DNA from: an uncultured Draconibacterium sp.
GTDB taxonomy: Bacteria; Bacteroidota; Bacteroidia; Bacteroidales; FEN-979
Length of the DNA stretch: 64,000 nt
Direction of reading: 5' to 3'
Assembly: GCA_964355945.1 (NCBI GenBank)
Contig: CAYHGE010000002.1
Location: 67,144 to 131,143 of the forward strand
The translations under genes and the position numbers were made by a program. Shown piece after piece: positions 1-64,000 of this stretch (within the stretch, counting starts at the first letter, position 1; the number at the start of each line of letters is the position of its first letter). The notes below the pieces were generated by a model. It was not told where the DNA came from. It searched no databases and saw nothing but the letters and a program-made list of their open reading frames with translations.

Positions 1-195
1 GGTTCAGTAGGTGCATCATCATGGCCTTCAAGGGTTATGAAAGGACTTCGGATGGCAGGCCGTATGGGTGGTGACCGTGTCAAGGTTGTCAATCTTCAGG
101 TCCTGAAAATTATTCTGGAAAAAAACCTGATCTTAGTAAAAGGTGCAGTACCAGGACACAATGGTTCATATGTAAAGATTGAGCGATGGAAGTAG
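1..195 (+). CDS. rplC: 50S ribosomal protein L3 (uL3), 3' fragment cut by the window edge
   Basis: Frame 1 reads ...[23 protein letters not shown]...[18 protein letters not shown] and stops at 193-195. It sits directly upstream of rplD, overlapping its start. Confidence 0.85.
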
Positions 196-815
196 CAGTA
201 TATAACATAAAAGGAACAGAGACAGCCAACAAGGTTGTACTGGACGATTCGATCTTCGCGATCGAACCCAATGATCATGCTATCTATTTGGATGTGAAGC
301 AGTACATGGCAAATCAACGCCAGGGAACACACGATACTCTTGAAAAATCTACAATTTCAGGAAGTACGCGTAAACTGCACAAACAAAAGGGTACCGGCGG
401 ATCCCGCAAGGGAAGTATTAAGAGTCCGTTGTTTCGTGGTGGTGCCCGTGTTTTCGGACCACATCCCCGGGACTATAGTTTTAAACTGAACAAGAAGCTC
501 AAAAGACTGGCGCGTAAATCTGCCTTAAGTTATAAATTGAAGGATAATCATCTGACGATTCTTGAAGACTTTACTTTTGATACACCAAAAACCAAGAACT
601 TCACTGAGCTTCTGAAGAATTTACAGCTGACAGGTAAAAAAACACTTCTTGTTATTGCAAAATTTGAGGAGAATGTCATATTATCTTCAAGAAACCTGAA
701 GAGGGTGAAAGTTGTGAATGCTTCTGACCTGAATACGTATGAAATTCTGGACGCAACCCAATTGTTGATTACCCAGGGTTCCATCAAGGAGATTGAAAAA
801 ATACATCAGAATTAA
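186..815 (+). CDS. rplD: 50S ribosomal protein L4 (uL4)
   Basis: 209-aa ORF with typical uL4 sequence ([25 protein letters not shown]). It holds the canonical position in the S10 operon. Confidence 0.95.
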
Positions 816-836
816 ACCGATTAATTCGATATACCA

Positions 837-1127
837 ATGACAGTTATTATAAAACCGATCATAACCGAGAAGATGACGCAGTTGGGCGAGAAGCTCAACC
901 GTTATGGGTTCATGGTTGACCGGAAGGCAAACAAACTTCAGATCACGCAGGCTATTAAAGACCTGTATGGAGTTGATGTAACTTCTGTCAACACCATGGT
1001 GTTCTCCGGGAAAAACAAATCACGCTTTACCAAAAGCGGTGTTATATCCGGCAGGACCAGTACATATAAAAAAGCCATCATCACATTGGCTAAAGGCGAA
1101 ACTATTGATTTTTACAGCAATATTTAA
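837..1127 (+). CDS. rplW: 50S ribosomal protein L23 (uL23)
   Basis: 96-aa ORF located between rplD and rplB, with uL23-like sequence. Confidence 0.93.
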   Translation: MTVIIKPIITEKMTQLGEKLNRYGFMVDRKANKLQITQAIKDLYGVDVTSVNTMVFSGKNKSRFTKSGVISGRTSTYKKAIITLAKGETIDFYSNI

Positions 1128-1131
1128 ATAA

Positions 1132-1956
1132 ATGGCGCTTAAGAAATATAAACCGACAACACCCGGTCAGCGGTTTAAAGTAATCAGTACTTATGATGAA
1201 ATAACTGCAGACGTTCCCGAAAAGAGCCTGCTGGCTCCGTCGAAAAGATCCGGTGGGAGAAACAACGAAGGGAGAATGACCATGCGTTACCTTGGTGGTG
1301 GTCATAAACAGATGTACAGAATTATTGACTTTAAGCGGGACAAGGAGAATATTCCTGCTGTAGTAAAAACCATCGAATATGATCCGAACAGGACCTCGCG
1401 TATTGCCCTGGTGGTATATGCTGATGGGGAAAAGCGATACATCGTTGCTCCTCATGGATTAAAGGTAGGTCAGACAATTCTGTCAGGAAAAGGTGTGGCA
1501 CCGGAAATTGGAAACACACTCTATCTGAGCGAAGTTCCTTTTGGAACTGTAATTCATAACGTTGAATTACGTCCTGGTCAGGGAGCGAAAATGGTACGAA
1601 GTGCCGGTGCTCATGCGCAGCTGATGTCACGCGACGGGAAGTTTGCCATCCTGAAAATGCCTTCGGGTGAGACCAGGATGATCCTTCAGACCTGTAAAGC
1701 TACGATCGGCATGGTGTCGAACATCGACCACAGCCTTGAGTCTTATGGTAAAGCTGGCCGTACACGCTGGTTGGGCCGCCGCCCGAGAAACCGTGGTGTC
1801 ACAATGAACCCGGTTGACCATCCAATGGGTGGAGGCGAAGGAAAAGCATCCGGAGGACAGCCACGCTCACGCAAGGGTGTTCCATCAAAAGGATACAAGA
1901 CACGCGCCCGCAAAAACCAGTCGAATAAATATATCATTGAACGCAGGAAGAAGTAA
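1132..1956 (+). CDS. rplB: 50S ribosomal protein L2 (uL2)
   Basis: 274-aa ORF carrying the conserved [12 protein letters not shown] motif. Confidence 0.97.
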
Positions 1957-1974
1957 TCGATAATAAATCAAACT

Positions 1975-2253
1975 ATGAGCCGATCGCTTAAAAAAGGTCC
2001 GTACATCCACTATAAGCTGGAAAAGAAAGTAGCGGAACTTCTGGAATCCAAAAAGAAGACTGTCATAAAGACCTGGTCAAGAGGTTCCATGATTTCTCCT
2101 GATTTTGTTGGCCAGACTATAGCCGTACATAATGGCAATAAGTTTATCCCGGTATATGTTACCGAGAATATGGTAGGCCATAAATTGGGAGAATTTGCAC
2201 CGACCAGAATTTTCCGGGGTCACGCAGGTAATAAAGATAAAGGAAAGAAATAA
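1975..2253 (+). CDS. rpsS: 30S ribosomal protein S19 (uS19)
   Basis: 92-aa ORF beginning [10 protein letters not shown], with the [27 protein letters not shown] motif. Confidence 0.96.
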
Positions 2254-2273
2254 CCTCTTAATTAAGATAGATT

Positions 2274-2720
2274 ATGGGAGTTAGAACCCGCACCAGAGCC
2301 GAGAATCGTAAGGAGGCTAAAAAGAATGTGGCTTTTGCCAAGTTAAATAATTGCCCGACATCACCACGTAAAATGCGTTTGATAGCTGACTTGATTAGAG
2401 GAAAACGTGTTGAGCTGGCCTTGCATATTTTGAAAAATAATGCAAAACAGCCTTCAGAGCGTTTACGCAAATTGTTGTTATCAGCCATTGCCAACTGGCA
2501 GGCAAAAAATGAAGGATTGCGCATTGAAGACAGCGATTTGATTGTTAAGGAAGTCTTTGTGGATAGCGGCAGACAACTTAAACGGTTGCTGACAGCTCCC
2601 CAGGGACGGGCTCACAGGATTCGCAAACGTTCGAACCATGTAACTATTTTGCTGGATAGTCGGAATAAACCGGAAGTTGAAGCAGAAGAGGTTGAAGAGG
2701 TTGAAGAAAATAAAAAGTAA
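2274..2720 (+). CDS. rplV: 50S ribosomal protein L22 (uL22) with a short acidic C-terminal tail
   Basis: 148-aa ORF with a uL22 core and the expected operon position. The tail reads EVEAEEVEEVEENKK. Confidence 0.93.
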   Translation: MGVRTRTRAENRKEAKKNVAFAKLNNCPTSPRKMRLIADLIRGKRVELALHILKNNAKQPSERLRKLLLSAIANWQAKNEGLRIEDSDLIVKEVFVDSGRQLKRLLTAPQGRAHRIRKRSNHVTILLDSRNKPEVEAEEVEEVEENKK

Positions 2721-2755
2721 TCAGAGTATTAAGCAATAATTAAAAGTAAGTTTTA

Positions 2756-3577
2756 ATGGGACAAAAGACCAATCCGATTGCTAACAGGTTAGGCATCATC
2801 CGCGGCTGGGATTCAAACTGGTTCGGTGGTAAGAATTTTGAGCCTAAACTGGTTGAGGACGATAAAATTCGCAAATATTTGAATGCCCGTCTTGCTAAAG
2901 CAGGCATTGCAAAAATCGTAATTGAACGTACCTTGAAGCTGGTAACTGTTACCATTCACACTGCACGACCGGGTATTATTATCGGGAAGGGCGGCCAGGA
3001 AGTTGACAAATTAAAGGAGGAGTTGAAAAAGGTCACCAAAAAGGAGATTCAGATCAATATTTCCGAAATCAAGCGACCTGAAATTGATGCCGTAATTGTC
3101 GGTAATACCGTTGCCAGTCAGATTGAAGGCAGAATTTCATACCGTCGTGCAATCAAAACCTCTATTGCTTCTGCAATGAGGATTGGTGCAGAAGGTATTA
3201 AAATCATGATTTCAGGTCGTGTTGGTGGAGCAGAAATGGCACGTCGTGAACAATATAAGGAAGGACGCATTCCATTGCATACATTCCGTGCTGATATTGA
3301 TTATGCGACAGCAGAAGCCCATACAACTTATGGCATTATCGGAATAAAGGTATGGATTTGCAAAGGTGACATCTATGGACGTCCCGACCTGGTTCCTGAT
3401 GCTACTGCTACAAAGGTTAAACCTACACAGCATCGTGGTGGAGACCGTCCTGGTGGCGACCGTGACCGTGGTCCTCGTGATCGCGGAGGTGACCGGGGAG
3501 GTGACCGTGGTCAGGATCGTCGTGGTGATCGCGGCCCTGCGAGAGATGGTGGTGGAAATAGCCGCCCTAGAAGATAA
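2756..3577 (+). CDS. rpsC: 30S ribosomal protein S3 (uS3) with a roughly 48-aa Gly/Asp/Arg repeat tail
   Basis: 273-aa ORF starting [14 protein letters not shown], with a KH-domain core. The C-terminus reads [33 protein letters not shown]. Confidence 0.95.
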
Positions 3578-3611
3578 TTGAAAGCATCGTAACCTATAAT
3601 ATAATTGAATA

Positions 3612-4040
3612 ATGTTACAGCCAAAGAAAACAAAATACAGGAAGCAGCAGAAAGGAAAGATGAAGGGCAATGCCCAACGTGGTCATCAGCTTGCTTTTGG
3701 CTCCTTCGGTATCAAGACAATGGAAGAGGCTTGGATGACAGGTCGTCAGATTGAAGCAGCCCGTCAGGCGATTACCCGTCACATGAAACGTGAAGGACAA
3801 CTTTGGATTCGGATCTTTCCAGATAAGCCGGTTACAAAAAAACCAGCCGAAGTCCGAATGGGTAAAGGAAAGGGAGCTCCAGAATATTTCGTGGCTCGTG
3901 TGAACCCGGGAAGAATTCTGTTTGAAATCGAAGGTGTACCATTGATTATTGCAAAGGAAGCACTTCGGCTTGGAGCTCAGAAACTGCCGGTACAAACCAA
4001 AACAGTGATGCGTAAAGATTACGTTGAAGAAGCAATATAG
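3612..4040 (+). CDS. rplP: 50S ribosomal protein L16 (uL16)
   Basis: 142-aa ORF starting [15 protein letters not shown]. Confidence 0.96.
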
Positions 4041-4065
4041 GTAAAGACGGGGCATGCTCCGTCTC
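4041..4065. repeat. Palindromic hairpin element, copy 1 (GTAAAGACGGGGCATGCTCCGTCTC)
   Basis: Inverted repeat AGACGGGG/CTCCGTCT begins at the base after the rplP stop codon. No T-tract follows it. It belongs to a six-member family in this window. Confidence 0.8.
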
Positions 4066-4079
4066 AAATAAAAAGAAAA

Positions 4080-4301
4080 ATGGAACAGAAAGTTATCAGA
4101 GAATTAACATCGGCCGAAATCCTGGAGAGGATGGATGAAGAGAAGCGTCAGCTTACAAAGCTTAAGCTCAATCATGCTGTATCTCCTTTGGAAAACCCTA
4201 ATAAAATTAAGGCGTACAGAAAAACAATCGCACGTCTTGAGACTGAATTGCGGTGCCGTGTGCTCAAAGGTGAAAAGATCACTAAAACTGGTAAATTATA
4301 G
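4080..4301 (+). CDS. rpmC: 50S ribosomal protein L29 (uL29)
   Basis: 73-aa ORF in the expected operon position, with uL29-like helical sequence. Confidence 0.9.
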   Translation: MEQKVIRELTSAEILERMDEEKRQLTKLKLNHAVSPLENPNKIKAYRKTIARLETELRCRVLKGEKITKTGKL

Positions 4302-4325
4302 TAAAGACGCACCAAAACGCGTCTG
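4301..4325. repeat. Palindromic hairpin element, copy 2 (GTAAAGACGCACCAAAACGCGTCTG)
   Basis: 6-bp stem AGACGC/GCGTCT with an 8-nt loop. Its first G is the last base of the rpmC stop codon. Confidence 0.75.
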
Positions 4326-4350
4326 GTAAAGACGGGGCATGCCCCGTCTC
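4326..4350. repeat. Palindromic hairpin element, copy 3 (GTAAAGACGGGGCATGCCCCGTCTC)
   Basis: Perfect 20-nt palindrome at 4330-4349. It abuts copy 2 and lies 14 nt upstream of rpsQ. Confidence 0.85.
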
Positions 4351-4364
4351 AACAAACAGAAAAA

Positions 4365-4622
4365 ATGGAAACAAGAAACCTAAGAAAAGAAAAAACCGGA
4401 ATCGTTGTCAGCAACAAGATGGAGAAGTCCGTCGTCGTTGAGGTAGAGCGTAAGGTAAAGCATCCTAAATACGGAAAGTTCGTTAAGAAATCATCCAGAT
4501 TCATGGCACACGATGACAAGAATGAGTGCAGTGAGGGTGATAAAGTGCGGATTTCTGAAACCAGGCCGCTGAGTAAAAATAAGTGTTGGAGACTTGTCGA
4601 AATCATTGAAAAGGTTAAATAA
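4365..4622 (+). CDS. rpsQ: 30S ribosomal protein S17 (uS17)
   Basis: 85-aa ORF containing [29 protein letters not shown]. Confidence 0.95.
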
Positions 4623-4624
4623 CT

Positions 4625-4993
4625 ATGATACAACAAGAGTCAAGATTATCAGTAGCAGATAATAGCGGAGCCAAGGAAGTCCTTTGTATAAAGGTACTGG
4701 GCGGAACTCGCAAGCGGTATGCCCGGGTGGGCGACCGGATCATTGTAACGGTAAAACATGCGCTGCCTTCAGGGAATATCAAGAAGGGCACCGTGTCAAA
4801 GGCTGTGGTGGTAAGAACCAAAAAAGAGACACGTCGTGCTGATGGTTCCTATATCCGGTTTGATGACAACGCTGTTGTTTTGCTCAATAATGCTGGTGAA
4901 ATGATTGGTACCCGCATTTTTGGACCAGTAGCCAGGGAGTTACGTGAAAAACAATTCATGAAAATCGTTTCTTTAGCACCTGAAGTGCTGTAA
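4625..4993 (+). CDS. rplN: 50S ribosomal protein L14 (uL14)
   Basis: 122-aa ORF starting [17 protein letters not shown]. Confidence 0.97.
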
Positions 4994-5011
4994 GCATATA
5001 CAAAAACTATC

Positions 5012-5332
5012 ATGCAAAAGTTAAACATACGAAAAGGCGATACAGTAATGGTCATTGCCGGTGATTCGAGAGGGCAGCAGGGGAAAGTGCTGCGTGTCGA
5101 TACAGCTAAATACAAAGCCATTGTTGAAGGTGTTAATATGGTATCGAAGCATACCAAACCTAACACCAAAAGTCCACAAGGCGGCATCGTGAAAATGGAG
5201 GCACCCGTGCATCTTTCCAATTTGAAAATCGTTGACAACTCGGGCAAACCGACACGTATTGGTCGACGGTTGGATGCTAAAACAGAGAAATTGGTTCGCT
5301 ATTCAAAAAAATCAGGGGAGGTTATAAAATAA
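5012..5332 (+). CDS. rplX: 50S ribosomal protein L24 (uL24)
   Basis: 106-aa ORF with the KOW-type motif [19 protein letters not shown]. Confidence 0.94.
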
Positions 5333-5883
5333 TGGATTATTCACCAAGATTAAAAGACAAGTACCTGACAGAGGTTGTTCCTGCGCTGACAAAGCAGTTC
5401 AACTATAAAAGTCCTATGCAGGTTCCACGGATCAGCAAGATCTGTTTAAACCAGGGATTGGGTATTGCCAATACTGATAAGAAATTCATCGACAGCGGTA
5501 TTAATGAAATGACGATGATTACCGGTCAGAAGGCTGTATCGACGAAATCTAAGAAGGATATTTCTAACTTTAAACTTAGAAAAGGCAATCCCATCGGTGT
5601 TCGTGTTACATTACGCGGAGAGCGCATGTATGATTTTCTTGATCGTTTGATTTCTGTTGCTTTGCCTCGCGTACGTGATTTTCGCGGAATCAGCGATAAG
5701 GGATTTGACGGCCGCGGAAATTACACCCTCGGGATTACTGAACAGATTATCTTTCCTGAAATTGACATTGACAAGGTAACCCGTATTAACGGAGTCGATA
5801 TCACCTTTGTGACATCAGCACGCAATGACCGTGAGGCGCATGCCTTGTTGAAAGAATTTGGAATTCCTTTTAAAACAAAGTAA
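5332..5883 (+). CDS. rplE: 50S ribosomal protein L5 (uL5)
   Basis: 183-aa ORF with uL5 sequence; its start overlaps the rplX stop. Confidence 0.95.
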
Positions 5884-5887
5884 AAAT

Positions 5888-6157
5888 ATGGCAAAAGAAT
5901 CTATTAAAGCCAGAGAGCGCAAACGTGAACGCATGGTTGCAAAGTTCGCTGAAAAGCGTAAGGCACTTAAAGAAGCCGGTGATTATATCGGTCTGCAGAA
6001 GTTACCAAAAAATGCATCACCCATTCGTCTTCATAATCGTTGCAAACTGACTGGACGACCAAAAGGATACATGCGACTGTTTGGAGTTTCTCGTATTAAT
6101 TTCAGGGAAATGGCCAACAACGGACTGATCCCTGGCGTTAGAAAAGCCAGCTGGTAA
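5888..6157 (+). CDS. rpsN: 30S ribosomal protein S14 (uS14), long form
   Basis: The ORF-track start at 5858 overlaps rplE. The ATG at 5888 gives [13 protein letters not shown]..., a typical S14 N-terminus, and an 89-aa protein. Confidence 0.92.
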
Positions 6158-6175
6158 TAAGTTAGTAATTTAGTA

Positions 6176-6200
6176 GTAAGGACGCACATTGTTGTGTCTC
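6176..6200. repeat. Palindromic hairpin element, degenerate copy 4 (GTAAGGACGCACATTGTTGTGTCTC)
   Basis: Shares the GTAAgGACG...GTCTC frame. The stem GACGCA/TGTGTC needs one G-U pair. It lies between rpsN and rpsH. Confidence 0.55.
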
Positions 6201-6226
6201 AACAGTAACAATAAAAAACAAAATAA

Positions 6227-6625
6227 ATGGTTACGGATCCCATTGCAGATTATTTGACGAGAATCAGGAATGCCGTTATGGCCAACCATCGGGTTGTAGA
6301 GATTCCAAAGTCGAAAATCAAGGAAGAAATCACCCGGATTCTCTTTGAAAAAGGGTATATCCTCAATTATAAAATTGAGAATGAACCTCGTCCAGGAAAT
6401 ATCAAGATTGCATTGAAATACCATCCGGTGTCTAAAGTGTCAGCTATCAATAGTCTTGTTAGAATATCAAAGCCAGGCTTGAGGAAGTATGTTGACAATG
6501 ATCATTTACCCAGGGTACTGAATGGTTTAGGAATAGCAATCCTGTCAACTTCACACGGTGTTATGACCGATAAGGAAGCCCGCACACAGAATGTAGGCGG
6601 TGAGGTTTTATGTCACATCAGTTAA
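6227..6625 (+). CDS. rpsH: 30S ribosomal protein S8 (uS8)
   Basis: 132-aa ORF starting [16 protein letters not shown]. Confidence 0.96.
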
Positions 6626-6641
6626 TTAGGAGAGTATAAAC

Positions 6642-7199
6642 ATGTCAAGAATAGGAAAATTACCAATTGCAATACCCGCTGGCGTGCAGATTTCTGTCTC
6701 CGACACCAACCTGGTGACTGTCAAAGGAAAGTTGGGTCAGCTTCAACAGCAGGTGGATCCGAAAATCACATTGAAAATTGAAGGTGACGTTCTCAGTGTT
6801 GAACGACATTCCGAAGACCGGGATGATCGTGCAAAACACGGCCTTTATCGTTCGTTGGTTTTCAATATGGTTAAAGGTGTATCAGAAGGGTTTACAACGG
6901 TTCAGGAATTAGTTGGAGTTGGTTATAAAGCTACGGGAACTGGACAATTTCTAGAACTTTCTCTTGGATTTTCTCATAATATTTTATTGGAACTTCCGGA
7001 TGCAATTCATGTTGAGACAACGGCAGTAAAGGGTAAGAATAACTCTATCATTTTGAAATCCGTTGACAAGCAGTTGCTTGGACAGGTTGCAGCGAAAATT
7101 CGCTCATTCCGTCGGCCGGAACCATATAAGGGAAAAGGTATTCGCTTCCAGGGTGAAGAGATTAAGAAGAAGGCTGGTAAATCTGCAGCCGGACAGTAA
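6642..7199 (+). CDS. rplF: 50S ribosomal protein L6 (uL6)
   Basis: 185-aa ORF starting MSRIGKLPIAIPAGV. Confidence 0.95.
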   Translation: MSRIGKLPIAIPAGVQISVSDTNLVTVKGKLGQLQQQVDPKITLKIEGDVLSVERHSEDRDDRAKHGLYRSLVFNMVKGVSEGFTTVQELVGVGYKATGTGQFLELSLGFSHNILLELPDAIHVETTAVKGKNNSIILKSVDKQLLGQVAAKIRSFRRPEPYKGKGIRFQGEEIKKKAGKSAAGQ

Positions 7200-7256
7200 C
7201 ACTACATTTTAATGCAGTGTTAAAAGGATTATAATAATCGTTATAAACTGAATACA

Positions 7257-7619
7257 ATGGCTATTAAGAGTAAAAAAGAGTTTCGCAGGTTCAGGATCAA
7301 AAAAAGGATACGTAAAATCGTAGAAGGGACTCCTGACAGGCCTCGCATGACTGTGTTCCGTAGTTGTAAAGGTATTTACGTGCAACTGATCGATGATCAG
7401 GCTGGTAAAACACTTGTTGCTGCTTCGTCCATGGAAAAAGGAATGACAGACCAGAAGGGTACCAAGACTGACATGGCAAAGAAAGTTGGGAAAGTTGTAG
7501 CTGAAAAGGCTATTCAGGCTGGTATTGAAAAGGTTGTTTTTGATCGGAATGGTTATTTATATCATGGCAGGGTAAAATCTTTGGCCGATGCTGCCAGGGA
7601 AGGTGGCCTAAAATTCTAA
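7257..7619 (+). CDS. rplR: 50S ribosomal protein L18 (uL18)
   Basis: 120-aa ORF with the C-terminal [26 protein letters not shown]. Confidence 0.95.
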
Positions 7620-7626
7620 GGAAGAT

Positions 7627-8145
7627 ATGACAAACGTTAATGTAAAGAGAGTAAAGTCGAGCGAAATCGAATTTAAAGATCGCCTTGTTAGCATTCAGCG
7701 CGTGACCAAGGTAACCAAGGGAGGCCGTACATTCAGCTTTTCTGCCATTGTGGTGGTTGGTAATGAAAACGGTGTTGTTGGTTATGGGCTTGGAAAGGCA
7801 AAGGAAGTTACGGCAGCTATTGCCAAAGGTGTTGACGACGCTAAAAAGAACCTGATAAAAGTGCCTATTTTAAAAGGCACGATCCCTCATGATCAGTTGG
7901 GCAAATATAGTGGTGCGCTTGTATATCTTAAACCTGCTGCGCCTGGAACCGGAGTTATTGCCGGGGGTGCTATGCGTGCAGTGCTGGAAAGTGTTGGTGT
8001 GAAGGACGTTCTTGCGAAGTCAAAAGGGTCATCTAATCCGCACAGTGTTGTGAAAGCAACGATCAATGCCTTGATCAAGTTGAGGGATCCTTATACGATC
8101 GCACAACTCAGAGGAATTGAACTGAATCAAGTATTTAATGGCTAG
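7627..8145 (+). CDS. rpsE: 30S ribosomal protein S5 (uS5)
   Basis: 172-aa ORF containing [22 protein letters not shown]. Confidence 0.96.
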
Positions 8146-8174
8146 TTTTATATTATTAAAGGCTGTTTTGAGCA

Positions 8175-8354
8175 ATGGAAAAAATTAAAATAACACAGGT
8201 ACGCAGTGGAATCGGAAGACCTTTGCGTCAGAAACGTACCCTCGAAGCATTAGGGTTAAAACGGATTCGCCATACAGTGGAACATGATGCTACCCCTCAG
8301 ATTTTGGGCATGGTAAACAAGGTACTGCACCTGGTTACATTTGAAAAAGTATAA
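8175..8354 (+). CDS. rpmD: 50S ribosomal protein L30 (uL30)
   Basis: Hand-translated 59-aa ORF (MEKIKITQVRSGIGRPLRQKRTLEALGLKR...). It is below the ORF-track length cutoff and sits at the expected site between rpsE and rplO. Confidence 0.9.
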   Translation: MEKIKITQVRSGIGRPLRQKRTLEALGLKRIRHTVEHDATPQILGMVNKVLHLVTFEKV

Positions 8355-8375
8355 CAAAAGAAAAACGATACTGAA

Positions 8376-8822
8376 ATGGATTTAAGCAATCTTAAGCCGG
8401 CAAAAGGTTCGACAAAGAAGGTAAAGCGCATTGGCAGGGGACAAGGTTCCGGACACGGTGGCACATCTACCCGTGGACATAAAGGAGCAAAGTCACGTTC
8501 CGGATACTCCAAAAAGGTGGGGTTTGAAGGTGGTCAGATGTCTCTGGTCAGACGCGTACCCAAATTCGGGTTCAAGAATTTCAACCGGGTTGAATATAAA
8601 GGAATAAATCTTGACGTTTTGCAACAGATCGCTGAAAGAAAGGAAGTCACTGTTATCACACGTGATGTACTTATTCAAAGCGGATATGTTTCGAAAAATG
8701 ATCGGATTAAAATTTTGGGACGTGGTGAATTGAAGGCCAAACTCGAAATTACCGTCCATGCTTTCTCGGCTACCGCCCGAAAAGCAATAGAAGAATTAGG
8801 TGGAGTAGCTAATACACTTTAA
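8376..8822 (+). CDS. rplO: 50S ribosomal protein L15 (uL15)
   Basis: 148-aa ORF with a Gly/Arg/Lys-rich N-terminus (GRGQGSGHGGTSTRGHKG). Confidence 0.95.
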   Translation: MDLSNLKPAKGSTKKVKRIGRGQGSGHGGTSTRGHKGAKSRSGYSKKVGFEGGQMSLVRRVPKFGFKNFNRVEYKGINLDVLQQIAERKEVTVITRDVLIQSGYVSKNDRIKILGRGELKAKLEITVHAFSATARKAIEELGGVANTL

Positions 8823-8832
8823 ACTTGTTTGA

Positions 8833-10203
8833 ATGAAAAAACTGATTCAAACCATTCGAAACATCTGGAAGATTGAAGATCTCCGTAAGAGAATTCTCTA
8901 TACAATCGGAATCATCCTGATTTATCGTCTGGGATCTTATGTCGTACTTCCTGGTGTTGACCCAAGTATGCTTGCCAGCCTTCAAAATCAAACCAAATCG
9001 GGGTTGTTGGGGCTGTTAAATATGTTTTCCGGTGGTGCATTTTCCAATGCTTCTATTTTCGCGTTGGGAATTATGCCTTATATATCTGCCTCCATCGTGA
9101 TGCAGTTGCTGGGTATGGCTATCCCATACTTCCAGAAACTGCAGAAAGAGGGAGAAAGCGGACGAAAGAAAATCAACCAGATGACCAGGTATCTCACTGT
9201 CATCATTTTAATTTTCCAATCGCCTGCTTATATTGCTAACCTTGCTGCTCAATTACCCGCAGAGGCAATATCCCCATTTAACCCGAATGTAACACACCAT
9301 TCTGTATTTTCATTTTTTGGAATATCCTCCATTATTATCCTTACTGCAGGTTCTCTTTTTGTGATGTGGCTTGGTGAACGTATCACCGATAAGGGAATAG
9401 GAAATGGTATCTCGCTGATCATTATGATTGGAATTATAGCACGTTTGCCTTTTGCATTGTTTGGTGAACTGGTTTCAAGAATGGAGCAGAAAGGCGGTGG
9501 TCTTGTGTTCTTTGTTGTGGAAATTGCATTTCTTGTTCTTGTGGTCTTGGTTACGATACTTCTTGTTCAGGGAACACGCAAAATTCCGGTTCAATATGCA
9601 AAACGTATCGTTGGCAATAAACAATATGGGGGAGTGCGTCAATATATCCCATTAAAGGTGAATGCGGCCGGTGTAATGCCAATCATTTTTGCCCAGGCTA
9701 TTATGTTTCTGCCATTAACCATTGCCGGTTTTGCCAGCAACGAAACACTTACAGGGTTTGCCAGGGTATTTACAGATATCAACGGACCTGTATATAATCT
9801 AACATTTTTTATTCTTATTATCCTCTTTACCTATTTTTACACGGCTATCACGGTTAACCCTAATCAGATGGCTGAGGATATGAAGAAAAACGGTGGTTTT
9901 ATACCAGGTGTTAAACCAGGTAAAAAAACTGCTGAGTTCATTGATGACGTGATGTCGCGTATTACTTTGCCGGGTTCAATTTTTCTTGGCTTTGTTGCAG
10001 TCATGCCTGCATTGGTGGGGATGGTTGGAGTTACATCACAGTTTGCTCAGTTCTACGGAGGAACTTCTTTGCTGATTCTGGTTGGGGTTGTACTTGATAC
10101 ATTACAGCAAATTGAAAGTCACTTGCTGATGCGTCATTATGATGGACTGACTAAATCCGGCAGGATAAAAGGACGTTCTTCTTATTCCGTTACCGGGCAG
10201 TAG
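8833..10203 (+). CDS. secY: Preprotein translocase subunit SecY
   Basis: 456-aa polytopic membrane ORF at the end of the spc operon, with typical SecY sequence. Confidence 0.96.
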   Translation: MKKLIQTIRNIWKIEDLRKRILYTIGIILIYRLGSYVVLPGVDPSMLASLQNQTKSGLLGLLNMFSGGAFSNASIFALGIMPYISASIVMQLLGMAIPYFQKLQKEGESGRKKINQMTRYLTVIILIFQSPAYIANLAAQLPAEAISPFNPNVTHHSVFSFFGISSIIILTAGSLFVMWLGERITDKGIGNGISLIIMIGIIARLPFALFGELVSRMEQKGGGLVFFVVEIAFLVLVVLVTILLVQGTRKIPVQYAKRIVGNKQYGGVRQYIPLKVNAAGVMPIIFAQAIMFLPLTIAGFASNETLTGFARVFTDINGPVYNLTFFILIILFTYFYTAITVNPNQMAEDMKKNGGFIPGVKPGKKTAEFIDDVMSRITLPGSIFLGFVAVMPALVGMVGVTSQFAQFYGGTSLLILVGVVLDTLQQIESHLLMRHYDGLTKSGRIKGRSSYSVTGQ

Positions 10204-10206
10204 TGT

Positions 10207-11001
10207 ATGTTTAACAAGCAGATGACGGTAAAATCGGAAGAGGAGATTGAATTACTCAGAGAGAATGCCATCATTGTTAGCAAGACACTGGCCGAAGTAG
10301 CAAAATATATAAAACCTGGTGTCAGTACGTTGGCACTTGACAAAATTGCTGAAGATTTTATCCGTTCCGAAGGAGCAATCCCGGGGTTTAAAGGATATAG
10401 AGGTTTTCCGGGAACCTTATGTGTTTCCACCAACGAGGAGGTGGTACATGGAATACCGGGTAACAGAGTTCTTAGAAATGGTGATATAGTTTCGATTGAC
10501 TGCGGATGTCAAAAGGATGGTTTTTTTGGAGATTCTGCCTATACTTTTCCGGTAGGAGAGGTGTCTGGTGAGGTTCTTAACCTGTTGAAACGAACAAAAG
10601 AATCCTTGTACAGGGCAATAGAATTTGCTGTTGCCGGAAGGAGGGTTGGCGATATCAGTGCTGCTGTTCAGGAATATGTTGAAGGTTTTGGCTATTCAGT
10701 CGTTAGAGAACTTGTAGGTCATGGAATTGGAAATCAACTGCACGAAAAACCGGATGTTCCGAATTATGGCAAACGGGGTGCTGGAGTGAAAATGCCTGTC
10801 GGACTTACAATTTGCATTGAGCCCATGATTAACATGGGTGCAAAGACGGTTGTTCAGGATAGTGATGGATGGACGATTCGAACTGCTGATAAAATGCCTT
10901 CGGCTCATTTTGAGCTTACGGTTGCAGTTAGAAAGGAAAAGGCTGAAATCCTCTCCACTTTCCGTTATATTGAAGAAGTTTTAGGAAATAGTAGTATATA
11001 G
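10207..11001 (+). CDS. map: Type I methionine aminopeptidase
   Basis: 264-aa ORF with metal-ligand context (VHGIP, DCG, GHGIG, EP..). It follows secY directly. Confidence 0.93.
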
Positions 11002-11002
11002 T

Positions 11003-11221
11003 ATGGCAAAACAATCATCAATACAACAAGACGGCACGGTCATTGAATCCCTCGGCAATGCAATGTTCCGTGTTGAATTAGAAAATGGGCATGTTATAAC
11101 GGCTCATATTTCTGGCAAAATGCGGATGCACTACATTAAAATTCTACCCGGAGACAGGGTGAGGATTGAAATGTCACCATACGATTTATCAAAAGGAAGA
11201 ATTACGTTCAGGTATCAATAG
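11003..11221 (+). CDS. infA: Translation initiation factor IF-1
   Basis: 72-aa ORF with S1-like IF-1 sequence (...[25 protein letters not shown]...). Confidence 0.96.
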
Positions 11222-11239
11222 ACATAAAGAAAACGTAGA

Positions 11240-11356
11240 ATGAAAGTAAGAACATCAATTAAGAAAAGATCTGCTGATTGTAAGATCGTTCGTAGAAATG
11301 GCAAATTATATGTCATTAACAAAAAAAATCCGAAGTTTAAACAAAGACAAGGTTAA
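11240..11356 (+). CDS. rpmJ: 50S ribosomal protein L36 (bL36)
   Basis: Hand-translated 38-aa [41 protein letters not shown]. It is absent from the ORF track. Confidence 0.92.
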
Positions 11357-11384
11357 GGTATTACAAACATAAAATTGGATTAAT

Positions 11385-11765
11385 ATGGCCAGAATTGCAG
11401 GTATTGACTTACCTAAAAATAAACGGGGTGAAATTGGGCTGACCTATATCTTTGGTATTGGAAGAAGCAATGCTCAAAAGATCCTTGATGTGGCAGGCGT
11501 GGACAGGAATAAAAAAGTTCAGGACTGGAACGACGAGGAGCAGAATAAGATCCGTGCTGTCATCAATGATAGTTTTAAAATCGAAGGAGCGTTGCGCTCT
11601 GAGGTTCAAATGAATATCAAACGATTGATGGATATTGGATGCTATCGCGGAATCCGCCACCGTTTAGGATTGCCTGTTCGCGGACAGAGTACCAAGAACA
11701 ATGCACGTACCCGCAAGGGCAGGAAAAAAACCGTTGCCAATAAGAAGAAGGCAACCAAGGGTTAA
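11385..11765 (+). CDS. rpsM: 30S ribosomal protein S13 (uS13)
   Basis: 126-aa ORF starting [14 protein letters not shown]. Confidence 0.96.
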
Positions 11766-11792
11766 TCGTTCATGAACGTAGTAAATTAATAT

Positions 11793-12182
11793 ATGGCAAA
11801 GACTGAAAAAAGTTCAAAGAAAAGGGTTGTAAAGGTTGACACAATAGGAAAAGCTTATGTCAACGCATCATTCAACAACCTCATTATTACCCTTACCAAC
11901 AATGGCGGACAAGTTATCAGCTGGTCTTCAGCGGGTAAAATGGGTTTTAAGGGTTCCAAAAAGAATACGCCTTATGCAGCTCAGATGGCTGCACAGGATG
12001 CCTCCAAAGTAGCGTTTGACCTTGGACTTCGCAAAGTAAAGGTATTCATAAAAGGACCTGGTGCAGGTCGCGAGTCGGCGATTCGCACACTTCATACCGC
12101 CGGTATTGAGGTTATGGAGATTGTGGACATCACACCGCTTCCTCATAACGGATGCCGTCCGCCGAAAAGAAGAAGAGTTTAA
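11793..12182 (+). CDS. rpsK: 30S ribosomal protein S11 (uS11)
   Basis: 129-aa ORF ending [18 protein letters not shown]. Confidence 0.96.
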
Positions 12183-12203
12183 CACTTAATTATATCAATC
12201 ACC

Positions 12204-12809
12204 ATGGCAAGATACATTGGCCCAAAATCCAGAATTGCAAGAAGATTCAGAGATCCTATTTTTGGTCCTGATAAGAGTTACGAAAAGAAGAATTATCCAC
12301 CGGGAATGCATGGCCAAACCAAGCGCAGAGCGAAGGTTTCGGAGTACGGCACCCAGCTTATGGAAAAACAGAAGGCTAAATATACCTATGGTATCCTTGA
12401 GCGTCAGTTTAGAAATATATTTTTGAAGGCTGCACGCAAAGGTGGTGTTACAGGTGAGGTATTGTTACAACTTATTGAATCACGCCTTGATAATGTAGTT
12501 TACCGAATGGGAATTTCACCAACACGCGACGGAGCCCGGCAGTTGATCGGACACAGACACATCCTTGTGAATGGAAAAGTCGTGAACATTCCTTCCATGG
12601 AACTTCGCCCCGGAGATCTGGTTTCAGTTCGAGAGCGTTCAAAATCCATGGAAATTATTACCAACTCTTTGTCTGGACGTGGAAACCAATATCCCTGGCT
12701 TGAATGGGACGGTGGAATGATGACAGGTAAATTTATGAGTTATCCTGAGCGCGACCAGATTCCTGAAAACATAAAGGAACAACTGATCGTCGAATTGTAT
12801 TCGAAATAA
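12204..12809 (+). CDS. rpsD: 30S ribosomal protein S4 (uS4)
   Basis: 201-aa ORF starting [15 protein letters not shown]. Confidence 0.96.
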
Positions 12810-12817
12810 TTTTACGG

Positions 12818-12842
12818 GTAGAGACGCAGCATGCTGCGTCTC
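12818..12842. repeat. Palindromic hairpin element, copy 5 (GTAGAGACGCAGCATGCTGCGTCTC)
   Basis: Perfect 22-nt palindrome at 12821-12842, between rpsD and rpoA. Relative to copy 3 the internal stem bases differ but pairing is preserved. Confidence 0.85.
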
Positions 12843-12875
12843 CACGCGATATATCTAACAACAAAAATAAACAAT

Positions 12876-13868
12876 ATGGCAATATTACCGTTCCAGAAAC
12901 CTGACAAGGTAATCATGGTGGAAGCCGATGAAAGTCGAGGAGTTTTTGAATTTCGTCCACTTGAGCCTGGTTTTGGTGTTACCATCGGAAACTCACTCAG
13001 AAGGATTTTGCTTTCCTCGCTGGAAGGCTTTGCCATCACTTCGGTGAAAATTGAAGGGGTGGAACAGGAATTTTCTACCATCAAAGGGGTTATTGAAGAT
13101 GTGACGGAGATTATTCTGAATCTGAAGCAAATTAGATTCAAACGCTTGATTGAATCTGAAAATTCAGAGAAAGTTTCCGTGATTATCGCTCAACAAAAGG
13201 ATTTTAAGGCTGGTGATATTAATAAATTTTTATCGGTTTTTCAGGTGCTGAATCCGGAGATTGTGATCTGTCACATGGAGGCCAATGTAAAGTTGACGGT
13301 TGAACTTTCAATTGATAAAGGCCGTGGTTACATCCCTGCCGAAGAGAATAAAACTTTGAGTTCTTCTTTAGGCCGGATTGCCATTGATTCAGTTCACACT
13401 CCCATAAAAAATGTGACTTTCAATGTTGAGAACTTTCGGGTTGAGCAGAAGACTGACTACGAAAAACTTGTCATGGAAGTTATTACCGATGGTTCTATTC
13501 AACCAAAGAATGCGTTGAAGGAAGCTGCGAAAATCCTGATTCATCATTTCATGCTGTTCTCTGATGAAAGAATCACACTTGACTCTTCTGAAAAGGCTGT
13601 TGCCGAGGAGTTTGATGAAACCTCACTTCATATTCGTCAATTGCTGAAAACCAAATTGGTTGACATGGATCTTTCGGTACGGGCGTTGAACTGTTTGAAA
13701 GCTGCTGATGTCGAATACTTGGGAGATCTGGTCGCCTTCAATAAAAATGACTTGCTGAAGTTTCGCAATTTTGGAAAAAAATCACTTACTGAACTCGAAG
13801 AACTTGTTAAATCCAAGGGACTTGAATTTGGTATGAATACGACAAAATATAAATTAGATAAGGATTAA
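12876..13868 (+). CDS. rpoA: DNA-directed RNA polymerase subunit alpha
   Basis: The ORF-track start at 12831 runs through hairpin copy 5. The in-frame ATG at 12876 gives [12 protein letters not shown]..., a 330-aa product typical of RpoA. Confidence 0.94.
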
Positions 13869-13873
13869 TTGCA

Positions 13874-14470
13874 ATGAGACACCAAAAGAAATTCAATCAT
13901 TTAGGAAGAAAAAGTGCACACAGAAAAGCCATGCTTTCAAATATGGCTGCTTCTCTGATCATGCACAAAAGGATACATACCACTGTTGCTAAAGCTAAAG
14001 CATTACGGGTTTTTGTAGAGCCTCTCCTGACGAAAGCAAAGGATGATACTACTCATTCCAGGCGTACAGTGTTTAGCTACCTGCAAAGTAAAGAGGCGGT
14101 TACAGAACTTTTCCGCGAGATTTCAAAGAAAATCATGGATCGTCCCGGAGGTTATACCCGTATTCTGAAAACAGGCAATAGGTTTGGTGACAATGCTGAA
14201 ATGTGTCTGATCGAATTGGTGGATTACAATGAAGCCATGTTGTCGGTTAAAGATGAAGGCAAAGCAAAAGCAACGCGGAGAAGAAGAGCAGGCGCCAAGA
14301 AGAAGGAAGGTGAAGCTGATGAGATTAAACCAGCTGCAAAAGCTCCGGTAGAATCTAAACCTGTCGTTGAGGAAAAACCAGTTAAAGTTGCTGACAAAGT
14401 TGAAGAACCTTTAGCTGAAGAGGAACCTGATGTTAAGGCTGAAGCAACGGAAGAAAAACCTGAAGCTTAA
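13874..14470 (+). CDS. rplQ: 50S ribosomal protein L17 (bL17) with a Lys/Glu/Pro-rich C-terminal extension
   Basis: 198-aa ORF starting [20 protein letters not shown]. From about residue 125 the tail is low complexity ([21 protein letters not shown]...). Confidence 0.94.
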
Positions 14471-14503
14471 ACCTTGAAAACATAATATTTATACTGAATA
14501 CAT

Positions 14504-14545
14504 AAAAGGATGACATGAGAAATTATGTTGTCCTTTTTTGTTTAT
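14504..14545 (+). terminator. Probable intrinsic terminator closing the ribosomal protein cluster
   Basis: Imperfect hairpin AAAGGATGACAT...ATGTTGTCCTTT followed by TTTGTTT, 35 nt after the rplQ stop. Confidence 0.6.
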
Positions 14546-14554
14546 TAATTTTAA

Positions 14555-15862
<1,308 letters not shown>

Positions 15863-15881
15863 AAGATTCGTGAAAAAGCAG

Positions 15882-15914
15882 CAGGGTAACAAAGTGTGTA
15901 TCACTGTTACCCTG
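15882..15914. terminator. Bidirectional hairpin terminator between convergent eno and the MTAP gene
   Basis: Perfect 10-bp stem CAGGGTAACA/TGTTACCCTG. It is flanked by TTACTTTCTT on the + strand and by CTTTTTC on the - strand. Confidence 0.6.
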
Positions 15915-15941
15915 TTACTTTCTTACGCAGTACCCCTGACA

Positions 15942-16706
15942 CTAGCAATTATCATCTTCCGTGAAGTTGGTCAATATGTGCACCAGCAACCCGGTGACAT
16001 GCTTTACATTCGCCTCGAAAACCTTCAGAATATCCGCCCAGGTAACAGGTTCTTCATCATGTTTCCAGGAATCATAGTCGGTTGAAAGCGCAACTGCCGC
16101 ATAAGGTATGCCGGCTTCCATGGCGAGGCTCGCTTCGGGTGCAACACTCATATTAATGACATCTGCACCAAGAAGCCTGAACATTTTCGATTCGGCACGG
16201 GTTGAAAAACGTGGTCCTTCAATCGTGACAATAGTTCCTGCCGGATGAAACCGAATCCCGGTTTCTTTACAACCATTTATAAGTATCTGCCTGAGTTTTT
16301 CTGAGAATGGGTCTGCCATCCCCGTATGGACCACCTTGCCCGGCTCGAACCTGTCGTAAAATGTGTTTATCCGCAGTTTAGTGAAATCAATAAACTGATC
16401 TGCAATGACCATGTCTCCACGGCCAATCTCTTCCCTCAGGCTGCCGCAGGCTGTTGTGGCGAAGATATACTTACAGCCCAGTTCCTTCAGCGCAGCAATA
16501 TTTGCCCGGTTATTTACCTGGCTGGGCGGGATGGTGTGGTCGCGGCCATGGCGGGAGAGGATATAAACTTCACAATGGCCGATTGTTCCGGTAAAAAAAG
16601 AGGAACTTGGTGAGCCATAAGGTGTGTCAATGTTAATTTCCCCGGGGTTCAGGAAAATGTTGAGTTTTTCGAGGCCTGAACCTCCGATGAGTCCGATTTT
16701 AACCAT
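15942..16706 (-). CDS. mtnP: S-methyl-5'-thioadenosine phosphorylase
   Basis: 254-aa ORF starting MVKIGLIGGSG, with PNP family-2 sequence (SRHGRDHTIPPSQVNNRANI). Confidence 0.85.
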   Translation of the reverse strand: MVKIGLIGGSGLEKLNIFLNPGEINIDTPYGSPSSSFFTGTIGHCEVYILSRHGRDHTIPPSQVNNRANIAALKELGCKYIFATTACGSLREEIGRGDMVIADQFIDFTKLRINTFYDRFEPGKVVHTGMADPFSEKLRQILINGCKETGIRFHPAGTIVTIEGPRFSTRAESKMFRLLGADVINMSVAPEASLAMEAGIPYAAVALSTDYDSWKHDEEPVTWADILKVFEANVKHVTGLLVHILTNFTEDDNC

Positions 16707-16731
16707 GGTTGATTTTTTTTGCGAAGATAAA

Positions 16732-18069
16732 TTAAAATCCTGTCACAATCCTCAGGATCTCTACTGTTGATCCGGTTACCCGATAACGGTGATCAATCCG
16801 GTGTCCGACAATCCATACAATGTCCCTGCCCGAGCAGAGAAGCCAGGTTTGCTCCTTCTCCTCCATGGGAAATTTCTGATCGATAAAAAAATCACTTAAT
16901 TTTTTCTTTTTCTTCATCCCCAGGGGATAAAACGCATCACCCTGTTCCCATTTTCTCAATATGAGCGGGAACTTAAGTTTTTCAAAATCGAGGCTTGCAG
17001 TTTTATCTGTCAAAGGAATTTTATAGAATTCGACATTGGCAAACCTTTCAAAGATCAGGTTTAACGGTATCGTTATCCTCTTTTTATGCTCAAAAGAGTT
17101 GATTTTCACTGGCCTGCTGGTGGCTTTTTCTTCTGTCTGATAAATATTCAGGTACCCCCTCTCTTTTACAAGACGATGTGTTGGGGAGCAAAAGACATTC
17201 CTGTTTTTTTTTAGCAGACTTCCAAGAATATTTGTGACCTGTGCCGCATTAAAGCCAAATGGAGACAGTAACGCCCACACATAAGGTTCAACAGGATTGA
17301 ATTTCAAAAGATCGCTGATCTTTATGGTTTTACACCTGCCATTGTCTGTAAGTGCATTGTCAGTCCACCCATTCAATGTACGATTTCCGATGGTTTCAAA
17401 ATCGCTGATCTTTCTGATCGTATCTGTTAATCCCTGAGGAAAACCCGGGTTGATGCTGCAAAGCAGGGGAAGGACTTCATGCCTGAGTTTGTTACGCAGA
17501 TATTTCGTTTCGTTATTGGAAAGGTCTGTCCGATAGCTGATCTTATGTTCGGTGGCATATTCCTCAATATCCTTTCGAAAGGTGAACATCATAGGTCTGA
17601 TCACCTGCCCGTTTTTTACCGGGATTCCATGCAGGCCTGCGATGCCGGTTCCTCGAATTAGATTGATCATGAACGTTTCAACCTGATCGTCGAGGTGGTG
17701 TGCTGTGGCAATAAAGTCAAACTTGTTTTCCTGCCTGATTTGTTCGAACCAGTCATACCGTAATTCCCTGGCAGCCATTTGAATAGAAATGCGTTTTTTT
17801 TCAGCGAATTCTGATGTATGGAATTTTGTTGAGAAGAATTGTACTTTGTATTGCTGAGCAAGAGATTCAGCAAATTTCTCATCATCGTCACTTTCATTGC
17901 CCCTCAGGTCAAAATTACAATGCGCAATGGCAAACCGGAATTTGGCCTCATGAAATAAATGGGCCATCACGGTGGAGTCAATTCCGCCGCTAACAGCAAG
18001 CAATACTCGCTCATTTTTTAAAAAGAGCTTATGCTGCTGAATGAATTGGATTAGTTTTTCAGGATTCAC
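16732..18069 (-). CDS. tilS: tRNA(Ile)-lysidine synthase
   Basis: 445-aa ORF with the PP-loop motif LLAVSGGIDS and TilS-like architecture. Confidence 0.9.
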   Translation of the reverse strand: MNPEKLIQFIQQHKLFLKNERVLLAVSGGIDSTVMAHLFHEAKFRFAIAHCNFDLRGNESDDDEKFAESLAQQYKVQFFSTKFHTSEFAEKKRISIQMAARELRYDWFEQIRQENKFDFIATAHHLDDQVETFMINLIRGTGIAGLHGIPVKNGQVIRPMMFTFRKDIEEYATEHKISYRTDLSNNETKYLRNKLRHEVLPLLCSINPGFPQGLTDTIRKISDFETIGNRTLNGWTDNALTDNGRCKTIKISDLLKFNPVEPYVWALLSPFGFNAAQVTNILGSLLKKNRNVFCSPTHRLVKERGYLNIYQTEEKATSRPVKINSFEHKKRITIPLNLIFERFANVEFYKIPLTDKTASLDFEKLKFPLILRKWEQGDAFYPLGMKKKKKLSDFFIDQKFPMEEKEQTWLLCSGRDIVWIVGHRIDHRYRVTGSTVEILRIVTGF

Positions 18070-18121
18070 TATGCGAAGTTAGAGGTAAAATTTGTTCAAA
18101 AAATAAATTTCGGTATGCCCG

Positions 18122-18155
18122 AAAAAAAAGGCTACCAATATGGCAGCCTTTTTTG
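18122..18155 (-). terminator. Probable intrinsic terminator after korB
   Basis: Read on the - strand: hairpin AAGGCTGCCA...TGGTAGCCTT followed by TTTTTTTT. Confidence 0.65.
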
Positions 18156-18173
18156 AATGATAAGAATATTGAA

Positions 18174-19211
18174 TTAGATCTCCCAAGTATCTCCCGAATT
18201 CAGCAAATCATCAACATTCTTGATCTTCGAGTTCTCTTTGGCGTACTTGATCTGTTCTTCAATCAGGTCGTCGTATGTTGGGTACATGGCTGAACGAATC
18301 ACCCCAAAAACCATCGGGAAGTGAGGTGGTGCCAGTTTGGCGAGCATGAGCTGGATACCTGGATCCTGGCTGTACTGGTCATGAATGAGAATGTCGTCGA
18401 TGGTAACGCCGTTCTTTCCGATTTCAACAACTTCGAGCGTGGTATCTTTCAGGATCAGGCCTTTCTCATTATTCTTACCCCATAACATCGGTGCACCGCT
18501 TTTCAGGATCAGCATGTTGTCGTCTTTAACATCCTTCCCCGTAACAGGAGCGTGTGCCTTGTCGGCAAAGATGATACAGTTTTCCATGATCTCCGTAACC
18601 GAGGTGCCGTCATGTTTTGCCGCTTCAAACATACACTCTGTCATAAGTGCAATGTTGTTATCAGGAACACGCGCAAAGAATGTTCCCTGGGCTCCGATCA
18701 CAAGTTCACCGATGTTGAATGGATGCTCAATGGTACCCATGGGCGAGGTTTTCGTAACTTTCCCCATCGGAGTGGTGGGTGAAAACTGACCTTTGGTAAG
18801 ACCATAAATCTGGTTGTTGAACAAAAGGATGTTGAGATCAACATTGCGGCGAATCACATGGATGAAATGGTTCCCGCCAATGGCAAGTGAATCACCGTCG
18901 CCGGTGATGGTCCATACACTCAATTTTGGATTGGCAATTTTCACACCGGTTGAGATTGCAGCAGCGCGTCCATGGATGCCATGAATGCCATAGGTGTTCA
19001 CATAGTAAGGAAACCTGGATGAACACCCGATTCCGGATACCATACAGAAATTCTCTTTTCTGTAGCCGATTTTAGGGAATACACGCTCTACAGCAGCCAG
19101 GATTGCATGTCCGCCGCATCCGGGGCACCATTTGACCATCTGGTCGCTTTCAAAATCTGCTTTGCTGAGTTGAACATTGGTACGTTCAACAGTCATATTG
19201 ATAAAGTCCAT
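18174..19211 (-). CDS. korB: 2-oxoglutarate/2-oxoacid:ferredoxin oxidoreductase, beta (TPP-binding) subunit
   Basis: 345-aa ORF with CPGCGGH and GDGD..IGGNH thiamine-diphosphate motifs. It is adjacent to the alpha subunit. Confidence 0.85.
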   Translation of the reverse strand: MDFINMTVERTNVQLSKADFESDQMVKWCPGCGGHAILAAVERVFPKIGYRKENFCMVSGIGCSSRFPYYVNTYGIHGIHGRAAAISTGVKIANPKLSVWTITGDGDSLAIGGNHFIHVIRRNVDLNILLFNNQIYGLTKGQFSPTTPMGKVTKTSPMGTIEHPFNIGELVIGAQGTFFARVPDNNIALMTECMFEAAKHDGTSVTEIMENCIIFADKAHAPVTGKDVKDDNMLILKSGAPMLWGKNNEKGLILKDTTLEVVEIGKNGVTIDDILIHDQYSQDPGIQLMLAKLAPPHFPMVFGVIRSAMYPTYDDLIEEQIKYAKENSKIKNVDDLLNSGDTWEI

Positions 19212-19212
19212 C

Positions 19213-21063
19213 TTATTTTTCCTCCAAAAGTTGGTTAAACTTATCCGTTAATTCGTTGATCATGAACGGTAATCCCTGAACTTTGTTGAACTGGGATATG
19301 TTGGGCATCGGGAACTTCATGCGGAGATAATTCACAAATTGTCCGCTGTTGAGTTCACAAACCACAATTTTCTTAAAGCCTTTCAATACCTTATCCGTGT
19401 TTTTCGGAAGCGGCATGATGTAATGGAAATGTGCATGGCTGATGCTTTTGCCTTCTTTCTGCACAAGACTTACAGCTGAATGAACAGCGCCGTAAGTGCC
19501 TCCCCAGCTAACAACCAGGAGGTCCCCTTCAGGCTGACCATCTATTTCCTGTTCAGGAATAAAGTCAGCAACTTTTTCCACTTTTTTAGCCCTGAAGTCG
19601 GTCATAATCTGGTGATTCATCGGATCAGTTGAAACGGTTCCGATAATATTTTCCTTTTCAAGTCCACCAATACGGTGACGAAGGCCTTCGGTGCCAGGAA
19701 GCGCCCATTGCCGGACAAAAGTTTCCGGGTTGCGTCTGTATGGTTTATAGTCCGGGTCGTTTGCTTCCGCAACCGGCGGGTTGATTTCAGGCATGTCAGC
19801 CATTTTCGGAATCCGGAATAGTGTGGAGCCAAATCCAAGGTAGCCATCGGTCAGCAGAATTGCCGGCGTCATGTGTTCCATGGAAAGTTTGGCAGTCATA
19901 TATGCATAATAAAAGCAATTTTCAGAAGAAGATGCGGCAACAACGATCACCGGACATTCTCCGTTTCTGCCAAACAAAGCCTGGTAAAGGTCGCTTTGTT
20001 CAGATTTGGTAGGCAGACCCGTTGATGGTCCGCCACGCTGAACGTTGACAATGACGAGGGGTAATTCGGTGATGACCGCAAGTCCGATGGCTTCGCTTTT
20101 CAGTGAAAGGCCGGGGCCGGATGTGGTAGTGCAGGCCATGGAACCGGTGAAAGAAGCTCCGATGGCGGAACAGATACCGGCAATTTCATCCTCCGCCTGG
20201 AAAACTTTCGCACCCAGAGATTTGTGTTTTGCCAGTTCCATCAGAATTTCAGTTGCAGGGGTGATGGGGTAGGAGCCAAGGAACAAGGGACGTCCTGATT
20301 TTTCAGCAGCAGCCAGCAATCCCCATGCGGTGGCAACATTCCCTGTAATATTCCGATAACGTCCTTTCTGCATGTTTGCAGGTGAAACCTGGATGACAGA
20401 TTCAAGCGCTTCTATGGTGTCGGCATAATTATATCCTGCCTGAAGCACAATCTTGTTAATCTCCACCAATTCGGGTTTCTTCTTGAATTTTTGTTCAAAA
20501 TAGCTGAATGAAGATTTAAGGTCCCTGTTGAAAATGTAATAGAGCATGCCAAGTGCAAACATATTTTTACTGCGTTCGGCAGTTTTTGCATCGGTTCCAA
20601 GATCTTTCAGACTTGCTTTTGTGAGTGTGGTAATCGGCGCCTTGATCATGTTGAAACTGTCAAGGGAGTTGTCGGTAAAAGGGTCTTTTTTATATCCGGC
20701 CTTTTCGATCGTCTTTTCGTCGTAGGCATCTGTATCTGTGAGAATTGTAGCTCCTATTTTTGCCCATTTCAGATTCGACCTGAGCGATGCAGGATTCATG
20801 GCTACCAGTACATCCACAAGGTCACCCGTAGTGAAAATTTTCGAACTTCCCATGTGAACCTGGAACCCGGAGACACCGGCTACAGTGTTTTGTGGAGCCC
20901 TTATTTCAGCCGGAAAATCAGGGAATGTTGCAAGGTCGTTGCCCATCAGTGCGGCCACGTCTGAAAACATACTGCCGGTAAGTTGCATGCCATCGCCGGA
21001 GTCCCCGACGAATTTAACCACTACCTCTTCACGTTCAATAACAGGTCTTTTATTCTTAGCCAT
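19213..21063 (-). CDS. korA: 2-oxoglutarate/2-oxoacid:ferredoxin oxidoreductase, alpha subunit
   Basis: Large alpha/gamma-fusion type subunit. The ORF-track start at 21114 runs into a heptamer array. I prefer MAKNKRP at 21063; the ATG at 21072 is also possible. Confidence 0.82.
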   Translation of the reverse strand: MAKNKRPVIEREEVVVKFVGDSGDGMQLTGSMFSDVAALMGNDLATFPDFPAEIRAPQNTVAGVSGFQVHMGSSKIFTTGDLVDVLVAMNPASLRSNLKWAKIGATILTDTDAYDEKTIEKAGYKKDPFTDNSLDSFNMIKAPITTLTKASLKDLGTDAKTAERSKNMFALGMLYYIFNRDLKSSFSYFEQKFKKKPELVEINKIVLQAGYNYADTIEALESVIQVSPANMQKGRYRNITGNVATAWGLLAAAEKSGRPLFLGSYPITPATEILMELAKHKSLGAKVFQAEDEIAGICSAIGASFTGSMACTTTSGPGLSLKSEAIGLAVITELPLVIVNVQRGGPSTGLPTKSEQSDLYQALFGRNGECPVIVVAASSSENCFYYAYMTAKLSMEHMTPAILLTDGYLGFGSTLFRIPKMADMPEINPPVAEANDPDYKPYRRNPETFVRQWALPGTEGLRHRIGGLEKENIIGTVSTDPMNHQIMTDFRAKKVEKVADFIPEQEIDGQPEGDLLVVSWGGTYGAVHSAVSLVQKEGKSISHAHFHYIMPLPKNTDKVLKGFKKIVVCELNSGQFVNYLRMKFPMPNISQFNKVQGLPFMINELTDKFNQLLEEK

Positions 21064-21085
21064 AGGATCCATGAGTTTAGGGTTA

Positions 21086-21093
21086 CAAAGGTA
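21086..21093 (-). promoter_or_regulatory. Candidate Bacteroidota -7 promoter box (TACCTTTG) for korAB
   Basis: Matches TAnnTTTG, 23 nt upstream of the 21063 ATG. Repeated TTTG motifs from the adjacent heptamer array lie upstream of it. Confidence 0.4.
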
Positions 21094-21104
21094 CTTAATA
21101 ATGT

Positions 21105-21153
21105 CAAAATGCAAAATGCAAAATGCAAAATGCGACAGGCAAAATGCGAAACT
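21105..21153 (+). repeat. Heptamer tandem array: (CAAAATG)x4, CGACAGG, CAAAATG, CGAAACT
   Basis: Read directly from the sequence with an exact 7-bp period. It lies between the divergent korA and ferredoxin genes. Confidence 0.9.
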
Positions 21154-21199
21154 TAAGGTTAAAATATCACCTTCAGTTTTCGATATTCGGGAAAATATT

Positions 21200-21207
21200 T
21201 ATCTTTG
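21200..21207 (+). promoter_or_regulatory. Candidate -7 promoter box (TATCTTTG) for the ferredoxin gene
   Basis: Matches TAnnTTTG, 61 nt upstream of the ATG at 21268. Confidence 0.35.
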
Positions 21208-21267
21208 CGGCGAAAATCGCTTTATTCACTCGTCCCGGAGAAATGCGGGACATAAATTCAATAGGTC

Positions 21268-21435
21268 ATGGCTTATAAAATTAATGATGATTGCACTGCT
21301 TGTGGAACCTGCATCGATGAATGTCCGGTAGAAGCTATTGCTGAAGGTGATATCTATAAGATTGATCCTGAAGTATGCACTGATTGCGGAGCTTGTGCTG
21401 ATGTTTGCCCTGTAGAGGCAATCCATCCTGAATAA
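21268..21435 (+). CDS. 2x[4Fe-4S] clostridial-type ferredoxin (55 aa)
   Basis: Hand-translated as MAYKINDDCTACGTCIDECPVEAIAEGDIYKIDPEVCTDCGACADVCPVEAIHPE, with two CxxCxxCxxxCP motifs. It is below the ORF-track cutoff. Confidence 0.9.
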   Translation: MAYKINDDCTACGTCIDECPVEAIAEGDIYKIDPEVCTDCGACADVCPVEAIHPE

Positions 21436-21458
21436 TCAGGAAACAAATTGAATTATAA

Positions 21459-21497
21459 AAGCAGCAGCCCTGGCACCCGGGACTGCTGCTTTTTTTC
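21459..21497 (+). terminator. Intrinsic terminator after the ferredoxin gene
   Basis: Hairpin AGCAGCAGCCC...GGGACTGCTGCT followed by TTTTTTT. Confidence 0.75.
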
Positions 21498-21521
21498 GTA
21501 CATTGCTCTCAAATTATTTGC

Positions 21522-22283
21522 ATGCGCCAGAAAATTTATTTCGCTTCCGATTTTCATTTGGGAATTCCTGATCATGACAGCAGCCTGAAGCGTGAAAAGA
21601 AACTTGTTGCATGGCTGGAGATGGCACGAATGGATGCAGCGGAAATTTTCCTCATGGGGGATCTTTTTGATTTCTGGTTTGAATATAAAACAGCAGTCCC
21701 CCGAGGCTATGCAAGATTATTGGGGAAACTTGCCGAGATTACGGATTCAGCCATTCCTGTTCATCTGTTCAGAGGAAATCATGACATGTGGGCCTTTGAT
21801 TACCTCACTAAAGAGTTGAACATTCAGCTTCACAGGGAACCCGAATTTCGCACATTCAGTGGCAAAAATTTCTATCTCGCACATGGCGATGGCCTTGGCC
21901 CTGGTGACAATGGCTACAAATTTATTAAAAAGGTATTTGCCAACCCTTTCAATCAGTGGTTGTTTCGGCAGATTCACCCCGACATCGGAATCAGACTGGC
22001 GCTTTACTGGTCACGGAAAAGTCGCAGCGCCGGGATCGAAAAGGAGAAACAGCAACAGGATATAACACTGAAACTCATCCAGCAGCGGATCACGGTTCAT
22101 TCGAATGAGATGTTGAAGCAACACCCTGACCTGAATTATCTTATTTACGGACATTACCACTATCCGCTTGATTTAACTCTTTCCCCTAACACGAGGCAGT
22201 TAGTCCTTGGAGATTGGATAACCCATTTTACCTATGCCGTATTCGATGGCAAGGAACTTGAACTTAAAACCTTTGACAGGTAA
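21522..22283 (+). CDS. lpxH: UDP-2,3-diacylglucosamine diphosphatase (LpxH family metallophosphoesterase)
   Basis: 253-aa ORF with the motifs DFHLG, GDLFDFW, GNHD and GHYH. Confidence 0.75.
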   Translation: MRQKIYFASDFHLGIPDHDSSLKREKKLVAWLEMARMDAAEIFLMGDLFDFWFEYKTAVPRGYARLLGKLAEITDSAIPVHLFRGNHDMWAFDYLTKELNIQLHREPEFRTFSGKNFYLAHGDGLGPGDNGYKFIKKVFANPFNQWLFRQIHPDIGIRLALYWSRKSRSAGIEKEKQQQDITLKLIQQRITVHSNEMLKQHPDLNYLIYGHYHYPLDLTLSPNTRQLVLGDWITHFTYAVFDGKELELKTFDR

Positions 22284-22324
22284 AGGGTTTCGCTTAGTGT
22301 TGATCTGAACAGATGAGCAGGTGC

Positions 22325-23059
22325 TTACTTGTTTTTAACAGTTTTTCGCTGGTATTCCATTACGCGCTGATGGTGGAACATTACATGTTTGTTCGCGGGA
22401 AAACTGACGCTCAGGGTTGAGTCCAGGGCCTGATAGTAACGAAAATCCTCATCCATGTTGAGTACCGGACTCATGCCAAACGCATAGTTTAATACCACAA
22501 GTGAAGCAAGTGAACCGGAATGGTTCTTGATAAAGGCAATCTCAAGGGCCCGCTGGTTTTCCCAGATTTGCCTGAAAGAGGTGTCAAGCTTCTGGGTGAG
22601 ATTATAATAGTCTGAACTGTCCTGTCGTTCAGCAAGCAACATGTCAAGGGAGTCAACCATTCGCTCATTTGTCCGTGTCTGGTGAAAAAAATCGACCAGC
22701 AGCATGGCATCTTTTGGAGCCTTTACCCTGATGTTGTCGGGAAAATCGATGAAATTTCCTGAAAGATCAACCTGATCGCCGCTGTTAAGCATCAAGACCA
22801 GGATTTTTCCGGTTTGTGCTTTCAGCAGCCAGAAACCTGTTTCCTTAATTGCCGGGTTGAATGTGTGTTTCCCATTGTTATCAAATGTTGTTGAATCAAC
22901 CTGATGAATTTCACGGGTGTCCATCTCCAGCAGGATTAGTTTAACTCCGGCAGCTCCTGAAAAGTCACACGTGATCACTGCCATATCTTTCGCTGAGTGC
23001 TTGCAGGAAGTGAGTAGGAGTAATATTGCAAGGCTTGCAATTTCTATGTATTTAATCAT
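22325..23059 (-). CDS. Hypothetical lipoprotein
   Basis: The ATG at 23059 gives MIKYIEIASLAILLLLTSC, a signal peptide with a lipobox Cys. The track start at 23128 would overlap the upstream gene. I recognise no catalytic motif. Confidence 0.6.
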   Translation of the reverse strand: MIKYIEIASLAILLLLTSCKHSAKDMAVITCDFSGAAGVKLILLEMDTREIHQVDSTTFDNNGKHTFNPAIKETGFWLLKAQTGKILVLMLNSGDQVDLSGNFIDFPDNIRVKAPKDAMLLVDFFHQTRTNERMVDSLDMLLAERQDSSDYYNLTQKLDTSFRQIWENQRALEIAFIKNHSGSLASLVVLNYAFGMSPVLNMDEDFRYYQALDSTLSVSFPANKHVMFHHQRVMEYQRKTVKNK

Positions 23060-23124
23060 GGTTGAATTATTGTTATTTGTATTTCCTGATACGGTTATGA
23101 CCGGGTTTTTATTAAAACGGTGAA

Positions 23125-23850
23125 TCAAACGATTTGTACTGCATCCTCCGCCATTACAGGTTTGCCTTTAAACCGCAATAACAGGTTCACGATGGTTGCC
23201 ACATCCTTCTGACAGTAGGTAACGATGCGGGGGAGGTCATGCTCCTGCCAGTAAACCCTTGCTACATCGCTCCCTCTAATATCATCCTTTGGAGTTGGGA
23301 TGCCAAAAACGGCTGCCAGCAACTCCAGGGATGTATAGTTTTTGTAATCACCAAACTTCCACAACTCCATGGTGTCAAGATGGTTTACCTCCCAGGGTTT
23401 TTTTCCGGAAAGGTCCAGGATGGCAGGTACCTCCAGCCCGTTTATCAACATCCGGCGGATGAGGTAGGGATAGTCGAACTCCTTGCCATTGTGGGCACAC
23501 AGATAGTTTATGTGCTTCTCCCTGGCTTTGTTGAGCATTTCGTTGAAATTGGTCAGTAATTCAACCTCATCGTCTCCCCAAAAGGATTTGATCCATAACA
23601 CCCCGTTGCGCAGAATACCCGTGGAGATGCAAACGATTTTCCCGAATTCAGCATATATTCCAGCACGTTCATATACTTCTTCCGATTTTTGTGCATCATC
23701 TCCGCTGAATTTTTCAAACCGGGATAACTGGCTGGCTTTCTTTTCCCATAAGGAATGAAAATTTTCAGGCAGTTGGTTGAATGTTGAAAACTGAGGAACC
23801 GTTTCAATGTCAAGGAAAAGGATGTGTTCGATGTTGTAGTTGTCAAGCAT
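23125..23850 (-). CDS. 3'-5' exonuclease related to the exonuclease domain of family-B DNA polymerases
   Basis: 241-aa ORF with the DEDD-type opening LFLDIETVP and a later HNG..FD.P motif. Confidence 0.7.
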   Translation of the reverse strand: MLDNYNIEHILFLDIETVPQFSTFNQLPENFHSLWEKKASQLSRFEKFSGDDAQKSEEVYERAGIYAEFGKIVCISTGILRNGVLWIKSFWGDDEVELLTNFNEMLNKAREKHINYLCAHNGKEFDYPYLIRRMLINGLEVPAILDLSGKKPWEVNHLDTMELWKFGDYKNYTSLELLAAVFGIPTPKDDIRGSDVARVYWQEHDLPRIVTYCQKDVATIVNLLLRFKGKPVMAEDAVQIV

Positions 23851-24040
23851 AATGTGGTTTATTTACAGACCAGTAACAGCAAAAATGCAAATTTATCTGT
23901 TGCTTTATCCTGAATAATACAAAAAGTGATCCTTTTGTTGAAAACTTTTACAGTGACCTGTGGTGTTTATTCTATTGCTTAATCAGTAAACTGTATTTGA
24001 CTTTTTGTGACAGATGGTTGCTTTTTCTATGTAGTTGTGC

Positions 24041-24048
24041 TATATTTG
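24041..24048 (+). promoter_or_regulatory. Candidate -7 promoter box (TATATTTG)
   Basis: Matches TAnnTTTG, 19 nt upstream of the ATG at 24067. Confidence 0.4.
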
Positions 24049-24066
24049 TGTATCAATACTTCTGTC

Positions 24067-24615
24067 ATGAAAACATTATGTAAAATAAGCGAACTATTTC
24101 TTGTAGTATCAGTATTCACGATGGTTGCATGCGAGACTATTCCGGATAAAAACGATGAATGCGATGCCACAAAGATGATTGAGCCGCAAAGCCCTGTCAT
24201 CTATCTGAAGCTATTCCTTGACTATGATACCCTTCCCGGCCAAAGCCATTACCTGTACAAGGCCACAAAGGCAATATTTAGTGGTACCATCACCAAAGTT
24301 TATTGCAGTGGCAAGATAAGTTCGACATTTTCTTTTAGTCCGTCCTATTTTCTTTCAGAGATGGATCCCCAGTATATTTTTAATGGGTTTTACCTGGATC
24401 AGTCATACCAGTTCAACTTTGACAATGATCTCGATTACCTGCTGATCCAGGCCCGGATCAAAGCGTATTTTAGCGACGGAAAAATCTATGAGTCTGATGA
24501 ACTGATCAGAAGGTTTTATTACAAGAACCTGCAGTACGATGTAAACCAAATGAAGAAGTATCTTAAACTTCTCATGCCTGAGCCGGTGCACTGGACTGAA
24601 GTTACTTCAAAGTAA
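24067..24615 (+). CDS. Hypothetical lipoprotein
   Basis: The ATG at 24067 gives MKTLCKISELFLVVSVFTMVAC, a signal peptide with a lipobox. The track's GTG start at 24007 is less likely. I recognise no family. Confidence 0.6.
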   Translation: MKTLCKISELFLVVSVFTMVACETIPDKNDECDATKMIEPQSPVIYLKLFLDYDTLPGQSHYLYKATKAIFSGTITKVYCSGKISSTFSFSPSYFLSEMDPQYIFNGFYLDQSYQFNFDNDLDYLLIQARIKAYFSDGKIYESDELIRRFYYKNLQYDVNQMKKYLKLLMPEPVHWTEVTSK

Positions 24616-24621
24616 CAGGTT

Positions 24622-25365
24622 TTACCTTTCCCTGTGCAGGAATGGTTTAGGACTAGCGTGAATTTTTTTTTCTGCCCGCAGAATATGCCTTTTCCCCGGG
24701 GGACCAGGCAGTTTTTCTGTGCAAAAACCGGCAGATTTCAAGGCCCTGACGATGGTTCCTTTCACAGAATAGGTAACCAGGACACCTTCCTGCTGCAACG
24801 CATTGTGTAATCTGGCAAAGATATCCACATTCCATAGTTCCGGTTGCACATCAGGGCTGAACGCATCAAAATAGACCAGGTTAAATTCACCCGCAACAGG
24901 AATGTAGTCCTCCATTTTTCCAAATATCTTGTTCAGCGTGAACCAGGGGGAGATTGCCATTGATTCATTCCAGGCGGAGAGATGAAGGTTTTCGAAAAGT
25001 TCCGTATGGGATGCAGGCTCAATCTGACGTGGATAATTCAATGCCCGCCAGAAATCTTCTGATACCGGAAATGGTTCGATAGAAGTATAATTTACCTTGA
25101 TTCTGTGTTTATCCGCAGCAATAGCGGTCAGAAAGGCATTCAGACCGGTGCCGAAGCCGATCTCCAGGATGTCAATTGAGTTGATCTCTGCACCCGGATC
25201 GGAGTTTAATTTCTCTACAGCATACAGAAAACCTGTTTCAATAAAAACATGCAGGGATTCCTTTAGTGCGCCAAAAGTTGAATGATAATGCTGGTTCAGG
25301 CTTTTGTGAAATAAGGTATCTGAACCATCAGCTGTTTTAATAATCAGCAAATCAGCACTTACCAA
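24622..25365 (-). CDS. mnmD: tRNA 5-methylaminomethyl-2-thiouridine methyltransferase (stand-alone MnmC methyltransferase domain)
   Basis: 247-aa ORF with the SAM motif ILEIGFGTGLN and the family motif YFDAFSP..QPELW. Confidence 0.7.
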   Translation of the reverse strand: MVSADLLIIKTADGSDTLFHKSLNQHYHSTFGALKESLHVFIETGFLYAVEKLNSDPGAEINSIDILEIGFGTGLNAFLTAIAADKHRIKVNYTSIEPFPVSEDFWRALNYPRQIEPASHTELFENLHLSAWNESMAISPWFTLNKIFGKMEDYIPVAGEFNLVYFDAFSPDVQPELWNVDIFARLHNALQQEGVLVTYSVKGTIVRALKSAGFCTEKLPGPPGKRHILRAEKKIHASPKPFLHRER

Positions 25366-27761
25366 ATCCTTGGATACTTATTCGGATTATATTCATGCAT
25401 CATCTCATAGATCGTTTCAAATACATCCTCGGCATTTGGATTTGAGAAATAGTCACCATCGTTGGTATAGGCCGGGCGGTGGTCATTTGATGTAAGGGTG
25501 CGTGGTTCAGCATCGAGATAGCGATAACCACCCTGATCTTCCATTACTTTCTGCATCATGAATGCTGTTGCGCCACCGCTTCCATCCTCATCAAAGAAGA
25601 GGATTTTGTTGGTTTTTTTCAGAGACTTGAGGATGTCGTGGTTGATGTCGAACGGGAGCAGGGTCTGCACATCGATGAGCTCGACAGAAATGCCGAAGTC
25701 TTTAATCTGGGGCAATGCTTCCTCGGCAATTTTAACACAGGAGCCGTAAGTTACGATTGTAATGTCTGATCCTTCCTGCAATACTTCAGGAACACCCAGG
25801 GGTATCCGGTAGTTGCCGATGTTGGCCGGCATCTGTTCTTTCAGGCGGTAGCCGTTTAACGGTTCAATAACAAGTCCTGCATCGTCGGAAGCCATCATGG
25901 TATTGTAGAATCCTGCAGCCTGCGTCATATTCCGCGGCACCATTACGAATATCCCGCGAATGGAGTTGATAACCATGCTGAGTGGTGAACCAGAATGCCA
26001 GATTCCGACCAGGCGGTGGCCACGCGTACTGATAATGAGCGGAGCTTTCTGACCTCCTACCGTGCGGTATAGTGTGGTGGCAAGGTCATCGCTCATCACC
26101 TGCAAACCATAGAGCAGGTAATCAAAATACTGAATTTCAGCAATCGGGCGCAATCCCCGTAGGGCCATGCCCAGTCCCTGTCCGATGATGGTAGCTTCGC
26201 GGATACCGGTGTCGGAAATCCGGGTTTCGCCATACTTGGCCTGCATCCCTTCCAGTGTTTGGTTTACACCGCCTATTTTTCCGACGTCTTCACCGAAAAT
26301 CAGGGCCAGAGGGTTGGTTTTGAAGAGGATGTCGTAGTTGGCATTCAGTACTTCGCGTCCGGTCACCACCGGGGAGTTTTCGTTAAATACCGGCGGAATA
26401 CCTGCAACCTTGAGTGCGCTGTGTTCAGACTCGCTGTAAAGGTGCGAACTGTAGCGGGCTACATTGAGTTTCCGCTGTTCTGCCATCCAAACATCAAGAT
26501 CGGCTTTCATTGGTTTTTTCATGCTGCAGGAGGTACAAACATCACGCATGATCTTCTTTGCCGAAGAGATGATGTCTTTCCTGATCGGATCTGCAATGGC
26601 TTCAAGATCGGCTACGATCTTATCGATACGGGCTTGCTTTTTGCAGGGACAGTGAGTGGTTTTTACGACATCGATGAGGTGCTTGCGTTCCGCTTTAAAG
26701 GGTGACAGAAATGCTTTGTATCCACGGTCGCGGGCGGCTTTTGCTATTTTAACAGCATCTGATTCAATCATATCAAGTTCTTCAACCGTGGCAATTTTTT
26801 CATCGAGGATCCAGGTGCGCATTCTTGGGAGACAATCATGATCTCTCTCCCAGGCCAGACGTTCAGCTGACTTATAACGTTCGTGCGATCCGGATGTTGA
26901 ATGACCCTGGGGCTGTGTCAGCTCCCTGACATGGAAAACAACCGGCACCATCTCTTTCCGGCATACAGCAATTCCTTCCTCGTACATTTCGTATAATGCG
27001 GCATAGTCCCATCCCATGCATGAGTAGAGGCGAATCCCCGGTCCCTTTTCATCGGCTACAAAACCTTTGAGTAACTCGGAGATATCCTCCTTGGTGGTCT
27101 GGTATTTCTTTGGAACGGAAATGCCATAGCCATCATCCCAGATTGAGAGTGCGATCGGAACCTGCAGGACGCCGGCAGCATTGATAGTCTCAAAGAAATG
27201 TCCTTCCGAAGTGGAAGCGTCGCCAATCATTCCAAACGCTATTTCATTTCCTTTAACGGTGAATTTTTTTGCGGCCTCCCACATGTCAGGGCTGTTGCGA
27301 AATACCTTGGAAGCAAGCGCAAGGCCGAGTAAACGTGGCATCTGCCCGGCAGTAGGAGATATGTCTCCGGAAGAGTTCTTTTGTTTGGTGAGGTCTTTCC
27401 ATTCGCCATTTGCATCCAGGCTGCGGGTTGCAAAATGAGAATTCATCAGCCTGCCACCGTTATCGGGGTTGCGTTCTAAGTCAGTATCGCCGTAAAGTTG
27501 AGCAAAAAAGATATCCAGGTTGGATAACCCGGCAGCCATCATGAAGGTCTGGTCGCGGTAATATCCTGAGCGCCAGTCACCGTTCTGGAAGAATTTTGCC
27601 TTGATAATCTGGGGGATTTCCTTGCCATCACCAAAAAGTCCGAAATTGGCTCTGCCACCTAATACTTCCCGCCTTCCCAATAAACTTACCTGGCGGCTTT
27701 CGTTTGCCAGTTTATAATCTTTTAAAACCTCTTCTTTGCTGAATTTACGTTTCTTTGACAT
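25359..27761 (-). CDS. Fused E1 alpha/beta component of a TPP-dependent 2-oxoacid dehydrogenase
   Basis: 800-aa ORF. The N-terminal half is E1-alpha-like (GDASTSEG) and the C-terminal half is a transketolase-like E1-beta. No E2 or E3 gene lies nearby. Confidence 0.8.
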   Translation of the reverse strand: MSKKRKFSKEEVLKDYKLANESRQVSLLGRREVLGGRANFGLFGDGKEIPQIIKAKFFQNGDWRSGYYRDQTFMMAAGLSNLDIFFAQLYGDTDLERNPDNGGRLMNSHFATRSLDANGEWKDLTKQKNSSGDISPTAGQMPRLLGLALASKVFRNSPDMWEAAKKFTVKGNEIAFGMIGDASTSEGHFFETINAAGVLQVPIALSIWDDGYGISVPKKYQTTKEDISELLKGFVADEKGPGIRLYSCMGWDYAALYEMYEEGIAVCRKEMVPVVFHVRELTQPQGHSTSGSHERYKSAERLAWERDHDCLPRMRTWILDEKIATVEELDMIESDAVKIAKAARDRGYKAFLSPFKAERKHLIDVVKTTHCPCKKQARIDKIVADLEAIADPIRKDIISSAKKIMRDVCTSCSMKKPMKADLDVWMAEQRKLNVARYSSHLYSESEHSALKVAGIPPVFNENSPVVTGREVLNANYDILFKTNPLALIFGEDVGKIGGVNQTLEGMQAKYGETRISDTGIREATIIGQGLGMALRGLRPIAEIQYFDYLLYGLQVMSDDLATTLYRTVGGQKAPLIISTRGHRLVGIWHSGSPLSMVINSIRGIFVMVPRNMTQAAGFYNTMMASDDAGLVIEPLNGYRLKEQMPANIGNYRIPLGVPEVLQEGSDITIVTYGSCVKIAEEALPQIKDFGISVELIDVQTLLPFDINHDILKSLKKTNKILFFDEDGSGGATAFMMQKVMEDQGGYRYLDAEPRTLTSNDHRPAYTNDGDYFSNPNAEDVFETIYEMMHEYNPNKYPRIW

Positions 27762-27796
27762 TGTTTGTTTGTTAGTTGCTTATTTTTTGTTAGCGG

Positions 27797-27852
27797 GTGA
27801 ACAGGTGAACAGGTAAACAGGTGAACAGGTAAACAGGTAAACACGTGAGCAT
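27797..27852 (+). repeat. Octamer tandem array: GTGAACAG x2, GTAAACAG, GTGAACAG, GTAAACAG, GTAAACAC, GTGAGCAT
   Basis: Exact 8-bp period read from the sequence. It lies between the rubrerythrin stop and the start of the E1 fusion gene. Confidence 0.9.
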
Positions 27853-27887
27853 ATAAACTGATCCGCATGTCCGCTTGTACGCTTGTT

Positions 27888-28466
27888 TTAATAATTATCC
27901 TGCACTACTTCAAAATAACCCAGCGGATGACTGCAGGCAGGGCAGTTCTGGAGCGCTTTTACACCATAATGGATGTATCCGCATTTACGGCATACCCAGT
28001 ATGTTTTTTCATCCTTTTCGAAGACCCTGTTTTTTTCCAGATTATTTAACAGTTTACGAAAGCGTTTTTCATGGTGCTCTTCAATGGTTGTTATCAGTTT
28101 GAAGGCCATTGCCACTTTAGGGAATCCCTCTTCAGTAGCGGTTTTACCGAATTCGGGGTAGAGTTCTGTCCACTCTTCATGTTCTCCGTCAGCAGAAGCT
28201 TTCAGATTTTCTGCAGTGGTTCCGATGATACCGGCGGGATAGGTAGCGGTAATTTCAACAGGGCCGCCCTCCAGGAAGCGGAAAAAAATCTTTGCATGAC
28301 TTTCTTCGTTAAGCGCTGTTTCTGTGAAGAATGCGGCAATTTGTTCAAAACCCTCTTTTTTTGCCTGTTTGGCATAAAAAGTATAGCGATTTTTAGCCTG
28401 GGATTCACCTGCAAATGATTTCAACAGGTTTTTTTCGGTTCTGGAACCTTTGATGCTCTTTTCCAT
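27888..28466 (-). CDS. rbr: Rubrerythrin
   Basis: 192-aa ORF with a ferritin-like diiron domain and a C-terminal rubredoxin-like CRKCG...CPAC. Confidence 0.93.
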   Translation of the reverse strand: MEKSIKGSRTEKNLLKSFAGESQAKNRYTFYAKQAKKEGFEQIAAFFTETALNEESHAKIFFRFLEGGPVEITATYPAGIIGTTAENLKASADGEHEEWTELYPEFGKTATEEGFPKVAMAFKLITTIEEHHEKRFRKLLNNLEKNRVFEKDEKTYWVCRKCGYIHYGVKALQNCPACSHPLGYFEVVQDNY

Positions 28467-28536
28467 AGTAGTTTATATTAATTTGGAGCATCAAAGTTAA
28501 TCGAAATTTTCTGAAATCACACGCCTCCCGTCTATC

Positions 28537-28707
28537 CTACCGCATCTTCACATAATCTCCTTTTCCAACACCGCAAATCGGGCAAACCCAATCGTCCGGT
28601 ATGTCTTCAAAAGAGGTTCCGGCTGGAATGCCTGAGTCAGGATCACCAAACAGTGGATCATAAACATGGCCACATACGGTGCATTTGTATTTTGGGGCAG
28701 TTGACAT
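28537..28707 (-). CDS. Rubredoxin (56 aa)
   Basis: Hand-translated as [56 protein letters not shown]. The ORF-track entry at 28548-28736 is a different, non-coding frame. Confidence 0.9.
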
Positions 28708-28743
28708 GGTTTTTTTGTAAGGGGGTGACAGGGCAACTCTAAA

Positions 28744-29286
28744 TTATTTTTCGATCCAGGATGTTATTTTTTCATCAAATGGTTTATCACCGGGGGCTGC
28801 AAAATCAACAACCTGGCCCTGCTCATTGATCATGAATTTCTGGAAATTCCATTTTACCGGTGCATCAAGGACTCCGTTTTGTTCCTTTGATGTTAACCAG
28901 GCATAAAGCGGGTCAATGTCCTTTCCTTTCACAGAAATTTTAGCCATCATCGGAAAGGTAACATTGTATTTACTGGTGCAGAACTCCTTGATCTCAGCAT
29001 TGGTGCCTGGTTCCTGACCCATGAAGTTGTTGGCAGGGAAACCGATGATGACAAACCCTTTTTCGGCATATTTTGTATACAGCTCTTCCAGTTGAGCATA
29101 TTGGGGTGTATATCCGCATTTTGAGGCGACATTGACTACAAGCACCTTCTTTCCCTTCAGGGATGAAAGATCATAAGGCTGTCCATCAATGGACGAAACC
29201 TTGAAATCATACAGTGTTTTATTATTCTGGGAGTTGGTTATGGTTGTCATCATGAAAAAAGTTAATATAAAAAGCATGGTTCTCAT
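28744..29286 (-). CDS. Glutathione peroxidase family protein (Cys type), secreted
   Basis: The ATG at 29286 gives a signal peptide MRTMLFILTFFMM. The active-site context is VNVASKCGYTPQY. The track start at 29424 is an unsupported extension. Confidence 0.85.
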   Translation of the reverse strand: MRTMLFILTFFMMTTITNSQNNKTLYDFKVSSIDGQPYDLSSLKGKKVLVVNVASKCGYTPQYAQLEELYTKYAEKGFVIIGFPANNFMGQEPGTNAEIKEFCTSKYNVTFPMMAKISVKGKDIDPLYAWLTSKEQNGVLDAPVKWNFQKFMINEQGQVVDFAAPGDKPFDEKITSWIEK

Positions 29287-29371
29287 AGCGTGGTTTTTAG
29301 GATTGTAAAAAATAATTTGACGGATTGCAAAGATACAAAAAACATTAATTATTTGGATGAATTCTAAATAA

Positions 29372-30946
29372 TTAATGACGGATGAGAAATTTTGTGGTAT
29401 AGGTTTTATCGCGGAACACGGCAAACACAGTATAAATACCTTCTGATTGAACGGGTGTTTTTACTACCTGGTTGAGCATTTGTGCATTGAATGACTGGAA
29501 GACCTTTTCTCCCAGCATGTTGTAAATTTCAAGTCTGCTAAAGTCTGTTTTGTTCGGGTGGTTAAATTTCAGGGAAAACGATTCATCAACCGGATTTGGA
29601 AAGACGACTAAATCTGCGGGACGATTGTTTTGCTCCCCGATCCCTCCTGTTACATCAATGCAGCCATAAAAAGCTGACAACATTGCACCGGAAATGACAG
29701 GATGAAGGGGATTTACCACTGCCGTAGATGCATTGGAGGCAGCAGTGATCGGGATCCACCCGGGACTACAGGTGTCGGAATAATGTGAACTTGTCTGAAC
29801 ACATTCATTGCTGTATCCAACAGAATCGGTTTTGATAAGTCCGATCTGGTACCCCCACATGCCGGATTTTTTAACACCCCAGATAGGTCCATTTCCAAAT
29901 TCGAGGAATCCATGATCAGCGGACATGATGAGATCAAGGACATCCAGCCTCAGCTCTCTCGCCCATTGCACATCCCCGCTTGAATCAATTTTAATTGCAT
30001 TTCCGAAATAGCCTGTGGTAACAAAAGCGAACCCACCGTCGTGCGTGTGTTGCAAGGTTGGTGCAGGCTGATAATCAGTATTAAATGGAAATGAACCGGA
30101 ATAGTAAAACCTGCTCCAGGCAATATTTCCAGAAAAGTCAGTTTTGGTCAGGATTGCACCCATTTCATCCACGTGGCTATAACACAGATAGCCAGTATTA
30201 ATGATAGCCACATCAAATCCTTCAGAAAAAGTAAAGGGTGGATATTCCATTTTCTTTGCCCAGGATATTCCACAATCAGCAGTTAACCTGATCAGAATCG
30301 CTGATCCGGAAGAGTTGTTGTTTTGTGTTGTTCCAATCATGATAAATCCGCCATCGGGTGTCTGTTTTACAGCATTGGTCCTGGTCGCAAAGGTTCCGTG
30401 AGTTATCTGTTTAGCCCAAGTCAGATTGCCGGAGGAGTCAAGTTTTACCAGCGTTACTTTAAAGTATGGAGGTGTTGCACCCTGGGTGCTGGTCCCAGCA
30501 ACCAGGATTCCCCTGTCATCGGTCTGAATCACTGAATTGGCATACTCCTGGGAACCCAGGTCTATGGATTTGCACCATAAGGTATCTCCGTTGGAATTGG
30601 TTTTCATGCAGAACATGTTGTCATCGTTCATGTTGCCTACGGAAATAAAACAGGCGTCATACGTGGGGATAATCCGCGAGATAGAGGTGTTCCATGATCC
30701 GGGGAAACTGAATTTTTTTTCCCAGAGAATGGCACCTGCCTGATCAATTTTAAACAAAAGTGCTTCGGACAGACCATTTCTTGACCCGGCAACAATATAA
30801 TTCATATCAGAGGATTGAACTACTGCACCTACTCCTGCGGGATCTGTTTTGCTGCCAAATACCCTGGTAAACGTTGTTTGCTGCGCTTTAACGGCAAATG
30901 AAAGTGCGATTGATAGCAGAACCACTATGAACGATATTGATTTCAT
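29372..30946 (-). CDS. Secreted beta-propeller-like repeat protein with a T9SS type-A C-terminal sorting domain
   Basis: The signal peptide MKSISFIVVLLSIALSFAVKAQ starts at 30946. The C-terminus (VFPNPVDESFSLKF...LEIYNMLGEKV...GIYTV) resembles a Por secretion tail. Confidence 0.75.
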   Translation of the reverse strand: MKSISFIVVLLSIALSFAVKAQQTTFTRVFGSKTDPAGVGAVVQSSDMNYIVAGSRNGLSEALLFKIDQAGAILWEKKFSFPGSWNTSISRIIPTYDACFISVGNMNDDNMFCMKTNSNGDTLWCKSIDLGSQEYANSVIQTDDRGILVAGTSTQGATPPYFKVTLVKLDSSGNLTWAKQITHGTFATRTNAVKQTPDGGFIMIGTTQNNNSSGSAILIRLTADCGISWAKKMEYPPFTFSEGFDVAIINTGYLCYSHVDEMGAILTKTDFSGNIAWSRFYYSGSFPFNTDYQPAPTLQHTHDGGFAFVTTGYFGNAIKIDSSGDVQWARELRLDVLDLIMSADHGFLEFGNGPIWGVKKSGMWGYQIGLIKTDSVGYSNECVQTSSHYSDTCSPGWIPITAASNASTAVVNPLHPVISGAMLSAFYGCIDVTGGIGEQNNRPADLVVFPNPVDESFSLKFNHPNKTDFSRLEIYNMLGEKVFQSFNAQMLNQVVKTPVQSEGIYTVFAVFRDKTYTTKFLIRH

Positions 30947-31222
30947 GAAGAACTTTTTAAGGTTAAAGGAAGGTGTTGTCAACATGCCATGTTGTTTAAA
31001 AGAATCAAATTACTGAGGAGCAGGTTGCAGATAGAACTTGAATAGGAGTATCAATATTACTAAATAAATACCTTAAAGTCAAGTACTATTTACGGTCAGA
31101 TAGAAAGCGGTCTCCTCAGAAAAACGGGCATGGAAAAGAATGTCTTCTAAAACAAATAATAGGTTGACGAAATAAAAGCCTATCTTTATAGTCTCTGATT
31201 TTCTTCAGTCAAAAATCAATTT

Positions 31223-31804
31223 ATGCACAGGAGAAACATTTTTTACGGATTCATCTTTTTTCTTTCAGGTGTTTTTTGCTGTGCATGTAACAATCAATCA
31301 ACGGAAACTTCCGGGGGAATTCCGGGAATCAAAAACAACAAAATGTCCAACAAAATAGAGGCAGGGAGCAAAGCTCCCGAGTTTTCCTTACCAGATCAGT
31401 TTGGAAGGCGGGTAAATCTAAGCGATTTCATCGGGAAATCAAACCTGGTGGTCTATTTTTATCCCAAGGATGAATCTTATGGTTGTACCAAAGAGGCGTG
31501 CAGTTTTCGAGATAATTATGAGGTTTTCAAAGAGGCCGGTGCAGTGGTGATTGGTGTGAGCTCCGACGATGTAGCCTCTCACCAGGCATTTGCCGCGAAC
31601 CATAAACTGCCGTTCATACTTCTTTCAGATAAAGACCGGTCTGTTGCCGCGAAATTCGGTGTGGGCAAATCTATGGGCGTGCTGCCCGGACGGGTTACCT
31701 TTGTAATTGATAAGCAGGGGATTGTGAGGCTGGTGTTTTCGTCGCAACTCAGTTTTGAGAAGCATATTACTGAGGCGATAGAGATGTTGAAGAAGATGGG
31801 ATAG
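31223..31804 (+). CDS. bcp: Peroxiredoxin of the Bcp type with an N-terminal signal/lipoprotein sequence
   Basis: 193-aa ORF with the motif YFYPKDESYGCTKEAC and an AhpC/TSA fold sequence. Confidence 0.85.
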   Translation: MHRRNIFYGFIFFLSGVFCCACNNQSTETSGGIPGIKNNKMSNKIEAGSKAPEFSLPDQFGRRVNLSDFIGKSNLVVYFYPKDESYGCTKEACSFRDNYEVFKEAGAVVIGVSSDDVASHQAFAANHKLPFILLSDKDRSVAAKFGVGKSMGVLPGRVTFVIDKQGIVRLVFSSQLSFEKHITEAIEMLKKMG

Positions 31805-31806
31805 AC

Positions 31807-31827
31807 GTGACGGGTGACGGGTTGGGT
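31807..31827 (+). repeat. Short heptamer array: GTGACGG, GTGACGG, GTTGGGT
   Basis: 7-bp period immediately after the bcp stop. It overlaps the stop of the convergent 149-aa ORF. Confidence 0.65.
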
Positions 31828-32276
31828 TACAGACCGAATTTTTTCTCGTTCAGCAGGTCTTTTTCAATGCCTTCCGGGGTGAGTAAATCTTTCTTTTCTT
31901 TTGGATAAAACGCATCGGGCAGCAGTTGAATGTGCATGCTTAGCAGCAAATGATCCATGATGATCAGCAGCAGTGTACCGATGAAGGGGAGCGGGATCAG
32001 CATGACCGGAACAATGACTCCTGAGCTTCTGAGAATATCAATAACCTGCCGTTTGAATTTTTTCTTCTCTTCCCTGGAAAGCTTCTCTTTTTTGATGTAT
32101 TTAGACAGGATTGTGAAGGTTTCCTTTGTTTCTATTGCCTCTGTTTTGATTCCGGTTGAATACCTGCCGGCTTCACCTAAAAACATCCTGGCATAGCTGC
32201 CAATGAGTTCCCTAACCCTGGGCAAGGTAAACAGTCCAAGGAAATAAGCAATGATCTTTTTACGGAGGGATTTCAT
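31827..32276 (-). CDS. Hypothetical membrane protein (possibly LETM1-like)
   Basis: 149-aa ORF with one strongly hydrophobic segment (VIVPVMLIPLPFIGTLLLIIM) and Lys/Glu-rich flanks. The family assignment is a weak impression only. Confidence 0.5.
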   Translation of the reverse strand: MKSLRKKIIAYFLGLFTLPRVRELIGSYARMFLGEAGRYSTGIKTEAIETKETFTILSKYIKKEKLSREEKKKFKRQVIDILRSSGVIVPVMLIPLPFIGTLLLIIMDHLLLSMHIQLLPDAFYPKEKKDLLTPEGIEKDLLNEKKFGL

Positions 32277-32310
32277 TTAAATGTTTCTGGTAACAAATGT
32301 AGGTAAAAAA

Positions 32311-32358
32311 CAGGCGGACGGGCAGACAGGCGGACAGGTGGAGAGGCGGACGGAAAGT
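32311..32358 (+). repeat. Octamer tandem array: CAGGCGGA, CGGGCAGA, CAGGCGGA, CAGGTGGA, GAGGCGGA, CGGAAAGT
   Basis: Exact 8-bp period, filling the gap between two minus-strand genes. Its sequence is related to the array inside the activase CDS at 39927. Confidence 0.9.
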
Positions 32359-32359
32359 G

Positions 32360-33109
32360 CTATTGATTTATTCCCATGCCGAAAAGGGCAAAGTCATATT
32401 TGACGGGGTCGGCAGGGTCGAATCTTCTGAGGGCCTCAGTAAGTTCCACGGCTGCTTTCCAGTCGTTCTGACTACGTTTTAACAGTCCAAGATATCGGGC
32501 AACACGCCCGGAGTGGATATCCAGCGGGCAAATCAGCATCTTTGGATCAATAGATTTCCAGTGGCCAAAGTCCACTCCCCGGTTATCTTTACGTACCATC
32601 CAGCGAAGAAAAAGGTTGATTCTTTTGGCTGCGGATCCTGCCTCCGGGTTTGCAAGATGTTTTTCTGATCGTTTCAGATGGTCTGTTGATAAAAAGATTG
32701 TTCTGAACCGGCCGATGGCATGTTCAGCGCCATGCTGGTTCATGGTTATGAACAGTGGCTCGAGGCTGCCATAAGTGCGATAAATGTTTTGCAGGGATGA
32801 AAGAAAAAAGAGGCAATCATCGCCATTGAAGGTACGATGAACAAATTGAATGAAAGGTTTGAAATCCTGAGGCTTTGCAGTGAGGAGGAAATTGTATGGT
32901 GAATTGCCGGTTAACTGAACAAGCCTGTTTGCATTTGAAACAATTGATTTTCTGTTTCCCCAGGCAATTGTCGCACTAAGAAATCCTGAAATTTCGATAT
33001 CCTGTTTAAGAAAAAATCTGTGAGGAATCGAAACCGGATCATCGGCAATGAAACCGGGCGTATTGTATTCAAGAAACTTATGATCTAAAAGTTCTTTCAG
33101 GTTGTCCAC
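32360..33109 (-). CDS. TIGR02757 (DUF2400) family protein
   Basis: 249-aa ORF. The sequence (FLSATIAWGNRKSI...CPLDIHSGRVARYLGLL) matches my recollection of this uncharacterised family. Confidence 0.65.
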   Translation of the reverse strand: MDNLKELLDHKFLEYNTPGFIADDPVSIPHRFFLKQDIEISGFLSATIAWGNRKSIVSNANRLVQLTGNSPYNFLLTAKPQDFKPFIQFVHRTFNGDDCLFFLSSLQNIYRTYGSLEPLFITMNQHGAEHAIGRFRTIFLSTDHLKRSEKHLANPEAGSAAKRINLFLRWMVRKDNRGVDFGHWKSIDPKMLICPLDIHSGRVARYLGLLKRSQNDWKAAVELTEALRRFDPADPVKYDFALFGMGINQ

Positions 33110-33116
33110 TCAGTCA

Positions 33117-33671
33117 CTAATTCAGGACATTCACCGGTTTCAAAAGTTCTTTTCCCACTTCAATTGCTTTTTCATTCTCAGGGATAAGGACATGATGACG
33201 GGCTGGAAGTGATTTTTCCAGTCCTTTATGAATAAATTCAGGAGCAACGAGTGGTTTTAATTTGAGGAAACCTCCCAGAACAATCATATTGAAGGTTTTG
33301 GCGAGACCACGTTTACCGGCTTCGTCGGCAGCCTCGATGGAGTAGATGTTAATGTCTTTCCTCTCAGGCAGGCGTGTGAGTCCGTTGGGGTCGTATATAA
33401 GCAATCCTCCCGGTTTCACGGTCTTTTCAAATTTATCCATCGACTGCTGGTTGAGGATAATGGCGGTATCATAAGAGTTCAGAATGGGGGAACTGATCCG
33501 TTCATCACTGATGATCACGGTAACATTTGCAGTTCCGCCGCGCATTTCGGGGCCATACGAGGGCATCCAGCTCACTTCTTTGTTCTGCATCACACCTGAA
33601 TAGGCGAGAATCTTTCCCATGGAGAGGACACCTTGTCCTCCGAATCCGGCTATAATAATCTCTTCTGTCAT
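33117..33671 (-). CDS. 2-oxoacid:ferredoxin oxidoreductase, gamma subunit
   Basis: 184-aa ORF starting IIIAGFGGQGVLSMGKILA. It is the last gene of a delta-alpha-beta-gamma set. Confidence 0.88.
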   Translation of the reverse strand: MTEEIIIAGFGGQGVLSMGKILAYSGVMQNKEVSWMPSYGPEMRGGTANVTVIISDERISSPILNSYDTAIILNQQSMDKFEKTVKPGGLLIYDPNGLTRLPERKDINIYSIEAADEAGKRGLAKTFNMIVLGGFLKLKPLVAPEFIHKGLEKSLPARHHVLIPENEKAIEVGKELLKPVNVLN

Positions 33672-33678
33672 GTCGAAT

Positions 33679-33720
33679 GAATATCGAATATTGAATAACG
33701 AATATTGACTGTTGAACTGG
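33679..33720 (+). repeat. Heptamer tandem array: GAATATC, GAATATT, GAATAAC, GAATATT, GACTGTT, GAACTGG
   Basis: Exact 7-bp period occupying the intercistronic gap between the beta and gamma subunit genes. Confidence 0.85.
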
Positions 33721-33728
33721 AATAATTC

Positions 33729-34535
33729 CTACTCAACCGTTACTTTTTTTTCCACCAGTTTCCCATCTATTTTGATGTCACCGAGTTGATAGAAGGGGAA
33801 CATGTTGTCCTCCATCCACTTGTTGGACTGTACCGGGGTCATTTTCCAGCCGGAATTGCAATTGGAAACAATTTCGATGAAACACAATCCTTTGTTCTCC
33901 TTCTGGAGTTCAAAGGCCTTTCGGATGGCTTTTTTTGTTTTTCGCACATGGTTGGGTGTGTGAACTGCCTGCCGTGTCACATAATAAACTCCGGGAAGGT
34001 GTGAGATCAGTTCAGTGATCTTGAGTGGATGACCCATGGTGGGCACATCGCGACCATAAGGCGATGTTGAGGAGCGCATTCCAGGCAGGGTTGTCGGGGC
34101 CATCTGACCTCCGGTCATCCCATAAATTCCGTTGTTGATGAAGATGATTGTGATATTTTCACCACGGTTACAGGCATGTATCGTCTCAGCAGTACCAATT
34201 GCAGCGAGGTCGCCGTCACCCTGGTATGTGAATACAAAATGGTTAGGCCACATACGTTTGATGGCAGTTGCAAGTGCGGGAGCACGCCCATGGGCCGCAC
34301 CGATCATGTCGATGTCGAGAAAATCATAAGCCAGTACAGAGCAGCCAACAGGTGAAACCCCAATGGTTTTATCCTGGATGTCCATCTCTTCTATCACTTC
34401 CATCAGCATGCGATGGGCAGTGCCATGGCCACATCCCGGACAATAGCTAAGCGGACGATCAACCAGCAGGTCTGTCCTTTTATAGACGATATTCTCCGGT
34501 TTGTGAATTTCAGTCTTTGCGAATAGTTCTTCCAT
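33729..34535 (-). CDS. 2-oxoacid:ferredoxin oxidoreductase, beta (TPP-binding) subunit
   Basis: 268-aa ORF with CPGCGHG and the GDGD..AIG TPP motif. Confidence 0.9.
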   Translation of the reverse strand: MEELFAKTEIHKPENIVYKRTDLLVDRPLSYCPGCGHGTAHRMLMEVIEEMDIQDKTIGVSPVGCSVLAYDFLDIDMIGAAHGRAPALATAIKRMWPNHFVFTYQGDGDLAAIGTAETIHACNRGENITIIFINNGIYGMTGGQMAPTTLPGMRSSTSPYGRDVPTMGHPLKITELISHLPGVYYVTRQAVHTPNHVRKTKKAIRKAFELQKENKGLCFIEIVSNCNSGWKMTPVQSNKWMEDNMFPFYQLGDIKIDGKLVEKKVTVE

Positions 34536-34537
34536 AA

Positions 34538-35620
34538 TTAACCTCCGATAATTTTTTGTTCCAGGGCGCTGACAACTTCATCCGGTGAGGGGATGATTCC
34601 ACCGAAGCGGCCGAAATGTTCTATTTTTACTTTACAGCCAACCGAGAGTTTTACATCTTCGATCATTTGTCCTGCATTCATCTCAACAACCAGGATTCCT
34701 TTCACACGGTTACCAACATTGGATACTTCAATGGCCGGAAAAGGAAAAAGCGTAATCGGGCGGAACAGTCCGACTTTAATGCCTTTGGCACGTGCAAGGT
34801 CAAGGGCTTTCTGACAGATTCTGGCCGAGAGTCCAAATGCAACGAGGAGATAGTCGGCATCTTCGCATTGAATCTCTTCGTACAAAACCTCATTTTTTTC
34901 CATGAGTTTATATTTTGCCTGGAGCTTCAGGTTCACCCGTTCCTGTCCTGCCGGATCGAGGTCAAGTGAGGTAATGATGTTGTGGTTACGGGCTTTCGGC
35001 CTTCCGGTCGATGCCCATGGACACTGTGCAATCAACTCTTCGTCTGTGCGCCGCGGGATATGATCAAAAAGCACAACTTTCTCCATCATCTGGCCAATGG
35101 CTCCGTCGGAGAGAATCATAACCGGTGTGCGGTATTGATATGCCTTTTCAAAACCAAGTTTAACATGGTCGCACATTTCCTGCACTGAGGCCGGGGCAAG
35201 CACCAGCATTTTGTAATCGCCGTGTCCACCGCCTTTAACTGCCTGAAAGTAGTCGGCCTGAGAAGGCTGGATGGTTCCGAGACCCGGGCCGCCACGTACG
35301 ATGTTGACAATAACGGCAGGCAGTTCAGCACCCGCCATGTAGCTGATCCCTTCCTGCATGAGGCTCACGCCCGGGCTTGAGGAGGATGTCATGACCATTT
35401 TTCCTGTTCCTGCCCCGCCATAAAGCATGTTGATGGCGGCAACTTCGCTCTCAGCCTGGAGAACCACCATGCCAGTCCGTTCGAAAGGCTTTTCAGCCAT
35501 CAGGTATTCCATCACCTCAGACTGGGGTGTAATCGGGTATCCGAAATAGCCATCGCAGCCTGCCCGAATGGCGGCCTCGGCAACAGCTTCATTCCCCTTC
35601 ATTAATCTAAGTTCACCCAT
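34538..35620 (-). CDS. 2-oxoacid:ferredoxin oxidoreductase, alpha subunit
   Basis: 360-aa ORF starting MKGNEAVAEAAIRAGC..YFGYPITPQSE. Confidence 0.9.
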   Translation of the reverse strand: MGELRLMKGNEAVAEAAIRAGCDGYFGYPITPQSEVMEYLMAEKPFERTGMVVLQAESEVAAINMLYGGAGTGKMVMTSSSSPGVSLMQEGISYMAGAELPAVIVNIVRGGPGLGTIQPSQADYFQAVKGGGHGDYKMLVLAPASVQEMCDHVKLGFEKAYQYRTPVMILSDGAIGQMMEKVVLFDHIPRRTDEELIAQCPWASTGRPKARNHNIITSLDLDPAGQERVNLKLQAKYKLMEKNEVLYEEIQCEDADYLLVAFGLSARICQKALDLARAKGIKVGLFRPITLFPFPAIEVSNVGNRVKGILVVEMNAGQMIEDVKLSVGCKVKIEHFGRFGGIIPSPDEVVSALEQKIIGG

Positions 35621-35641
35621 AATGTATGTTTTTTTCGATTT

Positions 35642-35872
35642 TTATTCAGTAGCGACTTTTGCCCGGTACACGGTGATTACTCCGTCGGGGCAGACCAGGG
35701 CACAGTTTGTACAACCTGTGCACTCATCGTTGACTTTCATTGCGAAGTGATATCCTTTGCTGTTCACTTCCTTCGACATTGCGATCACAGTGAAAGGGCA
35801 TGCAGCAAGGCACACTTCACAGCCTTTGCAGCGATCGGTGTTGATCACAATATCACCTTTAATTTTTGCCAT
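35642..35872 (-). CDS. 2-oxoacid:ferredoxin oxidoreductase, delta subunit (2x[4Fe-4S])
   Basis: 76-aa ORF with two Cys clusters, CKGCEVCLAACP and CTGCTNCALVCP. Confidence 0.88.
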   Translation of the reverse strand: MAKIKGDIVINTDRCKGCEVCLAACPFTVIAMSKEVNSKGYHFAMKVNDECTGCTNCALVCPDGVITVYRAKVATE

Positions 35873-36019
35873 ATAAGAGGGGTTGAGTTGTTAACGGATT
35901 CACAGGGGCGAAAGTACAAAAATTTGTTTGAACCACCAGTCATTCAGCTATTGGAAAATAAGGCAGATTGTCTAATTTAGAACTGGTTTAATCTTATGCC
36001 TTAGTCATTCTCTATAGCT

Positions 36020-37336
36020 TTAACCTAAGTGGTTCTCCCGGAATTTATTCAGTCTTTCTTCCAGCACCGGAAATTGTTCGCGTTTTACAAGCGAAACGCA
36101 AGCCCTGATGCCTTCTGTACGTTCACTTCCGGTGATGCTGAGGGTGATGGCGCTGATCCCATAATAGATCAATTCCTGGAGTAGCTCCTCACCGGTAAAG
36201 CCCTTGTATGCAACGGTGAAAAAGAACCCATCTGCAATGGGTTCATCTTCATCCCTGTCATAAACGATGGTGAACCCATTGTCGATAAACATCTTCTTCA
36301 TGATTTTCGCCTTGGCGCCATATTCCTTTACAACTTCCACGAAGTCGAGTTCGCCGTCATTTACTGCTTTGAGCATGGCAGCCAGTGCATATTGGGTTGA
36401 ATGGGTGGTGCCGGCGCTTAATGCATAAACCGTTCCGTAAATGAGGGCGGTGCCAACGATATCGGAGGTATAGTGACGGAGCAGATCCGGTGCTTTGGTG
36501 TTGAACAGTTTATTGGAAAGAACCATCAGCCCGATACGCTGACCGGCATAACTGAAAGCCTTTGAACTTGAGATCAGAAGAAGGAAATTATCGGTGTATT
36601 TTGCAACAGTGGGTTGGTAAGGCGGTTCACCCGGCTTTGAATAATCTTTACGAAAATCCATTGCAAAATAGGCAAGGTCCTCGATGATGATTACATCATA
36701 TTTTGTGGCAAGTTCACCGATAATCCTGAGTTCCTTGTCTGTTAAACATATCCAGGAAGGGTTGTTCGGATTAGAATAGAGCACCGAATGAATATTTCCT
36801 TTCGAAAAATAGCTTTCAAGTTTGTCGCGGAGTTTGTCTCCACGATAATTATACACATCAAACGTTTCGAATTTCTGACCCAGCACCCTGTGTTGCTGAT
36901 GGTGAACCGGGAAACCCGGATCGATGAAGAGGGTCGTATCTTTATCGCGGTGGATCTTTGAAAAAGTCAGGAATGCAGCAAAACCGCCCTGCATGCTGCC
37001 GACCGTGGGAACACAATTAGCCGCATCAACATCAATGTCAAGAAAAAGTTTGACAAACCGGGCTGCCTCCTTTTTAAGTATGGGAACTCCTTCAATGTCA
37101 GGATATATTGCTGCTACCCCTTTCTGAAGCGCTTCAATCTCCGCCTGCAGGCCGATGGCGGTTGCAGGAAGACCGGGCACCCCCATTTCCATCCGGATGA
37201 ACTTTTCCCCGGTCTCTACCTCGATCCCATTTATTAGTTTCTTGATCTCCCGGATAGTAGCTTTGCCTATATTCCGGATTTTACTTTGAAGGATATGTCG
37301 CTGAACAACATCGTAACTGATGGGAGTCTCTTTCAT
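36020..37336 (-). CDS. PLP-dependent aminotransferase, class I/II fold
   Basis: 438-aa ORF with a Schiff-base lysine context SSSKAFSYAGQRIG and NPNNP. Substrate cannot be told from the sequence alone. Confidence 0.8.
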   Translation of the reverse strand: MKETPISYDVVQRHILQSKIRNIGKATIREIKKLINGIEVETGEKFIRMEMGVPGLPATAIGLQAEIEALQKGVAAIYPDIEGVPILKKEAARFVKLFLDIDVDAANCVPTVGSMQGGFAAFLTFSKIHRDKDTTLFIDPGFPVHHQQHRVLGQKFETFDVYNYRGDKLRDKLESYFSKGNIHSVLYSNPNNPSWICLTDKELRIIGELATKYDVIIIEDLAYFAMDFRKDYSKPGEPPYQPTVAKYTDNFLLLISSSKAFSYAGQRIGLMVLSNKLFNTKAPDLLRHYTSDIVGTALIYGTVYALSAGTTHSTQYALAAMLKAVNDGELDFVEVVKEYGAKAKIMKKMFIDNGFTIVYDRDEDEPIADGFFFTVAYKGFTGEELLQELIYYGISAITLSITGSERTEGIRACVSLVKREQFPVLEERLNKFRENHLG

Positions 37337-37471
37337 GAGTTGATGGGGTATGAGGTGTTAGTATTCAGAATAGCAGGCAACAAAATTGAAGAAAATTTTT
37401 CAACAATCCAATGATATGGAAAAGGTTATTGAAAATTAATTTGTATCCACTTTTTACAGTAATCCAAACAG

Positions 37472-39679
37472 CTATCTGATCAGGACCACATTTCCGGTCA
37501 GGGTGGAATTTTCAGGTGGTGAAAGCGAGGACTGATATACAACGACAAAAACATAACTCCCTTCAGGGCATAACTCACCCTTCAGGGTGCCATCCCACCC
37601 GGGTTCGGGCTGTGTGGAAGTGAAAACCAGTTGGCCGGAACGATTGTAAATGTTCATGCTGTATTGCCTGATATTATTTGTAAAAGGTCGAAAGTTGTCA
37701 TTCAATCCATCTCCATTTGGGGTAAAAGCGTTGGGCAACCGGATCACGATTTCGCACTCCGTTCCGGTCTTAATGAAAATTGAAGTGCTGTCGGAGTTGT
37801 CACATCCATGGGAATCAGTATAACGATAAGAAATGAGGTGGTTTCCTGTTCCACTGATCAGCGGGTCTATACTTGCAGCGGCAGTACCATTGATCCTGTA
37901 TTCTCCTCCCGCCGGGTTTCCACCGGTGAGTACCAATGCGGGTTCATTGTAACAGATTGTGTCAAACGCTGCAAGGGATACCTGGGGTGGAGGATAGAAA
38001 AAGATTTGAAGTGCAGATTCCTGGCCGTCACCACAAGTGTTGGTTCCATAAACCGCCAGCGTTCCCGAGGTGGCGGATGTATCGAATGTGACCAGGGAAC
38101 TTGTGTCATTGGAAATAACAGTGGCACCCGTGCCTGAATAGGACCAGGTGTATGAAGAGGCACCGGGGTCGTGCCTGATGGTGTAAGTCATGGCAACTCC
38201 TCCTTCACAGAAAACATTGTTGCCGCTTATCTTCCCGGGCTGCCCGGGAATTCTTTTAACCTGGAAATTGAGGGACTGGGTAATGGACCTTGAAACATAC
38301 CACCAAGAATTGATTGTATTCGTATCACCGGTTTCGATATCCCACAAATGGCATCCGGTCAGGTCGGTACAGCCATTGAGGTTGGCAGAGATGACCCCGG
38401 GCAACAACCTGTCGTCCCAGTATATCTCTGGTTTTGGTCCCGGGGGCCTCACCACCTCCACGATATAACCATTGTCGTTGTATTCAATGTCATAGATCGG
38501 AAGATGGGTGATGCCGCGGATGAACCTGACTGTTGATCTGACTGTTACACCATTGGTCACCGGGTTCCCCAACCCGTCGTTCCCATTCCAGTGGATGATG
38601 TTATACCCATTTCCCCCTGGATTGGCCAGGATATTGGCTGTGAGTTTTACATCCCGAGGGTCCGCCCCGGGACCTGGAACAACTTCGACCAAAAGCTCAA
38701 TCAGTCCGTCGTGTGATACCCGCACCCCCAGGTCCACTGAACCGGTTGCACAATCGTTGGTTACCATGATTGGAAGGTTGATGCCCGGTTTTGCCCTTCC
38801 GGTAGGGAAAATTGTACTGTCGGGGTCTGTCAAAAAAACCTTGTATTGAGGATATGTGTGGAACCCGGTGTGTGATTGCCTGTCTGTGGCAATATTTCCG
38901 GTGGTTGAGCATCCTGTCTCATTGCTGGAAATAGAGAACGTCCCTCCGACAAACCCATTGCAGTTAACGCTTGTTACAATGCTGTCGTCAGACAGGATAT
39001 ATACAGTTCCAAAGAAGCGGCTGTCAGTCGGCGGAGGTTCCACCACTCCGCAATTAAATTGCCAGGCCTTTGACCATAAACGACCCGTTTTCGGCTTGCC
39101 GGAGGCATCCAGCACCGTTATATCAAAGAATTCAAACCTGACATACCTGCTCATGGAATAGGTGCCAGCCAGGTCGGGAGGGTAATAGAATTCGAGTGAA
39201 TAATTCCCGCGGATAGGAGAAGGATACTCAATGGGATTATACCCGTTGTCTGCCGGAAACGGACCGATTGTGTCCTGGTCATATGTGCTGATAAATCCCG
39301 GGCCTGATTTGGGAAGCTGAAATGGACCAAGCACAATATTGCCTGCAGGATCTCTTAACTGGAACTGAACAATTACGGTAGAATCAACCTGCAGGATTTT
39401 ACCCAGGCCAAAACAAATTTTTTCAGCCGGATCGGCGATGTAAATATTAATCCTGAATTCAGGACTGGCATTGAAGAACCCGAAATCGTTGCGTGACTTG
39501 TCAATACAGAGTTTCCCCTGTGCAGTATCAAAAGGTGCAACCTGTTTTGTTCCTTCTGAAAACCCGGCCAGGGAATGGAGGAGGAGCAAAAGAATGACAG
39601 AAAGCCAGATGTTAAAAAGGGGTTTCACTCCCTGTATAGCACTTGATTCCCAGTGATGAAAATTGTTGTTTGATTTCAT
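37472..39679 (-). CDS. Large secreted protein with a gliding-motility-type (T9SS type-B, CHU_C) C-terminal domain
   Basis: The C-terminus reads LPNAFTPNGDGLNDNF...YNRSGQLVF...WDG. The track start at 39844 is buried in the activase gene. Plausible starts are the ATG at 39679 or the GTG at 39628, which immediately precedes the signal peptide KPLFNIWLSVILLLLLHSLAG. Confidence 0.7.
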   Translation of the reverse strand: MKSNNNFHHWESSAIQGVKPLFNIWLSVILLLLLHSLAGFSEGTKQVAPFDTAQGKLCIDKSRNDFGFFNASPEFRINIYIADPAEKICFGLGKILQVDSTVIVQFQLRDPAGNIVLGPFQLPKSGPGFISTYDQDTIGPFPADNGYNPIEYPSPIRGNYSLEFYYPPDLAGTYSMSRYVRFEFFDITVLDASGKPKTGRLWSKAWQFNCGVVEPPPTDSRFFGTVYILSDDSIVTSVNCNGFVGGTFSISSNETGCSTTGNIATDRQSHTGFHTYPQYKVFLTDPDSTIFPTGRAKPGINLPIMVTNDCATGSVDLGVRVSHDGLIELLVEVVPGPGADPRDVKLTANILANPGGNGYNIIHWNGNDGLGNPVTNGVTVRSTVRFIRGITHLPIYDIEYNDNGYIVEVVRPPGPKPEIYWDDRLLPGVISANLNGCTDLTGCHLWDIETGDTNTINSWWYVSRSITQSLNFQVKRIPGQPGKISGNNVFCEGGVAMTYTIRHDPGASSYTWSYSGTGATVISNDTSSLVTFDTSATSGTLAVYGTNTCGDGQESALQIFFYPPPQVSLAAFDTICYNEPALVLTGGNPAGGEYRINGTAAASIDPLISGTGNHLISYRYTDSHGCDNSDSTSIFIKTGTECEIVIRLPNAFTPNGDGLNDNFRPFTNNIRQYSMNIYNRSGQLVFTSTQPEPGWDGTLKGELCPEGSYVFVVVYQSSLSPPENSTLTGNVVLIR

Positions 39680-40580
39680 GAAGATCTTCGGGTGACGGGA
39701 TGATAAAATCTTCTGTATAATATGTTTTACCGATGAGGTTGTATTTTTCTCTTCCAAGGTGATGAAGTGGAAGGATGTTGATCTCATTGCGCCCGGTTGA
39801 TTGAATAAAACGGGCGGTGGAAGAGATGTTGGCGGTATCATCATTAAATCCGGGGACTACAGGTAGTCTGAAAATCAGGCGTCCTGCAAATTCTCTGGCA
39901 ATTCGGCGGGCATTTTCAAGGATTAGGGGAACAGACGGACAAGCGGACATGTGGACGGGTGGACGGGCGGACAAAGTGGGTGAGTCTGTCATAGACTTCA
40001 AATCGAAAAATATCCAGTCGATATAGGGTAAGGATTTTTTTAAATTTTCCCAGGGAACATTGCCACAGGTTTCAACTGCTGTATGAATGTAGGCATCATG
40101 GCATGTTTTCAGGATATCAGATGCAAACTCCGGTTGCATAAATGGTTCTCCACCGGTAAGTGTAATTCCACCTCCGCTACCCCAGTATTGGCGGTCGCGT
40201 TTGATCCTGGCATACAGGTCTTCTGCAGAAATTTCATATCCTCCGATGTTAAGCGCCCCGGAACAACATGCTTTGGCACAATCGTGAGTCAGACAAAGTG
40301 CGCAAAACTTCCTGTCAAAGTGCAATTGATCACCTTCGATGTTGCAACTGGAGGATATTGCTCCTTTTGAACAAGCATGCATACACAAACCGTCGAATGT
40401 GCATTTTGAGAGGCGGTAAAGCGGCTCAGGAAAAAAGGAAATTCCTTCCGGGTTGGAACACCAGGAACATTCCAGTGAACAACCCTTGAAAAAAATTAAA
40501 GTACGGCAGCCGGGACCGTCATGAACAGAGAACCCCTGGATATCGAAAATAATGCCACTGCTCAGTTTTGATTGTTCCAT
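39612..40580 (-). CDS. Glycyl-radical enzyme activating enzyme (radical SAM) with an extra ferredoxin-like di-cluster insert
   Basis: The ATG at 40580 gives MEQSKLSSGIIFDIQGFSVHDGPGCRT. It has the motif CSLECSWC (CX3CX2C) plus CTFDGLCMHAC and CALCLTHDCAKACC. An octamer array is embedded in the coding sequence. Confidence 0.85.
   Translation of the reverse strand: MEQSKLSSGIIFDIQGFSVHDGPGCRTLIFFKGCSLECSWCSNPEGISFFPEPLYRLSKCTFDGLCMHACSKGAISSSCNIEGDQLHFDRKFCALCLTHDCAKACCSGALNIGGYEISAEDLYARIKRDRQYWGSGGGITLTGGEPFMQPEFASDILKTCHDAYIHTAVETCGNVPWENLKKSLPYIDWIFFDLKSMTDSPTLSARPPVHMSACPSVPLILENARRIAREFAGRLIFRLPVVPGFNDDTANISSTARFIQSTGRNEINILPLHHLGREKYNLIGKTYYTEDFIIPSPEDLHEIKQQFSSLGIKCYTGSETPF
39927..39982 (+). 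repeat. Octamer tandem array inside the activase CDS: GGGAACAG, ACGGACAA, GCGGACAT, GTGGACGG, GTGGACGG, GCGGACAA, AGTGGGTG
   Basis: GGAC recurs at 39937, 39945, 39953, 39961 and 39969, an exact 8-bp period. The array encodes DSPTLSARPPVHMSACPSVP on the minus strand. Confidence 0.85.
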
Positions 40581-40819
40581 TGAAAGTCGGCGCATTTGCT
40601 GGCGATCATGTCGGGATAGGCCAGGATGGTCCCCTGGCATTTCCCCAGGTACTCCTTTTCAGCTGTATAACTTTTACAGAACCTGCACTTGGGGATTTGT
40701 TTTCCTTTTTCACAAAGCGGTTTATCAGGACTGATTTTTTCCTTACTGAGTTTGCAAATCCCCCTGAAAACATCCACAGGCAGGTAATAGGTGCAATCTT
40801 TACAAAAGAGGTCTTCCAT
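40562..40819 (-). CDS. Small 8-Cys iron-sulfur subunit of a glycyl radical enzyme (HPAD gamma-subunit-like)
   Basis: 85-aa ORF with Cys at 6, 9, 22, 36 and 45, 48, 61, 76. It lies between the GRE and its activase and overlaps the activase start by 19 nt. Confidence 0.75.
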   Translation of the reverse strand: MEDLFCKDCTYYLPVDVFRGICKLSKEKISPDKPLCEKGKQIPKCRFCKSYTAEKEYLGKCQGTILAYPDMIASKCADFQWNNQN

Positions 40820-40841
40820 GATTCTATTATTGTTTGGTCAG

Positions 40842-43511
40842 CTAAAATTCCTCATATTCTGTTCTGGAAATCACTTCATCCTGGATCTGTTTTCCAAGTT
40901 CAACCCAGTACTGGGTAAATCCGGCAACGCGGACAAGCAAGCTCCTGTATTTATCCGGGTCGGCCTGTGCCTGCTTAAGCATCCGTGAATCGACGATGTT
41001 GAATTGCACGTGGAAGCCACCTTTACGAAGATAGGCACGGATCAGTTCCAGAAATTTCCGTGATCCTTCCCTGCCTCTGACAACGGAAGGATGGATCTTC
41101 ATGTTGAGTTGTGAATTCTGTGATTCGGCGTGGTTCCAGCACGTAGCAGAGTTAAACAGGGCATAAGGACCATTCTTGTCAGTGCCGGGATATGCTGAAA
41201 CGGATCCGTCCGAAAAAGTTGTGCCGCTTAACCGCCCGTCGGGGCCGGCCAATGTAACGGCCCCCATTGGTCCATGAGTGGATACAGATATCTGGCAGGC
41301 ATACATCGGCTGATCGTAGAGCGACCGGTAGTTATGTGCCATTTTACAGAACCACTCTTCCCATTCCTTAAGGATGTTATCAACAAATGGGTTGTCGTTA
41401 CCGAATTTAGGTGCATCTAGACTTTGCCGGTGGATTTTTTTCCAGAGATGATGGTCCTCGCCGGGAACCTGATCGATTAACGACCAGGAACCGGTTTCCT
41501 TCGCAGTTTTGTATCCGAAATTGGCCAGGATTGCCTTTCGGTATTCATCCAGGGTGTAATTATGCTCTGCAAAGATGTTTTTTTTCATCGAACCCAGTGA
41601 ATTTACCAGGTTCGTTGTACCACAGGTCTCGATATTGAAAGTTGTATTGTAGCGGCAGCCCATTTGCCCGATATCTTTTCCTTTTGTAAGGCAATCAGGC
41701 TTCAGCATTGAATTGACCAGAGAGGGGGAAATTTTCCGCCAGGCGTCATGCTGGATGTTGTTTGCCAGGGTCAGCACATGACAGGCCCGGCTGAAATAAT
41801 CCTTAAAGGCCTGCCAGATTTCGGCGTAATCATCCAGGTTATATCCATGCGGCGGAAAAATCCGTTGACCCGTTCGCATATCCATGCCATTGAAAATGAC
41901 AACTTCCAGTAATTTCGGAAGGTTCAGAAAGTGTACGCCAACGCTGGTGGCAGGAGCAGAACCTCCTGGTATCCAGTGAATTTCATTGTCAAGTTCAAGT
42001 GGCATCCAGCTGCCGGGAGATGTTTCAAGGCAGCCTCCTATTGCCCATGCGCGGGCCTCTTCGAGATGCAATCCCTCATGGCCATAGTTTCCAAGCAGAA
42101 ACTCCATTGCTACCTGGTTGTTAATCCATGCAGGGTAGCCGGTACCGGTTTTTGTACATTCGATACCTTTTAAAAGAAACTCTTCAGGAAGTTTTTCATC
42201 GTACAGGAGAGACAGTGTGGGTTGCGGGGTATCGCAGGTTATCCCGGCCTCAAGGATGAGAATTTCAAGATCATTGGCAGCAGATGTGCCATCTTTTAGC
42301 AGTCCGCCGAGACACAGGTTGTTGAATGTATTCCCGGAGAGGACTCCGCCAACCACGCCCATCGATGCAAAACAGTCTATTTCAGTGAATTTGATCCGCA
42401 TGCACTCCAGCAATTCGAGGGTTTTTTCGCGGTCGATCACGCCATTTTTCATATCACGTTGCCAGAATGGAAAGAGTACCTGACCTACACGGCCGGGGGA
42501 TAGCCCCGATATGGCATCTTCATTCAGGACTGCCACATGGAAGATCCACAGCATTTGCAATGCGTCATGAAAAGACCGGGGAGGCTTACAGGCGATCCAG
42601 GCAAGCCGTTCGGACATCTCCAGGTATTCAGTTTTTTGCCTGGCTTCAGTTTCGATCGATGCAAGAAAATCTGCTTCTGCTGCATAATTTTCAATCCAAT
42701 GTTTGATGCCTTCAAGTGTGATGATAACAGCGTTGTAGAAATAGATGCGGTCCATGTCAGGATATCCGGCCACTTCTGCAATTCTGTCATGGCAGCTTTG
42801 GATTATCCCATCGATACCAAACTGAAGCGGATAATAATAGTTCATAACCTCCCGCCCCTGCGGAAGTGTATAGCCGGAATCGAACATGCAGATTACCGAG
42901 CGCATCAGTGCTTCCTTTTCCTTGTAACCGGGAACAAGCTGCTCATATTTGTGGCCTACATCGTCAACCGATTTGTTTTTCCATTTTTTTGCCACTTCCA
43001 GCATGGCAGGCAGTTCTTCCAGTCGTAACCCGAATTTTCCGGCGATGGATATCACATTGCCAGCACTCTTTGTGACATTGCCTCCTCCTTTGCCCATGGT
43101 CGTAAAACTGTCGGCGGTGAGCTTTCCGGATTCCTGGGCCTCTTTGTAAAGGTCATCCTCGGCAGCCATGAAAAACGCTTCCGACAGCCAGGGCATGGGG
43201 TAGGAGCCGCGGAGATAGGATGCTTTGCCCATGGTTAGCAGTTCGCCGGGATAAATTACCGGGGTAAGATGTTCAAAACCAGCTTTCAATGCCTCTGCAC
43301 GCCGGACAATTGGTATTTCTCCATCCAGGGCCTCCCATCGACGGGTGTACCAATATGGAAATTCTATGGAAACCGAGGATTTGGCTTCAAAGTAAAGTTC
43401 TCTGGCTGCATGAGCCCTGGATGTTGGCTGTCGTTTGCTCCCGCAGGATGTGACCTCGCCGTCGGGCTTGTTGCCGTAATAGTTGATATGAGTCTGGGCC
43501 GTGGTGTTCAT
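40842..43511 (-). CDS. Glycyl radical enzyme, 4-hydroxyphenylacetate (arylacetate) decarboxylase-like large subunit
   Basis: 889-aa ORF with the glycyl motif LLVRVAGFTQYW near the C-terminus and the thiyl loop AIGGCLETS. Confidence 0.85.
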   Translation of the reverse strand: MNTTAQTHINYYGNKPDGEVTSCGSKRQPTSRAHAARELYFEAKSSVSIEFPYWYTRRWEALDGEIPIVRRAEALKAGFEHLTPVIYPGELLTMGKASYLRGSYPMPWLSEAFFMAAEDDLYKEAQESGKLTADSFTTMGKGGGNVTKSAGNVISIAGKFGLRLEELPAMLEVAKKWKNKSVDDVGHKYEQLVPGYKEKEALMRSVICMFDSGYTLPQGREVMNYYYPLQFGIDGIIQSCHDRIAEVAGYPDMDRIYFYNAVIITLEGIKHWIENYAAEADFLASIETEARQKTEYLEMSERLAWIACKPPRSFHDALQMLWIFHVAVLNEDAISGLSPGRVGQVLFPFWQRDMKNGVIDREKTLELLECMRIKFTEIDCFASMGVVGGVLSGNTFNNLCLGGLLKDGTSAANDLEILILEAGITCDTPQPTLSLLYDEKLPEEFLLKGIECTKTGTGYPAWINNQVAMEFLLGNYGHEGLHLEEARAWAIGGCLETSPGSWMPLELDNEIHWIPGGSAPATSVGVHFLNLPKLLEVVIFNGMDMRTGQRIFPPHGYNLDDYAEIWQAFKDYFSRACHVLTLANNIQHDAWRKISPSLVNSMLKPDCLTKGKDIGQMGCRYNTTFNIETCGTTNLVNSLGSMKKNIFAEHNYTLDEYRKAILANFGYKTAKETGSWSLIDQVPGEDHHLWKKIHRQSLDAPKFGNDNPFVDNILKEWEEWFCKMAHNYRSLYDQPMYACQISVSTHGPMGAVTLAGPDGRLSGTTFSDGSVSAYPGTDKNGPYALFNSATCWNHAESQNSQLNMKIHPSVVRGREGSRKFLELIRAYLRKGGFHVQFNIVDSRMLKQAQADPDKYRSLLVRVAGFTQYWVELGKQIQDEVISRTEYEEF

Positions 43512-43613
43512 TGAAATGTGATTTTCGAAAACAATGAATATGAGCCCAAAGTTAACGATTCATTTCCGATTCTGAACAAATGAAAAATGAATATTCATTT
43601 TTATTAAAGCTTC

Positions 43614-44327
43614 TCAGAGCCTCCTCATCTGCATCATACTGGCCAGTGACAGAAGGATGCCAAGAATAATGCTGTAAACTGCCGCAACAAGAATACGATA
43701 CTCTTCGGGAAGCATGAAATTGAGACATTGGGCCGGAATCCAGAAAAATGGGATGGTCTTTTTAATAACAAAATTCCAGAAGGGAAGCCAGTCGCCCTCC
43801 CGGATAAACTCGCTCACGTGGATTGGTGTGAAAAAACCTTTGATTGTTCCTGATGTATTGACGATGTGATTGTCGGTAAACCGGTGAAAGGTCATGAATA
43901 CAGGTGCAAAGAAGAGGTTAAGTGTGGTGCTGACACTGAAGGCGGCCAGTAATTTTATCCAGCTGAAACCGGGTTGCCTGAGCACATCTGAAGGATTTAT
44001 AGTAGGGAAATGGACTCCCATTGTTTTCAGCATCATGGGCGCTCCTTCCCCGAAGATCACAAAGGCAATCTTTATCGTTATGCCCAGAAAACCCCAAACC
44101 AAAGCCCTGGGGACCAGTCCAAACCCTGGTTTATTATAGACTCCTGTCCGGATCCTGAGCCCTACACATTCGCCAAATGTGGCCAGTATGGCGAACTTAA
44201 TGAAACTCATCGTGTATGCATGGGCAGTGTTCAGCTCACGATACAGATTAAATACGGAGGGGAAAATAAAAAATGGAAGTAAAATAACGATGATTACTCC
44301 TAAAACAACGACATCAGCTTTCTTCAT
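43614..44327 (-). CDS. Polytopic membrane protein of unknown family, directly upstream of the GRE
   Basis: 237-aa ORF with about 6-7 hydrophobic segments. I recognise no motif. Confidence 0.6.
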   Translation of the reverse strand: MKKADVVVLGVIIVILLPFFIFPSVFNLYRELNTAHAYTMSFIKFAILATFGECVGLRIRTGVYNKPGFGLVPRALVWGFLGITIKIAFVIFGEGAPMMLKTMGVHFPTINPSDVLRQPGFSWIKLLAAFSVSTTLNLFFAPVFMTFHRFTDNHIVNTSGTIKGFFTPIHVSEFIREGDWLPFWNFVIKKTIPFFWIPAQCLNFMLPEEYRILVAAVYSIILGILLSLASMMQMRRL

Positions 44328-44373
44328 AAGGCAATTGCAAACAGAATCGGGTCCGGTTGTTTATAAACCGCGG

Positions 44374-44381
44374 CAAAAGTA
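44374..44381 (-). promoter_or_regulatory. Candidate -7 promoter box (TACTTTTG) for the membrane protein / GRE unit
   Basis: Matches TAnnTTTG on the minus strand, 47 nt upstream of the ATG at 44327 and downstream of the algH-family terminator. Confidence 0.35.
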
Positions 44382-44420
44382 GGGATTTTACAGAACAATA
44401 TGACGGCGGGAAATGGGGAT

Positions 44421-44455
44421 AAAACCTTCCAGGTTTTTAAAACCTGGAAGGTTTC
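44421..44455 (-). terminator. Probable intrinsic terminator after the YqgE/AlgH gene
   Basis: 14-bp perfect stem (44422-44435 pairing with 44441-44454) with a 5-nt loop, followed on the - strand by TTTTAT. Confidence 0.6.
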
Positions 44456-44469
44456 AGGCTATGGTCAGA

Positions 44470-45030
44470 TTAATTAAAAGTAGGATCAGCAGGGAAATTT
44501 GCCCAAATTGCATAATCCTGACCCATATTTTTCAGGTAGTTGCTCCAGAGTGTCTCAGGAGGGTTGTTGATGATTTCAGGTACGGTTGTTTGTGAGAGTA
44601 CCCATGATTTCTCTTTGAGCTCACGGTCAAGCTGATTGGGCGACCAGCCTGAATAACCCACAAAAAAGCGGATTTCGTCGGGTAACATGATCTTTTTTTT
44701 CAACATTTCCCTGATGGCATCCAGATCACCACCCCAATAAAGACCCTGCATGATTGGTAAACTCTGGGCGATATCATCGCGTGTATGGATGAAGAAAAGG
44801 CTGTCGGTTTTTACAGGACCCCCAAGATAAACAGGCAGGTTATAACCGGTAAAACCCTTGACAATGTCTTTTAGCCTTGCTTCAATGGGTTTGTTGATGA
44901 TCACCCCGAAAGTGCCTTCGTCATTGTGTTCGGCCAACAGGATAACCGACTGACGGAAGTAGAAATCGCGCAGCGAGGGCTCAGAAATCAGGATGCTACC
45001 CTGTTTTGGTTTTGTGCGTGGTTTTTCCAT
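44470..45030 (-). CDS. YqgE/AlgH family protein (UPF0301)
   Basis: 186-aa ORF containing GSILISEPSL.D..F.RSVILL.EH...G..G.I.NKP. Confidence 0.8.
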   Translation of the reverse strand: MEKPRTKPKQGSILISEPSLRDFYFRQSVILLAEHNDEGTFGVIINKPIEARLKDIVKGFTGYNLPVYLGGPVKTDSLFFIHTRDDIAQSLPIMQGLYWGGDLDAIREMLKKKIMLPDEIRFFVGYSGWSPNQLDRELKEKSWVLSQTTVPEIINNPPETLWSNYLKNMGQDYAIWANFPADPTFN

Positions 45031-45049
45031 GGTGTTCCTACAATTTTAT

Positions 45050-45057
45050 TACTTTTG
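45050..45057 (+). promoter_or_regulatory. Candidate -7 promoter box (TACTTTTG) for the murL-like/murD-like pair
   Basis: Matches TAnnTTTG, 35 nt upstream of the ATG at 45092. Confidence 0.4.
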
Positions 45058-45091
45058 CGTTGGGCACGTCCGACAAATATAATACCAATTC

Positions 45092-46480
45092 ATGGCAAGG
45101 TCAAGCAGACAGTCAACATTTCTTGAGTTACGCGAAAAATTTCCATTTTTTATCTTTGAAAAGCAGGAGTACGAATTGACTGCCCTGGGTCTTCATATCT
45201 GTTATACCTTTAACCTCGGAGATCAATACAAGTTTTACCCGACGCTGTTTATACCACGGAAGTCTTTCTTCCTTGCCGATGAAAAAATTGCAAACAGTCT
45301 GGATAACATCGTCTTGCATCTCGGAATGATCGAACTGATCAGTTATTGGAAAGCCACCTGTTCGCCCTCCCTTATTATCAAACCATTTGGACTTCGTCCC
45401 GAACAAATTAGTTGGTGGAAAAAACTGTATTTTCATGGCCTTGGAGAATTTTTTTACCTGAATTCCATTGATACCAGTGAAGACAGCTTTATGGATGTGA
45501 AAGTTGCCTCACAAGTATTTTTGCCTGTTGAGGATTTTCACCTTGTAGATAATCTGCTTATCCCGGTCGGCGGAGGCAAAGATTCGGCTGTGACACTCGA
45601 ACTGCTTGGGGCAGAACCCGGATGTTTGCCACTGATCATGAATGCGCGGGGAGCAAGCCTTGCAACCATTGATACAAAGGGTTTTGCGATGGATCAACTG
45701 GTGGAAATCCAGCGGACCATTGATCCGACATTGTTTCGGTTAAATGAAACTGGTTTTTTAAACGGTCATACCCCCTTCTCTGCGTTGCTGGCTTTTGTAA
45801 CTGTCCTTGCAGCGGTGGTTACCGGTTACAGGAATATTGCCTTGTCGAATGAATCGAGCGCCAGCGAAGCGACCATTGAAGGAACTCAGATCAACCACCA
45901 GTATTCAAAATCGTTTGAGTTTGAATCCGATTTTCGTGAATATGTAAAACAATGGATTAGTCAGGATATCAATTATTTCAGTTTTCTTCGACCGCTTAAT
46001 GAGTTGCAGATCGCCTCCCTGTTTGCTCAGTTTCCCCGGTACCATCCTGTTTTTAAAAGTTGCAATGCAGGAAGCAAAACCGATTCATGGTGCGGAGTTT
46101 GTGCCAAATGTCTCTTTACCTATATTATTTTATCTCCCTTTCTTGATGAGGACCATTTGGTGAGAATTTTCGGGAAAAGTCTTTTTTCTGACAGCAGCCT
46201 GAAGCCAATTTTAGATCAGCTTGCAGGCATTGCAGATGAGAAACCCTTCGAATGTGTGGGAACAATCAGGGAGGTGAACCTGGCATTGTGTGAAACCATC
46301 AGGCAGAATAAAGATACTAAATTGCCTTTTCTGCTTGAATATTACAGGAATTCTGAAAATTTTTTGCAATATGACAAGATGGATTTTGCTCGTGAAATGA
46401 GTCGGATTTCGGAGGAGCATTATTTGATGCCGGGTATTCGGGAAATTCTAGAAAATTTCCATCCGACTTTATATCATTGA
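45092..46480 (+). CDS. PP-loop-like ATP-utilising protein, candidate UDP-MurNAc-L-Ala-L-Glu epimerase (MurL)
   Basis: 462-aa ORF with the motif IPVGGGKDSAVTLELL. It lies immediately upstream of a stand-alone MurD-like ligase. The MurL assignment rests on context and recollection. Confidence 0.45.
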   Translation: MARSSRQSTFLELREKFPFFIFEKQEYELTALGLHICYTFNLGDQYKFYPTLFIPRKSFFLADEKIANSLDNIVLHLGMIELISYWKATCSPSLIIKPFGLRPEQISWWKKLYFHGLGEFFYLNSIDTSEDSFMDVKVASQVFLPVEDFHLVDNLLIPVGGGKDSAVTLELLGAEPGCLPLIMNARGASLATIDTKGFAMDQLVEIQRTIDPTLFRLNETGFLNGHTPFSALLAFVTVLAAVVTGYRNIALSNESSASEATIEGTQINHQYSKSFEFESDFREYVKQWISQDINYFSFLRPLNELQIASLFAQFPRYHPVFKSCNAGSKTDSWCGVCAKCLFTYIILSPFLDEDHLVRIFGKSLFSDSSLKPILDQLAGIADEKPFECVGTIREVNLALCETIRQNKDTKLPFLLEYYRNSENFLQYDKMDFAREMSRISEEHYLMPGIREILENFHPTLYH

Positions 46481-46518
46481 ATGGTATATGCATCTATAAT
46501 AATTGATAATCAATTGGT

Positions 46519-47940
46519 ATGTTAAATCTGATCCGTGAAAGGTTCGCACATAAATCCATCGTCCTGCTGGGATTCGGCAGGGAAGGACAAGCTTCCTATT
46601 TGCTGCTGAGGAAGGTTTTCCCGGATAAACAACTGGTCATTGCCGACCTTAGCGACGGAGTCAGGGAAAATCCGCTGATTCTCAATGATACCAATATTCA
46701 ATTTATTACAGGGAACGGTTATCTTGGTCAAATTGCTGAATTTGATGTGATTTTCAGATCCCCGGGAATCCCGGTCTGGCAAATGTTGTTAAAAGAAGGG
46801 GAGGGGGCAGGCAATCAATCAGCACCTTCTTCAGCCTGTTTCATCTCAAGGTCAAAGTTTACCTCTCAGACTGAACTGTTTCTTGAATGTTTCGCTAAAC
46901 AAGTGATAGGCATTACAGGAACAAAGGGAAAAAGCACTACGTCAAGCCTGATTCATCATATTTTCAAGACCGCCGGCAAAGATGTACTTCTGATGGGAAA
47001 TATTGGCAACCCTGTTTTTCATTTCATTGAAATGATTAACCCGGAAACAAGGATTGTTTTTGAAATGTCATCCCACCAATTGGAATTTATTAAGACTTCG
47101 CCACATATTTCTGTCCTGCTGAACCTCTACCAGGAACATCTCGACGCCTATCAAAGCTTTGAGGACTATCAGCTTGCAAAACTCAACATCACGAAGTATC
47201 AGCAACCGGGTGACTTTCTTATCTATCATTGGGAGGACCAGCTTTTACAGAAGCAATTGTCTCCATTTGTTGAAAATCGCCGTTTCTTTCCCTTTTCCTT
47301 ACAGCAAAGGATCCATCCAGGCGGATTTATACACGATGGCTATGTATGTTTCAATGATGGAGTTAAAATGACTCCGGTGTGGAAAATTCATCAGGACAGG
47401 TTTCTTCGCGGCGACCATAATCTGAAAAACATTCTTGCAGCTGTGAATGTTTCAATGATCTGCGGAATAGAACCTGAAAACATCGGGGATGGTGTTGCTA
47501 CGTTCAAAGGACTGGAACACAGGCTTGAATATGTTGGAGAGTTTGCCAATGTCCATTTTTACAATGATTCGATAGCCACAATTCCTGAAGCGTGCATGGA
47601 GGCTGTAAAAGCAATTCCCAAGGTGGACACCTTGATTGCCGGAGGATTTGACCGTGGAGTCGATTACACCGGGCTGGGTGAATTCCTGAACAAAACGGAT
47701 ATCAGGAATTTTATACTGGTAGGCCCTGCCGGCCAGCAGATCAGGAAGTATCTCTCTACAGCCGGACACCCGGGCAGAAAGGTTTTTTTTATCAGCAGGT
47801 TTGACGATTTTAAACCCATTGCTTTCCGTGAAACCCGGGCGGGATATGCCTGCGTTCTATCCCCTGCTGCTGCCAGTTATGATGAATTTGAAAATTTCGA
47901 GGAGCGTGGTAAACGTTTCCGGGAATTGATATCCAGGTAG
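46519..47940 (+). CDS. MurD-like Mur ligase, candidate UDP-MurNAc-L-Ala:L-Glu ligase (MurD2)
   Basis: 473-aa ORF with a Rossmann-like N-terminus (VLLGFGREG) and a Mur ligase P-loop (GITGTKGKSTT). It is not in a dcw-cluster context. Confidence 0.6.
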   Translation: MLNLIRERFAHKSIVLLGFGREGQASYLLLRKVFPDKQLVIADLSDGVRENPLILNDTNIQFITGNGYLGQIAEFDVIFRSPGIPVWQMLLKEGEGAGNQSAPSSACFISRSKFTSQTELFLECFAKQVIGITGTKGKSTTSSLIHHIFKTAGKDVLLMGNIGNPVFHFIEMINPETRIVFEMSSHQLEFIKTSPHISVLLNLYQEHLDAYQSFEDYQLAKLNITKYQQPGDFLIYHWEDQLLQKQLSPFVENRRFFPFSLQQRIHPGGFIHDGYVCFNDGVKMTPVWKIHQDRFLRGDHNLKNILAAVNVSMICGIEPENIGDGVATFKGLEHRLEYVGEFANVHFYNDSIATIPEACMEAVKAIPKVDTLIAGGFDRGVDYTGLGEFLNKTDIRNFILVGPAGQQIRKYLSTAGHPGRKVFFISRFDDFKPIAFRETRAGYACVLSPAAASYDEFENFEERGKRFRELISR

Positions 47941-47961
47941 AGACGGGGCATGCCCCGTCTG
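47937..47961. repeat. Palindromic hairpin element, copy 6 (GTAGAGACGGGGCATGCCCCGTCTG)
   Basis: Perfect 20-nt palindrome at 47941-47960, identical to copy 3. It overlaps the stop codon (47938-47940) of the MurD-like gene. Confidence 0.85.
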
Positions 47962-47978
47962 TACATAGAAATGTTAAA

Positions 47979-48926
47979 ATGAAACGATTTTTTTATATCC
48001 CGATATTGATTTTATTATTCGCCGGCAGTGTTTATACACAGAATGCCGGTTATAATGCCATTGTAAATCAATATATTGAAACATATCGTGATATTGCCGT
48101 AAAGGAGATGCTCGATTATCGCATCCCGGCCAGTATCACGCTGGCCCAGGGCATCCTGGAGTCCAATGCAGGGCGAAGTCCCTTGGCAATAGAGGCAAAA
48201 AACCATTTTGGCATTAAGTGCCATAAGGGATGGACTGGGATGACATTTTACAAGGATGATGAAACAAAAAATGAATGTTTCAGGAAGTACAACAATCCCC
48301 TGGAATCATTTAAGGACCATTCTCTTTTCCTGACCACCCGTGATCGATACAAACCTTTGTTCAGCCTTGACATCATAGATTATAAGGGTTGGGCAAACGG
48401 ATTGAAGGCCGCGGGTTATGCCACAAACCCATCCTATCCGCAACTGCTGATCAAGACCATAGAGACCTTCCACCTTGACCGTTTTGACAGGACGTTGTTT
48501 GCAGGGCTTTCGGCCGATAGCCTTGTTGATCCGGATACAATTGAAAATATTGCCTTGAGATACAGGTTTTTACTTGTGGCCAAAGGGATTGGTAACCGCA
48601 ATGTCTTTGAAAACAATGGGTTGCAGCTGATCATAGCAAGAGCGGATGATAATTTGTATGTCATTGCCCGTGATTTTAATACTACCGTTACCAATCTACT
48701 CAAATATAATGATTTATCACGGGCTACCTCGCTTGAACCTGGTCAGATCGTTTACCTTATGCAAAAACGTCGCAAAGGATCAGTAAAAAGTCATCAGGTT
48801 CAAAATGGAGAGACTTGCTATTACATTTCACAACTGTATGGCCTCAGGCTTAAATTTCTGTATAAAAAAAATAATCTTTATGAAGGTGCCAGGCTACAAC
48901 AAGGAATGGTTTTAAGGCTTAGGTAA
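47979..48926 (+). CDS. Peptidoglycan hydrolase: N-acetylglucosaminidase domain plus LysM repeats
   Basis: 315-aa ORF with a signal peptide, a glucosaminidase core (ASITLAQGILESNAG...NHFGIK...YATNPSYPQ) and two LysM-like segments. Confidence 0.8.
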   Translation: MKRFFYIPILILLFAGSVYTQNAGYNAIVNQYIETYRDIAVKEMLDYRIPASITLAQGILESNAGRSPLAIEAKNHFGIKCHKGWTGMTFYKDDETKNECFRKYNNPLESFKDHSLFLTTRDRYKPLFSLDIIDYKGWANGLKAAGYATNPSYPQLLIKTIETFHLDRFDRTLFAGLSADSLVDPDTIENIALRYRFLLVAKGIGNRNVFENNGLQLIIARADDNLYVIARDFNTTVTNLLKYNDLSRATSLEPGQIVYLMQKRRKGSVKSHQVQNGETCYYISQLYGLRLKFLYKKNNLYEGARLQQGMVLRLR

Positions 48927-51680
48927 CCGATAGTTTTTTAAAAATCTGCCGGCTCCTACAACTAAGTTCAGCTGGGCATTGTTTTCCAGGAAGCCCACAT
49001 CAAACGGGGTATTTCCACGGATGCCTGATTCAAGTTCACGGTACCCGTTCTGATCAAAAAGAAAGAGTTCATTGGTTTCAGGCACAACATATCCAATCAT
49101 GGTTTTCCCTTGATTCCCATGCAAAACGAAAGGAGGGTGGCTGATTTCCCGGCGAAATGCATAAGAGTAAACTAATTTATAGTTGCGATTGTAATAATAA
49201 ATGTTGTTTTTATCGGAAAAAACAAACTCCGGCTGGCCATTCCCGGTGATATCTTCATAGAAAAACCGGTGTTCCGGAGAAAATATGTTCATTGTGACCT
49301 CGGTGGTGTGCCCGTTTTCCTGTATAAAGATCACTTTTCCGTCCTGTCCGGTCGTAATAAATGTTCCTTTTTTATTGGTTTTATTCACATGAAATCCCGA
49401 TAACGGGGCATGTGTGAATTTTGGTCCGGGGGTAATCTGCTCATCCCCGGTACGGTCGAGGATTATAGTATTGCCGGTAATACCTGACACCAGGATGTAA
49501 TCCTTATTCCCGACTGTAAAACATGAAACAGGCTCAGTAACATCCTCTTTAAGGTTTGGACGTTTCCACCCGTATTGGGAAACACCATCCATGGTAAAGC
49601 AATATACCCTGTTGTCCTGAAATGCAACCATGATGCGGTAATCAAGGCGTTTATCCCAATCGGCTACGGTAATCCCATTGGTGGCATGAAGCGGAAAACG
49701 CATCGGGAATTTATCTGCAAACCTGCCATCAGAATGAAGCAGGTAGAGATGGGTATCTGTGTTGAAAAGCAAAAACAACGAATCACTTCCGCGAAGCTGC
49801 ACAGGGTGGATATCTCCCAGCATTTTACCCATAATATGCAATTTCCAGGCTATATGGCCCTGGTTGGTGACCATATAAAGGTTGTTGGCAATATCGGATA
49901 CAAGAACTGCCGAATTTCCTGTAGTTGACGTCTTAATGATCTTTGGCTGCCCGACAATGGTCGTGTCAAGGCCAGCTTGCCATTGTAAAGGGCCTTCTCT
50001 CCCCAGGTTCGGGTCGTAGCGTATGAAGAAACTTGAATAGAACTGACCACCTGCGTTGCTGAACTGGAAAGCCACCGATTCAAATTTGCGCAGGGTATCC
50101 ATCATTGGGTTCAATTGATCAGAAAGATCCTGGTTGAGGAGTCTTTTCAATGAACCTGCTGCTTTACGGGTATTGAAATAGGTGAAAATATTCGATTTAT
50201 CAGATAAATTGACCTCAAAATCATTGAATACCCTGTCGTTTGAAAGTGTTGCCCGGTCTGATACTGCATCAATAACCGTCTCAAGATCCCTGGGGTGGGC
50301 GGCGAATACAATGTAATCCTTAACGAAGGTAAAGCAATTGGCTTCATATTTCCCGAACAATTCACCAAAAAGAGCGGGTATAAATGCAGGCAGGGCCAAC
50401 CGGTAGATTTTGTGTCCGTTATAATGTAAGGAGTCATACCTGATGCCAAGGGTATCGGCAAGCGCAAAGAGCGTTGTTACCGTAAGCAGTGAGTCTCTGG
50501 TCTTGAAACCGGTATATCCGACCTCCATGGCTGAATTCGGGTCCTCCAGCACAAAAAGGCAGCCTTCATTTCCCATCCAGGGGAGAAAATACTCACTTAC
50601 ATTTAGCTGGTACCGGTCGATCAGTGAAATAACATCATTTTGCTCTCCGGTAAAGTTTTCCTCATGCTGCATCCGGTTTTGAAACCGTTGGCAGAAACGG
50701 GAGGGGTCACTCCATCCGAGGGCAGTAAAATAGAGCACTTTCTCGGGGATGATGGAGGCAATCTCTTTGGTCTGGGGAGTTTGATCGGTGAAGAGTGAGA
50801 GAAACTGCTGGCTGCTGTCAGAAGCAACTGTGATGCCGTTAAATAACAGTTCATCCTTTTTTATAATAAGGTCGAGCCCGCTCCAGTCGGCGAAATTCGA
50901 AAATTTCAGCAAGTCGGGAAGATTATCTTCCTGCGTTATTTTTGACAGTACGAGTGAAAAGAAGCGATAGTTAATATAGATGTTTGCATCAACTTTTTTT
51001 CCTGCTGTTGCCTGAACTTTCCTGAATCCGGCGGAAGCAGCCATGGGCGTATTCAGTGAAAGCCGGTCAATGGCCCGTTTCACTAAGTCGGCATGGAAAC
51101 TCCCCATAAAAACCCCCTTGAGCACCGCAAAATAAAATGCTTCCCGGCTCCCCCCTGACTGAATCCGGTGCAGGGTGACAGTAGAATATGGAGTTTCTGA
51201 AAGGATCGCTTTGCCGGTGTTTATCTCATTGATAAACTCAAGAATATATGATTCTGGATCTCTTCCGGCAACGGAGGCAAGATAAAGTGCCCCGAAATTG
51301 TTCCGGCCACTTAGGGTAATTGATACCAGGATGTTATATTGTTGGAAAATTTTATTGATTTTTTCATTTTTCCGGCTCGTAGAATCAACATAATGAAGCT
51401 CGTTTTTTACTGTATTGATGCCTGGGAAGCGTGAAAGTGCCCGCCAAAGCAGATTTGACCTGTTAAGTTCTTCGAGCAGGTTACCTGCTTTATTCAGCTG
51501 AATGATCAGTGCTGTATTTCCCGGAATTGCATTGAAGGGTGATTCAGAAGGGCGCTGGAATTTATTATACAGGGTGTAGCCGAGCCAGGAAAAACCTGCC
51601 ACAGCAATAATCACTGCTACTGCAATCAGAATGGTTCTGAAATTCCTCATTGATGGTTTTTGTTGGAAAAACCGCGGCAA
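48912..51680 (-). CDS. Large N-terminally anchored hypothetical protein with a probable beta-propeller C-terminal half
   Basis: 922-aa ORF with one N-terminal TM segment (ILIAVAVIIAVAGFSWLGY). I cannot assign a family with confidence. Confidence 0.6.
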   Translation of the reverse strand: MPRFFQQKPSMRNFRTILIAVAVIIAVAGFSWLGYTLYNKFQRPSESPFNAIPGNTALIIQLNKAGNLLEELNRSNLLWRALSRFPGINTVKNELHYVDSTSRKNEKINKIFQQYNILVSITLSGRNNFGALYLASVAGRDPESYILEFINEINTGKAILSETPYSTVTLHRIQSGGSREAFYFAVLKGVFMGSFHADLVKRAIDRLSLNTPMAASAGFRKVQATAGKKVDANIYINYRFFSLVLSKITQEDNLPDLLKFSNFADWSGLDLIIKKDELLFNGITVASDSSQQFLSLFTDQTPQTKEIASIIPEKVLYFTALGWSDPSRFCQRFQNRMQHEENFTGEQNDVISLIDRYQLNVSEYFLPWMGNEGCLFVLEDPNSAMEVGYTGFKTRDSLLTVTTLFALADTLGIRYDSLHYNGHKIYRLALPAFIPALFGELFGKYEANCFTFVKDYIVFAAHPRDLETVIDAVSDRATLSNDRVFNDFEVNLSDKSNIFTYFNTRKAAGSLKRLLNQDLSDQLNPMMDTLRKFESVAFQFSNAGGQFYSSFFIRYDPNLGREGPLQWQAGLDTTIVGQPKIIKTSTTGNSAVLVSDIANNLYMVTNQGHIAWKLHIMGKMLGDIHPVQLRGSDSLFLLFNTDTHLYLLHSDGRFADKFPMRFPLHATNGITVADWDKRLDYRIMVAFQDNRVYCFTMDGVSQYGWKRPNLKEDVTEPVSCFTVGNKDYILVSGITGNTIILDRTGDEQITPGPKFTHAPLSGFHVNKTNKKGTFITTGQDGKVIFIQENGHTTEVTMNIFSPEHRFFYEDITGNGQPEFVFSDKNNIYYYNRNYKLVYSYAFRREISHPPFVLHGNQGKTMIGYVVPETNELFLFDQNGYRELESGIRGNTPFDVGFLENNAQLNLVVGAGRFLKNYRLPKP

Positions 51681-51774
51681 AGGTATGGTGAAGAAATAAA
51701 TTATGACGAAAAAGTTATCAATAGCTTAAAGGTGAATTGTTAATTGGTTGTCGAATACAGGCGGACTGGCGCAC

Positions 51775-52374
51775 TTAATGTGATGGCAACATTCTGAAGG
51801 TTTTTCTGTGATAGGGGGTTATTCCAATTTCAGCAATGATATCCCGGTGTTTTTTAGAAGGATATCCCTTGTTACTGTTCCAGCCATAAGCAGGGTATTC
51901 TGCATGGATGCGGCACATGAACTCGTCGCGGTAAGTCTTTGCCAATACTGATGCTGCAGCAATTGACAGAATTTTTTCATCTCCTTTTACAATGCAGTTA
52001 TGTGGAATTCCGAAATAAGGCTTAAACCGGTTTCCGTCAATCAGCAGGAGTTCCGGCCGGGTTTTTAACAGATCAACAGCCCGGTGCATGGCAAGGATAG
52101 AAGCCCAGAGGATATTAATCTCATCGATGACTCCTGCATCAATGCTGGCCACAGCCCAGGCAATGGCATTGGATTCAATGACAGGGAGCAACCTTTCACG
52201 TTGTTTCCGGGAAAGTTGTTTTGAATCAGTTAGGATCTCATTCCTGAAATCACGGGGTAGTATCACAGCTGCAGCAAATACTGGTCCGGCGAGACAGCCT
52301 CGACCCGCTTCGTCACAACCCGCTTCTATAAGGTTTTCTGTATAATGACTTAATAGCATGGGGTGAGGCCTCAA
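51775..52374 (-). CDS. rnhB: Ribonuclease HII
   Basis: 199-aa ORF containing [19 protein letters not shown]. Confidence 0.92.
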
Positions 52375-53366
52375 CGATACAAAAGATTGTGAATGATCAA
52401 ATTGTTAAACAAAACACTTAAAAAATAGACCAGGAGGATTATCTCAGCCAGCCTGGTCTTTTTTAACCCGATGAGTGTTCCTGTAATCACCATTGACAGT
52501 GCAGGCATGGCCAGTGCCGGATGAAAGATAGCCATCGATCTGGAATAAAAGAAAGATAGCAGGGTAAACAACAGTGTCCAGAGTAAAATGTTGGCTTTTA
52601 CCCGAACCTCAACTGTTTTTTGAGGGCCACTGCGGAACTGCATAATTCCCCACAACGCCAGCAAAAGGGTAAATCCTGAAAGTATCCAAAAATCATTGTG
52701 AAAAGGATTAGGAAAAACAAGAACATAACTGAAAAATATTTTATACTCTAAGGCCCTGGTTATGAACTCATCATGCCAAAAATACCAGACACCAAGGTAG
52801 ATAAATGGGGTGAGAAGCCCGGTAATTGCGGCCATCCAGGCTCTCCAGTTCCCGGCGCGAAACACCAGGAAGCTGATAATTACGAAAATAAACCACAGGA
52901 TAAACGGTAAATAGAACATACTGGCGATAGCAGTAAAGAACCCTGCTGCAAAAATCCTGTCAAGGTGTTCGGGCCGGTTATATGAGATCAGGAGATGATA
53001 TAGAATGAGGATCATAAACCCCAGGGCAATGTTAATGGGATTGAGGGTAAGCTGACCAGGGAGAAAACTCATCATGACCAGAAAAACCAAGGCAGAAAGT
53101 GAAGAGTTTTTCAGAACAAGTTCATGGTAGCTCAATATCCGGGTAAGCCAGTAGGTTTCTGCGATCACAATGGTAAAGCCAAGTCCAGTGGCTAGAAATG
53201 GCATCTGGGAAAGCAAATTGTAGATGACGGTATAGAGCGGCACGGGAACCTCTGGTGCAGGCATGCCGGGAGGGTTGAGAAATGCGCTGACCCATAGGCC
53301 TAATCCGGTAATTCCTATGACTAAGTATTGGATAAAGAAGCTGGATTTAAAAAATTTGATGAACAC
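52371..53366 (-). CDS. Integral membrane protein of unknown function
   Basis: 331-aa ORF that is highly hydrophobic with many TM segments. It overlaps the rnhB start by 4 nt. Confidence 0.6.
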
Positions 53367-53370
53367 TTTT

Positions 53371-53415
53371 AATAAGTGTTAAGTGATTAAGTGTTAAGTT
53401 TTAAGTGCACTAAGG
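53371..53415 (+). repeat. 7/8-bp tandem array built on TTAAGTG: AATAAGTG, TTAAGTGA, TTAAGTG, TTAAGTT, TTAAGTG, CACTAAGG
   Basis: Read directly from the sequence. It fills the gap between the purD stop and the start of the downstream membrane protein gene. Confidence 0.8.
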
Positions 53416-53422
53416 ACGCCGG

Positions 53423-54703
53423 TTACAAGTCAAAACCGATGTCGGTACGAAAGTGTTTTCCTCCAAAGGTTATTTGCCCGGCATTTTTATATGATATTGC
53501 GAGGGCTTCTTTCATTGTCAGACCCATTGATGTGACTGCCATTACGCGTCCTCCATTCGAAATTGCCTTACCCGTTTCGTCATTCAATTTGGTTCCTGCA
53601 TGAAATACCAGGCTGTCATTCACTTTCTCTTCGCCCGCAATGACCTTTCCCTTTTCATAAGCTTCAGGATATCCGTTTGAAACAAGCATCACAGAAGCTG
53701 CAAATTGGGGATCCACCGAGATTGTTTCAGTATCCAGTGACTGATTTGCCACCGCCTTAAACAACTGAACGAGATCATTTCTGAGGCGTGGGATCAGCGA
53801 TTCGGTTTCAGGATCGCCCAAACGGCAGTTGTATTCGATAACATACGGATCTTCGCCCACCTTGATCAATCCGAAGAAGATAAATCCTTTATATTCAATT
53901 CCTTCTGCAAGCAATCCGCTCATGGTAGGCAGTATGATTTGTTGTTTTACTTTCTCCATGAAGACCTCATCAGCAAAAGGAACCGGTGAAATTGACCCCA
54001 TTCCGCCTGTATTCGGACCGGTATCGCCTTCTCCGATTTTTTTATAATCTTTGGCTTCGGGAAGAAGCAGGTAATTTTTCCCGTCGGTAAGAATAAACAC
54101 CGAAAGCTCAATGCCAGACAGAAATTCTTCGATGACTACCTGTTGAGAGGCGGCACCGAAACTGGCATCCTCAAGCATGTGCCGGAGCTCTTTAACTGCT
54201 TCTTCCAGGCATTTACAAATGATGACTCCTTTTCCGGATGCGAGGCCGTCGGCTTTTAACACATAAGGTGCTGTGAGTGAATGAAGAAATTCGATTCCCT
54301 GATCCAGAGTCGTAACATCAAAAGTTTGGTGCCGGGCAGTAGGTATTCCATTTCTGTTCATAAACTGCTTGGCAAAATCTTTGCTGCCTTCCAGCATGGC
54401 AGCTTTTTTTATTGGTCCGATCACTGGAATATGCTGAATCTCCGGGTCTGCAAGAAAGAAATCATGGATGCCATTCACCAGCGGATCTTCAGGGCCGACA
54501 ATCACCATGTTGATGTTCCTGGCCAATACGGCAACCTTGATGCTGCTGAAATCAGTTAAATCAAGTTCCAGGTTGGTCCCTGTTTTCGAGGTCCCGGCAT
54601 TTCCAGGGGCAATATATAATTTTTTAAGTAGTGGGCTTTGAGATAGTTTCCATGCCAATGCATGCTCGCGCCCACCCGAACCCAGCAAAAGGATGTTCAT
54701 CAT
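53423..54703 (-). CDS. purD: Phosphoribosylamine--glycine ligase
   Basis: 426-aa ORF starting MNILLLGSGGREHALAWKL, with an ATP-grasp fold sequence. Confidence 0.95.
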   Translation of the reverse strand: MMNILLLGSGGREHALAWKLSQSPLLKKLYIAPGNAGTSKTGTNLELDLTDFSSIKVAVLARNINMVIVGPEDPLVNGIHDFFLADPEIQHIPVIGPIKKAAMLEGSKDFAKQFMNRNGIPTARHQTFDVTTLDQGIEFLHSLTAPYVLKADGLASGKGVIICKCLEEAVKELRHMLEDASFGAASQQVVIEEFLSGIELSVFILTDGKNYLLLPEAKDYKKIGEGDTGPNTGGMGSISPVPFADEVFMEKVKQQIILPTMSGLLAEGIEYKGFIFFGLIKVGEDPYVIEYNCRLGDPETESLIPRLRNDLVQLFKAVANQSLDTETISVDPQFAASVMLVSNGYPEAYEKGKVIAGEEKVNDSLVFHAGTKLNDETGKAISNGGRVMAVTSMGLTMKEALAISYKNAGQITFGGKHFRTDIGFDL

Positions 54704-54705
54704 TG

Positions 54706-55833
54706 TCAGGATTTAACAGCTTTTTCAATAGATTCCCACAAACGGTCGGCAGTTTGCTGCCATGAGAACATGTCCCTTCGGCGGCGACCTCTGATAATCA
54801 GCTCTTCCCGGATACTTTCGTATTGGTATGCCTTGTACAATGCTTCTGCAATGGATTCCGGATCAAATGGATCCACCAGTATGGCAGCATCGCCTGCAAC
54901 CTCAGGCATGGAAGTGACATTGGAGGTGATGACCGGCACATCACAGCGGAACGCCTCCACAATCGGGATGCCAAATCCTTCGAAATAGGATACATAAGTA
55001 AGGGCAATGGCTGAACCAAGAACATTCGCGAGTTCGTTGATGTCAAGACGTCCGGTGAAAATTACATCATCGGAGTATATCATCCTGTTGAAGGCAAGGT
55101 CGATGTCTCGTGTCCACCATTTCCTAGCCCCGACAATCAGCAACTTTACATCGGAAGGATTCGATTTCTTGAAAAGATCGAATGCACGGAATAGGTTCAC
55201 CAGGTTTTTTCGCGGATGCAATGAACCGATGAAAATAAAATAGGGGAGCCCATTGCTGTAAGCTGCGCGAACTTTCAGCTTTTCCTGTTTGGTCAATGGG
55301 TGATAAGCATCGTTGGCCCCGTCGAATACAACATCAATCTTTTCTGCTGGTACCCTGTATTGTTTCACGATATCAGCCTTGGAATATTCTGATACGGTAG
55401 CAATACGTGCAGCTTTTGCAGCATATTTTGGAAAATACTGCCGGTAAAATCTGCGTGTCCATAAAGGAATATCCTGAGGATAATGTTCAAAGTTCAGGTC
55501 GTGAAAAACCGCCATTGATTTCACCGGGGTTTTTAAAGATAAAAACCCGTCGGGTGACAGAAAAAGATCTGGTTTAATACGCTCAAGGAGTTTGGGAATG
55601 AAATACTCAAACCAGGCATAATAGAGCACAGGATGGCGGGCATGCGGGTACTGAATGATCGGTGTGATGTTATCAGCAAACAGAAATTCAGGATCATAGT
55701 CCCGATCAAAAATGAAAAAGAACTGATGTTCAGGATGTTGGGTCGTAATACGTTTCAGGGATTCATACGTAAACCAACCGATTCCTTCGAGTCTGTTCTG
55801 TATAAGCAGCCGGGTATTAACAGCGATGTTCAT
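54706..55833 (-). CDS. Glycosyltransferase, family 4 (GT-B)
   Basis: 375-aa ORF with the C-terminal EGFGIPIVEA motif. Confidence 0.85.
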   Translation of the reverse strand: MNIAVNTRLLIQNRLEGIGWFTYESLKRITTQHPEHQFFFIFDRDYDPEFLFADNITPIIQYPHARHPVLYYAWFEYFIPKLLERIKPDLFLSPDGFLSLKTPVKSMAVFHDLNFEHYPQDIPLWTRRFYRQYFPKYAAKAARIATVSEYSKADIVKQYRVPAEKIDVVFDGANDAYHPLTKQEKLKVRAAYSNGLPYFIFIGSLHPRKNLVNLFRAFDLFKKSNPSDVKLLIVGARKWWTRDIDLAFNRMIYSDDVIFTGRLDINELANVLGSAIALTYVSYFEGFGIPIVEAFRCDVPVITSNVTSMPEVAGDAAILVDPFDPESIAEALYKAYQYESIREELIIRGRRRRDMFSWQQTADRLWESIEKAVKS

Positions 55834-55842
55834 TAATTTTCT

Positions 55843-55850
55843 TAACTTTG
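55843..55850 (+). promoter_or_regulatory. Candidate -7 promoter box (TAACTTTG) for the wzx-wzz-wzz-wzy unit
   Basis: Matches TAnnTTTG, 72 nt upstream of the ATG at 55922. A strong hairpin lies within the predicted leader. Confidence 0.4.
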
Positions 55851-55884
55851 TAGCAAATATCTGAATTTTTTTTGAGTTATAATA

Positions 55885-55910
55885 AAAAGTTACCGCTCCT
55901 GGTAACTTTT
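55885..55910 (+). promoter_or_regulatory. Leader hairpin (AAAAGTTACC-GCTCCT-GGTAACTTTT) upstream of wzx
   Basis: Perfect 10-bp stem followed by a T-rich run (TTTTATTCTT), 12 nt before the wzx ATG. It has the shape of a terminator/attenuator. Confidence 0.45.
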
Positions 55911-55921
55911 ATTCTTGGTTC

Positions 55922-57397
55922 ATGCAGCGGAAGTTCCTGACAAACCTGGGGTTACTCCTTTTTTTAAATCTTCTCATTAAACCTGTATGGATTTTTGGGA
56001 TAGACCTAACCGTACAAAGAATTGTTGGGGTAGGGGATTATGGCTTTTATTTTGTAATTCTGAATTTTTCCTTTCTGTTTAATATCATTCTCGACCTTGG
56101 GATCACCAACTTTAATAACCGGAATATTGCTCAGAACAACCACCTGCTGAACAAGCATTTTTCCGGGATTCTGGTATTGAAACTGCTTCTGGGCCTTACT
56201 TATATCATCATTGCATTTGCTGTTGCATTGATTCTGAAGTACAATGCTGAACAGTTCAGACTGTTGGGCTGGCTTGCTCTGAACCAGTTTTTATTGTCTT
56301 TCATTCTATACCTGCGATCGAATATTTCGGGCTTTATGATGTTCAAAACCGACAGCATGTTGTCGGTACTCGACCGTTTGCTGATGATTCTTTTCTGCGG
56401 CATTTTACTATGGGGACATCTGACTGCAGTGCCTTTCCGCGTTGAGTGGTTTGTCTATTCGCAAACTGCTGCATATTCCATCACTGCTGCCCTGGCCTTT
56501 ATCATTGTTGTTAAAAAGGCACGGTTTCGCAAACTGAATTGGAACTGGCCATTTTTCCTCATGATCATGAAGCAGAGCTTACCTTTTGCATTGCTGGTTT
56601 TGCTGATGACCTGGTACAACCGCCTGGATCCGGTGATGATGGAATACCTGCTTCCCAAGGAGACAGGAAACGAGCAGGTTGGTATATATGCTTCCGGATT
56701 CCGGTTGCTGGATGCGGCAAATATGATTGCCTATCTTTTTGGGGTACTTCTCGTTCCGATCTTCTCAAAAATGATCAAAAAAAAGCAGCCCATCGAGCAC
56801 ATGCTCAAGTTGTCATTTACACTTATTATCACCCTGGCCATCATTGTCGGGTTTGGATCTTTTTTTTATAGTTATGAAATGATGGATCTTTTGTATGATA
56901 CACACATTCAGGAATCTACAGAAGTTTTCCGCCTTTTGATACCGGGTTTTATCGCAGTGTCTACTACCTACATCTTTGGCACACTGCTTACTGCCAATGG
57001 CAACCTCAGGCAACTCAACCTGATAGCATTTTCCGGGTTGTTGATCAATCTTATTCTTAATTACATGCTCATCCCCATAATGTTGGCTCCCGGTTCTGCC
57101 ATCTCCAGTCTGGTTACTCAATTCACCATGGCCATTCTTCAGGTTCTGATTGTACAACGAATTTTTAAATTCAAAGTCAATTACCGATACCTGCTCACCC
57201 TCCTGTTGTTTTTGTGCGGGGTAATTACATTCAACTTGATTTCCAAAGTAATGGTTATTCCATATGCGTTCCTTCCGGTCAATTATGCATGGATGGGTAA
57301 CTTTGCCCTGATGCTTCTTTCGTCGGTTATCCTGGCCGCCTTTTTACGTCTGTGGAGTTTCGGCGCCCTGGTTAAGATTTTGCGTGAAGACCGCTGA
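55922..57397 (+). CDS. Polysaccharide/oligosaccharide flippase (Wzx-like, MOP superfamily)
   Basis: 491-aa ORF with roughly 12-14 TM segments and a polysaccharide-locus context. Confidence 0.8.
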   Translation: MQRKFLTNLGLLLFLNLLIKPVWIFGIDLTVQRIVGVGDYGFYFVILNFSFLFNIILDLGITNFNNRNIAQNNHLLNKHFSGILVLKLLLGLTYIIIAFAVALILKYNAEQFRLLGWLALNQFLLSFILYLRSNISGFMMFKTDSMLSVLDRLLMILFCGILLWGHLTAVPFRVEWFVYSQTAAYSITAALAFIIVVKKARFRKLNWNWPFFLMIMKQSLPFALLVLLMTWYNRLDPVMMEYLLPKETGNEQVGIYASGFRLLDAANMIAYLFGVLLVPIFSKMIKKKQPIEHMLKLSFTLIITLAIIVGFGSFFYSYEMMDLLYDTHIQESTEVFRLLIPGFIAVSTTYIFGTLLTANGNLRQLNLIAFSGLLINLILNYMLIPIMLAPGSAISSLVTQFTMAILQVLIVQRIFKFKVNYRYLLTLLLFLCGVITFNLISKVMVIPYAFLPVNYAWMGNFALMLLSSVILAAFLRLWSFGALVKILREDR

Positions 57398-57420
57398 TTA
57401 TTTAGCCTTTCCATGTAACT

Positions 57421-57428
57421 TACTTTTG
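57421..57428 (+). promoter_or_regulatory. Candidate internal -7 promoter box (TACTTTTG)
   Basis: Matches TAnnTTTG, 51 nt upstream of the ATG at 57479. Confidence 0.3.
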
Positions 57429-57478
57429 CACATTCCGTATTATTGCCTACCTTTGACACCAATTTTGAAAAGTCATCT

Positions 57479-58525
57479 ATGGCCAGTGAAATGAAAAAAG
57501 GAGAAGATTTCGACTCGTCAAACCTCGTAATTTTTCTCTACAAATGGCGTAAACCCTTGTTCATTGTAATGATTGTTGCCCTGGTATGTTCCTGGTTTTT
57601 TTCCTCCCCCTGGTTCATCACGCCCAAATTCAGGTCCACAGTGATCATGTTTCCCGCAAGCAGTAGTTCAATCTCGAAATCATTGCTTAATGAGCAGTCG
57701 GTAAAAGGACAGGATATTACTGCTTTTGGCGAGGACGACCAGGCCGAACAACTGCTTCAGATACTGAATTCGAATAAAATACGCGATCGTGTTATGCGTA
57801 AATTTGACCTGATGCGACATTATGACATCGACAGTACATCCGATGTGAAATATTCGAATCTCTTCAAAGAATACGACAACAACATCACCTTCAGGCGAAC
57901 AGAATTCATGGCAGTCCAAATATCTGTTTATGATAAAGACCCTCAGGTGGCTGCTGATATAGCCAACACCATTGCCTCATTGCTCGACTCTGCAAAAAAT
58001 GACATGATGCGTCAGCGTTCTGTCAAAGGGTTCAGTGTGGTTGAGGCTGAATACAACTCGATGAAAGCCGAGAAGGATAAAATTGTCGATTCCCTGATCA
58101 CCTTAGGGGGATTGGGCGTAAATGATGTTGAATACCAGTCACAGGTCCTTAATCAACAGCATGCCATCGCCACCATGAATGGGAACCGCACGGCTCAGGC
58201 TGCATTGCAGAAGAAACTCGATATTTTGGGTAAATACGGTGGCATTTATATGGCGCTCAAGAACTCACTGGAATTTAAAACGGAACAGCTGATTTTGCTG
58301 GAGACAAAATACAAACAGGCAAAAGTAGATGCCGAGGAAAATCTTCCTCAGAAATTTATCGTGAGCGATGCCTATAAGGCTGAACGCAAATCTTACCCCC
58401 TGCGCTGGCTTATCATCATGGTTTCTACTGTTGCTGCACTTTTCATGTCGATCATCGTGATCATGGTCATGGAAAAAATATCAGACTATAATTCCCACAA
58501 AAAATTTCAGATAGGGCAATCATAA
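57479..58525 (+). CDS. Chain-length-determinant (Wzz-like) protein, paralog 1
   Basis: There is one TM segment at each end (the C-terminal one reads YPLRWLIIMVSTVAALFMSIIVIMVME) with a coiled-coil middle. I prefer the ATG at 57479 over the track's TTG at 57443. Confidence 0.7.
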   Translation: MASEMKKGEDFDSSNLVIFLYKWRKPLFIVMIVALVCSWFFSSPWFITPKFRSTVIMFPASSSSISKSLLNEQSVKGQDITAFGEDDQAEQLLQILNSNKIRDRVMRKFDLMRHYDIDSTSDVKYSNLFKEYDNNITFRRTEFMAVQISVYDKDPQVAADIANTIASLLDSAKNDMMRQRSVKGFSVVEAEYNSMKAEKDKIVDSLITLGGLGVNDVEYQSQVLNQQHAIATMNGNRTAQAALQKKLDILGKYGGIYMALKNSLEFKTEQLILLETKYKQAKVDAEENLPQKFIVSDAYKAERKSYPLRWLIIMVSTVAALFMSIIVIMVMEKISDYNSHKKFQIGQS

Positions 58526-58540
58526 AATAAAATCCAATAT

Positions 58541-59506
58541 ATGGACAGTTTTTTCAGCAGTAAAAATATTATTGATGTCGTACTTAAGTGGAAGATTCAG
58601 CTTGTTGTTGTCATTATTGCCGCAATCCTCCTTTCTGCCTTGTTTTCAAGTCCGATATTCATTACACCTCTTTATAAATCCACTTGTCTGCTTTATCCAT
58701 CCAATGTTTCTCCTTATTCCGATGAAAGCGAAACAGAGCAAAGTGTCGAAATTTTCCAATCCAGGGATATCAGAGATTCTTTAGTGAAACAGTTTAACCT
58801 GGCAAAACACTGGGAACTGGACTCAGCCTACAAGCATTTTGAAAGCACACTTAGCTGGATTTATAGTCAACGGGTACATGTCAACAAAACACCCTTTGAA
58901 GCCGTTGAAATTGAGATTCTTGATAAGGATCCAATGATGGCGCGCGACCTGATCAATGCCATGCTTGATGCTTACAACAAAAAGATCAGGGCAATGCACA
59001 AACAGAAATTCGGCGAGGTTGTCTCCAACTACAACTATATCATGGGCGTGAAGAAGGTTTATATGGACTCTTTGAAAACCAGAACACAGGAACTTGGAAT
59101 GAAATATGGAATTCTTCAGTATGAAGCACAAACCCGCGAAGTGATGCGCGCATACCTGAGTACCGGCGGAGGTTCTGTCCGTTCGGCCGAGGCAAAGGCG
59201 ATGAAGAAAAACCTGGAAGAAAATGGTGGTGAAATGCTGGTACTCGGTGAAATGATCAAGTCCGAATCAGGTACATTCAGTGCGATGAAACTGGATGCAG
59301 ATCGTGCCCTGCTGGATTACAACCGGGAATATACTTATGTGAATGTACTTAGCAAGCCTTTTGTTGCCGACAAAAAGGCCTATCCCATCCGCTGGCTTAT
59401 TGTGGTATTCAGCACCCTGGCTGCCTTCTTTATGGCTGTTCTGATCATTGGATTGATTGAACGTGGCAAATTCCGCAGCCTGTCAACAGATGGCAATGAT
59501 GGTTAA
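58541..59506 (+). CDS. Chain-length-determinant (Wzz-like) protein, paralog 2
   Basis: 321-aa ORF with the same architecture and clear similarity to paralog 1 (SSPIFITPLYKST / YPIRWLIVVFSTLAAFFMAVLIIGLIE). Confidence 0.7.
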   Translation: MDSFFSSKNIIDVVLKWKIQLVVVIIAAILLSALFSSPIFITPLYKSTCLLYPSNVSPYSDESETEQSVEIFQSRDIRDSLVKQFNLAKHWELDSAYKHFESTLSWIYSQRVHVNKTPFEAVEIEILDKDPMMARDLINAMLDAYNKKIRAMHKQKFGEVVSNYNYIMGVKKVYMDSLKTRTQELGMKYGILQYEAQTREVMRAYLSTGGGSVRSAEAKAMKKNLEENGGEMLVLGEMIKSESGTFSAMKLDADRALLDYNREYTYVNVLSKPFVADKKAYPIRWLIVVFSTLAAFFMAVLIIGLIERGKFRSLSTDGNDG

Positions 59507-60974
59507 ACTTGCAGAAATAAAAAGCTACCTTACCGGAAGCAATCAAAGGATTACCATCCTTTATATGCTGAGTGCGATATTTATTGGATTGAATTGCTAT
59601 CTGATTTTCCGGGATATCTATTGGTTGCTTTTTTTTCCTCTCTTTCTGATAATACTTTACCTCTATTTTTATTCACTTGACAAGGTACTGTTGCTGATTA
59701 CGGCGCTGACCCCGGTTGCCATTAACATTACTCAGTTTGAATTTAACGTTGGCGTATCGATGCCTTCAGAACCAATGATGCTGGGAGTTTTGTTGATCTT
59801 TATCATCAAATTATTTTATAGCAACGAGGTTGAGAAAAAAATATGGGGTCATCCATTAACAATTGTGATTGGTCTCCAACTGATGTGGATGCTGATCACA
59901 AGCATGACCAGTGATTTGCCACTTGTGTCCTTCAAACATTTGCTTGCACGCCTCTGGTTTGTCGTTCCTTTCTTTATCCTTGGAATCCAACTTTTTCGTA
60001 AAAGGTCGAATATCAGGCTTTTCATTTGGTTTTACACGATCCCTCTAATTGGCGTGATCGCATATACCACCTACAATCACTCATTGTGGGGATTTGATGA
60101 GAAGGCCGGCCATTGGGTTATGGAACCTTTTTACAATGACCATACCGCTTATGGTGTGATTTTAGCACTCTATATTCCGATATTTTTTGGGTTCACTTTC
60201 AGTAAGGTCTATTCAAAGACAACCCGGTTTTTCTCATTCCTGGTACTTGCCATATTGCTGATGGCGCTCGTTCTTTCTTACAGTCGAGCTGCATGGATCA
60301 GCCTTGCATTTGCGGTAGGTGTGCTGTTTATTGTTCTCTTCAAAATTAAATTCAAATGGATCCTTTTTGTTTCAACCATTTTTGGTATTCTTTTTTATCT
60401 GTTTTCATTTCAGATACTTGACCGTCTTGAGAAAAACCGGCAAGGTCCATCAGCCAATTTCGTTGAGCACCTCCGATCCATTTTAAATATTTCAACGGAT
60501 AATTCCAACCTTGAACGCATTAACCGCTGGCAATCTGCATTAAGGATGTTCGAAGACAGGCCGGTATTCGGTTATGGTCCGGGAACATACCAGTTTGAAT
60601 ATGCACCTTTCCAGCGAGCCAAAGAGAAGACACTGATCAGTACAAATGCTGGCGACAAAGGAAACGCTCACAGCGAGTATATAGGCCCACTTGCTGAGCA
60701 GGGATTGCCCGGGATGATACTGGTGTTTGTTTTGATAGGAACATTCATTGTGGCGGCCATGCGTGTGTACCGGAATTCCATCGATCCGGAAGTCAAAATG
60801 CTGAGTCTCTCACTCATGCTGGCACTGCTAACCTACTTTATGCACGGAACCATGAATAATTTCCTGGATACGGATAAAGCATCTGTTCCGGTTTGGGGAT
60901 TTATGGCAGCCATTGTTGCACTCGATATTTATTCGGGAGAAGGTAAGGTTGCTGACATTAAACGTGACACGTGA
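59490..60974 (+). CDS. O-antigen ligase/polymerase family membrane protein (Wzy_C-like)
   Basis: Polytopic ORF with a large loop containing YSRAAWISL and HSEYI. The start is uncertain: ATGs at 59490, 59496 and 59499 all overlap the preceding stop. Its stop codon lies inside a heptamer array. Confidence 0.7.
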   Translation: MAMMVKLAEIKSYLTGSNQRITILYMLSAIFIGLNCYLIFRDIYWLLFFPLFLIILYLYFYSLDKVLLLITALTPVAINITQFEFNVGVSMPSEPMMLGVLLIFIIKLFYSNEVEKKIWGHPLTIVIGLQLMWMLITSMTSDLPLVSFKHLLARLWFVVPFFILGIQLFRKRSNIRLFIWFYTIPLIGVIAYTTYNHSLWGFDEKAGHWVMEPFYNDHTAYGVILALYIPIFFGFTFSKVYSKTTRFFSFLVLAILLMALVLSYSRAAWISLAFAVGVLFIVLFKIKFKWILFVSTIFGILFYLFSFQILDRLEKNRQGPSANFVEHLRSILNISTDNSNLERINRWQSALRMFEDRPVFGYGPGTYQFEYAPFQRAKEKTLISTNAGDKGNAHSEYIGPLAEQGLPGMILVFVLIGTFIVAAMRVYRNSIDPEVKMLSLSLMLALLTYFMHGTMNNFLDTDKASVPVWGFMAAIVALDIYSGEGKVADIKRDT

Positions 60975-60998
60975 CAGGTGACCGGTGACAGGTGAGAG
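60964..60998 (+). repeat. Heptamer tandem array: GTGACAC, GTGACAG, GTGACCG, GTGACAG, GTGAGAG
   Basis: Exact 7-bp period. It covers the last codons and the TGA stop of the wzy-like gene. Confidence 0.9.
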
Positions 60999-61028
60999 TT
61001 GTCTTATCTCTTGGGTGAAATATAGAAA

Positions 61029-61958
61029 CTATCTTAATTTGCTAAGAATATCCGGGAGCATCTTCAGTGCTGCGACTTCACGCCATTTTTTCCTTGCTTC
61101 TATTGCCGGCACGCCCCAATATGTTTTGCCTCCTTCAAGTGACTTTTCTGTGCCTGAACCTGCAAGTACCACAGCACCTTTACCGATTACCAGGTCTTTA
61201 TTAACCAAAACACTTGCCCAGAGTATTACATCATCTTCGATCCTGGTTACACCGGCAATGGCGCAAAATGCTCCAATAAGGCAATTTTTCCCGATATAGG
61301 TATCGTGACCAACCTGAACATGGTTGTCAAATTTAGTCCCGCGTGAAATGACGGTATCGCCCGAAACGCCTTTGTCTATGGTCGTATTTGCCCCGATTTC
61401 AACATGATCTTCAAGTACTGCCCGACCACAGGACTCCAGTTTCTTATAACCATCAGGCCGTTTCTGGTAATAGTAGGCATCTGCTCCTATAACTGCCCCT
61501 GAATGTATGATTACATGGTTTCCAATAACCGAATGGTCGTAAATGCTGGCATTGGCATGGATAATACAGTTTTCACCGATTGTTACATGGTTTCCGACAA
61601 AAGCCCCTGGCTGAATTACAGTTCCATTTCCGATTACTGCGCTTGGACTGACTGCAGAGACAGCCTTTTCAAACGGTCGGAAATGGATGGCAAGTGAAAC
61701 ATAGTCGTCGAACGGCTTTTCGCTGATAAGCAGTGTTTTCCCTGGTGGACACTCCACCTCTTTGTTGATGATAATTGTCGTGGCATTTGAATCCAATGCT
61801 TTCGAATAATATTTTGGATGATCAACAAATGTGAGGTCACCGGCTTCGACCATGTGGATCTCATTCATCCCTGTTACCAGGAAATCAGAATCACCAACAG
61901 GCTTTGCCTTCAGGATTGCGGCAATCTCAGACAACTTTAGTGCAGAAGGAAATTTCAT
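61029..61958 (-). CDS. lpxD: UDP-3-O-acylglucosamine N-acyltransferase
   Basis: 309-aa ORF with an LpxD-type N-terminal domain followed by left-handed beta-helix hexapeptide repeats. Confidence 0.82.
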   Translation of the reverse strand: MKFPSALKLSEIAAILKAKPVGDSDFLVTGMNEIHMVEAGDLTFVDHPKYYSKALDSNATTIIINKEVECPPGKTLLISEKPFDDYVSLAIHFRPFEKAVSAVSPSAVIGNGTVIQPGAFVGNHVTIGENCIIHANASIYDHSVIGNHVIIHSGAVIGADAYYYQKRPDGYKKLESCGRAVLEDHVEIGANTTIDKGVSGDTVISRGTKFDNHVQVGHDTYIGKNCLIGAFCAIAGVTRIEDDVILWASVLVNKDLVIGKGAVVLAGSGTEKSLEGGKTYWGVPAIEARKKWREVAALKMLPDILSKLR

Positions 61959-62000
61959 TTATCAGAATTTAATTCACAAAACACAGCCCAAATGCAACAG

Positions 62001-62028
62001 TATTCGATATTCAATATTCGATATTCTA
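62001..62028 (+). repeat. Heptamer tandem array: TATTCGA, TATTCAA, TATTCGA, TATTCTA (reverse complement of the GAATATY unit at 33679)
   Basis: Exact 7-bp period between the efp stop, which it overlaps, and the lpxD start. Confidence 0.85.
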
Positions 62029-62592
62029 AACCTTCACCCGCTCAGAATAATCACCGGTACGTGTATCAACTTTGATTGTTTCACCTTCGCCGATAAAGAG
62101 GGGTACTTTAACAATGGCACCAGTTTCAACAGTGCTGTCTTTGAGGGTGTTGGTGGCTGTGTTGCCCCTCATTCCGGGTTCGGTATAGATTATTTTCAGA
62201 ATCACAAATGGAGGAAGTTCACAGGTGAGGGCTGTTTCAGTATCTGCATGAAAAAGTATTTCAACCTCCTGACCTTCTTTTAAAAACTGGGGAGCATTGA
62301 TGATGGTATCAGGAAGGTAAATCTGTTCAAAAGTCTCTGTATGCATGAAATGATAGTCAGAATTCTCCTTGAAAAGATACTGGTACTTTCTGCGCTCCAC
62401 CCGGGCAATTTCCAACTTGGCTCCTGAATCGAATGTGTTGGCAATTACGCGCCCGTGTTTCAGGCTTTTTAATTTTGTTCGAATGAAAGCGGGACCTTTG
62501 CCAGGTTTTACATGCTGAAATTCGACGATGCTGTATAAGTCATTGTTAAATTCAATGACAAGACCATTTCTGATATCCGCTGTTGTAGCCAT
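62026..62592 (-). CDS. efp: Elongation factor P
   Basis: 188-aa ORF starting [33 protein letters not shown]. Confidence 0.96.
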
Positions 62593-62660
62593 AAAAATAT
62601 TTTGATAATTGATTTTAAAAAGGGCTGCAAAAATAGTTAAAAATCTTGGATTAAATGTCT

Positions 62661-62668
62661 TATTTTTG
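62661..62668 (+). promoter_or_regulatory. Candidate -7 promoter box (TATTTTTG)
   Basis: Matches TAnnTTTG, 34 nt upstream of the ATG at 62702. Confidence 0.4.
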
Positions 62669-62701
62669 CGGCTGCATTGAAAAAATGGTTCTTACCTGCT
62701 G

Positions 62702-63424
62702 ATGAAACAACTTCTTAAACGAATCTTTTTATTCTTCCATATTGCGTTAACCCGCAACCAGAAATACGATGCCTATTCTTTAAAAATAATCGAACGGAGC
62801 CTGAAGCCGGATTCCAATTGTATCGACATAGGTTGTCATAAAGGTGAAATCCTTGATCAGATGATCAAAGGAGCACCAAGGGGGATTAAATTCGGGTTTG
62901 AACCGATTCCTGAACTATTTCAGGAACTGACGTCGAAATATGCTGCTGATCCAAACGTGAACATTTATCCCACTGCACTTTACGATCACACAGGTACCAC
63001 TACATTTCAACATGTTGTCAATGCCCCGGCTTACAGTGGCATTAAGAAACGCAAATACGATGGCAAGCATGTGGAAATCAATCAGATTAATGTTGAAACA
63101 GGTTTGCTTGACAATTTTATCCCGGGCGACATGAAGATCGATCTTCTGAAAATAGATGTGGAAGGGGCAGAATTCAAGGTGATGAAAGGTGGTATGGAGA
63201 CCCTAAAGCGCTGTAAACCGGTTATTATCTTTGAATTTGGCCTTGGTGCAGCCGATTTTTATAATTCTAATCCCGCTGAATTATTTGCATTTGTTAACCG
63301 GGATTGCGGAATGTACATTTCAACACTCAAGGGCTACCTTGACAAAGCACAATCACTCACAGAATCACAGTTTTGTTCGATGTTTGAAAAAGGAAGTGAA
63401 TATTATTTTGTGGGGCACCCATAG
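62702..63424 (+). CDS. FkbM-family SAM-dependent methyltransferase
   Basis: 240-aa ORF containing IDIGCHKGE and LLKIDVEGAEFKVMKG. Confidence 0.8.
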   Translation: MKQLLKRIFLFFHIALTRNQKYDAYSLKIIERSLKPDSNCIDIGCHKGEILDQMIKGAPRGIKFGFEPIPELFQELTSKYAADPNVNIYPTALYDHTGTTTFQHVVNAPAYSGIKKRKYDGKHVEINQINVETGLLDNFIPGDMKIDLLKIDVEGAEFKVMKGGMETLKRCKPVIIFEFGLGAADFYNSNPAELFAFVNRDCGMYISTLKGYLDKAQSLTESQFCSMFEKGSEYYFVGHP

Positions 63425-63456
63425 CGTTTATTGCCTGTCAAACATTCGCTGTCTCA

Positions 63457-64000
63457 TTACTTAAAATCCTCAATTTGTAATGTGCTGCTTGCAAATGCCG
63501 ACTCGGTCTGATGGAGATTTGAGCAAACAATGACCGTCCGGTTGCCTGCGAATTTGCCGATCAGTTTCAGGTACCATTCAATCCCTGCTTTATCAAGGTT
63601 CATCGTGGGCTCATCGAGCAGTAGCATGGGAACATCGCTGAGGATCGCCACCACCAGCTTTACACGCTGTTTCATTCCTGATGAAAACTGACGGATTTGC
63701 TTGTGCTTCATGGCTGGAAATTCAAGCAAATCTGTCACGGATGAAATGTCATGCCCCTTGAGGTATTGCTTGAATGAAAAGTGAAAATTCAGCATCTCCT
63801 GTAAGGTGAAATCTTCAATAAGTTCGAGGTAAGGAGCAACCATTGTCAGATGCCTGAAAATCTCTTCGCCATGGATTTCGCGATCACCCAGAGTATAAAT
63901 TATTTTTCCTTCAGTAGGATGCAGGTTCCCCGCAACAACCTGTAAAAGAGTGGATTTCCCTGAGCCATTGCGTCCCAGAATGGCGGAAGCCGTACGTTCT
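63457..64000 (-). CDS. ABC transporter ATP-binding protein, 5' end outside the window
   Basis: The reading frame stays open to the window edge. It has Walker A (GRNGSGKST), the signature FSSGMKQR and Walker B (LLLDEP). Confidence 0.88.
   Translation of the reverse strand, partial: ERTASAILGRNGSGKSTLLQVVAGNLHPTEGKIIYTLGDREIHGEEIFRHLTMVAPYLELIEDFTLQEMLNFHFSFKQYLKGHDISSVTDLLEFPAMKHKQIRQFSSGMKQRVKLVVAILSDVPMLLLDEPTMNLDKAGIEWYLKLIGKFAGNRTVIVCSNLHQTESAFASSTLQIEDFK

Follow-up and report, generated by a model that had tools for sequence, protein, structure and literature searches.

REP palindromes of a catalogued family in the ribosomal protein operon of an uncultured Bacteroidota-like genome

Hairpins at gene junctions of the window

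The 64-kb stretch of DNA analyzed here (the window) comes from an uncultured Bacteroidota-like metagenome-assembled genome (MAG) and carries a ribosomal protein operon with short palindromic hairpins in several of its intercistronic gaps. An earlier note on this DNA had described five copies in the operon; all five are where it placed them, and both their sequences and the flanking genes (L16, L29, S17, S14, S8, S4, and RpoA by Pfam) agree. A sixth copy, absent from that note, lies outside the operon. The elements are as follows.

4041..4068, plus strand: REP copy 1, rplP/rpmC junction (GTAAAGACGGGGCATGCTCCGTCTC at 4041-4065)
4301..4325, plus strand: REP copy 2, rpmC/rpsQ junction (GTAAAGACGCACCAAAACGCGTCTG); degenerate, with a 6-bp stem and an 8-nt loop
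4326..4353, plus strand: REP copy 3, rpmC/rpsQ junction (GTAAAGACGGGGCATGCCCCGTCTC at 4326-4350), in head-to-tail tandem with copy 2
6176..6203, plus strand: copy 4, a degenerate REP-like hairpin, rpsN/rpsH junction (GTAAGGACGCACATTGTTGTGTCTC at 6176-6200)
12818..12845, plus strand: REP copy 5, rpsD/rpoA junction (GTAGAGACGCAGCATGCTGCGTCTC at 12818-12842)
47937..47964, plus strand: REP copy 6, in the gap between a Mur-ligase gene and a glucosaminidase-LysM gene (GTAGAGACGGGGCATGCCCCGTCTGTAC)

We counted 5 occurrences of the pattern AGACG-N4-20-CGTCT in the window where 0.21 would be expected, and none of 100 shuffles reached 5. We also ran a covariance model derived from unrelated genomes over the whole 64 kb with filters off, and it returned none beyond these six intergenic copies. 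Copies 3, 5, and 6 match it closely. Copy 3 is a perfect 20-nt palindrome, AGACGGGGCATGCCCCGTCT (dG −15.8 kcal/mol; 42.5 bits, E = 6.5e-12), and copy 5 joins a GTAG foot to a perfect 22-nt palindrome, GAGACGCAGCATGCTGCGTCTC, and a degenerate 3′ foot, CCAC (−17.2 kcal/mol; 43.8 bits, E = 2.4e-12). In copy 6, the TAG of the GTAG foot is the stop codon of the Mur-ligase gene, and the element has a near double foot, GTAG...GTAC (−20.1 kcal/mol; 42.3 bits, E = 7.4e-12). Copy 1 has a GTAA foot, an 8-bp stem with one G·U pair, and a CAUG loop (−11.7 kcal/mol; 37.2 bits, E = 4e-10). The match of copy 2 is weak (−9.1 kcal/mol; E = 0.007 on the minus strand and 3 on the plus strand). Copy 4 consists of a GTAA foot followed by GGACGCA/UGUGUCU, in which two G·U pairs restrict pairing to the sense strand (−8.4 kcal/mol sense versus −4.2 antisense); its match is marginal (10.1 bits, E = 0.8), and we regard its membership in the family as probable rather than certain.

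Overall, the elements are 25 to 28 nt long, with folded stems of 6 to 9 bp, palindrome arms of up to 11 bp at the DNA level, and folding energies from −8 to −20 kcal/mol, and so fall within the size range of REPs (stem-loop palindromes of 20 to 50 nt). Their 5′ feet are GTAG in two copies and GTAA in four, the latter lying outside the strict GT[AG]G consensus. The 3′ ends of copies 1 to 6 read CAAA, GGTA, CAAC, CAAC, CCAC, and GTAC. An intact 3′ CTAC foot occurs in none of the six, and none combines GT[AG]G with C[TC]AC as a double-foot REP does; we therefore take them to be single-foot or decayed derivatives. The GTAA-footed copies lacking CTAC may be immobile fossils.

Each foot starts between 3 nt before and 18 nt after the end of a stop codon, and the distances described earlier held. 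Copy 1 begins 1 nt after a TAG, the initial G of copy 2 doubles as the final base of a TAG (the TAA of its foot supplying a second in-frame stop), and copies 4 and 5 begin 18 and 8 nt after a TAA; the operon copies end 14 to 39 nt upstream of the next ATG. Stable GC-rich stem-loops so placed could be read as dividing the operon by transcription termination or attenuation, but this is highly improbable. A T-tract follows none of the six copies, with A-rich leaders found instead, and essential genes lie downstream of every hairpin. The canonical hairpin and T-tract after rplQ (14504-14537) show the form that this organism uses, and a terminator scan that reported one after rplQ reported nothing at the hairpin sites. 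The initial judgment that these are not intrinsic terminators is thus sustained.

Rfam yielded no match at gathering score anywhere in the 64 kb. A MITE, taken as terminal inverted repeats around an internal segment with a target-site duplication and a typical length of 100 to 400 bp, does not fit: the whole element is a 25- to 28-nt hairpin, with no duplicated flanks visible.

A repeat family shared among phyla and linked to RAYT genes

A scan of public genomes, using a pattern that left complementarity unconstrained, gave more than 120 loci in at least 8 phyla among the matches listed. They span Acidobacteriota, Bacteroidota, Ignavibacteriota, Chloroflexota, Gammaproteobacteria, Patescibacteria, Rhodothermales, and KSB1, at gene ends and within coding sequences, and other MAGs hold at least 3 to 14 loci each among those matches. 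The earlier note would have given up its reading had there been no other copies and no conservation in relatives; there are very many other copies. The family consensus is GTAGAGACG-N10-CGTCTCTAC; its outer parts are constant, and the inner stem covaries and exists in five major variants. Free stem positions were complementary in 125 of 134 family copies (12.5% by chance), and each of three variable stem pairs had 21 to 32 double changes. A 5′ GTAG was found in 125 of the 134 copies, and a 3′ CTAC foot in 71.

The core sequence of the window elements is that of catalogued subclass 2.4 REPs, and four of the copies score E = 2e-12 to 4e-10 with the covariance model from other genomes. Double-foot REPs together with in-frame insertions in tnpA-REP are the hallmark of this subclass (Quentin et al. 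2018, BMC Genomics 19:475); Additional file 2 of that study lists GTAGAGACGCACGGCCGTGCGTCTCTAC and GTAGAGACGTTGCATGCAACGTCTCTAC, along with GTAGAGACG...CGTCTCTAC REPs from Chloroflexus aggregans and Cyanothece.

At 8 of 120 loci, we found an open reading frame matching E. coli RayT itself or a profile derived from the initial RayT matches. Four of the eight were compared with NCBIfam NF047646 (REP-associated tyrosine transposase) and gave E values of 1e-12 to 3e-17; the open reading frame of locus L067 was aligned with the TnpA-REP structure 4er8, and the HuH and WQxRF...YIxxNP motifs coincided. The palindrome lies in frame within the RAYT-like gene, directly past HuH, at all eight loci, which belong to eight other MAGs, and at four it also flanks the gene, 12 to 173 nt from its ends. 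The subclass 2.4 trait of an in-frame REP between the HuH and Tyr motifs is thus present, in other genomes only. Among the 120 closest homologues, the peptide specified by the palindrome is present in at least 90, and the two MAGs with copies on other contigs have the same main inner-stem variant there. That the GTAGAGACG foot and stem stay constant from phylum to phylum and are carried within the RAYT gene itself fits co-transfer of enzyme and seed repeat. The 64 kb of the window contain no RAYT gene, and in 80 relatives none lies less than 10 kb from the operon; the cognate enzyme of the source genome is therefore putative.

The palindromes might instead be double-stranded DNA operators for a dimeric regulator, as the earlier note had suggested, and perfect symmetry with a conserved outer half-site is what such a site would show. 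We consider this the least probable reading of all. The inner stem varies freely yet remains complementary, which indicates a folded hairpin and not a site read as duplex; across at least 8 phyla, the elements are found within coding sequences and at the 3′ ends of genes, not at promoters; and they are tied to an enzyme class that acts on single-stranded DNA.

The window elements are REPs of the GT[AG]G-footed GTAGAGACG-N10-CGTCTCTAC family, whose cognate enzymes are the RAYT/TnpA-REP HuH-tyrosine enzymes of subclass 2.4 (Bertels group 4). The alternatives "REP-like" and "miniature mobile palindrome," both raised earlier, are borne out to the extent that the sequence belongs to a RAYT-linked family. 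These hairpins are a known, catalogued repeat, an ordinary if tidy example, and not a new kind of element.

Turnover and recurrence at the junctions of relatives

The suggested check for empty orthologous junctions was run on 80 relatives. The same ribosomal protein junctions are empty in some, filled by this REP in others, or filled by other hairpins, many with a GTA[AG] foot, and gaps range from 6 to 74 nt at rplP/rpmC and from 2 to 129 nt at rpmC/rpsQ. This pattern is one of gain, loss, and turnover. Copy 2 is orthologous to GTAAAGACGCAC-N4-GTGCGTCTC hairpins in four relatives (L125, L128, L130, and L179). The orthologous rplP/rpmC copy in L179 has AGAT/ATCT where the window has AGAC/GTCT, a compensatory change from C-G to T-A. 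The earlier argument that differing but complementary stems reflect selection on structure gains this one in situ change; for the most part, the interiors are different REP sub-variants, each palindromic from birth.

Five copies in one operon had been considered unusual. Five of the six window copies do lie there, but so do about one-third of the window's gene ends, and relatives have similar REP densities within the cluster (17 per 537 kb) and outside it (5 per 247 kb). When gene-end density is counted, there is no clear enrichment.

Recurrence at particular junctions is more suggestive. In the relatives, strong structure exceeded shuffled controls at L16/L29, L29/S17, S14/S8, L6/L18, and S4/RpoA, with 37 of 58 unique L29/S17 spacers folding at −8 kcal/mol or below against 8.2 expected; the six other junctions tested showed no such excess. 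The window has hairpins at the same five junctions, the one at L6/L18 being an unrelated AT-rich hairpin. This recurrence could mean selection for function rather than tolerance alone. The hairpins would then be selected intercistronic RNA elements of the operon, acting in segmental mRNA stability or in translation uncoupling in a Bacteroidota lineage without Shine-Dalgarno, with REP sequences merely recruited as raw material. Position after the stop codon persists while sequence differs (the first element per junction in relatives starts 3 nt before to 13 nt after the stop-codon end), the L179 change is compensatory in place, and copies 1 and 4 pair fully on the sense strand only. Against this, junctions are empty in many relatives, which makes the hairpins dispensable; imperfect junction hairpins in relatives show no overall sense-strand G·U excess (35 G·T versus 47 A·C); and the identical element is also found behind the Mur-ligase gene, within coding regions, and across many phyla. 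Common descent, together with sites that tolerate insertion, could explain the recurrence, and we judge selection of this kind unlikely.

A narrower proposal, which we find more doubtful still, is that REP hairpins have been co-opted as punctuation of ribosomal protein mRNA in this Bacteroidota lineage, with a stable stem-loop right after the stop codon kept at five junctions across relatives despite sequence turnover. If so, stoichiometry would be tuned by segmental mRNA stability or by termination and reinitiation, without Shine-Dalgarno-driven coupling. A related possibility is that stop codons, through the TAG or TAA contained in the foot, are preferred sites of landing or retention; this would account for the sense-strand orientation observed at 34 of 40 sites.

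Proposed origin and comparison with known systems

We favor, at a probability of roughly 85%, the explanation that these elements are REPs that spread by a RAYT-based route into tolerant ribosomal protein junctions, where they form stem-loops that are not terminators. RAYT-mediated mobility in the source lineage, like any effect at the RNA level, is something we infer. By analogy with the family, the palindrome would fold as a hairpin on single-stranded DNA, and a RAYT would recognize the 5′ foot and conserved stem base, cleave, and rejoin nearby. The repeat would thereby spread, typically to sites just downstream of genes, and the window copies presumably landed in the few junctions with room for additional sequence. 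No transposition of a REP has been demonstrated in vivo; RAYT cleavage and strand transfer have been assayed in vitro (Corneloup 2021), and in the S. maltophilia system a change at position 4 of GTAG abolished cleavage.

Once in place, the copies would be part of the operon transcript and fold there as stem-loops. In E. coli, operon transcripts include REPs; these reportedly stabilize upstream mRNA (malE-malF) and are said to be able to reduce expression if a stop codon is no more than 15 nt away. On this analogy, the window copies would most likely act as barriers to 3′-to-5′ exonucleases and as mild expression modulators of the flanking cistrons.

Taken alone, the finding matters little; it adds an uncultured Bacteroidota and several phyla to the range of the catalogued subclass 2.4 REP family. 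It also shows that REPs can be gained, lost, and duplicated in tandem at a few junctions even of a ribosomal protein operon, compact as it is. The junction comparison is a natural experiment, in which close relatives hold empty, REP-filled, and other-hairpin versions of one gap, and could be used to test the effect of a REP on neighboring cistrons.

The elements and subclass 2.4 REPs belong to one sequence family, marked by a perfect palindrome behind a GT[AG]G foot, by insertion in frame between HuH and Tyr of the RAYT gene, and by a scattered distribution across phyla. The window copies differ in that most have a GTAA foot, the 3′ CTAC is gone, and the Bacteroidota-like MAG stretch around them has no RAYT gene. 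Like the subterminal hairpins of IS200/IS605, which a Y1 HuH transposase recognizes on single-stranded DNA, they have a guide tetranucleotide 5′ of the hairpin, but here no transposase lies between two ends and each 25- to 28-nt hairpin stands alone. E. coli REP/BIME elements with RayT (REPtron) likewise have a GTAG foot followed by a hairpin and a homologous HuH-Tyr enzyme; they are longer, with a bulged imperfect stem, and usually form inverted pairs, whereas the window elements are short, perfectly palindromic, and either solitary or in head-to-tail tandem. GTAG-tagged REPs, including the SMAG repeats (Di Nocera, De Gregorio and Rocco 2013, BMC Genomics 14:522), are also short stem-loops, mostly downstream of open reading frames and between unidirectional or convergent genes, with sub-families that differ by complementary stem changes, head-to-tail and clustered arrays, and occasional intragenic copies. 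GTAG repeats in that survey came from Proteobacteria, Cyanobacteria, Chloroflexi, and the PVC group, with Bacteroidetes having CGTC only; here, a GTAG-type family is present in Bacteroidota, Acidobacteriota, Ignavibacteriota, and Patescibacteria.

Hairpin elements between the ribosomal protein genes

The earlier note had described five palindromic elements in the gaps of the ribosomal protein operon, each starting at or within about 20 nt after a stop codon and ending 14 to 40 nt before the next start codon. These distances hold, and all five elements lie exactly where they had been placed, between genes that Pfam identifies as L16, L29, S17, S14, S8, S4, and RpoA. We refer to them as repetitive extragenic palindromes (REPs).

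REP copies in the operon (window positions, strand, element)
4041-4065, plus strand, REP copy 1, rplP/rpmC: GTAAAGACGGGGCATGCTCCGTCTC
4301-4325, plus strand, REP copy 2, rpmC/rpsQ: GTAAAGACGCACCAAAACGCGTCTG
4326-4350, plus strand, REP copy 3, rpmC/rpsQ, in tandem with copy 2: GTAAAGACGGGGCATGCCCCGTCTC
6176-6200, plus strand, REP copy 4 (degenerate, probable member), rpsN/rpsH: GTAAGGACGCACATTGTTGTGTCTC
12818-12842, plus strand, REP copy 5, rpsD/rpoA: GTAGAGACGCAGCATGCTGCGTCTC

The observation is thus confirmed, and it can be extended: chance would give 0.21 matches to AGACG-N4-20-CGTCT in the window, and there are five. The fifth is a sixth copy (47937-47964), overlooked by the earlier note, and the TAG within its GTAG foot (the 5' tetranucleotide) serves as the stop of a Mur-ligase gene. 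The coding strand bears the GTAR end in all six copies. A covariance model built from copies of other genomes and searched over the entire window with filters off recovered the copies at 12818, 4326, 47937, and 4041 (E = 2e-12 to 4e-10), copy 2 weakly and copy 4 marginally (E = 0.8), and no further copy in the 64 kb. Rfam gave no match anywhere in the window at the gathering threshold.

The gene that ends in the sixth REP (45092-47940) encodes a Mur ligase and directly follows the gene for a MurL-type epimerase (Pfam MurL_N and MurL_epimerase_C, by the gene calls in the retrieved locus L001). The window also holds a minus-strand glycyl-radical enzyme cluster at about 39600-43500 (L001:3094-6993), comprising a PFL-like/Gly_radical large subunit, a small subunit with a 4HPAD_g_N domain, and a radical-SAM activase.

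That the elements are not terminators, as had been argued, is borne out: no copy is followed by a T-tract, A-rich leaders standing there instead, and rplQ is followed by a canonical hairpin and T-tract that marks the operon end, so the organism uses ordinary terminators. Another palindrome has A and T runs to either side on both strands and probably terminates transcription in both directions.

Terminator-type features (window positions)
14504-14537, canonical intrinsic terminator just after rplQ: 15-pair stem, then TTGTTTATT
44422-44454, perfect palindrome with 16-bp arms, 16 nt downstream of a minus-strand DUF179 gene: AAACCTTCCAGGTTTT-T-AAAACCTGGAAGGTTT

Ribosomal protein junctions in relatives

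A metagenome scan with L29 yielded 80 related loci (L29 identity, 79 to 97%), whose genes were then labeled. At most junctions the gap is short and of constant length; eight are variable (S3/L16, L16/L29, L29/S17, S14/S8, L6/L18, S13/S11, S11/S4, and S4/RpoA). The earlier note had raised the question of whether orthologous junctions are empty in relatives; at rpmC/rpsQ many are, and others carry a REP or another hairpin. Many relatives have GTAAAGACGC...GCGTCTC with differing interiors, some (L165 and L182) have tandem copies, and in a more distant clade the sequence is GAAGAGACG...CGGTCTCT. In one related locus (L179:10219-10340), a single REP precedes an array of three to four repeats of ~38 nt (CGCACCGYAGTGCGTCTTGACAARCCAACAA), which is the inner hairpin plus spacer amplified in tandem. 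Seven loci (L125, L127, L128, L130, L132, L138, and L181) have a CGTCTC 3' arm followed by ttaaN-GAGAC-aaa-ATG; the GAGAC lies just before the rpsQ start, so that GTCTC has two possible pairing partners, one inside the REP and the other this GAGAC, a feature absent from the window copy.

At rplP/rpmC, the orthologue of copy 1 in L179 shows a compensatory replacement of C-G by T-A, and other relatives have hairpins with a GTAA or GTAG foot and an unrelated stem or, in several cases, a 6-nt gap. S14/S8 and S4/RpoA follow a similar pattern, and the S14 stop codon is the foot TAG in L190 and L191. Across the 80 loci the covariance model found 40 sites, 33 of them at ribosomal protein junctions, with the sense strand scoring better at 34 of the 40; the first element at a junction begins between 3 nt before and 13 nt after the end of the stop codon. 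Structure exceeded that of shuffled controls at L16/L29, L29/S17, S14/S8, L6/L18, and S4/RpoA, the same five junctions that have hairpins in the window, and not at six other junctions tested. The window hairpin at L6/L18 (7198-7222; AACACTACAT-TTTA-ATGCAGTGTT) is AT rich, unrelated to the REP, and overlaps the rplF stop codon; relatives often have GC-rich hairpins there, REPs included. A distant Bacteroidales operon (L097) has a single REP, which follows rplQ; its rpsD/rpoA junction has none.

Five insertions had been considered unusual for a ribosomal protein operon, which was overstated. By length, the operon's share of the copies (five of six, on 23% of the window) is seemingly significant; when loci (the tandem pair as one) are counted against gene 3' ends, we estimate p at ~0.06, and in relatives REP density is similar inside and outside the cluster. 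Operon enrichment was rejected on these grounds.

A dispersed sequence family linked to RAYT genes

A genome search for the motif had also been proposed; our GTDB scan (one genome per species; GTARAGACG-SN-GCATGC-NS-CGTCT, complementarity not imposed) returned at least 120 loci elsewhere, which among the matches listed come from Acidobacteriota, many Bacteroidales, Ignavibacteriota, Chloroflexota, Gammaproteobacteria, Patescibacteria, Rhodothermales, and KSB1. The full unit, GTAGAGACG-N10-CGTCTCTAC, is palindromic and 28 nt long. Among the matches listed, its free stem positions can pair in 125 of 134 copies (12.5% expected), with five main inner-stem variants (CA..TG, GG..CC, GT..AC, CG..CG, and GA..TC). 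In a 63-sequence alignment, each of three variable pairs has undergone 21 to 32 double changes and the stem is 98% paired. Because of these counts we regard the foot and outer stem as constant and the inner stem as needing only to pair, a pattern characteristic of a protein that recognizes a folded hairpin at its base. The alternative of an operator for a dimeric DNA-binding protein, suggested by the perfect palindromes, is unsupported.

Two loci have BIME-like clusters of four REPs inside 300 to 900 nt: one with a period of ~109 nt (L084:60-360) and one adjoining a RAYT gene, with partial REP fragments beside full copies (L012:358-1265). The same REP also occurs in frame within C-terminal domains of large secreted proteins of Ignavibacteriota and Bacteroidota MAGs, domains that we take to be type IX secretion sorting domains.

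REPs in C-terminal domains of secreted proteins (locus and positions, strand)
L077:2573-5419, minus strand
L091:1-1371, plus strand, with a second REP-like insert, VETHSHASL
L106:251-2461, plus strand
L107:3031-4674, minus strand

RAYTs (TnpA-REPs) are the HuH-tyrosine enzymes of REPs. Searching with E. coli RayT and then with a profile from the first matches, we found a RAYT-like open reading frame at 8 of 120 loci among the matches listed, with the motifs HuH (MPNHIH), WQxRFHDRIIR, and YIxxNP. The informative model was NCBIfam NF047646, "REP-associated tyrosine transposase", to which all four reading frames scanned gave hits (E = 1e-12 to 3e-17, below the equivalog cutoff); Pfam Y1_Tnp gave weak matches or none. 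The L067 reading frame aligns at its catalytic motifs with 4er8, a TnpA-REP structure. In all eight, the palindrome lies in frame within the gene, directly after HuH, and encodes 10-residue peptides; among the 120 nearest homologues retrieved from the protein database, at least 90 encode such a peptide, and some carry the JGI name "REP element-mobilizing transposase RayT." Extra copies lie 12 to 173 nt from the gene ends at four of the eight loci, and in the two MAGs with REPs on other contigs the main inner-stem variant there is that of the RAYT locus. Neither the RayT query nor the profile found a RAYT gene in the window or the 80 related operon loci.

Orientation, RNA-level role, and place among described REPs

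The predicted RNA stem-loops of the window copies have folding energies of -8 to -20 kcal/mol. REPs inside E. coli operons are said to shield upstream mRNA from 3' exonucleases, and those no more than 15 nt from a stop codon can reportedly lower expression in that species; four of the five occupied window sites lie within 15 nt of one. Pairing in copies 1 and 4 is kept on the sense strand only. In the imperfect junction hairpins of relatives, G.T and A.C mismatches are balanced (35 versus 47, p = 0.22, some A.C counts stemming from extension of the stem into the foot) and so give no independent evidence of selection at the RNA level. Junction folding energies are slightly better antisense than sense overall, a comparison we rejected because spacer composition confounds it: sense spacers are A rich, so antisense ones are U rich and gain extra G.U pairs. 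The sense orientation may reflect retention of the foot TAG or TAA as a stop codon, selection on the RNA, or, by analogy with IS200/IS605, insertion biased to the lagging-strand template; the plus strand has a positive GC skew.

GTAG-tagged REP superfamilies were defined by Di Nocera et al. (2013). RAYT subclass 2.4 of Quentin et al. (2018), equivalent to Bertels group 4, has the motifs NH[IFV]H, WQ, and YIxNNP, occurs in Cyanobacteria, Bacteroidetes, and scattered phyla, and has "double foot" REPs (5' GT[AG]G and 3' C[TC]AC); REPs in frame inside tnpA-REP, between HuH and Y, are unique to it. Additional file 2 of that study lists GTAGAGACGCACGGCCGTGCGTCTCTAC from Chloroflexus aggregans and GTAGAGACGTTGCATGCAACGTCTCTAC from Cyanothece. 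A full-text literature search for GTAGAGACG returned unrelated primer sequences alone, and sequences of this type are absent from Nunvar 2010. The listing and the subclass 2.4 hallmarks place the window elements, on sequence grounds, in an already catalogued, RAYT-linked REP family, so that of the readings in the earlier note "REP-like" and "mobile palindrome" were right. If so, the source genome may still encode a RAYT of subclass 2.4, with the GGGCATGCCC or CAGCATGCTG variant inside its gene or beside it. The GTAA-footed copies of the window lack the 3' foot and may no longer be mobile. In experiments on other RAYT groups, the single-stranded hairpin is bound, GTAG is needed, and cleavage occurs at a nearby CT; the window family may, by extension from those groups, be processed in the same way.

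Follow-up and report, generated by a model that had tools for sequence, protein, structure and literature searches.

Results

The window, a 64,000-nucleotide stretch of a contig from an uncultured Draconibacterium sp., carries short tandem arrays of 7- or 8-bp units, for which we relied on Tandem Repeats Finder together with direct reading of the sequence; every array named in an initial annotation was recovered in place. (CAAAATG)n at 21100–21151 (period 7, 7.3 copies) sits in a divergent spacer, which is bounded by a POR-family oxidoreductase gene on the minus strand (start at 21063/21072) and by a plus-strand gene for a small ferredoxin (21268–21435); its minus-strand reading is (CATTTTG)n, 28–37 nt upstream of the start codon. 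An (GTGAACAG/GTAAACAG)n array at 27796–27858 (period 8, 6.6 copies) decays into a second 8-mer array, (CGCWTGTM)n, at 27864–27886, and the two occupy 91 nt of the gap of approximately 126–129 nt that separates the stop codon of a rubrerythrin gene from the start of an E1-dehydrogenase-like gene, both on the minus strand. A gene of 149 aa has such a site on either side: (GTGACGG)2.3 at 31807–31822 (period 7, only 2.3 copies) within the 22-nt convergent gap shared with an AhpC/Prx gene, and (CAGGCGGA)n at 32310–32351 (period 8, 5.2 imperfect copies) between the stop codon of a DUF2400 gene and the start of the 149-aa gene, these last two genes being on the minus strand.

The (GAATATY)n array at 33679–33712 (33679–33705 according to Tandem Repeats Finder, with period 7 and 3.9 copies) is effectively composed of a 14-nt super-unit, GAATATCGAATATT. 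It fills the space between two cistrons of a 2-oxoacid:ferredoxin oxidoreductase operon, those for the beta (TPP_enzyme_C) and gamma (POR) subunits, here named korB and korG. Its counterpart is (TATTCGA)n at 62001–62026 (period 7, 3.7 copies), which abuts the EF-P stop codon and has the lpxD start 43 nt downstream. The two are reverse complements, as had been noticed initially, with 27 of 29 positions identical and the order of unit variants included, and they are oppositely oriented relative to transcription. (GTGACAG)n at 60964–60995 (period 7, 4.6 copies) lies in the gap where a Wzy_C gene and lpxD converge, and it takes in the last three codons of the Wzy_C gene and its TGA stop (60972–60974). 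(TTAAGTG)n at 53373–53407 (period 7, 4.9 copies, one indel) lies in the spacer that follows the purD stop codon and precedes the start of a DUF6427-family gene, the two genes being on the minus strand; the sense-strand reading is (CACTTAA)n, and the unit is also found at two non-orthologous sites in L088. The possible two-unit remnant, CAGGCGGA CTGGCGCA, is present at 51758–51773, adjoining the RNase HII stop codon; by itself it is indistinguishable from chance, and it was absent from the matches of a unit-pair search at no more than two mismatches.

Within the arrays of the window, variants read directly are mostly transitions (Y/R positions). Degeneration toward one end, initially ascribed to each array, is clear for three or four of the nine (those listed at 21105, 27797 and 33679), the others being evenly imperfect. 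Similarly, arrays that were thought nearly to fill their gaps make up approximately 30–75% of their spacers, and comparison with orthologues shows that the extra spacer length was largely created by the arrays.

One array lies inside a coding sequence, that of a glycyl-radical-enzyme activating enzyme (39612–40580, minus strand). It is too imperfect for Tandem Repeats Finder, and its six 8-nt units at 39927–39975 (minus strand; GYGGACRR on the plus strand and YYGTCCRC on the sense strand) are plain by direct reading. The 48 nt are in frame and encode TLSARPPVHMSACPSV in a loop of the enzyme, a peptide predicted to be coil with a pLDDT below 50. Both flanking motifs could be located in 101 homologues, of which 64 have the canonical loop length of 17 residues; in 21 of the 37 that bear inserts, the insert length is a multiple of 8 residues (24 nt), where chance predicts 1/8. 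The DNA of the loop shows the same 8-nt periodicity in L086 (AACTTACC, 11 units at 92% match) and L084 (CCGTCCGC, 17 units) as in the 6 units of the window.

The arrays are far more frequent than expected by chance. We counted 7 arrays in the window that have a 7- or 8-bp period and three or more copies, as compared with a mean of 0.21 (maximum 2) in 100 whole-window dinucleotide shuffles; when intergenic segments alone were considered, 8 were seen against 0.03 (maximum 1 of 200 shuffles). None occurs in the ribosomal protein cluster, as had been pointed out, and this absence is a weak observation, given that the cluster has only 978 intergenic bases over 25 mostly tiny gaps, where the density in the remainder of the window would predict approximately 2.4 arrays.

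Such arrays mark a whole clade of uncultured Bacteroidota, the nearest named relative of which is a Prolixibacteraceae MAG. In 221 kb of clade sequence, sampled around two anchor genes, 45 of 56 short-period arrays had period 7 (28) or period 8 (17), and the other periods from 4 to 15 contributed 11 together; periods 6 and 9 were almost absent, with no period-6 array in the 221 kb. With genes called by ORF heuristics, the density per kb was 1.7 in tandem gaps, 2.0 in convergent gaps, 0.5 in divergent gaps and 0.05 in coding sequence, as compared with 0.13–0.24 per kb of intergenic sequence in other Bacteroidota. This approximately six- to eight-fold higher density speaks for the earlier suggestion of a process specific to this lineage, whereas the excess of period-7 arrays across Bacteroidota generally, approximately ten times above chance, speaks against it. 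Arrays occupy tandem and convergent spacers, and less often divergent ones, in either orientation, and many lie 0–45 nt from start codons. Neither the sense-strand composition nor the predicted RNA structure of the arrays showed a common trend of the kind expected from one RNA-level role.

The units belong to a small number of families. GGCGGACA, GTGA(A)CAG, GAATATC, CACTTAA and TAAATCG recur at non-orthologous loci and across genomes. Among the 34 arrays that remained after orthologous sites were collapsed, 7 pairs had identical units versus 0.44 expected (maximum 4 in 1000 trials), and 25 pairs differed by one edit versus 9.3 expected (maximum 20), under a null in which the letters of each unit are permuted without regard to dinucleotide bias; the related groups of units perceived in the window are, therefore, confirmed statistically. 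Clade sequence (226 kb) contained 8 two-copy GGCGGACA sites with no more than two mismatches, 2.15 Mb from outside the clade contained none, and GTGAACAG, CACTTAA and AATGAGTG showed a similar restriction to the clade. Single copies of the units were not enriched outside arrays. Because four-fold sites are only 33–43% identical between clade members, the sharing of unit families across loci and genomes with saturated synonymous sites points to a sequence-specific constraint, for which independent neutral slippage is insufficient. Conservation of unit families across genomes had not been anticipated by the initial annotation; it argues against the arrays being mere footprints of slippage.

Orthologous spacers keep an array while its copy number, and sometimes its unit family, changes. 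The korB–korG gap, 35–117 nt from the korB stop to the korG start, contains arrays in 9/9 relatives compared, with units counted by eye as 4–7 copies of CGATTTA and 4–8 copies of GCTNCTTC. The core of the array at 33679 is 25/26 identical in L090, where the four-fold sites are only 37% identical. Between relatives, there is no conservation of the arrays in the gaps at 27797 and 31807: the former gap is approximately 126–129 nt in the window and 43–75 nt in relatives with shorter arrays or none, and the latter holds (GGCGGACA)4 in L087 and (CGTGACG)3 in L113. The array types of the kor gap do not fit a neighbour-joining (NJ) tree of five flanking proteins, in which the window clusters with genomes carrying TAAATCG arrays, although its GAATATY array is shared with L090, a more distant genome. 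Such a distribution cannot be explained by simple vertical descent with slippage.

Discussion

These observations support what was first proposed: the arrays are neither CRISPRs nor hairpin terminators, and they make up a dispersed family that fills spacers with related 7/8-bp units. An origin by chance or misassembly might be entertained, as repeats can be mis-resolved by short-read assemblers and three of the Logan contigs stop within the 27797 array. It is refuted for practical purposes by the 7–8 arrays observed versus 0.03–0.21 in shuffles, by orthologous arrays in related MAGs and metagenome contigs, and by identical arrays in independent assemblies from several runs and assemblers. Unit numbers are the same in contigs from ERZ4201064, ERZ27280190, ERR3856787, ERR3856788, ERR3997378 and SRR24858483, which represent at least five samples; they changed neither in assemblies that are 99.7–100% identical nor in a strain of 97.7% identity, counted among these six, which has 113 substitutions over 4.9 kb. 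The arrays are, therefore, neither artefacts nor hypervariable, and the recombination or slippage hotspot once envisaged is not seen on short time scales. The same constancy makes it very improbable that they are contingency loci, at which frequent changes in a phase-variable unit number turn adjacent genes on or off. Host-adapted pathogens do use tandem repeats of their promoters and leaders in this manner, the activity of the cholera toxin promoter is affected by its TTTTGAT heptads (bioRxiv 10.1101/2021.05.14.444153), and some arrays here lie upstream of start codons. However, the arrays are short and imperfect, convergent gaps are populated equally, the neighbouring genes have housekeeping roles (oxidoreductases, purD, efp, lpxD) and the coding array stays in frame; the arrays are not phase-variation switches.

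A possible, if rather unlikely, alternative is that the arrays are multi-site binding platforms made and kept by selection for binding, each unit family being the motif of a clade-specific DNA- or RNA-binding protein through which the arrays would control translation, termination, the stability of mRNA or the local structure of the chromosome. One candidate would be a protein of cold-shock-domain or S1 type, with a footprint of 6–7 nt, as MacGregor proposed for TAACTGA arrays, for which the same case is made (PMC4679880). Conservation of unit families despite saturated synonymous sites, the proximity of many arrays to start codons and the conserved kor-gap array directly upstream of one within an operon are in keeping with this idea, and a leader could matter in other ways where Shine-Dalgarno pairing is absent, as in Bacteroidetes (PMC7797042). 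Against it, a given unit can face either way with respect to transcription (33679 and 62001; 14531 and 20176 in L003), convergent 3' gaps are as densely occupied as 5' gaps, and the same units appear within a protein-coding loop. At least 5–7 unit families would require several factors, close relatives switch family in orthologous gaps, single units are not enriched outside arrays, and there is no common signature of strand composition or structure. We regard as improbable the opposite proposal, that each array is a neutral by-product of independent slippage of a local 7–8-mer, tolerated outside coding sequence and decaying by point mutation, with units that nothing recognises. The occupation of all spacer types in both orientations, the preponderance of transitions, the non-conservation of the 27797 and 31807 arrays and the heptamer excess, which extends to other Bacteroidota loci and is general in prokaryotes (Mrazek et al. 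2007, as related in PMC4679880 and PMC4692102), are all in line with it. This neutral reading is already strained by unit sharing between non-orthologous loci far above the null, by the clade specificity of the families and by conservation in the kor gap (25/26 where four-fold sites are 37% identical), and the 14-nt super-unit with the same variant order at two loci of the window also speaks against it.

The reading that we favour, with a probability of roughly 0.6, is that the arrays are an STRR-like simple-sequence family, the head-to-tail 7/8-bp units of which come from a small repertoire shared by the clade and are shaped by slippage or exchange together with a sequence-specific agent. Whole units would be gained and lost by replication slippage or unequal exchange, 7–8-nt loops being thought largely to escape mismatch repair, which is inefficient on loops of more than 3 nt (PMC4060949). 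Array copy number differs between species in orthologous gaps; no slippage event was observed directly, and since close strains show the same copy numbers, its rate must be low for short imperfect arrays. Selection would remove arrays that break reading frames, leaving survivors in spacers or, in multiples of 3 × 8 nt, in a permissive protein loop. The repertoire may be held constant by a factor that binds double-stranded DNA, proposed because of the orientation independence, or by replication or repair machinery that is biased toward particular units, and ectopic conversion within a family of arrays may assist. The korB–korG array, at least, may now be a constrained part of an mRNA leader in bacteria that lack Shine-Dalgarno sequences.

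The heptanucleotide STRR sequences of cyanobacteria remain the right analogy, and we found no better one. The initial annotation knew of no equivalent description for Bacteroidota; one exists in part, in that MacGregor (2015) reported intergenic TAACTGA arrays and "larger assemblages of heptamer repeats" in five Bacteroidetes, namely, Flexibacter litoralis, Paludibacter, Gramella forsetii, Aequorivita sublithincola and Elizabethkingia anophelis (PMC4679880). Heptanucleotide repeats are the most abundant class of long simple sequences in many prokaryotes, and polymerase slippage has been suggested as the cause, according to the accounts of Mrazek et al. (2007) in PMC4679880 and PMC4692102. A prokaryotic heptamer excess and heptamer assemblages in a few Bacteroidetes were, thus, known already; the present arrays belong to this class of simple-sequence repeats, and their units are maintained from one species to another.

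Arrays in the window and their excess over chance

The initial annotation had listed nine arrays of 7- or 8-bp units in the window, and all of them exist where it had placed them. Tandem Repeats Finder (TRF) recovered period-7 arrays at 21100–21151 (7.3 copies), 33679–33705 (3.9 copies), 53373–53407 (4.9 copies), 60964–60995 (4.6 copies) and 62001–62026 (3.7 copies), together with one at 31807–31822 that has only 2.3 copies. Period-8 arrays were recovered at 27796–27858 (6.6 copies), where a further 8-mer array follows at 27864–27886, and at 32310–32351 (5.2 copies). The array at 39927 is too imperfect for TRF detection, and direct reading identified it as six 8-nt units. As judged by TRF and by direct reading, the units are contiguous, head-to-tail and without spacers. 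CRISPR, with repeats of about 24–48 nt and unique spacers, is ruled out by contiguous units of only 7–8 nt.

Arrays of period 7 or 8 with at least three copies numbered 7 in the window, as compared with a mean of 0.21 (maximum 2) in 100 dinucleotide-preserving shuffles. When the intergenic segments of the window were considered alone, 8 arrays were found versus 0.03 in shuffles (maximum 1 of 200). The array frequency is thus above the shuffled-sequence level, as had been proposed, and a chance origin is ruled out for the whole window and for intergenic DNA only. Six other assemblies or runs yielded contigs 97.7–100% identical to the window in which the arrays are present with the same unit numbers, which eliminates the possibility of an assembly artefact. 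Three Logan short-read contigs (L162, L164 and L165) stop within the (GTGAACAG)n array, at window positions 27809–27814, indicating that assemblies built from k-mers are broken up by the arrays; MacGregor made the same remark about Elizabethkingia.

Other properties ascribed to the arrays held only in part. Decay toward one end is clear in three or four of the nine arrays and not in the others. The arrays had been described as nearly filling their gaps, but each occupies only about 30–75% of its own spacer. The ribosomal-protein region is indeed devoid of arrays, which carries little weight because its intergenic DNA amounts to no more than 978 bases, spread over 25 gaps that are mostly tiny. 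TRF also reported a period-18 'repeat' (TAAAACCTGCAAGGTTTT) at 44420–44454 that is in fact palindromic: it corresponds to an AAAACC..GGTTTT hairpin in the spacer separating two genes on the minus strand, has no relation to the arrays and is likely to be a terminator.

Genomic setting

The window belongs to an uncultured bacterium of the Bacteroidota. The genomes closest to it are syntenic Bacteroidota MAGs of about 75% nucleotide identity, one of which is labelled Prolixibacteraceae. The neighbours of the arrays are housekeeping genes: those for 2-oxoacid:ferredoxin oxidoreductases, rubrerythrin, peroxiredoxins, RNase HII and a Wzy-type polymerase, as well as purD, efp and lpxD. Same-strand spacers hold arrays 27797, 32311, 33679, 53371 and 62001 (named by their starts in the initial annotation), convergent gaps hold 31807 and 60964, and a divergent gap holds 21105. 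The Wzy_C gene stops on a TGA inside the (GTGACAG)n array (60964–60974), and array 62001 lies immediately next to the stop codon of EF-P. The divergent spacer that holds the (CAAAATG)n array also contains, at 21175–21195, a GAATATC-family remnant of two units (TTTTCGATATTCGGG).

Reading by eye, we noted matches to TAnnTTTG, the Bacteroidetes −7 promoter motif, just downstream of arrays 21105 and 32311 on the minus strand; these are TACCTTTG (21076–21100) and TACATTTG (32277–32310), respectively. Each (CATTTTG)n unit of array 21105 supplies a TTTG resembling the −33 element. ARAGORN detected no tRNA or tmRNA in the window, and an Rfam search of the whole window, including the 15-kb ribosomal-protein gene cluster, gave nothing at gathering score, which rules out tRNA and known structured RNA families as candidates. 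Ribosomal-protein leader families might have been expected in that cluster, where Rfam had no match.

Distribution beyond the window

The clade set consisted of the window plus relatives at 58% or higher identity in the activating enzyme described below, 221 kb in all. Period 7 accounted for 28 arrays in this set and period 8 for 17, while the other periods between 4 and 15 contributed 11 in all, none of them of period 6. The corresponding numbers in 1.46 Mb of other Bacteroidota were 40 for period 7 and 11 for period 8, together with 26 for period 6 and 22 for period 9. Loci at 55% identity or less (694 kb) contained 13 period-7 and 7 period-8 arrays, and many of these loci lacked any array of either period. 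The clade density was 1.7 arrays per kb in tandem gaps, 2.0 in convergent gaps, 0.5 in divergent gaps and 0.05 in coding sequence, versus 0.215, 0.241, 0.131 and 0.015, respectively, in other Bacteroidota. Most of the coding-sequence calls in the clade fall within one protein loop, that of the activating enzyme.

In a Prolixibacteraceae MAG (L003), a 350-nt spacer at 19864–20210 is made up entirely of successive different arrays, namely (GGCCGTG) x 18, (AAATTCA) x 4.6, (AGGCAAT) x 4.4, a TCAGTCAA/TCAGTTAA run, (GGTGAGCA) x 3 and (ATTCACTC) x 4. The TCAGTTA-type units of this spacer resemble the reverse complement of MacGregor's TAACTGA. Among the Flavobacteriia loci L025, L038, L075 and L018, some that come from cultured or named organisms have 4 heptamer arrays in 20 kb, as in Tamlana sp. 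2_MG-2023 (L025) and Sinomicrobium sp. N-1-3-6 (L075). The unit AAGTCGA occurs in L038 at two loci 20 kb apart and in opposite orientation. These array-bearing Flavobacteriia could serve as experimental systems.

A shared repertoire of units

The 49 clade arrays include 22 pairs with identical units versus 1.2 expected, and 52 pairs that differ by one edit versus 17.4 expected. When all orthologous sites were collapsed, the remaining 34 arrays still formed 7 identical pairs versus 0.44 expected (maximum 4 of 1000) and 25 one-edit pairs versus 9.3 expected (maximum 20). The same unit is repeated at separate loci of one genome, as seen for GAATATC (twice in the window), AAAATTC and AATGAGTG (each twice in L003), AAGAATG (two loci in L092) and AAGTCGA (two loci in L038). 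Units are also shared by non-orthologous sites of different genomes, CACTTAA by the window and L088 and CGAATAT by the window and L084. The two GAATATY arrays of the window are identical at 27 of 29 positions in reverse complement, with the variants in equal order, and thus correspond to a 14-nt super-unit, GAATATCGAATATT.

Probes of two units, searched with 1–2 mismatches in 226 kb of clade sequence and 2.15 Mb from elsewhere, gave 8 clade sites for GGCGGACA, 4 for GTGAACAG, and 3 each for CACTTAA and AATGAGTG, versus none elsewhere for any of the four. Single unit copies outside arrays were not enriched, being at or below shuffle expectation, which rules out the idea that the arrays are built from an abundant single-copy motif.

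Orthologous spacers

All clade members examined have an array in the spacer between korB and korG, which encode the beta (TPP_enzyme_C) and gamma (POR) subunits of a 2-oxoacid:ferredoxin oxidoreductase. The gaps measure 35–117 nt from the korB stop to the korG start, and the unit family differs among genomes: GAATATY in the window and L090, 4–8 x GCTNCTTC followed by 4–7 x CGATTTA (counted by eye) in L002, L087, L089 and L113, a CGATTTA-type array only in L091, TTTGAAT/TTTGACA in L003, and AATTGTGA in L092. The sequence AAATCG(T/A)AAATCGAA is kept directly before the ATG in the L002 group. The korB gene is 822 nt long in L087 versus 798 nt in L002, L113 and L089 because an (GAAGCAGC)n array is read through (L087 8612–8650).

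In the window the rubrerythrin gap spans 129 nt and contains (GTGAACAG) x 6. The gap is shorter in the relatives, at 75 nt in L113, where the units are TTTGTCA/GTGTCAC, 74 nt in L092, which lacks an array there, and 43 nt in L002, whose TNGTCAT array has decayed. At the convergent ahpC gap, the window has two copies of GTGACGG, L087 four of GGCGGACA and L113 three of CGTGACG. From these comparisons of orthologous gaps, we conclude that the extra spacer length is made by arrays, that copy number varies between species, and that the unit family at one site can switch.

Four-fold degenerate sites of korB and korG are only 33–43% identical between clade members, that is, saturated, and despite this the core of the kor-gap array is identical at 25 of 26 positions between the window and L090. 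In a neighbour-joining tree built from five flanking proteins, the window falls among genomes that have TAAATCG arrays, and L090 falls outside them. Simple vertical inheritance of the array type does not fit this tree, which is star-like and weak and hence no proof of transfer. Concerted evolution alone would maintain similarity among copies of one genome while letting the family consensus drift between genomes; the consensus has not drifted, from which we infer a sequence-specific constraint. The constraint could come from a factor that reads the units and for which there is selection, or from a process of biased change or copying that is specific to certain units.

An array within a coding sequence

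The array at 39927–39975 resides within the gene (39612–40580, minus strand) for a glycyl-radical-enzyme activating enzyme. Its six 8-nt units add up to 48 nt, so that the frame is kept, and the sense strand translates to TLSARPPVHMSACPSV. The conserved H..T..N loop motif of the enzyme has been lost to the array in the window. Flanking motifs allowed loop length to be measured in 101 of the best 120 homologues. The canonical loop of 17 residues (H..x..T..x..N) is present in 64 of the 101, and the other 37 have inserts, the lengths of which peak at +8 and +16; in 21 of the 37 the length is a multiple of 8 residues (24 nt), versus 1/8 by chance.

The loop DNA of relatives is plainly 8-nt periodic, with units that differ between loci: (AACTTACC) x 11 in L086 (92% match), (CCGTCCGC) x 17 in L084, TCCGCCTG in L083, L087 and L089, TTTCACAA in L113 and CAAACTTC in L116. 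The distant relative L109 (29% GC) has a canonical 17-residue loop and carries its array elsewhere. In the AlphaFold model of the activating enzyme, which is of moderate confidence overall (mean pLDDT 68), the array peptide is modelled as coil that links a strand to a helix, and residues 200–214 have pLDDT values under 50. The pattern suggests that an 8-nt array in an insertion-tolerant loop is subject to frame selection.

The activating enzyme belongs to a glycyl-radical enzyme operon at 39612–43511 (minus strand) that also encodes a PFL-like enzyme (40842–43511) and a small subunit (40562–40819), the latter with weak 4HPAD_g_N/HPIP_like matches in relatives; the operon looks like a 4-hydroxyphenylacetate-decarboxylase-type system. 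A gene for a 790-aa PKD_6 / CHU_C (type IX secretion signal) protein (37472–39844, minus strand) lies between the activating enzyme and aminotransferase genes. This stretch has no BLAST match to L002, from which the gene is probably absent, and there is a homologue in the same place in L084/L085. About 230 nt at the 3′ end of the activating-enzyme gene are also covered by the longest open reading frame of the PKD_6 / CHU_C gene, so that gene probably begins downstream of the start of this frame.

Discussion

The analysis adds to the initial annotation a clade-level enrichment, a sharp 7/8 period spectrum, a coding array that changes in 24-nt quanta, arrays that persist at orthologous spacers, and a conserved unit repertoire. 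The arrays belong to a known class, that of STRR (short tandemly repeated repetitive)-like simple-sequence arrays, which favour a period near 7. Array length probably changes by slippage, with filtering by reading frame, a view that is well supported although it is reached indirectly. Assemblies that are 97.7–100% identical agree in their unit numbers; between species the numbers vary, both at orthologous gaps and within the protein loop. In a strain with 113 substitutions in 4.9 kb, the arrays are identical. Phase variation is ruled out by this lack of copy-number polymorphism among strains and assemblies.

Could the arrays act through RNA? One unit is found in both orientations relative to transcription, and convergent gaps are as rich in arrays as 5′ gaps. 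The idea that the arrays are unstructured linkers was rejected; 72 strand-specific folds gave a mean z of −0.17 against composition-matched sequence, with 54% above 0 and no trend, and the predicted folding was neither weaker nor stronger than that of shuffles. Sites of the cold-shock-protein or Rho type call for a pyrimidine-rich or G-poor sense strand, and the composition of 24 tandem-gap arrays is mixed, with no consistent bias. Taken together, the two orientations, the rich convergent gaps, the mixed sense-strand composition and the shuffle-like folding are difficult to reconcile with a single RNA-level function. That dedicated binding factors read the units seems rather unlikely.

A more far-reaching interpretation, to which we assign a probability of roughly one in five, is that the clade possesses an undescribed sequence-directed system, in which a small set of 7–8-nt 'words' is introduced as tandem copies in spacers and even within a protein loop. 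The words are GGCGGACA, GTGA(A)CAG, GAATATC/GAATATT, CACTTAA, TAAATCG and AATGAGTG; they are constant across species with saturated neutral sites and interchangeable at one spacer. One could envision two versions of such a system. In one, dedicated nucleic-acid-binding factors may read the words as a cis-regulatory or chromosome-organising code; a role of this kind has been suggested, not demonstrated, for the cyanobacterial STRRs. In the other, a templated or unit-specific repeat-adding or conversion process may make the arrays and copy them between loci, and if this is true, then the mismatch between kor-gap array type and flanking-gene tree would be its footprint. That mismatch and the near-identical arrays at two window loci would be the signs of such copying.

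Heptamer-type arrays (STRRs, long simple-sequence repeats, TAACTGA) have been catalogued for decades, and we know of no established function or generating mechanism for them. If the arrays described here are only slippage debris, they are a tidy but ordinary case of a known class. The clade offers three handles that earlier descriptions lacked. Its repertoire is conserved where neutral sites are saturated, which implies something sequence-specific; the operon-internal korB|korG spacer combines an array in all relatives examined with strong conservation and family switching; and the enzyme loop, where growth proceeds in 24-nt quanta, provides a natural record of how units are gained and lost while the frame is under selection. 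The arrays are also of practical concern for the annotation of Bacteroidota MAGs, since they break short-read assemblies, shift stop codons (Wzy_C, L087 korB) and add low-complexity peptides.

Comparison with known systems

Like the STRRs of Calothrix and Nostoc, the arrays are numerous, short and head-to-tail, with a period of about 7 and no spacers; they are mostly intergenic, lie in either orientation, and draw on a few unit families over many loci and related species. They differ from STRRs in residing in Bacteroidota rather than heterocystous cyanobacteria, in that 8-bp units approach 7-bp units in abundance in the clade (17 versus 28), and in being short (mostly 3–8 copies in the window, up to 18 in L003), with one site that is coding. 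The STRR units CCCCAGT, TTGGTCA and CAACAGT were not found in tandem in the window or any fetched locus.

According to the accounts given in PMC4679880 and PMC4692102, Mrazek, Guo & Shah (2007) found heptanucleotides to be the most abundant class of long simple sequences in most prokaryotic genomes and proposed that a length of about 7 nt corresponds to the stretch of DNA gripped by the polymerase, which would make slippage more likely. Mismatch repair is good on loops of 1–3 nt and poor on longer ones (PMC4060949). The arrays share with prokaryotic long simple sequence repeats (5–11-nt units) a length beyond chance, period 7 as the commonest, the exclusion from coding DNA of units that are not multiples of 3 (0.05 versus 1.7–2.0 per kb in the clade), and the proposed origin by polymerase slippage with weak mismatch repair of long loops. 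That class is a statistical one with no claim of a conserved repertoire, whereas the units here are shared between loci and between genomes saturated at neutral sites, and the reading frame across the coding 8-mer array is preserved through steps of 24 nt.

TAACTGA arrays occur in marine Beggiatoaceae, some Cyanobacteria and five Bacteroidetes (MacGregor 2015, PMC4679880), and the TAACTGA spacers of Gramella, Aequorivita and Elizabethkingia also hold 'other heptamer direct repeats', with contigs ending in arrays (PMC4679880). The mixed-heptamer spacer of L003 (19864–20210) parallels these. Both systems have intergenic heptamer arrays that are often near start codons, single copies uncorrelated with arrays, and frequent contig breaks. 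Unlike the TAACTGA system, the arrays here have no dominant unit and no forward-orientation bias, convergent gaps are equally populated, and octamers are common. TAACTGA itself occurs as nine single copies in the window and was not found in tandem in the window or any fetched locus. Our literature search returned no report of heptamer repeats in Bacteroidetes or Flavobacteria beyond those cited here.

The G-rich heptamer arrays of Xanthomonas and Nostoc (GGGAATC / GGGGAYT) vary between related species (Rehm et al. 2015, PMC4692102). The present arrays are likewise lineage-enriched, intergenic and located between the same genes in relatives, with length and sequence that vary by species. The G-tracts of those repeats can form G-quadruplexes, whereas the units here are without runs of three or more G, and neither GGGAATC nor GGGGATT was found in tandem in any fetched locus. 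Among all fetched loci, TTTTGAT, the heptad of the Vibrio cholerae ctxAB promoter, was found in tandem once only, in the unrelated locus L008. The arrays resemble contingency loci and such promoter heptads in being short tandem units beside genes, with heptad periodicity in a promoter. In contrast to contingency loci, they show no copy-number polymorphism among strains, have housekeeping genes as neighbours, occupy the 3′ side of genes in convergent gaps, and include a coding array that is maintained in frame.

Follow-up and report, generated by a model that had tools for sequence, protein, structure and literature searches.

A degenerate octanucleotide repeat within a glycyl radical enzyme activase gene of uncultured lake Bacteroidales, probably tolerated as a length-variable loop

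Contingency loci whose repeat units are not triplets include those of Haemophilus influenzae, with tetranucleotide tracts, and the opa genes of Neisseria, with CTCTT tracts. Such tracts, most often close to the 5' end of the gene, are long runs of perfect units and polymorphic for out-of-frame lengths. Coding minisatellites (VNTRs) that stay in frame give protein regions of variable length, and the STRR elements of cyanobacteria are dispersed, short, tandemly repeated heptamers. A literature search returned nothing relevant on repeat insertions in glycyl radical enzyme (GRE) activases, octanucleotide repeats in Bacteroidetes or phase variation by 8-bp repeats, and found no description of the octamer family considered here or of the lake Bacteroidales MAG lineage that carries it. 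The locus lies in a stretch of 64,000 nucleotides from an uncultured Draconibacterium sp., the whole of which is called the window below. Its host gene belongs to an operon that is, judged by its sequence, a glycyl radical operon of the 4-hydroxyphenylacetate-decarboxylase type, with these members:

39612 to 40580, minus strand: GRE activase coding sequence, 322 aa counted from Met21 of a 342-aa ORF that reaches 40640.
40562 to 40819, minus strand: small (gamma) subunit of the 4-hydroxyphenylacetate-decarboxylase type, 85 aa (Pfam 4HPAD_g_N; NCBIfam NF033716, 62.4 bits versus a cutoff of 50).
40842 to 43511, minus strand: GRE large subunit of the 4-hydroxyphenylacetate decarboxylase type, 889 aa (Pfam PFL-like and Gly_radical; NCBIfam NF033715, 1430 bits versus a cutoff of 1150).

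The genes for the large and small subunits are directly upstream of the activase gene on the same strand. The activase, which is identical to database protein P0123, has the Pfam domains Radical_SAM (58.4 bits versus a cutoff of 29.5) and Fer4_12, scores 283.4 bits against NCBIfam TIGR02494 (PFLE_PFLC; cutoff 174.35), and has the PFL-AE fold. The CX3CX2C cluster motif and the GGE and DLK motifs of the SAM site are present. The invariant columns of alignment A1 include C54, C58, C61, G163-G164-E165 and D213-L214-K215 as well as the C-terminal motifs; the window protein is one of the 30 sequences in A1, and these columns are thus kept in it by definition. Against the HpdA equivalog model (NF033717) the activase scores 297.1 bits, which is below the cutoff of 420, and it is therefore filed at subfamily level only.

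The array and the variable segment that contains it are located as follows:

39927 to 39974, minus strand: core octamer array of six degenerate units, (YYGTCCRC)6, recognized by its units and by periodicity above chance.
39924 to 39995, minus strand: variable segment in full, flanked by the DLK and ILENA anchors, SMTDSPTLSARPPVHMSACPSVPL, 24 aa, delimited by alignment A1, segment lengths, motif frequencies and models.

On the coding strand the core array consists of TTGTCCGC CCGTCCAC CCGTCCAC ATGTCCGC TTGTCCGT CTGTTCCC and encodes LSARPPVHMSACPSVP; a seventh, degenerate unit (CACCCACT) occupies 39975-39982. The sequence-only reading of this DNA had reported GGAC at an exact 8-bp period, and GGAC is indeed found at 39937, 39945, 39953, 39961 and 39969; the five plus-strand units that it gave (ACGGACAA, GCGGACAT, GTGGACGG, GTGGACGG and GCGGACAA) are exact from 39935, and the minus-strand frame passes through the array without a stop codon, as it had stated, to give FFDLKSMTDSPTLSARPPVHMSACPSVPLILENARRI. 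The two other sense frames are also open across the array and reach a stop codon directly after it. Exact runs of a 4-mer with at least five copies at a fixed period occur three times in the window (at 27800, 39937 and 60964) and in none of 100 Markov shuffles. At period 8, the 72-nt segment has an autocorrelation of 0.58, a value reached by none of 2000 shuffles, so that this is an in-frame coding tandem repeat with periodicity above chance. A 40-nt sliding scan of the window yielded four arrays of 7-8 bp units, among which the activase array is the only one within an ORF. Detection was based on exact-period runs, autocorrelation and shuffles; Tandem Repeats Finder, at a score of at least 30, did not list the activase array, whose units are degenerate (no more than two neighbours are identical) and which sits about two thirds along the ORF rather than near its 5' end.

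Canonical relatives have at this site a 17-aa helix-turn with the pattern [HQ]MDxxxHxxxT[GS]xxNxL (for example, HMNPAKHFEATGSPNHL), in which His7 is conserved in 70, Thr11 in 68 and Asn15 in 67 of 70 relatives. In the window activase the 17-residue helix-turn is replaced by the 24-residue segment and all three residues are gone. The comparison that the sequence-only reading had drawn with E. coli PflA holds, a compact segment being found in PDB 3C8F. An AF2 model of the window activase shows coil across residues 214-236, and its pLDDT falls below 50 at residues 221-233; a model of the canonical protein P0035 has the same segment as helix-turn-helix with pLDDT of 90-93. From these two models, whose quality is moderate (mean pLDDT 69 and 76), the segment encoded by the array is predicted to be a disordered coil. 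The variable segment directly follows the DLK strand, which is beta-strand 4 of the radical-SAM barrel; in PFL-AE the Asp of this motif coordinates the cation of the active site (PMC10267522).

Once the insert is masked, neighbour joining places the window protein and its 35 closest protein clusters in one clade, the hosts of which are uncultured lake Bacteroidales. The segment departs in length from the canonical 17 residues in 33 of these 35 clusters, and the remaining two keep 17 residues with a non-canonical sequence; members of the clade are only 63-75% identical and the insert persists in them. The sequence-only reading had proposed aligning orthologues to see whether the segment is lineage-specific: the non-canonical proteins form this one clade, and the departure is not private to this genome, being shared with 35 related clusters. 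Segment lengths in the clade are 9, 17, 20, 23-25, 27, 30, 32, 33, 38, 40, 49, 57 and 78 aa. Three octamers are 24 bp, or eight residues, and 23 of the 34 segments that differ from 17 aa have lengths of 17 + 8n (binomial p ~1e-13 versus an expected 1/8, for sequences that are phylogenetically non-independent). About a third of the members, including the window protein itself with 24 aa, are off this series, so other indels also contribute to the variation in length. In one cluster at 90% identity, alleles of 355, 347 and 326 aa occur, with about 12 versus 5 CCAACTTA units; orthologues thus differ in length and copy number with the frame preserved.

The DNA of the insert is 8-periodic (p <=0.03) in the window and in L001, L003-L006, L032, L081, L083, L084, L087 and L165. 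The segment DNA of four canonical loci is not periodic, and the inserts of L002, L085 and L086 have lost the periodicity while the peptide is still there. No case was found in which unrelated taxa encode the same peptide in non-repetitive DNA, the inserts of relatives being mostly 8-periodic. The idea considered first, that three unrelated octamers had arrived independently at this one site, was dropped for the CAACTTAC array of P0029. For that array, the sequences favour turnover of units in place, because P0029 is nested inside the GTCCRC clade and because intermediate units exist (GTCCACCT, GTTCACCT and GTTTACCA, found in intergenic arrays); the group of P0061, P0075 and P0120 may represent a separate event.

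Three arrays of the same or a related unit are intergenic in the window:

32311 to 32358, minus strand: array of the same unit family, in the same orientation relative to transcription as the coding array.
27861 to 27882, plus strand: short array of the same unit in the opposite orientation (ATCCGCATGTCCGCTTGTACGC), which has the 13-mer CATGTCCGCTTGT in common with the coding array.
27796 to 27858, minus strand: array of about 6.6 copies of the related unit CTGTTYAC, upstream of the gene at 25359-27761.

The likeness between the coding array and the one at 32311-32358, which had been proposed from composition, is confirmed by comparing units on the transcribed strand: the intergenic array reads CCGTCCGC CTCTCCAC CTGTCCGC CTGTCTGC CCGTCCGC CTGTT and the coding array reads TTGTCCGC CCGTCCAC CCGTCCAC ATGTCCGC TTGTCCGT CTGTT. 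The intergenic array immediately precedes a TAnnTTTG box and the start codon (ATG) of the gene at 31827-32276. The pattern GTCCRCNNGTCCRC, with at most one mismatch, has 11 matches versus 0.47 expected, ten of them within three arrays. Among the relatives, L032 has intergenic arrays of 8.9 and 11.1 near-perfect GTCCGCCT units and one ORF tail that holds an array of the family, and L003 has one intergenic array. The idealised array peptide (VRLSACPP)5, used as a query, matched only three tiny hypothetical ORFs; the ORF tail of L032 excepted, there is no evidence for translation of the array family in other real proteins. The dispersed 7-8 bp arrays of uncultured freshwater Bacteroidales constitute an undescribed family.

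The probable explanation of these observations is an octamer microsatellite, prone to slippage, that a permissive loop accommodates and that selection on the reading frame filters, with the enzyme remaining functional. That an array had invaded or expanded within the coding sequence and was tolerated as a loop was the first of three explanations offered by the sequence-only reading, and it is supported by the replacement of the helix-turn, the predicted disorder and the shared octamer family. According to this account, the degenerate octanucleotide microsatellite (YYGTCCRC)6 would be a member of the family scattered through the intergenic DNA of the lineage, and the ancestor of the HPAD-type activase clade would have gained an array, by a single insertion, in the turn after the DLK strand. 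Units would since have been gained and lost by replication slippage while their sequence drifted. With a unit of 8 bp, length changes would survive only where they bring the frame back, typically three units at a time (24 bp, eight residues), and the outcome would be a length-hypervariable loop rich in Pro, Ser, Ala, Cys and Arg. Both here and in the closest relative, overwriting by the array would also have removed the canonical helix with its otherwise invariant His, Thr and Asn. The window array may be nearly frozen now because only two adjacent units are identical, and it speaks against ready slippage that six near-clonal assemblies (at least 99.92% identity), this genome included, show no length difference in any array.

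The peptide is most likely a passive, disordered surface loop, and the enzyme appears from the conserved sequence around it to stay functional. For a purely passive change it is surprising that the His kept by all 70 canonical relatives is gone, and compensation or altered function could account for this. If this account is right, a conserved enzyme can house a non-triplet microsatellite in its catalytic barrel over long periods, with all three frames read in turn, and a helix with such an invariant residue would be dispensable or compensable in GRE activases, which would make the site a permissive one for engineering. It is conceivable, if rather unlikely, that an active, sequence-specific process beyond local slippage seeds and spreads this one family (GTCCGCCT and its drift variants) genome-wide in the lake Bacteroidales clade; such a process might be templated insertion or gene conversion between arrays. 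On that reading, arrays of the family, which occur inside the activase, in 3' ORF tails and ahead of promoters, could enter proteins because the unit is free of stop codons in any sense frame; the replacement of an invariant helix of the radical-SAM core in an enzyme still under purifying selection would be the birth of a new protein segment from a repeat, and lineages with perfect tracts could use the same array as a frame-shifting switch.

A selected function for the loop seems doubtful. The Pro/Cys-rich peptide would dock the decarboxylase or its Fe-S small subunit, or bind metal or haem through Cys-Pro motifs, and the retention of the insert across a clade of 63-75% identity in which the rest of the protein is constrained, its position directly after the strand that supplies the cation ligand, and the presence of Cys-Pro in 11 of 36 segments are all consistent with such a role. 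However, Cys-Pro results automatically wherever TGTCCR is read in frame, any Cys at all is found in only 15 of the 36 segments, and the segment, predicted to be disordered, is conserved in neither sequence nor length (9 to 78 aa). Between the window and L001, a relative with 90% identity, dN is 0.35 inside the insert versus 0.041 outside, and dS is raised along with it (1.09 inside versus 0.31 outside), a pattern that speaks for mutational turnover and not for selection acting on the peptide.

By gaining or losing a single 8-bp unit, the array could in principle switch the activase, and with it decarboxylation of the p-cresol type, off and on within a population. The unit length is not divisible by three, all three sense frames are free of stops within the array, both shifted frames terminate just past it, and relatives with near-perfect tracts show copy-number alleles inside a 90% cluster. 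For this genome the switch, which the sequence-only reading had raised as speculation, is unsupported and quite improbable: instead of a long tract of identical units there is a degenerate array on which Tandem Repeats Finder is silent, it lies deep in the ORF, and five more assemblies, which come from different samples (ENA, Logan) and are 99.92-99.995% identical over up to 21 kb, carry it unchanged and with no indel. None of about 20 distinct insert-bearing DNA loci in assemblies is out of frame. A candidate split gene, P0131 (102 aa, starting just past the insert), was rejected as the end of a contig, which begins in frame at IDWIFFDLK. A weak further negative comes from a 91-aa query ending in the array, which, in a search for truncated or frameshifted close alleles, returned eight short, unrelated fragments of only 57-70% identity. 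A switch is conceivable only where relatives have near-perfect tracts, the P0029 lineage being one example.

That the array acts as DNA or RNA within the coding sequence, keeping a role of its intergenic siblings, for example as an array of protein-binding sites or as a G-rich structure on the template strand that modulates downstream transcription, is very unlikely. The unit and its orientation relative to transcription match those of the array beside the TAnnTTTG box at 32311-32358, and the octamer family is dispersed in relatives; but by eye there is no TAnnTTTG box just downstream of the coding array, Rfam at gathering thresholds has no match anywhere in the window, and the inserts of L002, L085 and L086 persist as peptide though aperiodic.

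The suggestion that the activase, damaged by the repeat, is decaying into a pseudogene can be rejected as extremely improbable. Loss of His7, Thr11 and Asn15 from the canonical segment and a score of 297 bits against the HpdA cutoff of 420 might be taken as signs of decay, but no break interrupts the ORF, the C-terminal motifs are in place along with GGE, DLK and the cluster cysteines, the partner subunits are intact and above their equivalog cutoffs, the architecture is common to 35 related clusters, and dN/dS between the window and L001 is 0.134 outside the insert, so that selection is not relaxed. For annotation, the gene is intact despite its sub-cutoff HpdA score and a pseudogene label is unwarranted. 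An assembly or sequencing artefact has a negligible chance of explaining the array: short repeats are prone to mis-assembly and the related contig L161 ends just short of the site, but the five further assemblies exclude it.

The window activase resembles E. coli PflA (PDB 3C8F, 3CB8 and 8FO0) in its radical-SAM fold (Foldseek E 1e-16, TM-score ~0.8 on the target; phmmer E 1.5e-24) and in the CX3CX2C, GGE and DLK motifs, but PflA has a compact segment where the window protein has a repeat-encoded coil of 24-25 residues, and it is without the Cys-rich ferredoxin-like insert that the window protein has. Clostridial HpdA (NF033717) is the best-scoring equivalog model for the activase, and the operon partners, an HPAD large subunit and a small subunit, score above their cutoffs; the window activase differs in falling short of the equivalog cutoff, in its Bacteroidales lineage and in the repeat-encoded segment. 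With the contingency loci of Haemophilus influenzae and Neisseria opa it shares a tandem unit within an ORF that is not a multiple of three, such that a change of one unit shifts the frame, whereas here the array is degenerate, interior to the core of an enzyme, fixed in six assemblies and seen in frame only. Like coding VNTRs and STRR elements, respectively, it shows repeat-driven variation in protein length and belongs to a mostly intergenic family of 7-8 bp arrays; unlike them, its unit is 8 bp, with three frames read in turn and steps of 24 bp (eight residues), and, unlike coding VNTRs, its host is a conserved catalytic barrel rather than a surface protein.

The array-bearing protein is, judged by its sequence, a glycyl-radical-enzyme activase. 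It matches the Pfam families Radical_SAM and Fer4_12, exceeds the NCBIfam TIGR02494 cutoff and has the fold of pyruvate formate-lyase activating enzyme (PFL-AE). The features concerned are as follows.

39612-40640, minus strand: activase ORF, which contains the array
39927-39974, minus strand: core array, on the coding strand TTGTCCGC CCGTCCAC CCGTCCAC ATGTCCGC TTGTCCGT CTGTTCCC
39975-39982: extra degenerate unit adjoining the core array
27861-27882, opposite orientation: short array copy with the same unit, adjoining a CTGTTYAC array
Directly upstream of the activase, minus strand: 85-aa small subunit and 889-aa large subunit, both above the NCBIfam equivalog cutoffs for 4-hydroxyphenylacetate decarboxylase (HPAD)
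Downstream of the activase: secreted PKD/CHU_C protein, aminotransferase and 2-oxoacid:ferredoxin oxidoreductase subunits

The activase probably starts at Met21 of the ORF and then has 322 aa; database protein P0123 has the identical sequence. The gene (39612-40580) falls under the NCBIfam equivalog cutoff for HpdA, the HPAD activase (297 versus 420 bits), so automated annotation will give it only a generic name. The neighbourhood would lead from aromatic amino acid to arylacetate and on to decarboxylation. With HPAD large and small subunits, activase, aminotransferase, four 2-oxoacid:ferredoxin oxidoreductase subunits and a ferredoxin, the minus-strand genes at 33117-43511 seem to make up the whole pathway by which an aromatic amino acid becomes a cresol-type product. 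The T9SS-secreted PKD/CHU_C gene is wedged behind the activase gene and overlaps its last 17 nt.

On the plus strand, 39935-39974 consists of the five octamer units ACGGACAA GCGGACAT GTGGACGG GTGGACGG GCGGACAA, and the GGAC positions listed in the sequence-only reading (39937, 39945, 39953, 39961 and 39969) are exact. The periodicity is beyond chance expectation: the period-8 autocorrelation of the segment between the DLK and ILENA anchors (39924-39995, minus strand) is 0.58, equalled by none of 2000 shuffles, and an exact 4-mer recurs at least five times at constant spacing in three places in the window, compared with none in 100 Markov shuffles. A sliding scan of the 64 kb, which is about 90% coding, found four 7-8 bp arrays, and the activase array is the only one within an ORF. 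Its units are degenerate, and it is absent from Tandem Repeats Finder output at scores of at least 30.

Exactly 17 residues lie between DLK and ILxNA in 71 of the 120 best homologues, and the canonical pattern (n = 70 sequences) is [HQ]-M-D-x-x-x-H-x-x-x-T-[GS]-x-x-N-x-L, with conservation of His7 (70/70), Thr11 (68/70) and Asn15 (67/70). In the model of canonical protein P0035, this stretch is a short helix (195-202) and a turn before the next helix begins (207-219), with a segment pLDDT of 90-93. The window segment, SMTDSPTLSARPPVHMSACPSVPL, has 24 residues, 16 of them array-encoded, keeps none of the three conserved residues, and is predicted to be coil at residues 214-236, with pLDDT below 50 at 221-233; the earlier statement that the array replaces a conserved segment was therefore correct. 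The Asp of DLK ligates the active-site cation in PFL-AE (PMC10267522), so the segment would start at the active-site face and lead outward.

The segment is likewise non-canonical in all of the approximately 35 closest protein clusters (63-90% identity; MAGs of lake Bacteroidales/Bacteroidota), and with the window protein they form a single neighbour-joining clade when the segment is masked. Segment length in the clade ranges from 9 to 78 residues, and 23 of the 34 lengths that differ from 17 residues equal 17 + 8n (one of 9, nine of 25, eleven of 33, one of 49 and one of 57), an excess over the expected 1/8 with a binomial p of ~1e-13, a value to be taken with caution because the sequences are related by descent. 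Eight residues correspond to 24 bp, or three octamers, and the segment peptides (for example PPVRLSACPPV, RPPVHLPTCP and SALRPPVRPS) are GTCCRCCY read in frame, in all three codon phases per 24 bp. The best period of the insert DNA is 8 (shuffle p <=0.03) in the window and in related loci L001, L003-L006, L032, L083, L084, L087 and L165; the L081 insert is significantly 8-periodic (autocorrelation 0.54, p = 0), but its best period is 11 because about 17 CCGTCCGC units are interspersed with 11-mers. Periodicity has been lost in clade members L002, L085 and L086, and is absent from the segment DNA of four canonical loci. The (LPTYQLAN)n insert of protein P0029 (locus L083) is the translation of about 12 near-perfect CAACTTAC units; alleles in the 90% cluster of P0029 are 355, 347 and 326 aa long, and L165 and L166 in the same cluster have five perfect units each. 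Inserts at the DLK turn also occur in a further small clade (P0061/L007, P0075, P0120) and in two singletons, with a different octamer in L007 (CAATCCTT).

The array had been described as intergenic in type, and it does share its unit, its orientation relative to transcription and its CTGTT terminus with the intergenic array at 32311-32358. The pattern GTCCRCNNGTCCRC (at most one mismatch) has 11 matches, versus 0.47 expected. In relatives, the octamer family forms long intergenic arrays, at three sites in L032 (8.9, 11.1 and 4.6 units). The 11-unit array of L032 (2151-2239) and the ~7-unit array of L003 (2140-2195) have a terminator hairpin on one side and a promoter box on the other, the conserved CCCTACTTTTGC (TAnnTTTG type) of a 237-aa membrane-protein gene; the L003 array grades from GTCCACCT to GTTTACCA. 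The orthologous window spacer (44328-44469) has the hairpin and box but no array, so orthologous intergenic sites differ by gain or loss of an array. Literature and database searches found no description of this dispersed 7-8 bp array family.

The arrays at 27861-27882 (plus strand) and 39943-39956 (minus strand) have an exact 13-mer, CATGTCCGCTTGT, in common, inverted and ~12 kb apart. In L032, from a Lake Pavin MAG, a 493-aa ORF ends within another of the three arrays (3-152, minus strand), a near-perfect GTCCGCCT array read antisense, with the C-terminal tail ...RTGGQADRRTGGQADKRTCGHADGE*, a second translated case of the octamer family. Many further 7-8 bp arrays occupy short intergenic spacers of the window (33679-33708, 53373-53407, 62001-62026, 21100-21151, 43573-43591, 60964-60995), with units AATATTC, ACTTAAC, TCGAATA, TTTGCAT, TTTGTTCA and GTGACAG. 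Two of these form the leader of the minus-strand gene that follows, with only 7-10 nt between the end of the array and the start codon, and the array at 33679 has 3.9 copies, versus 5.6 in L001 at the position-orthologous site. In L081, the P0014 contig, mutually reverse-complementary 10-bp arrays (1397-1460, GCAGATTTTC; 1645-1729, ATCTGCGAAA) flank the spacer upstream of the decarboxylase gene, and an 11.6-copy CGAATAT array (4548-4631) separates the large and small subunit genes.

The best account of the activase array is capture in an ancestor followed by frame-filtered slippage. In the clade ancestor, a permissive turn of the activase would have taken up a slippage-prone octamer microsatellite of the dispersed family; selection for the reading frame would later have filtered the array into 8-residue length steps, and in the window lineage the array has overwritten an otherwise invariant helix. 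Of the three explanations offered with the original observation, itself right, tolerance of the repeat as a loop is the one upheld.

Another of the three, that a change of one unit turns the activase off or on, is unsupported here. All three sense frames are open across the array and the two shifted frames both stop right after it, so such a change would truncate the protein. However, the tract is degenerate, lies two thirds along the ORF and is invariant in six assemblies, and the frame is kept in all of ~20 distinct loci with an insert, which leaves the switch without support in the window genome. A protein search for truncated close alleles returned only eight short fragments of 57-70% identity; P0131, a candidate split gene, was rejected on account of a contig end.

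The remaining explanation, incipient pseudogenization, fails because the reading frame is unbroken, because GGE, DLK, the C-terminal motifs and the cluster cysteines are invariant columns in a 30-sequence alignment that includes the window protein, and because dN/dS against the 90% identical L001 is 0.134 outside the insert. Inside versus outside the insert, where synonymous sites inside are few, dN is 0.35 versus 0.041 and dS is 1.09 versus 0.31. In our reading, the enzyme is under purifying selection and the array within it turns over rapidly at the DNA level; by these substitution patterns, the window enzyme is still under constraint. An assembly artefact is excluded by the identical array in five further assemblies from different samples (99.92-99.995% identity over up to 21 kb, with no indel anywhere, intergenic arrays included), and the six consensus sequences show no unit-number heterogeneity.

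We class the activase array with a known kind of element, the coding tandem repeat that yields a hypervariable loop; unusual here are a unit that is not a multiple of three, a catalytic barrel as host and the loss of a strictly conserved helix.
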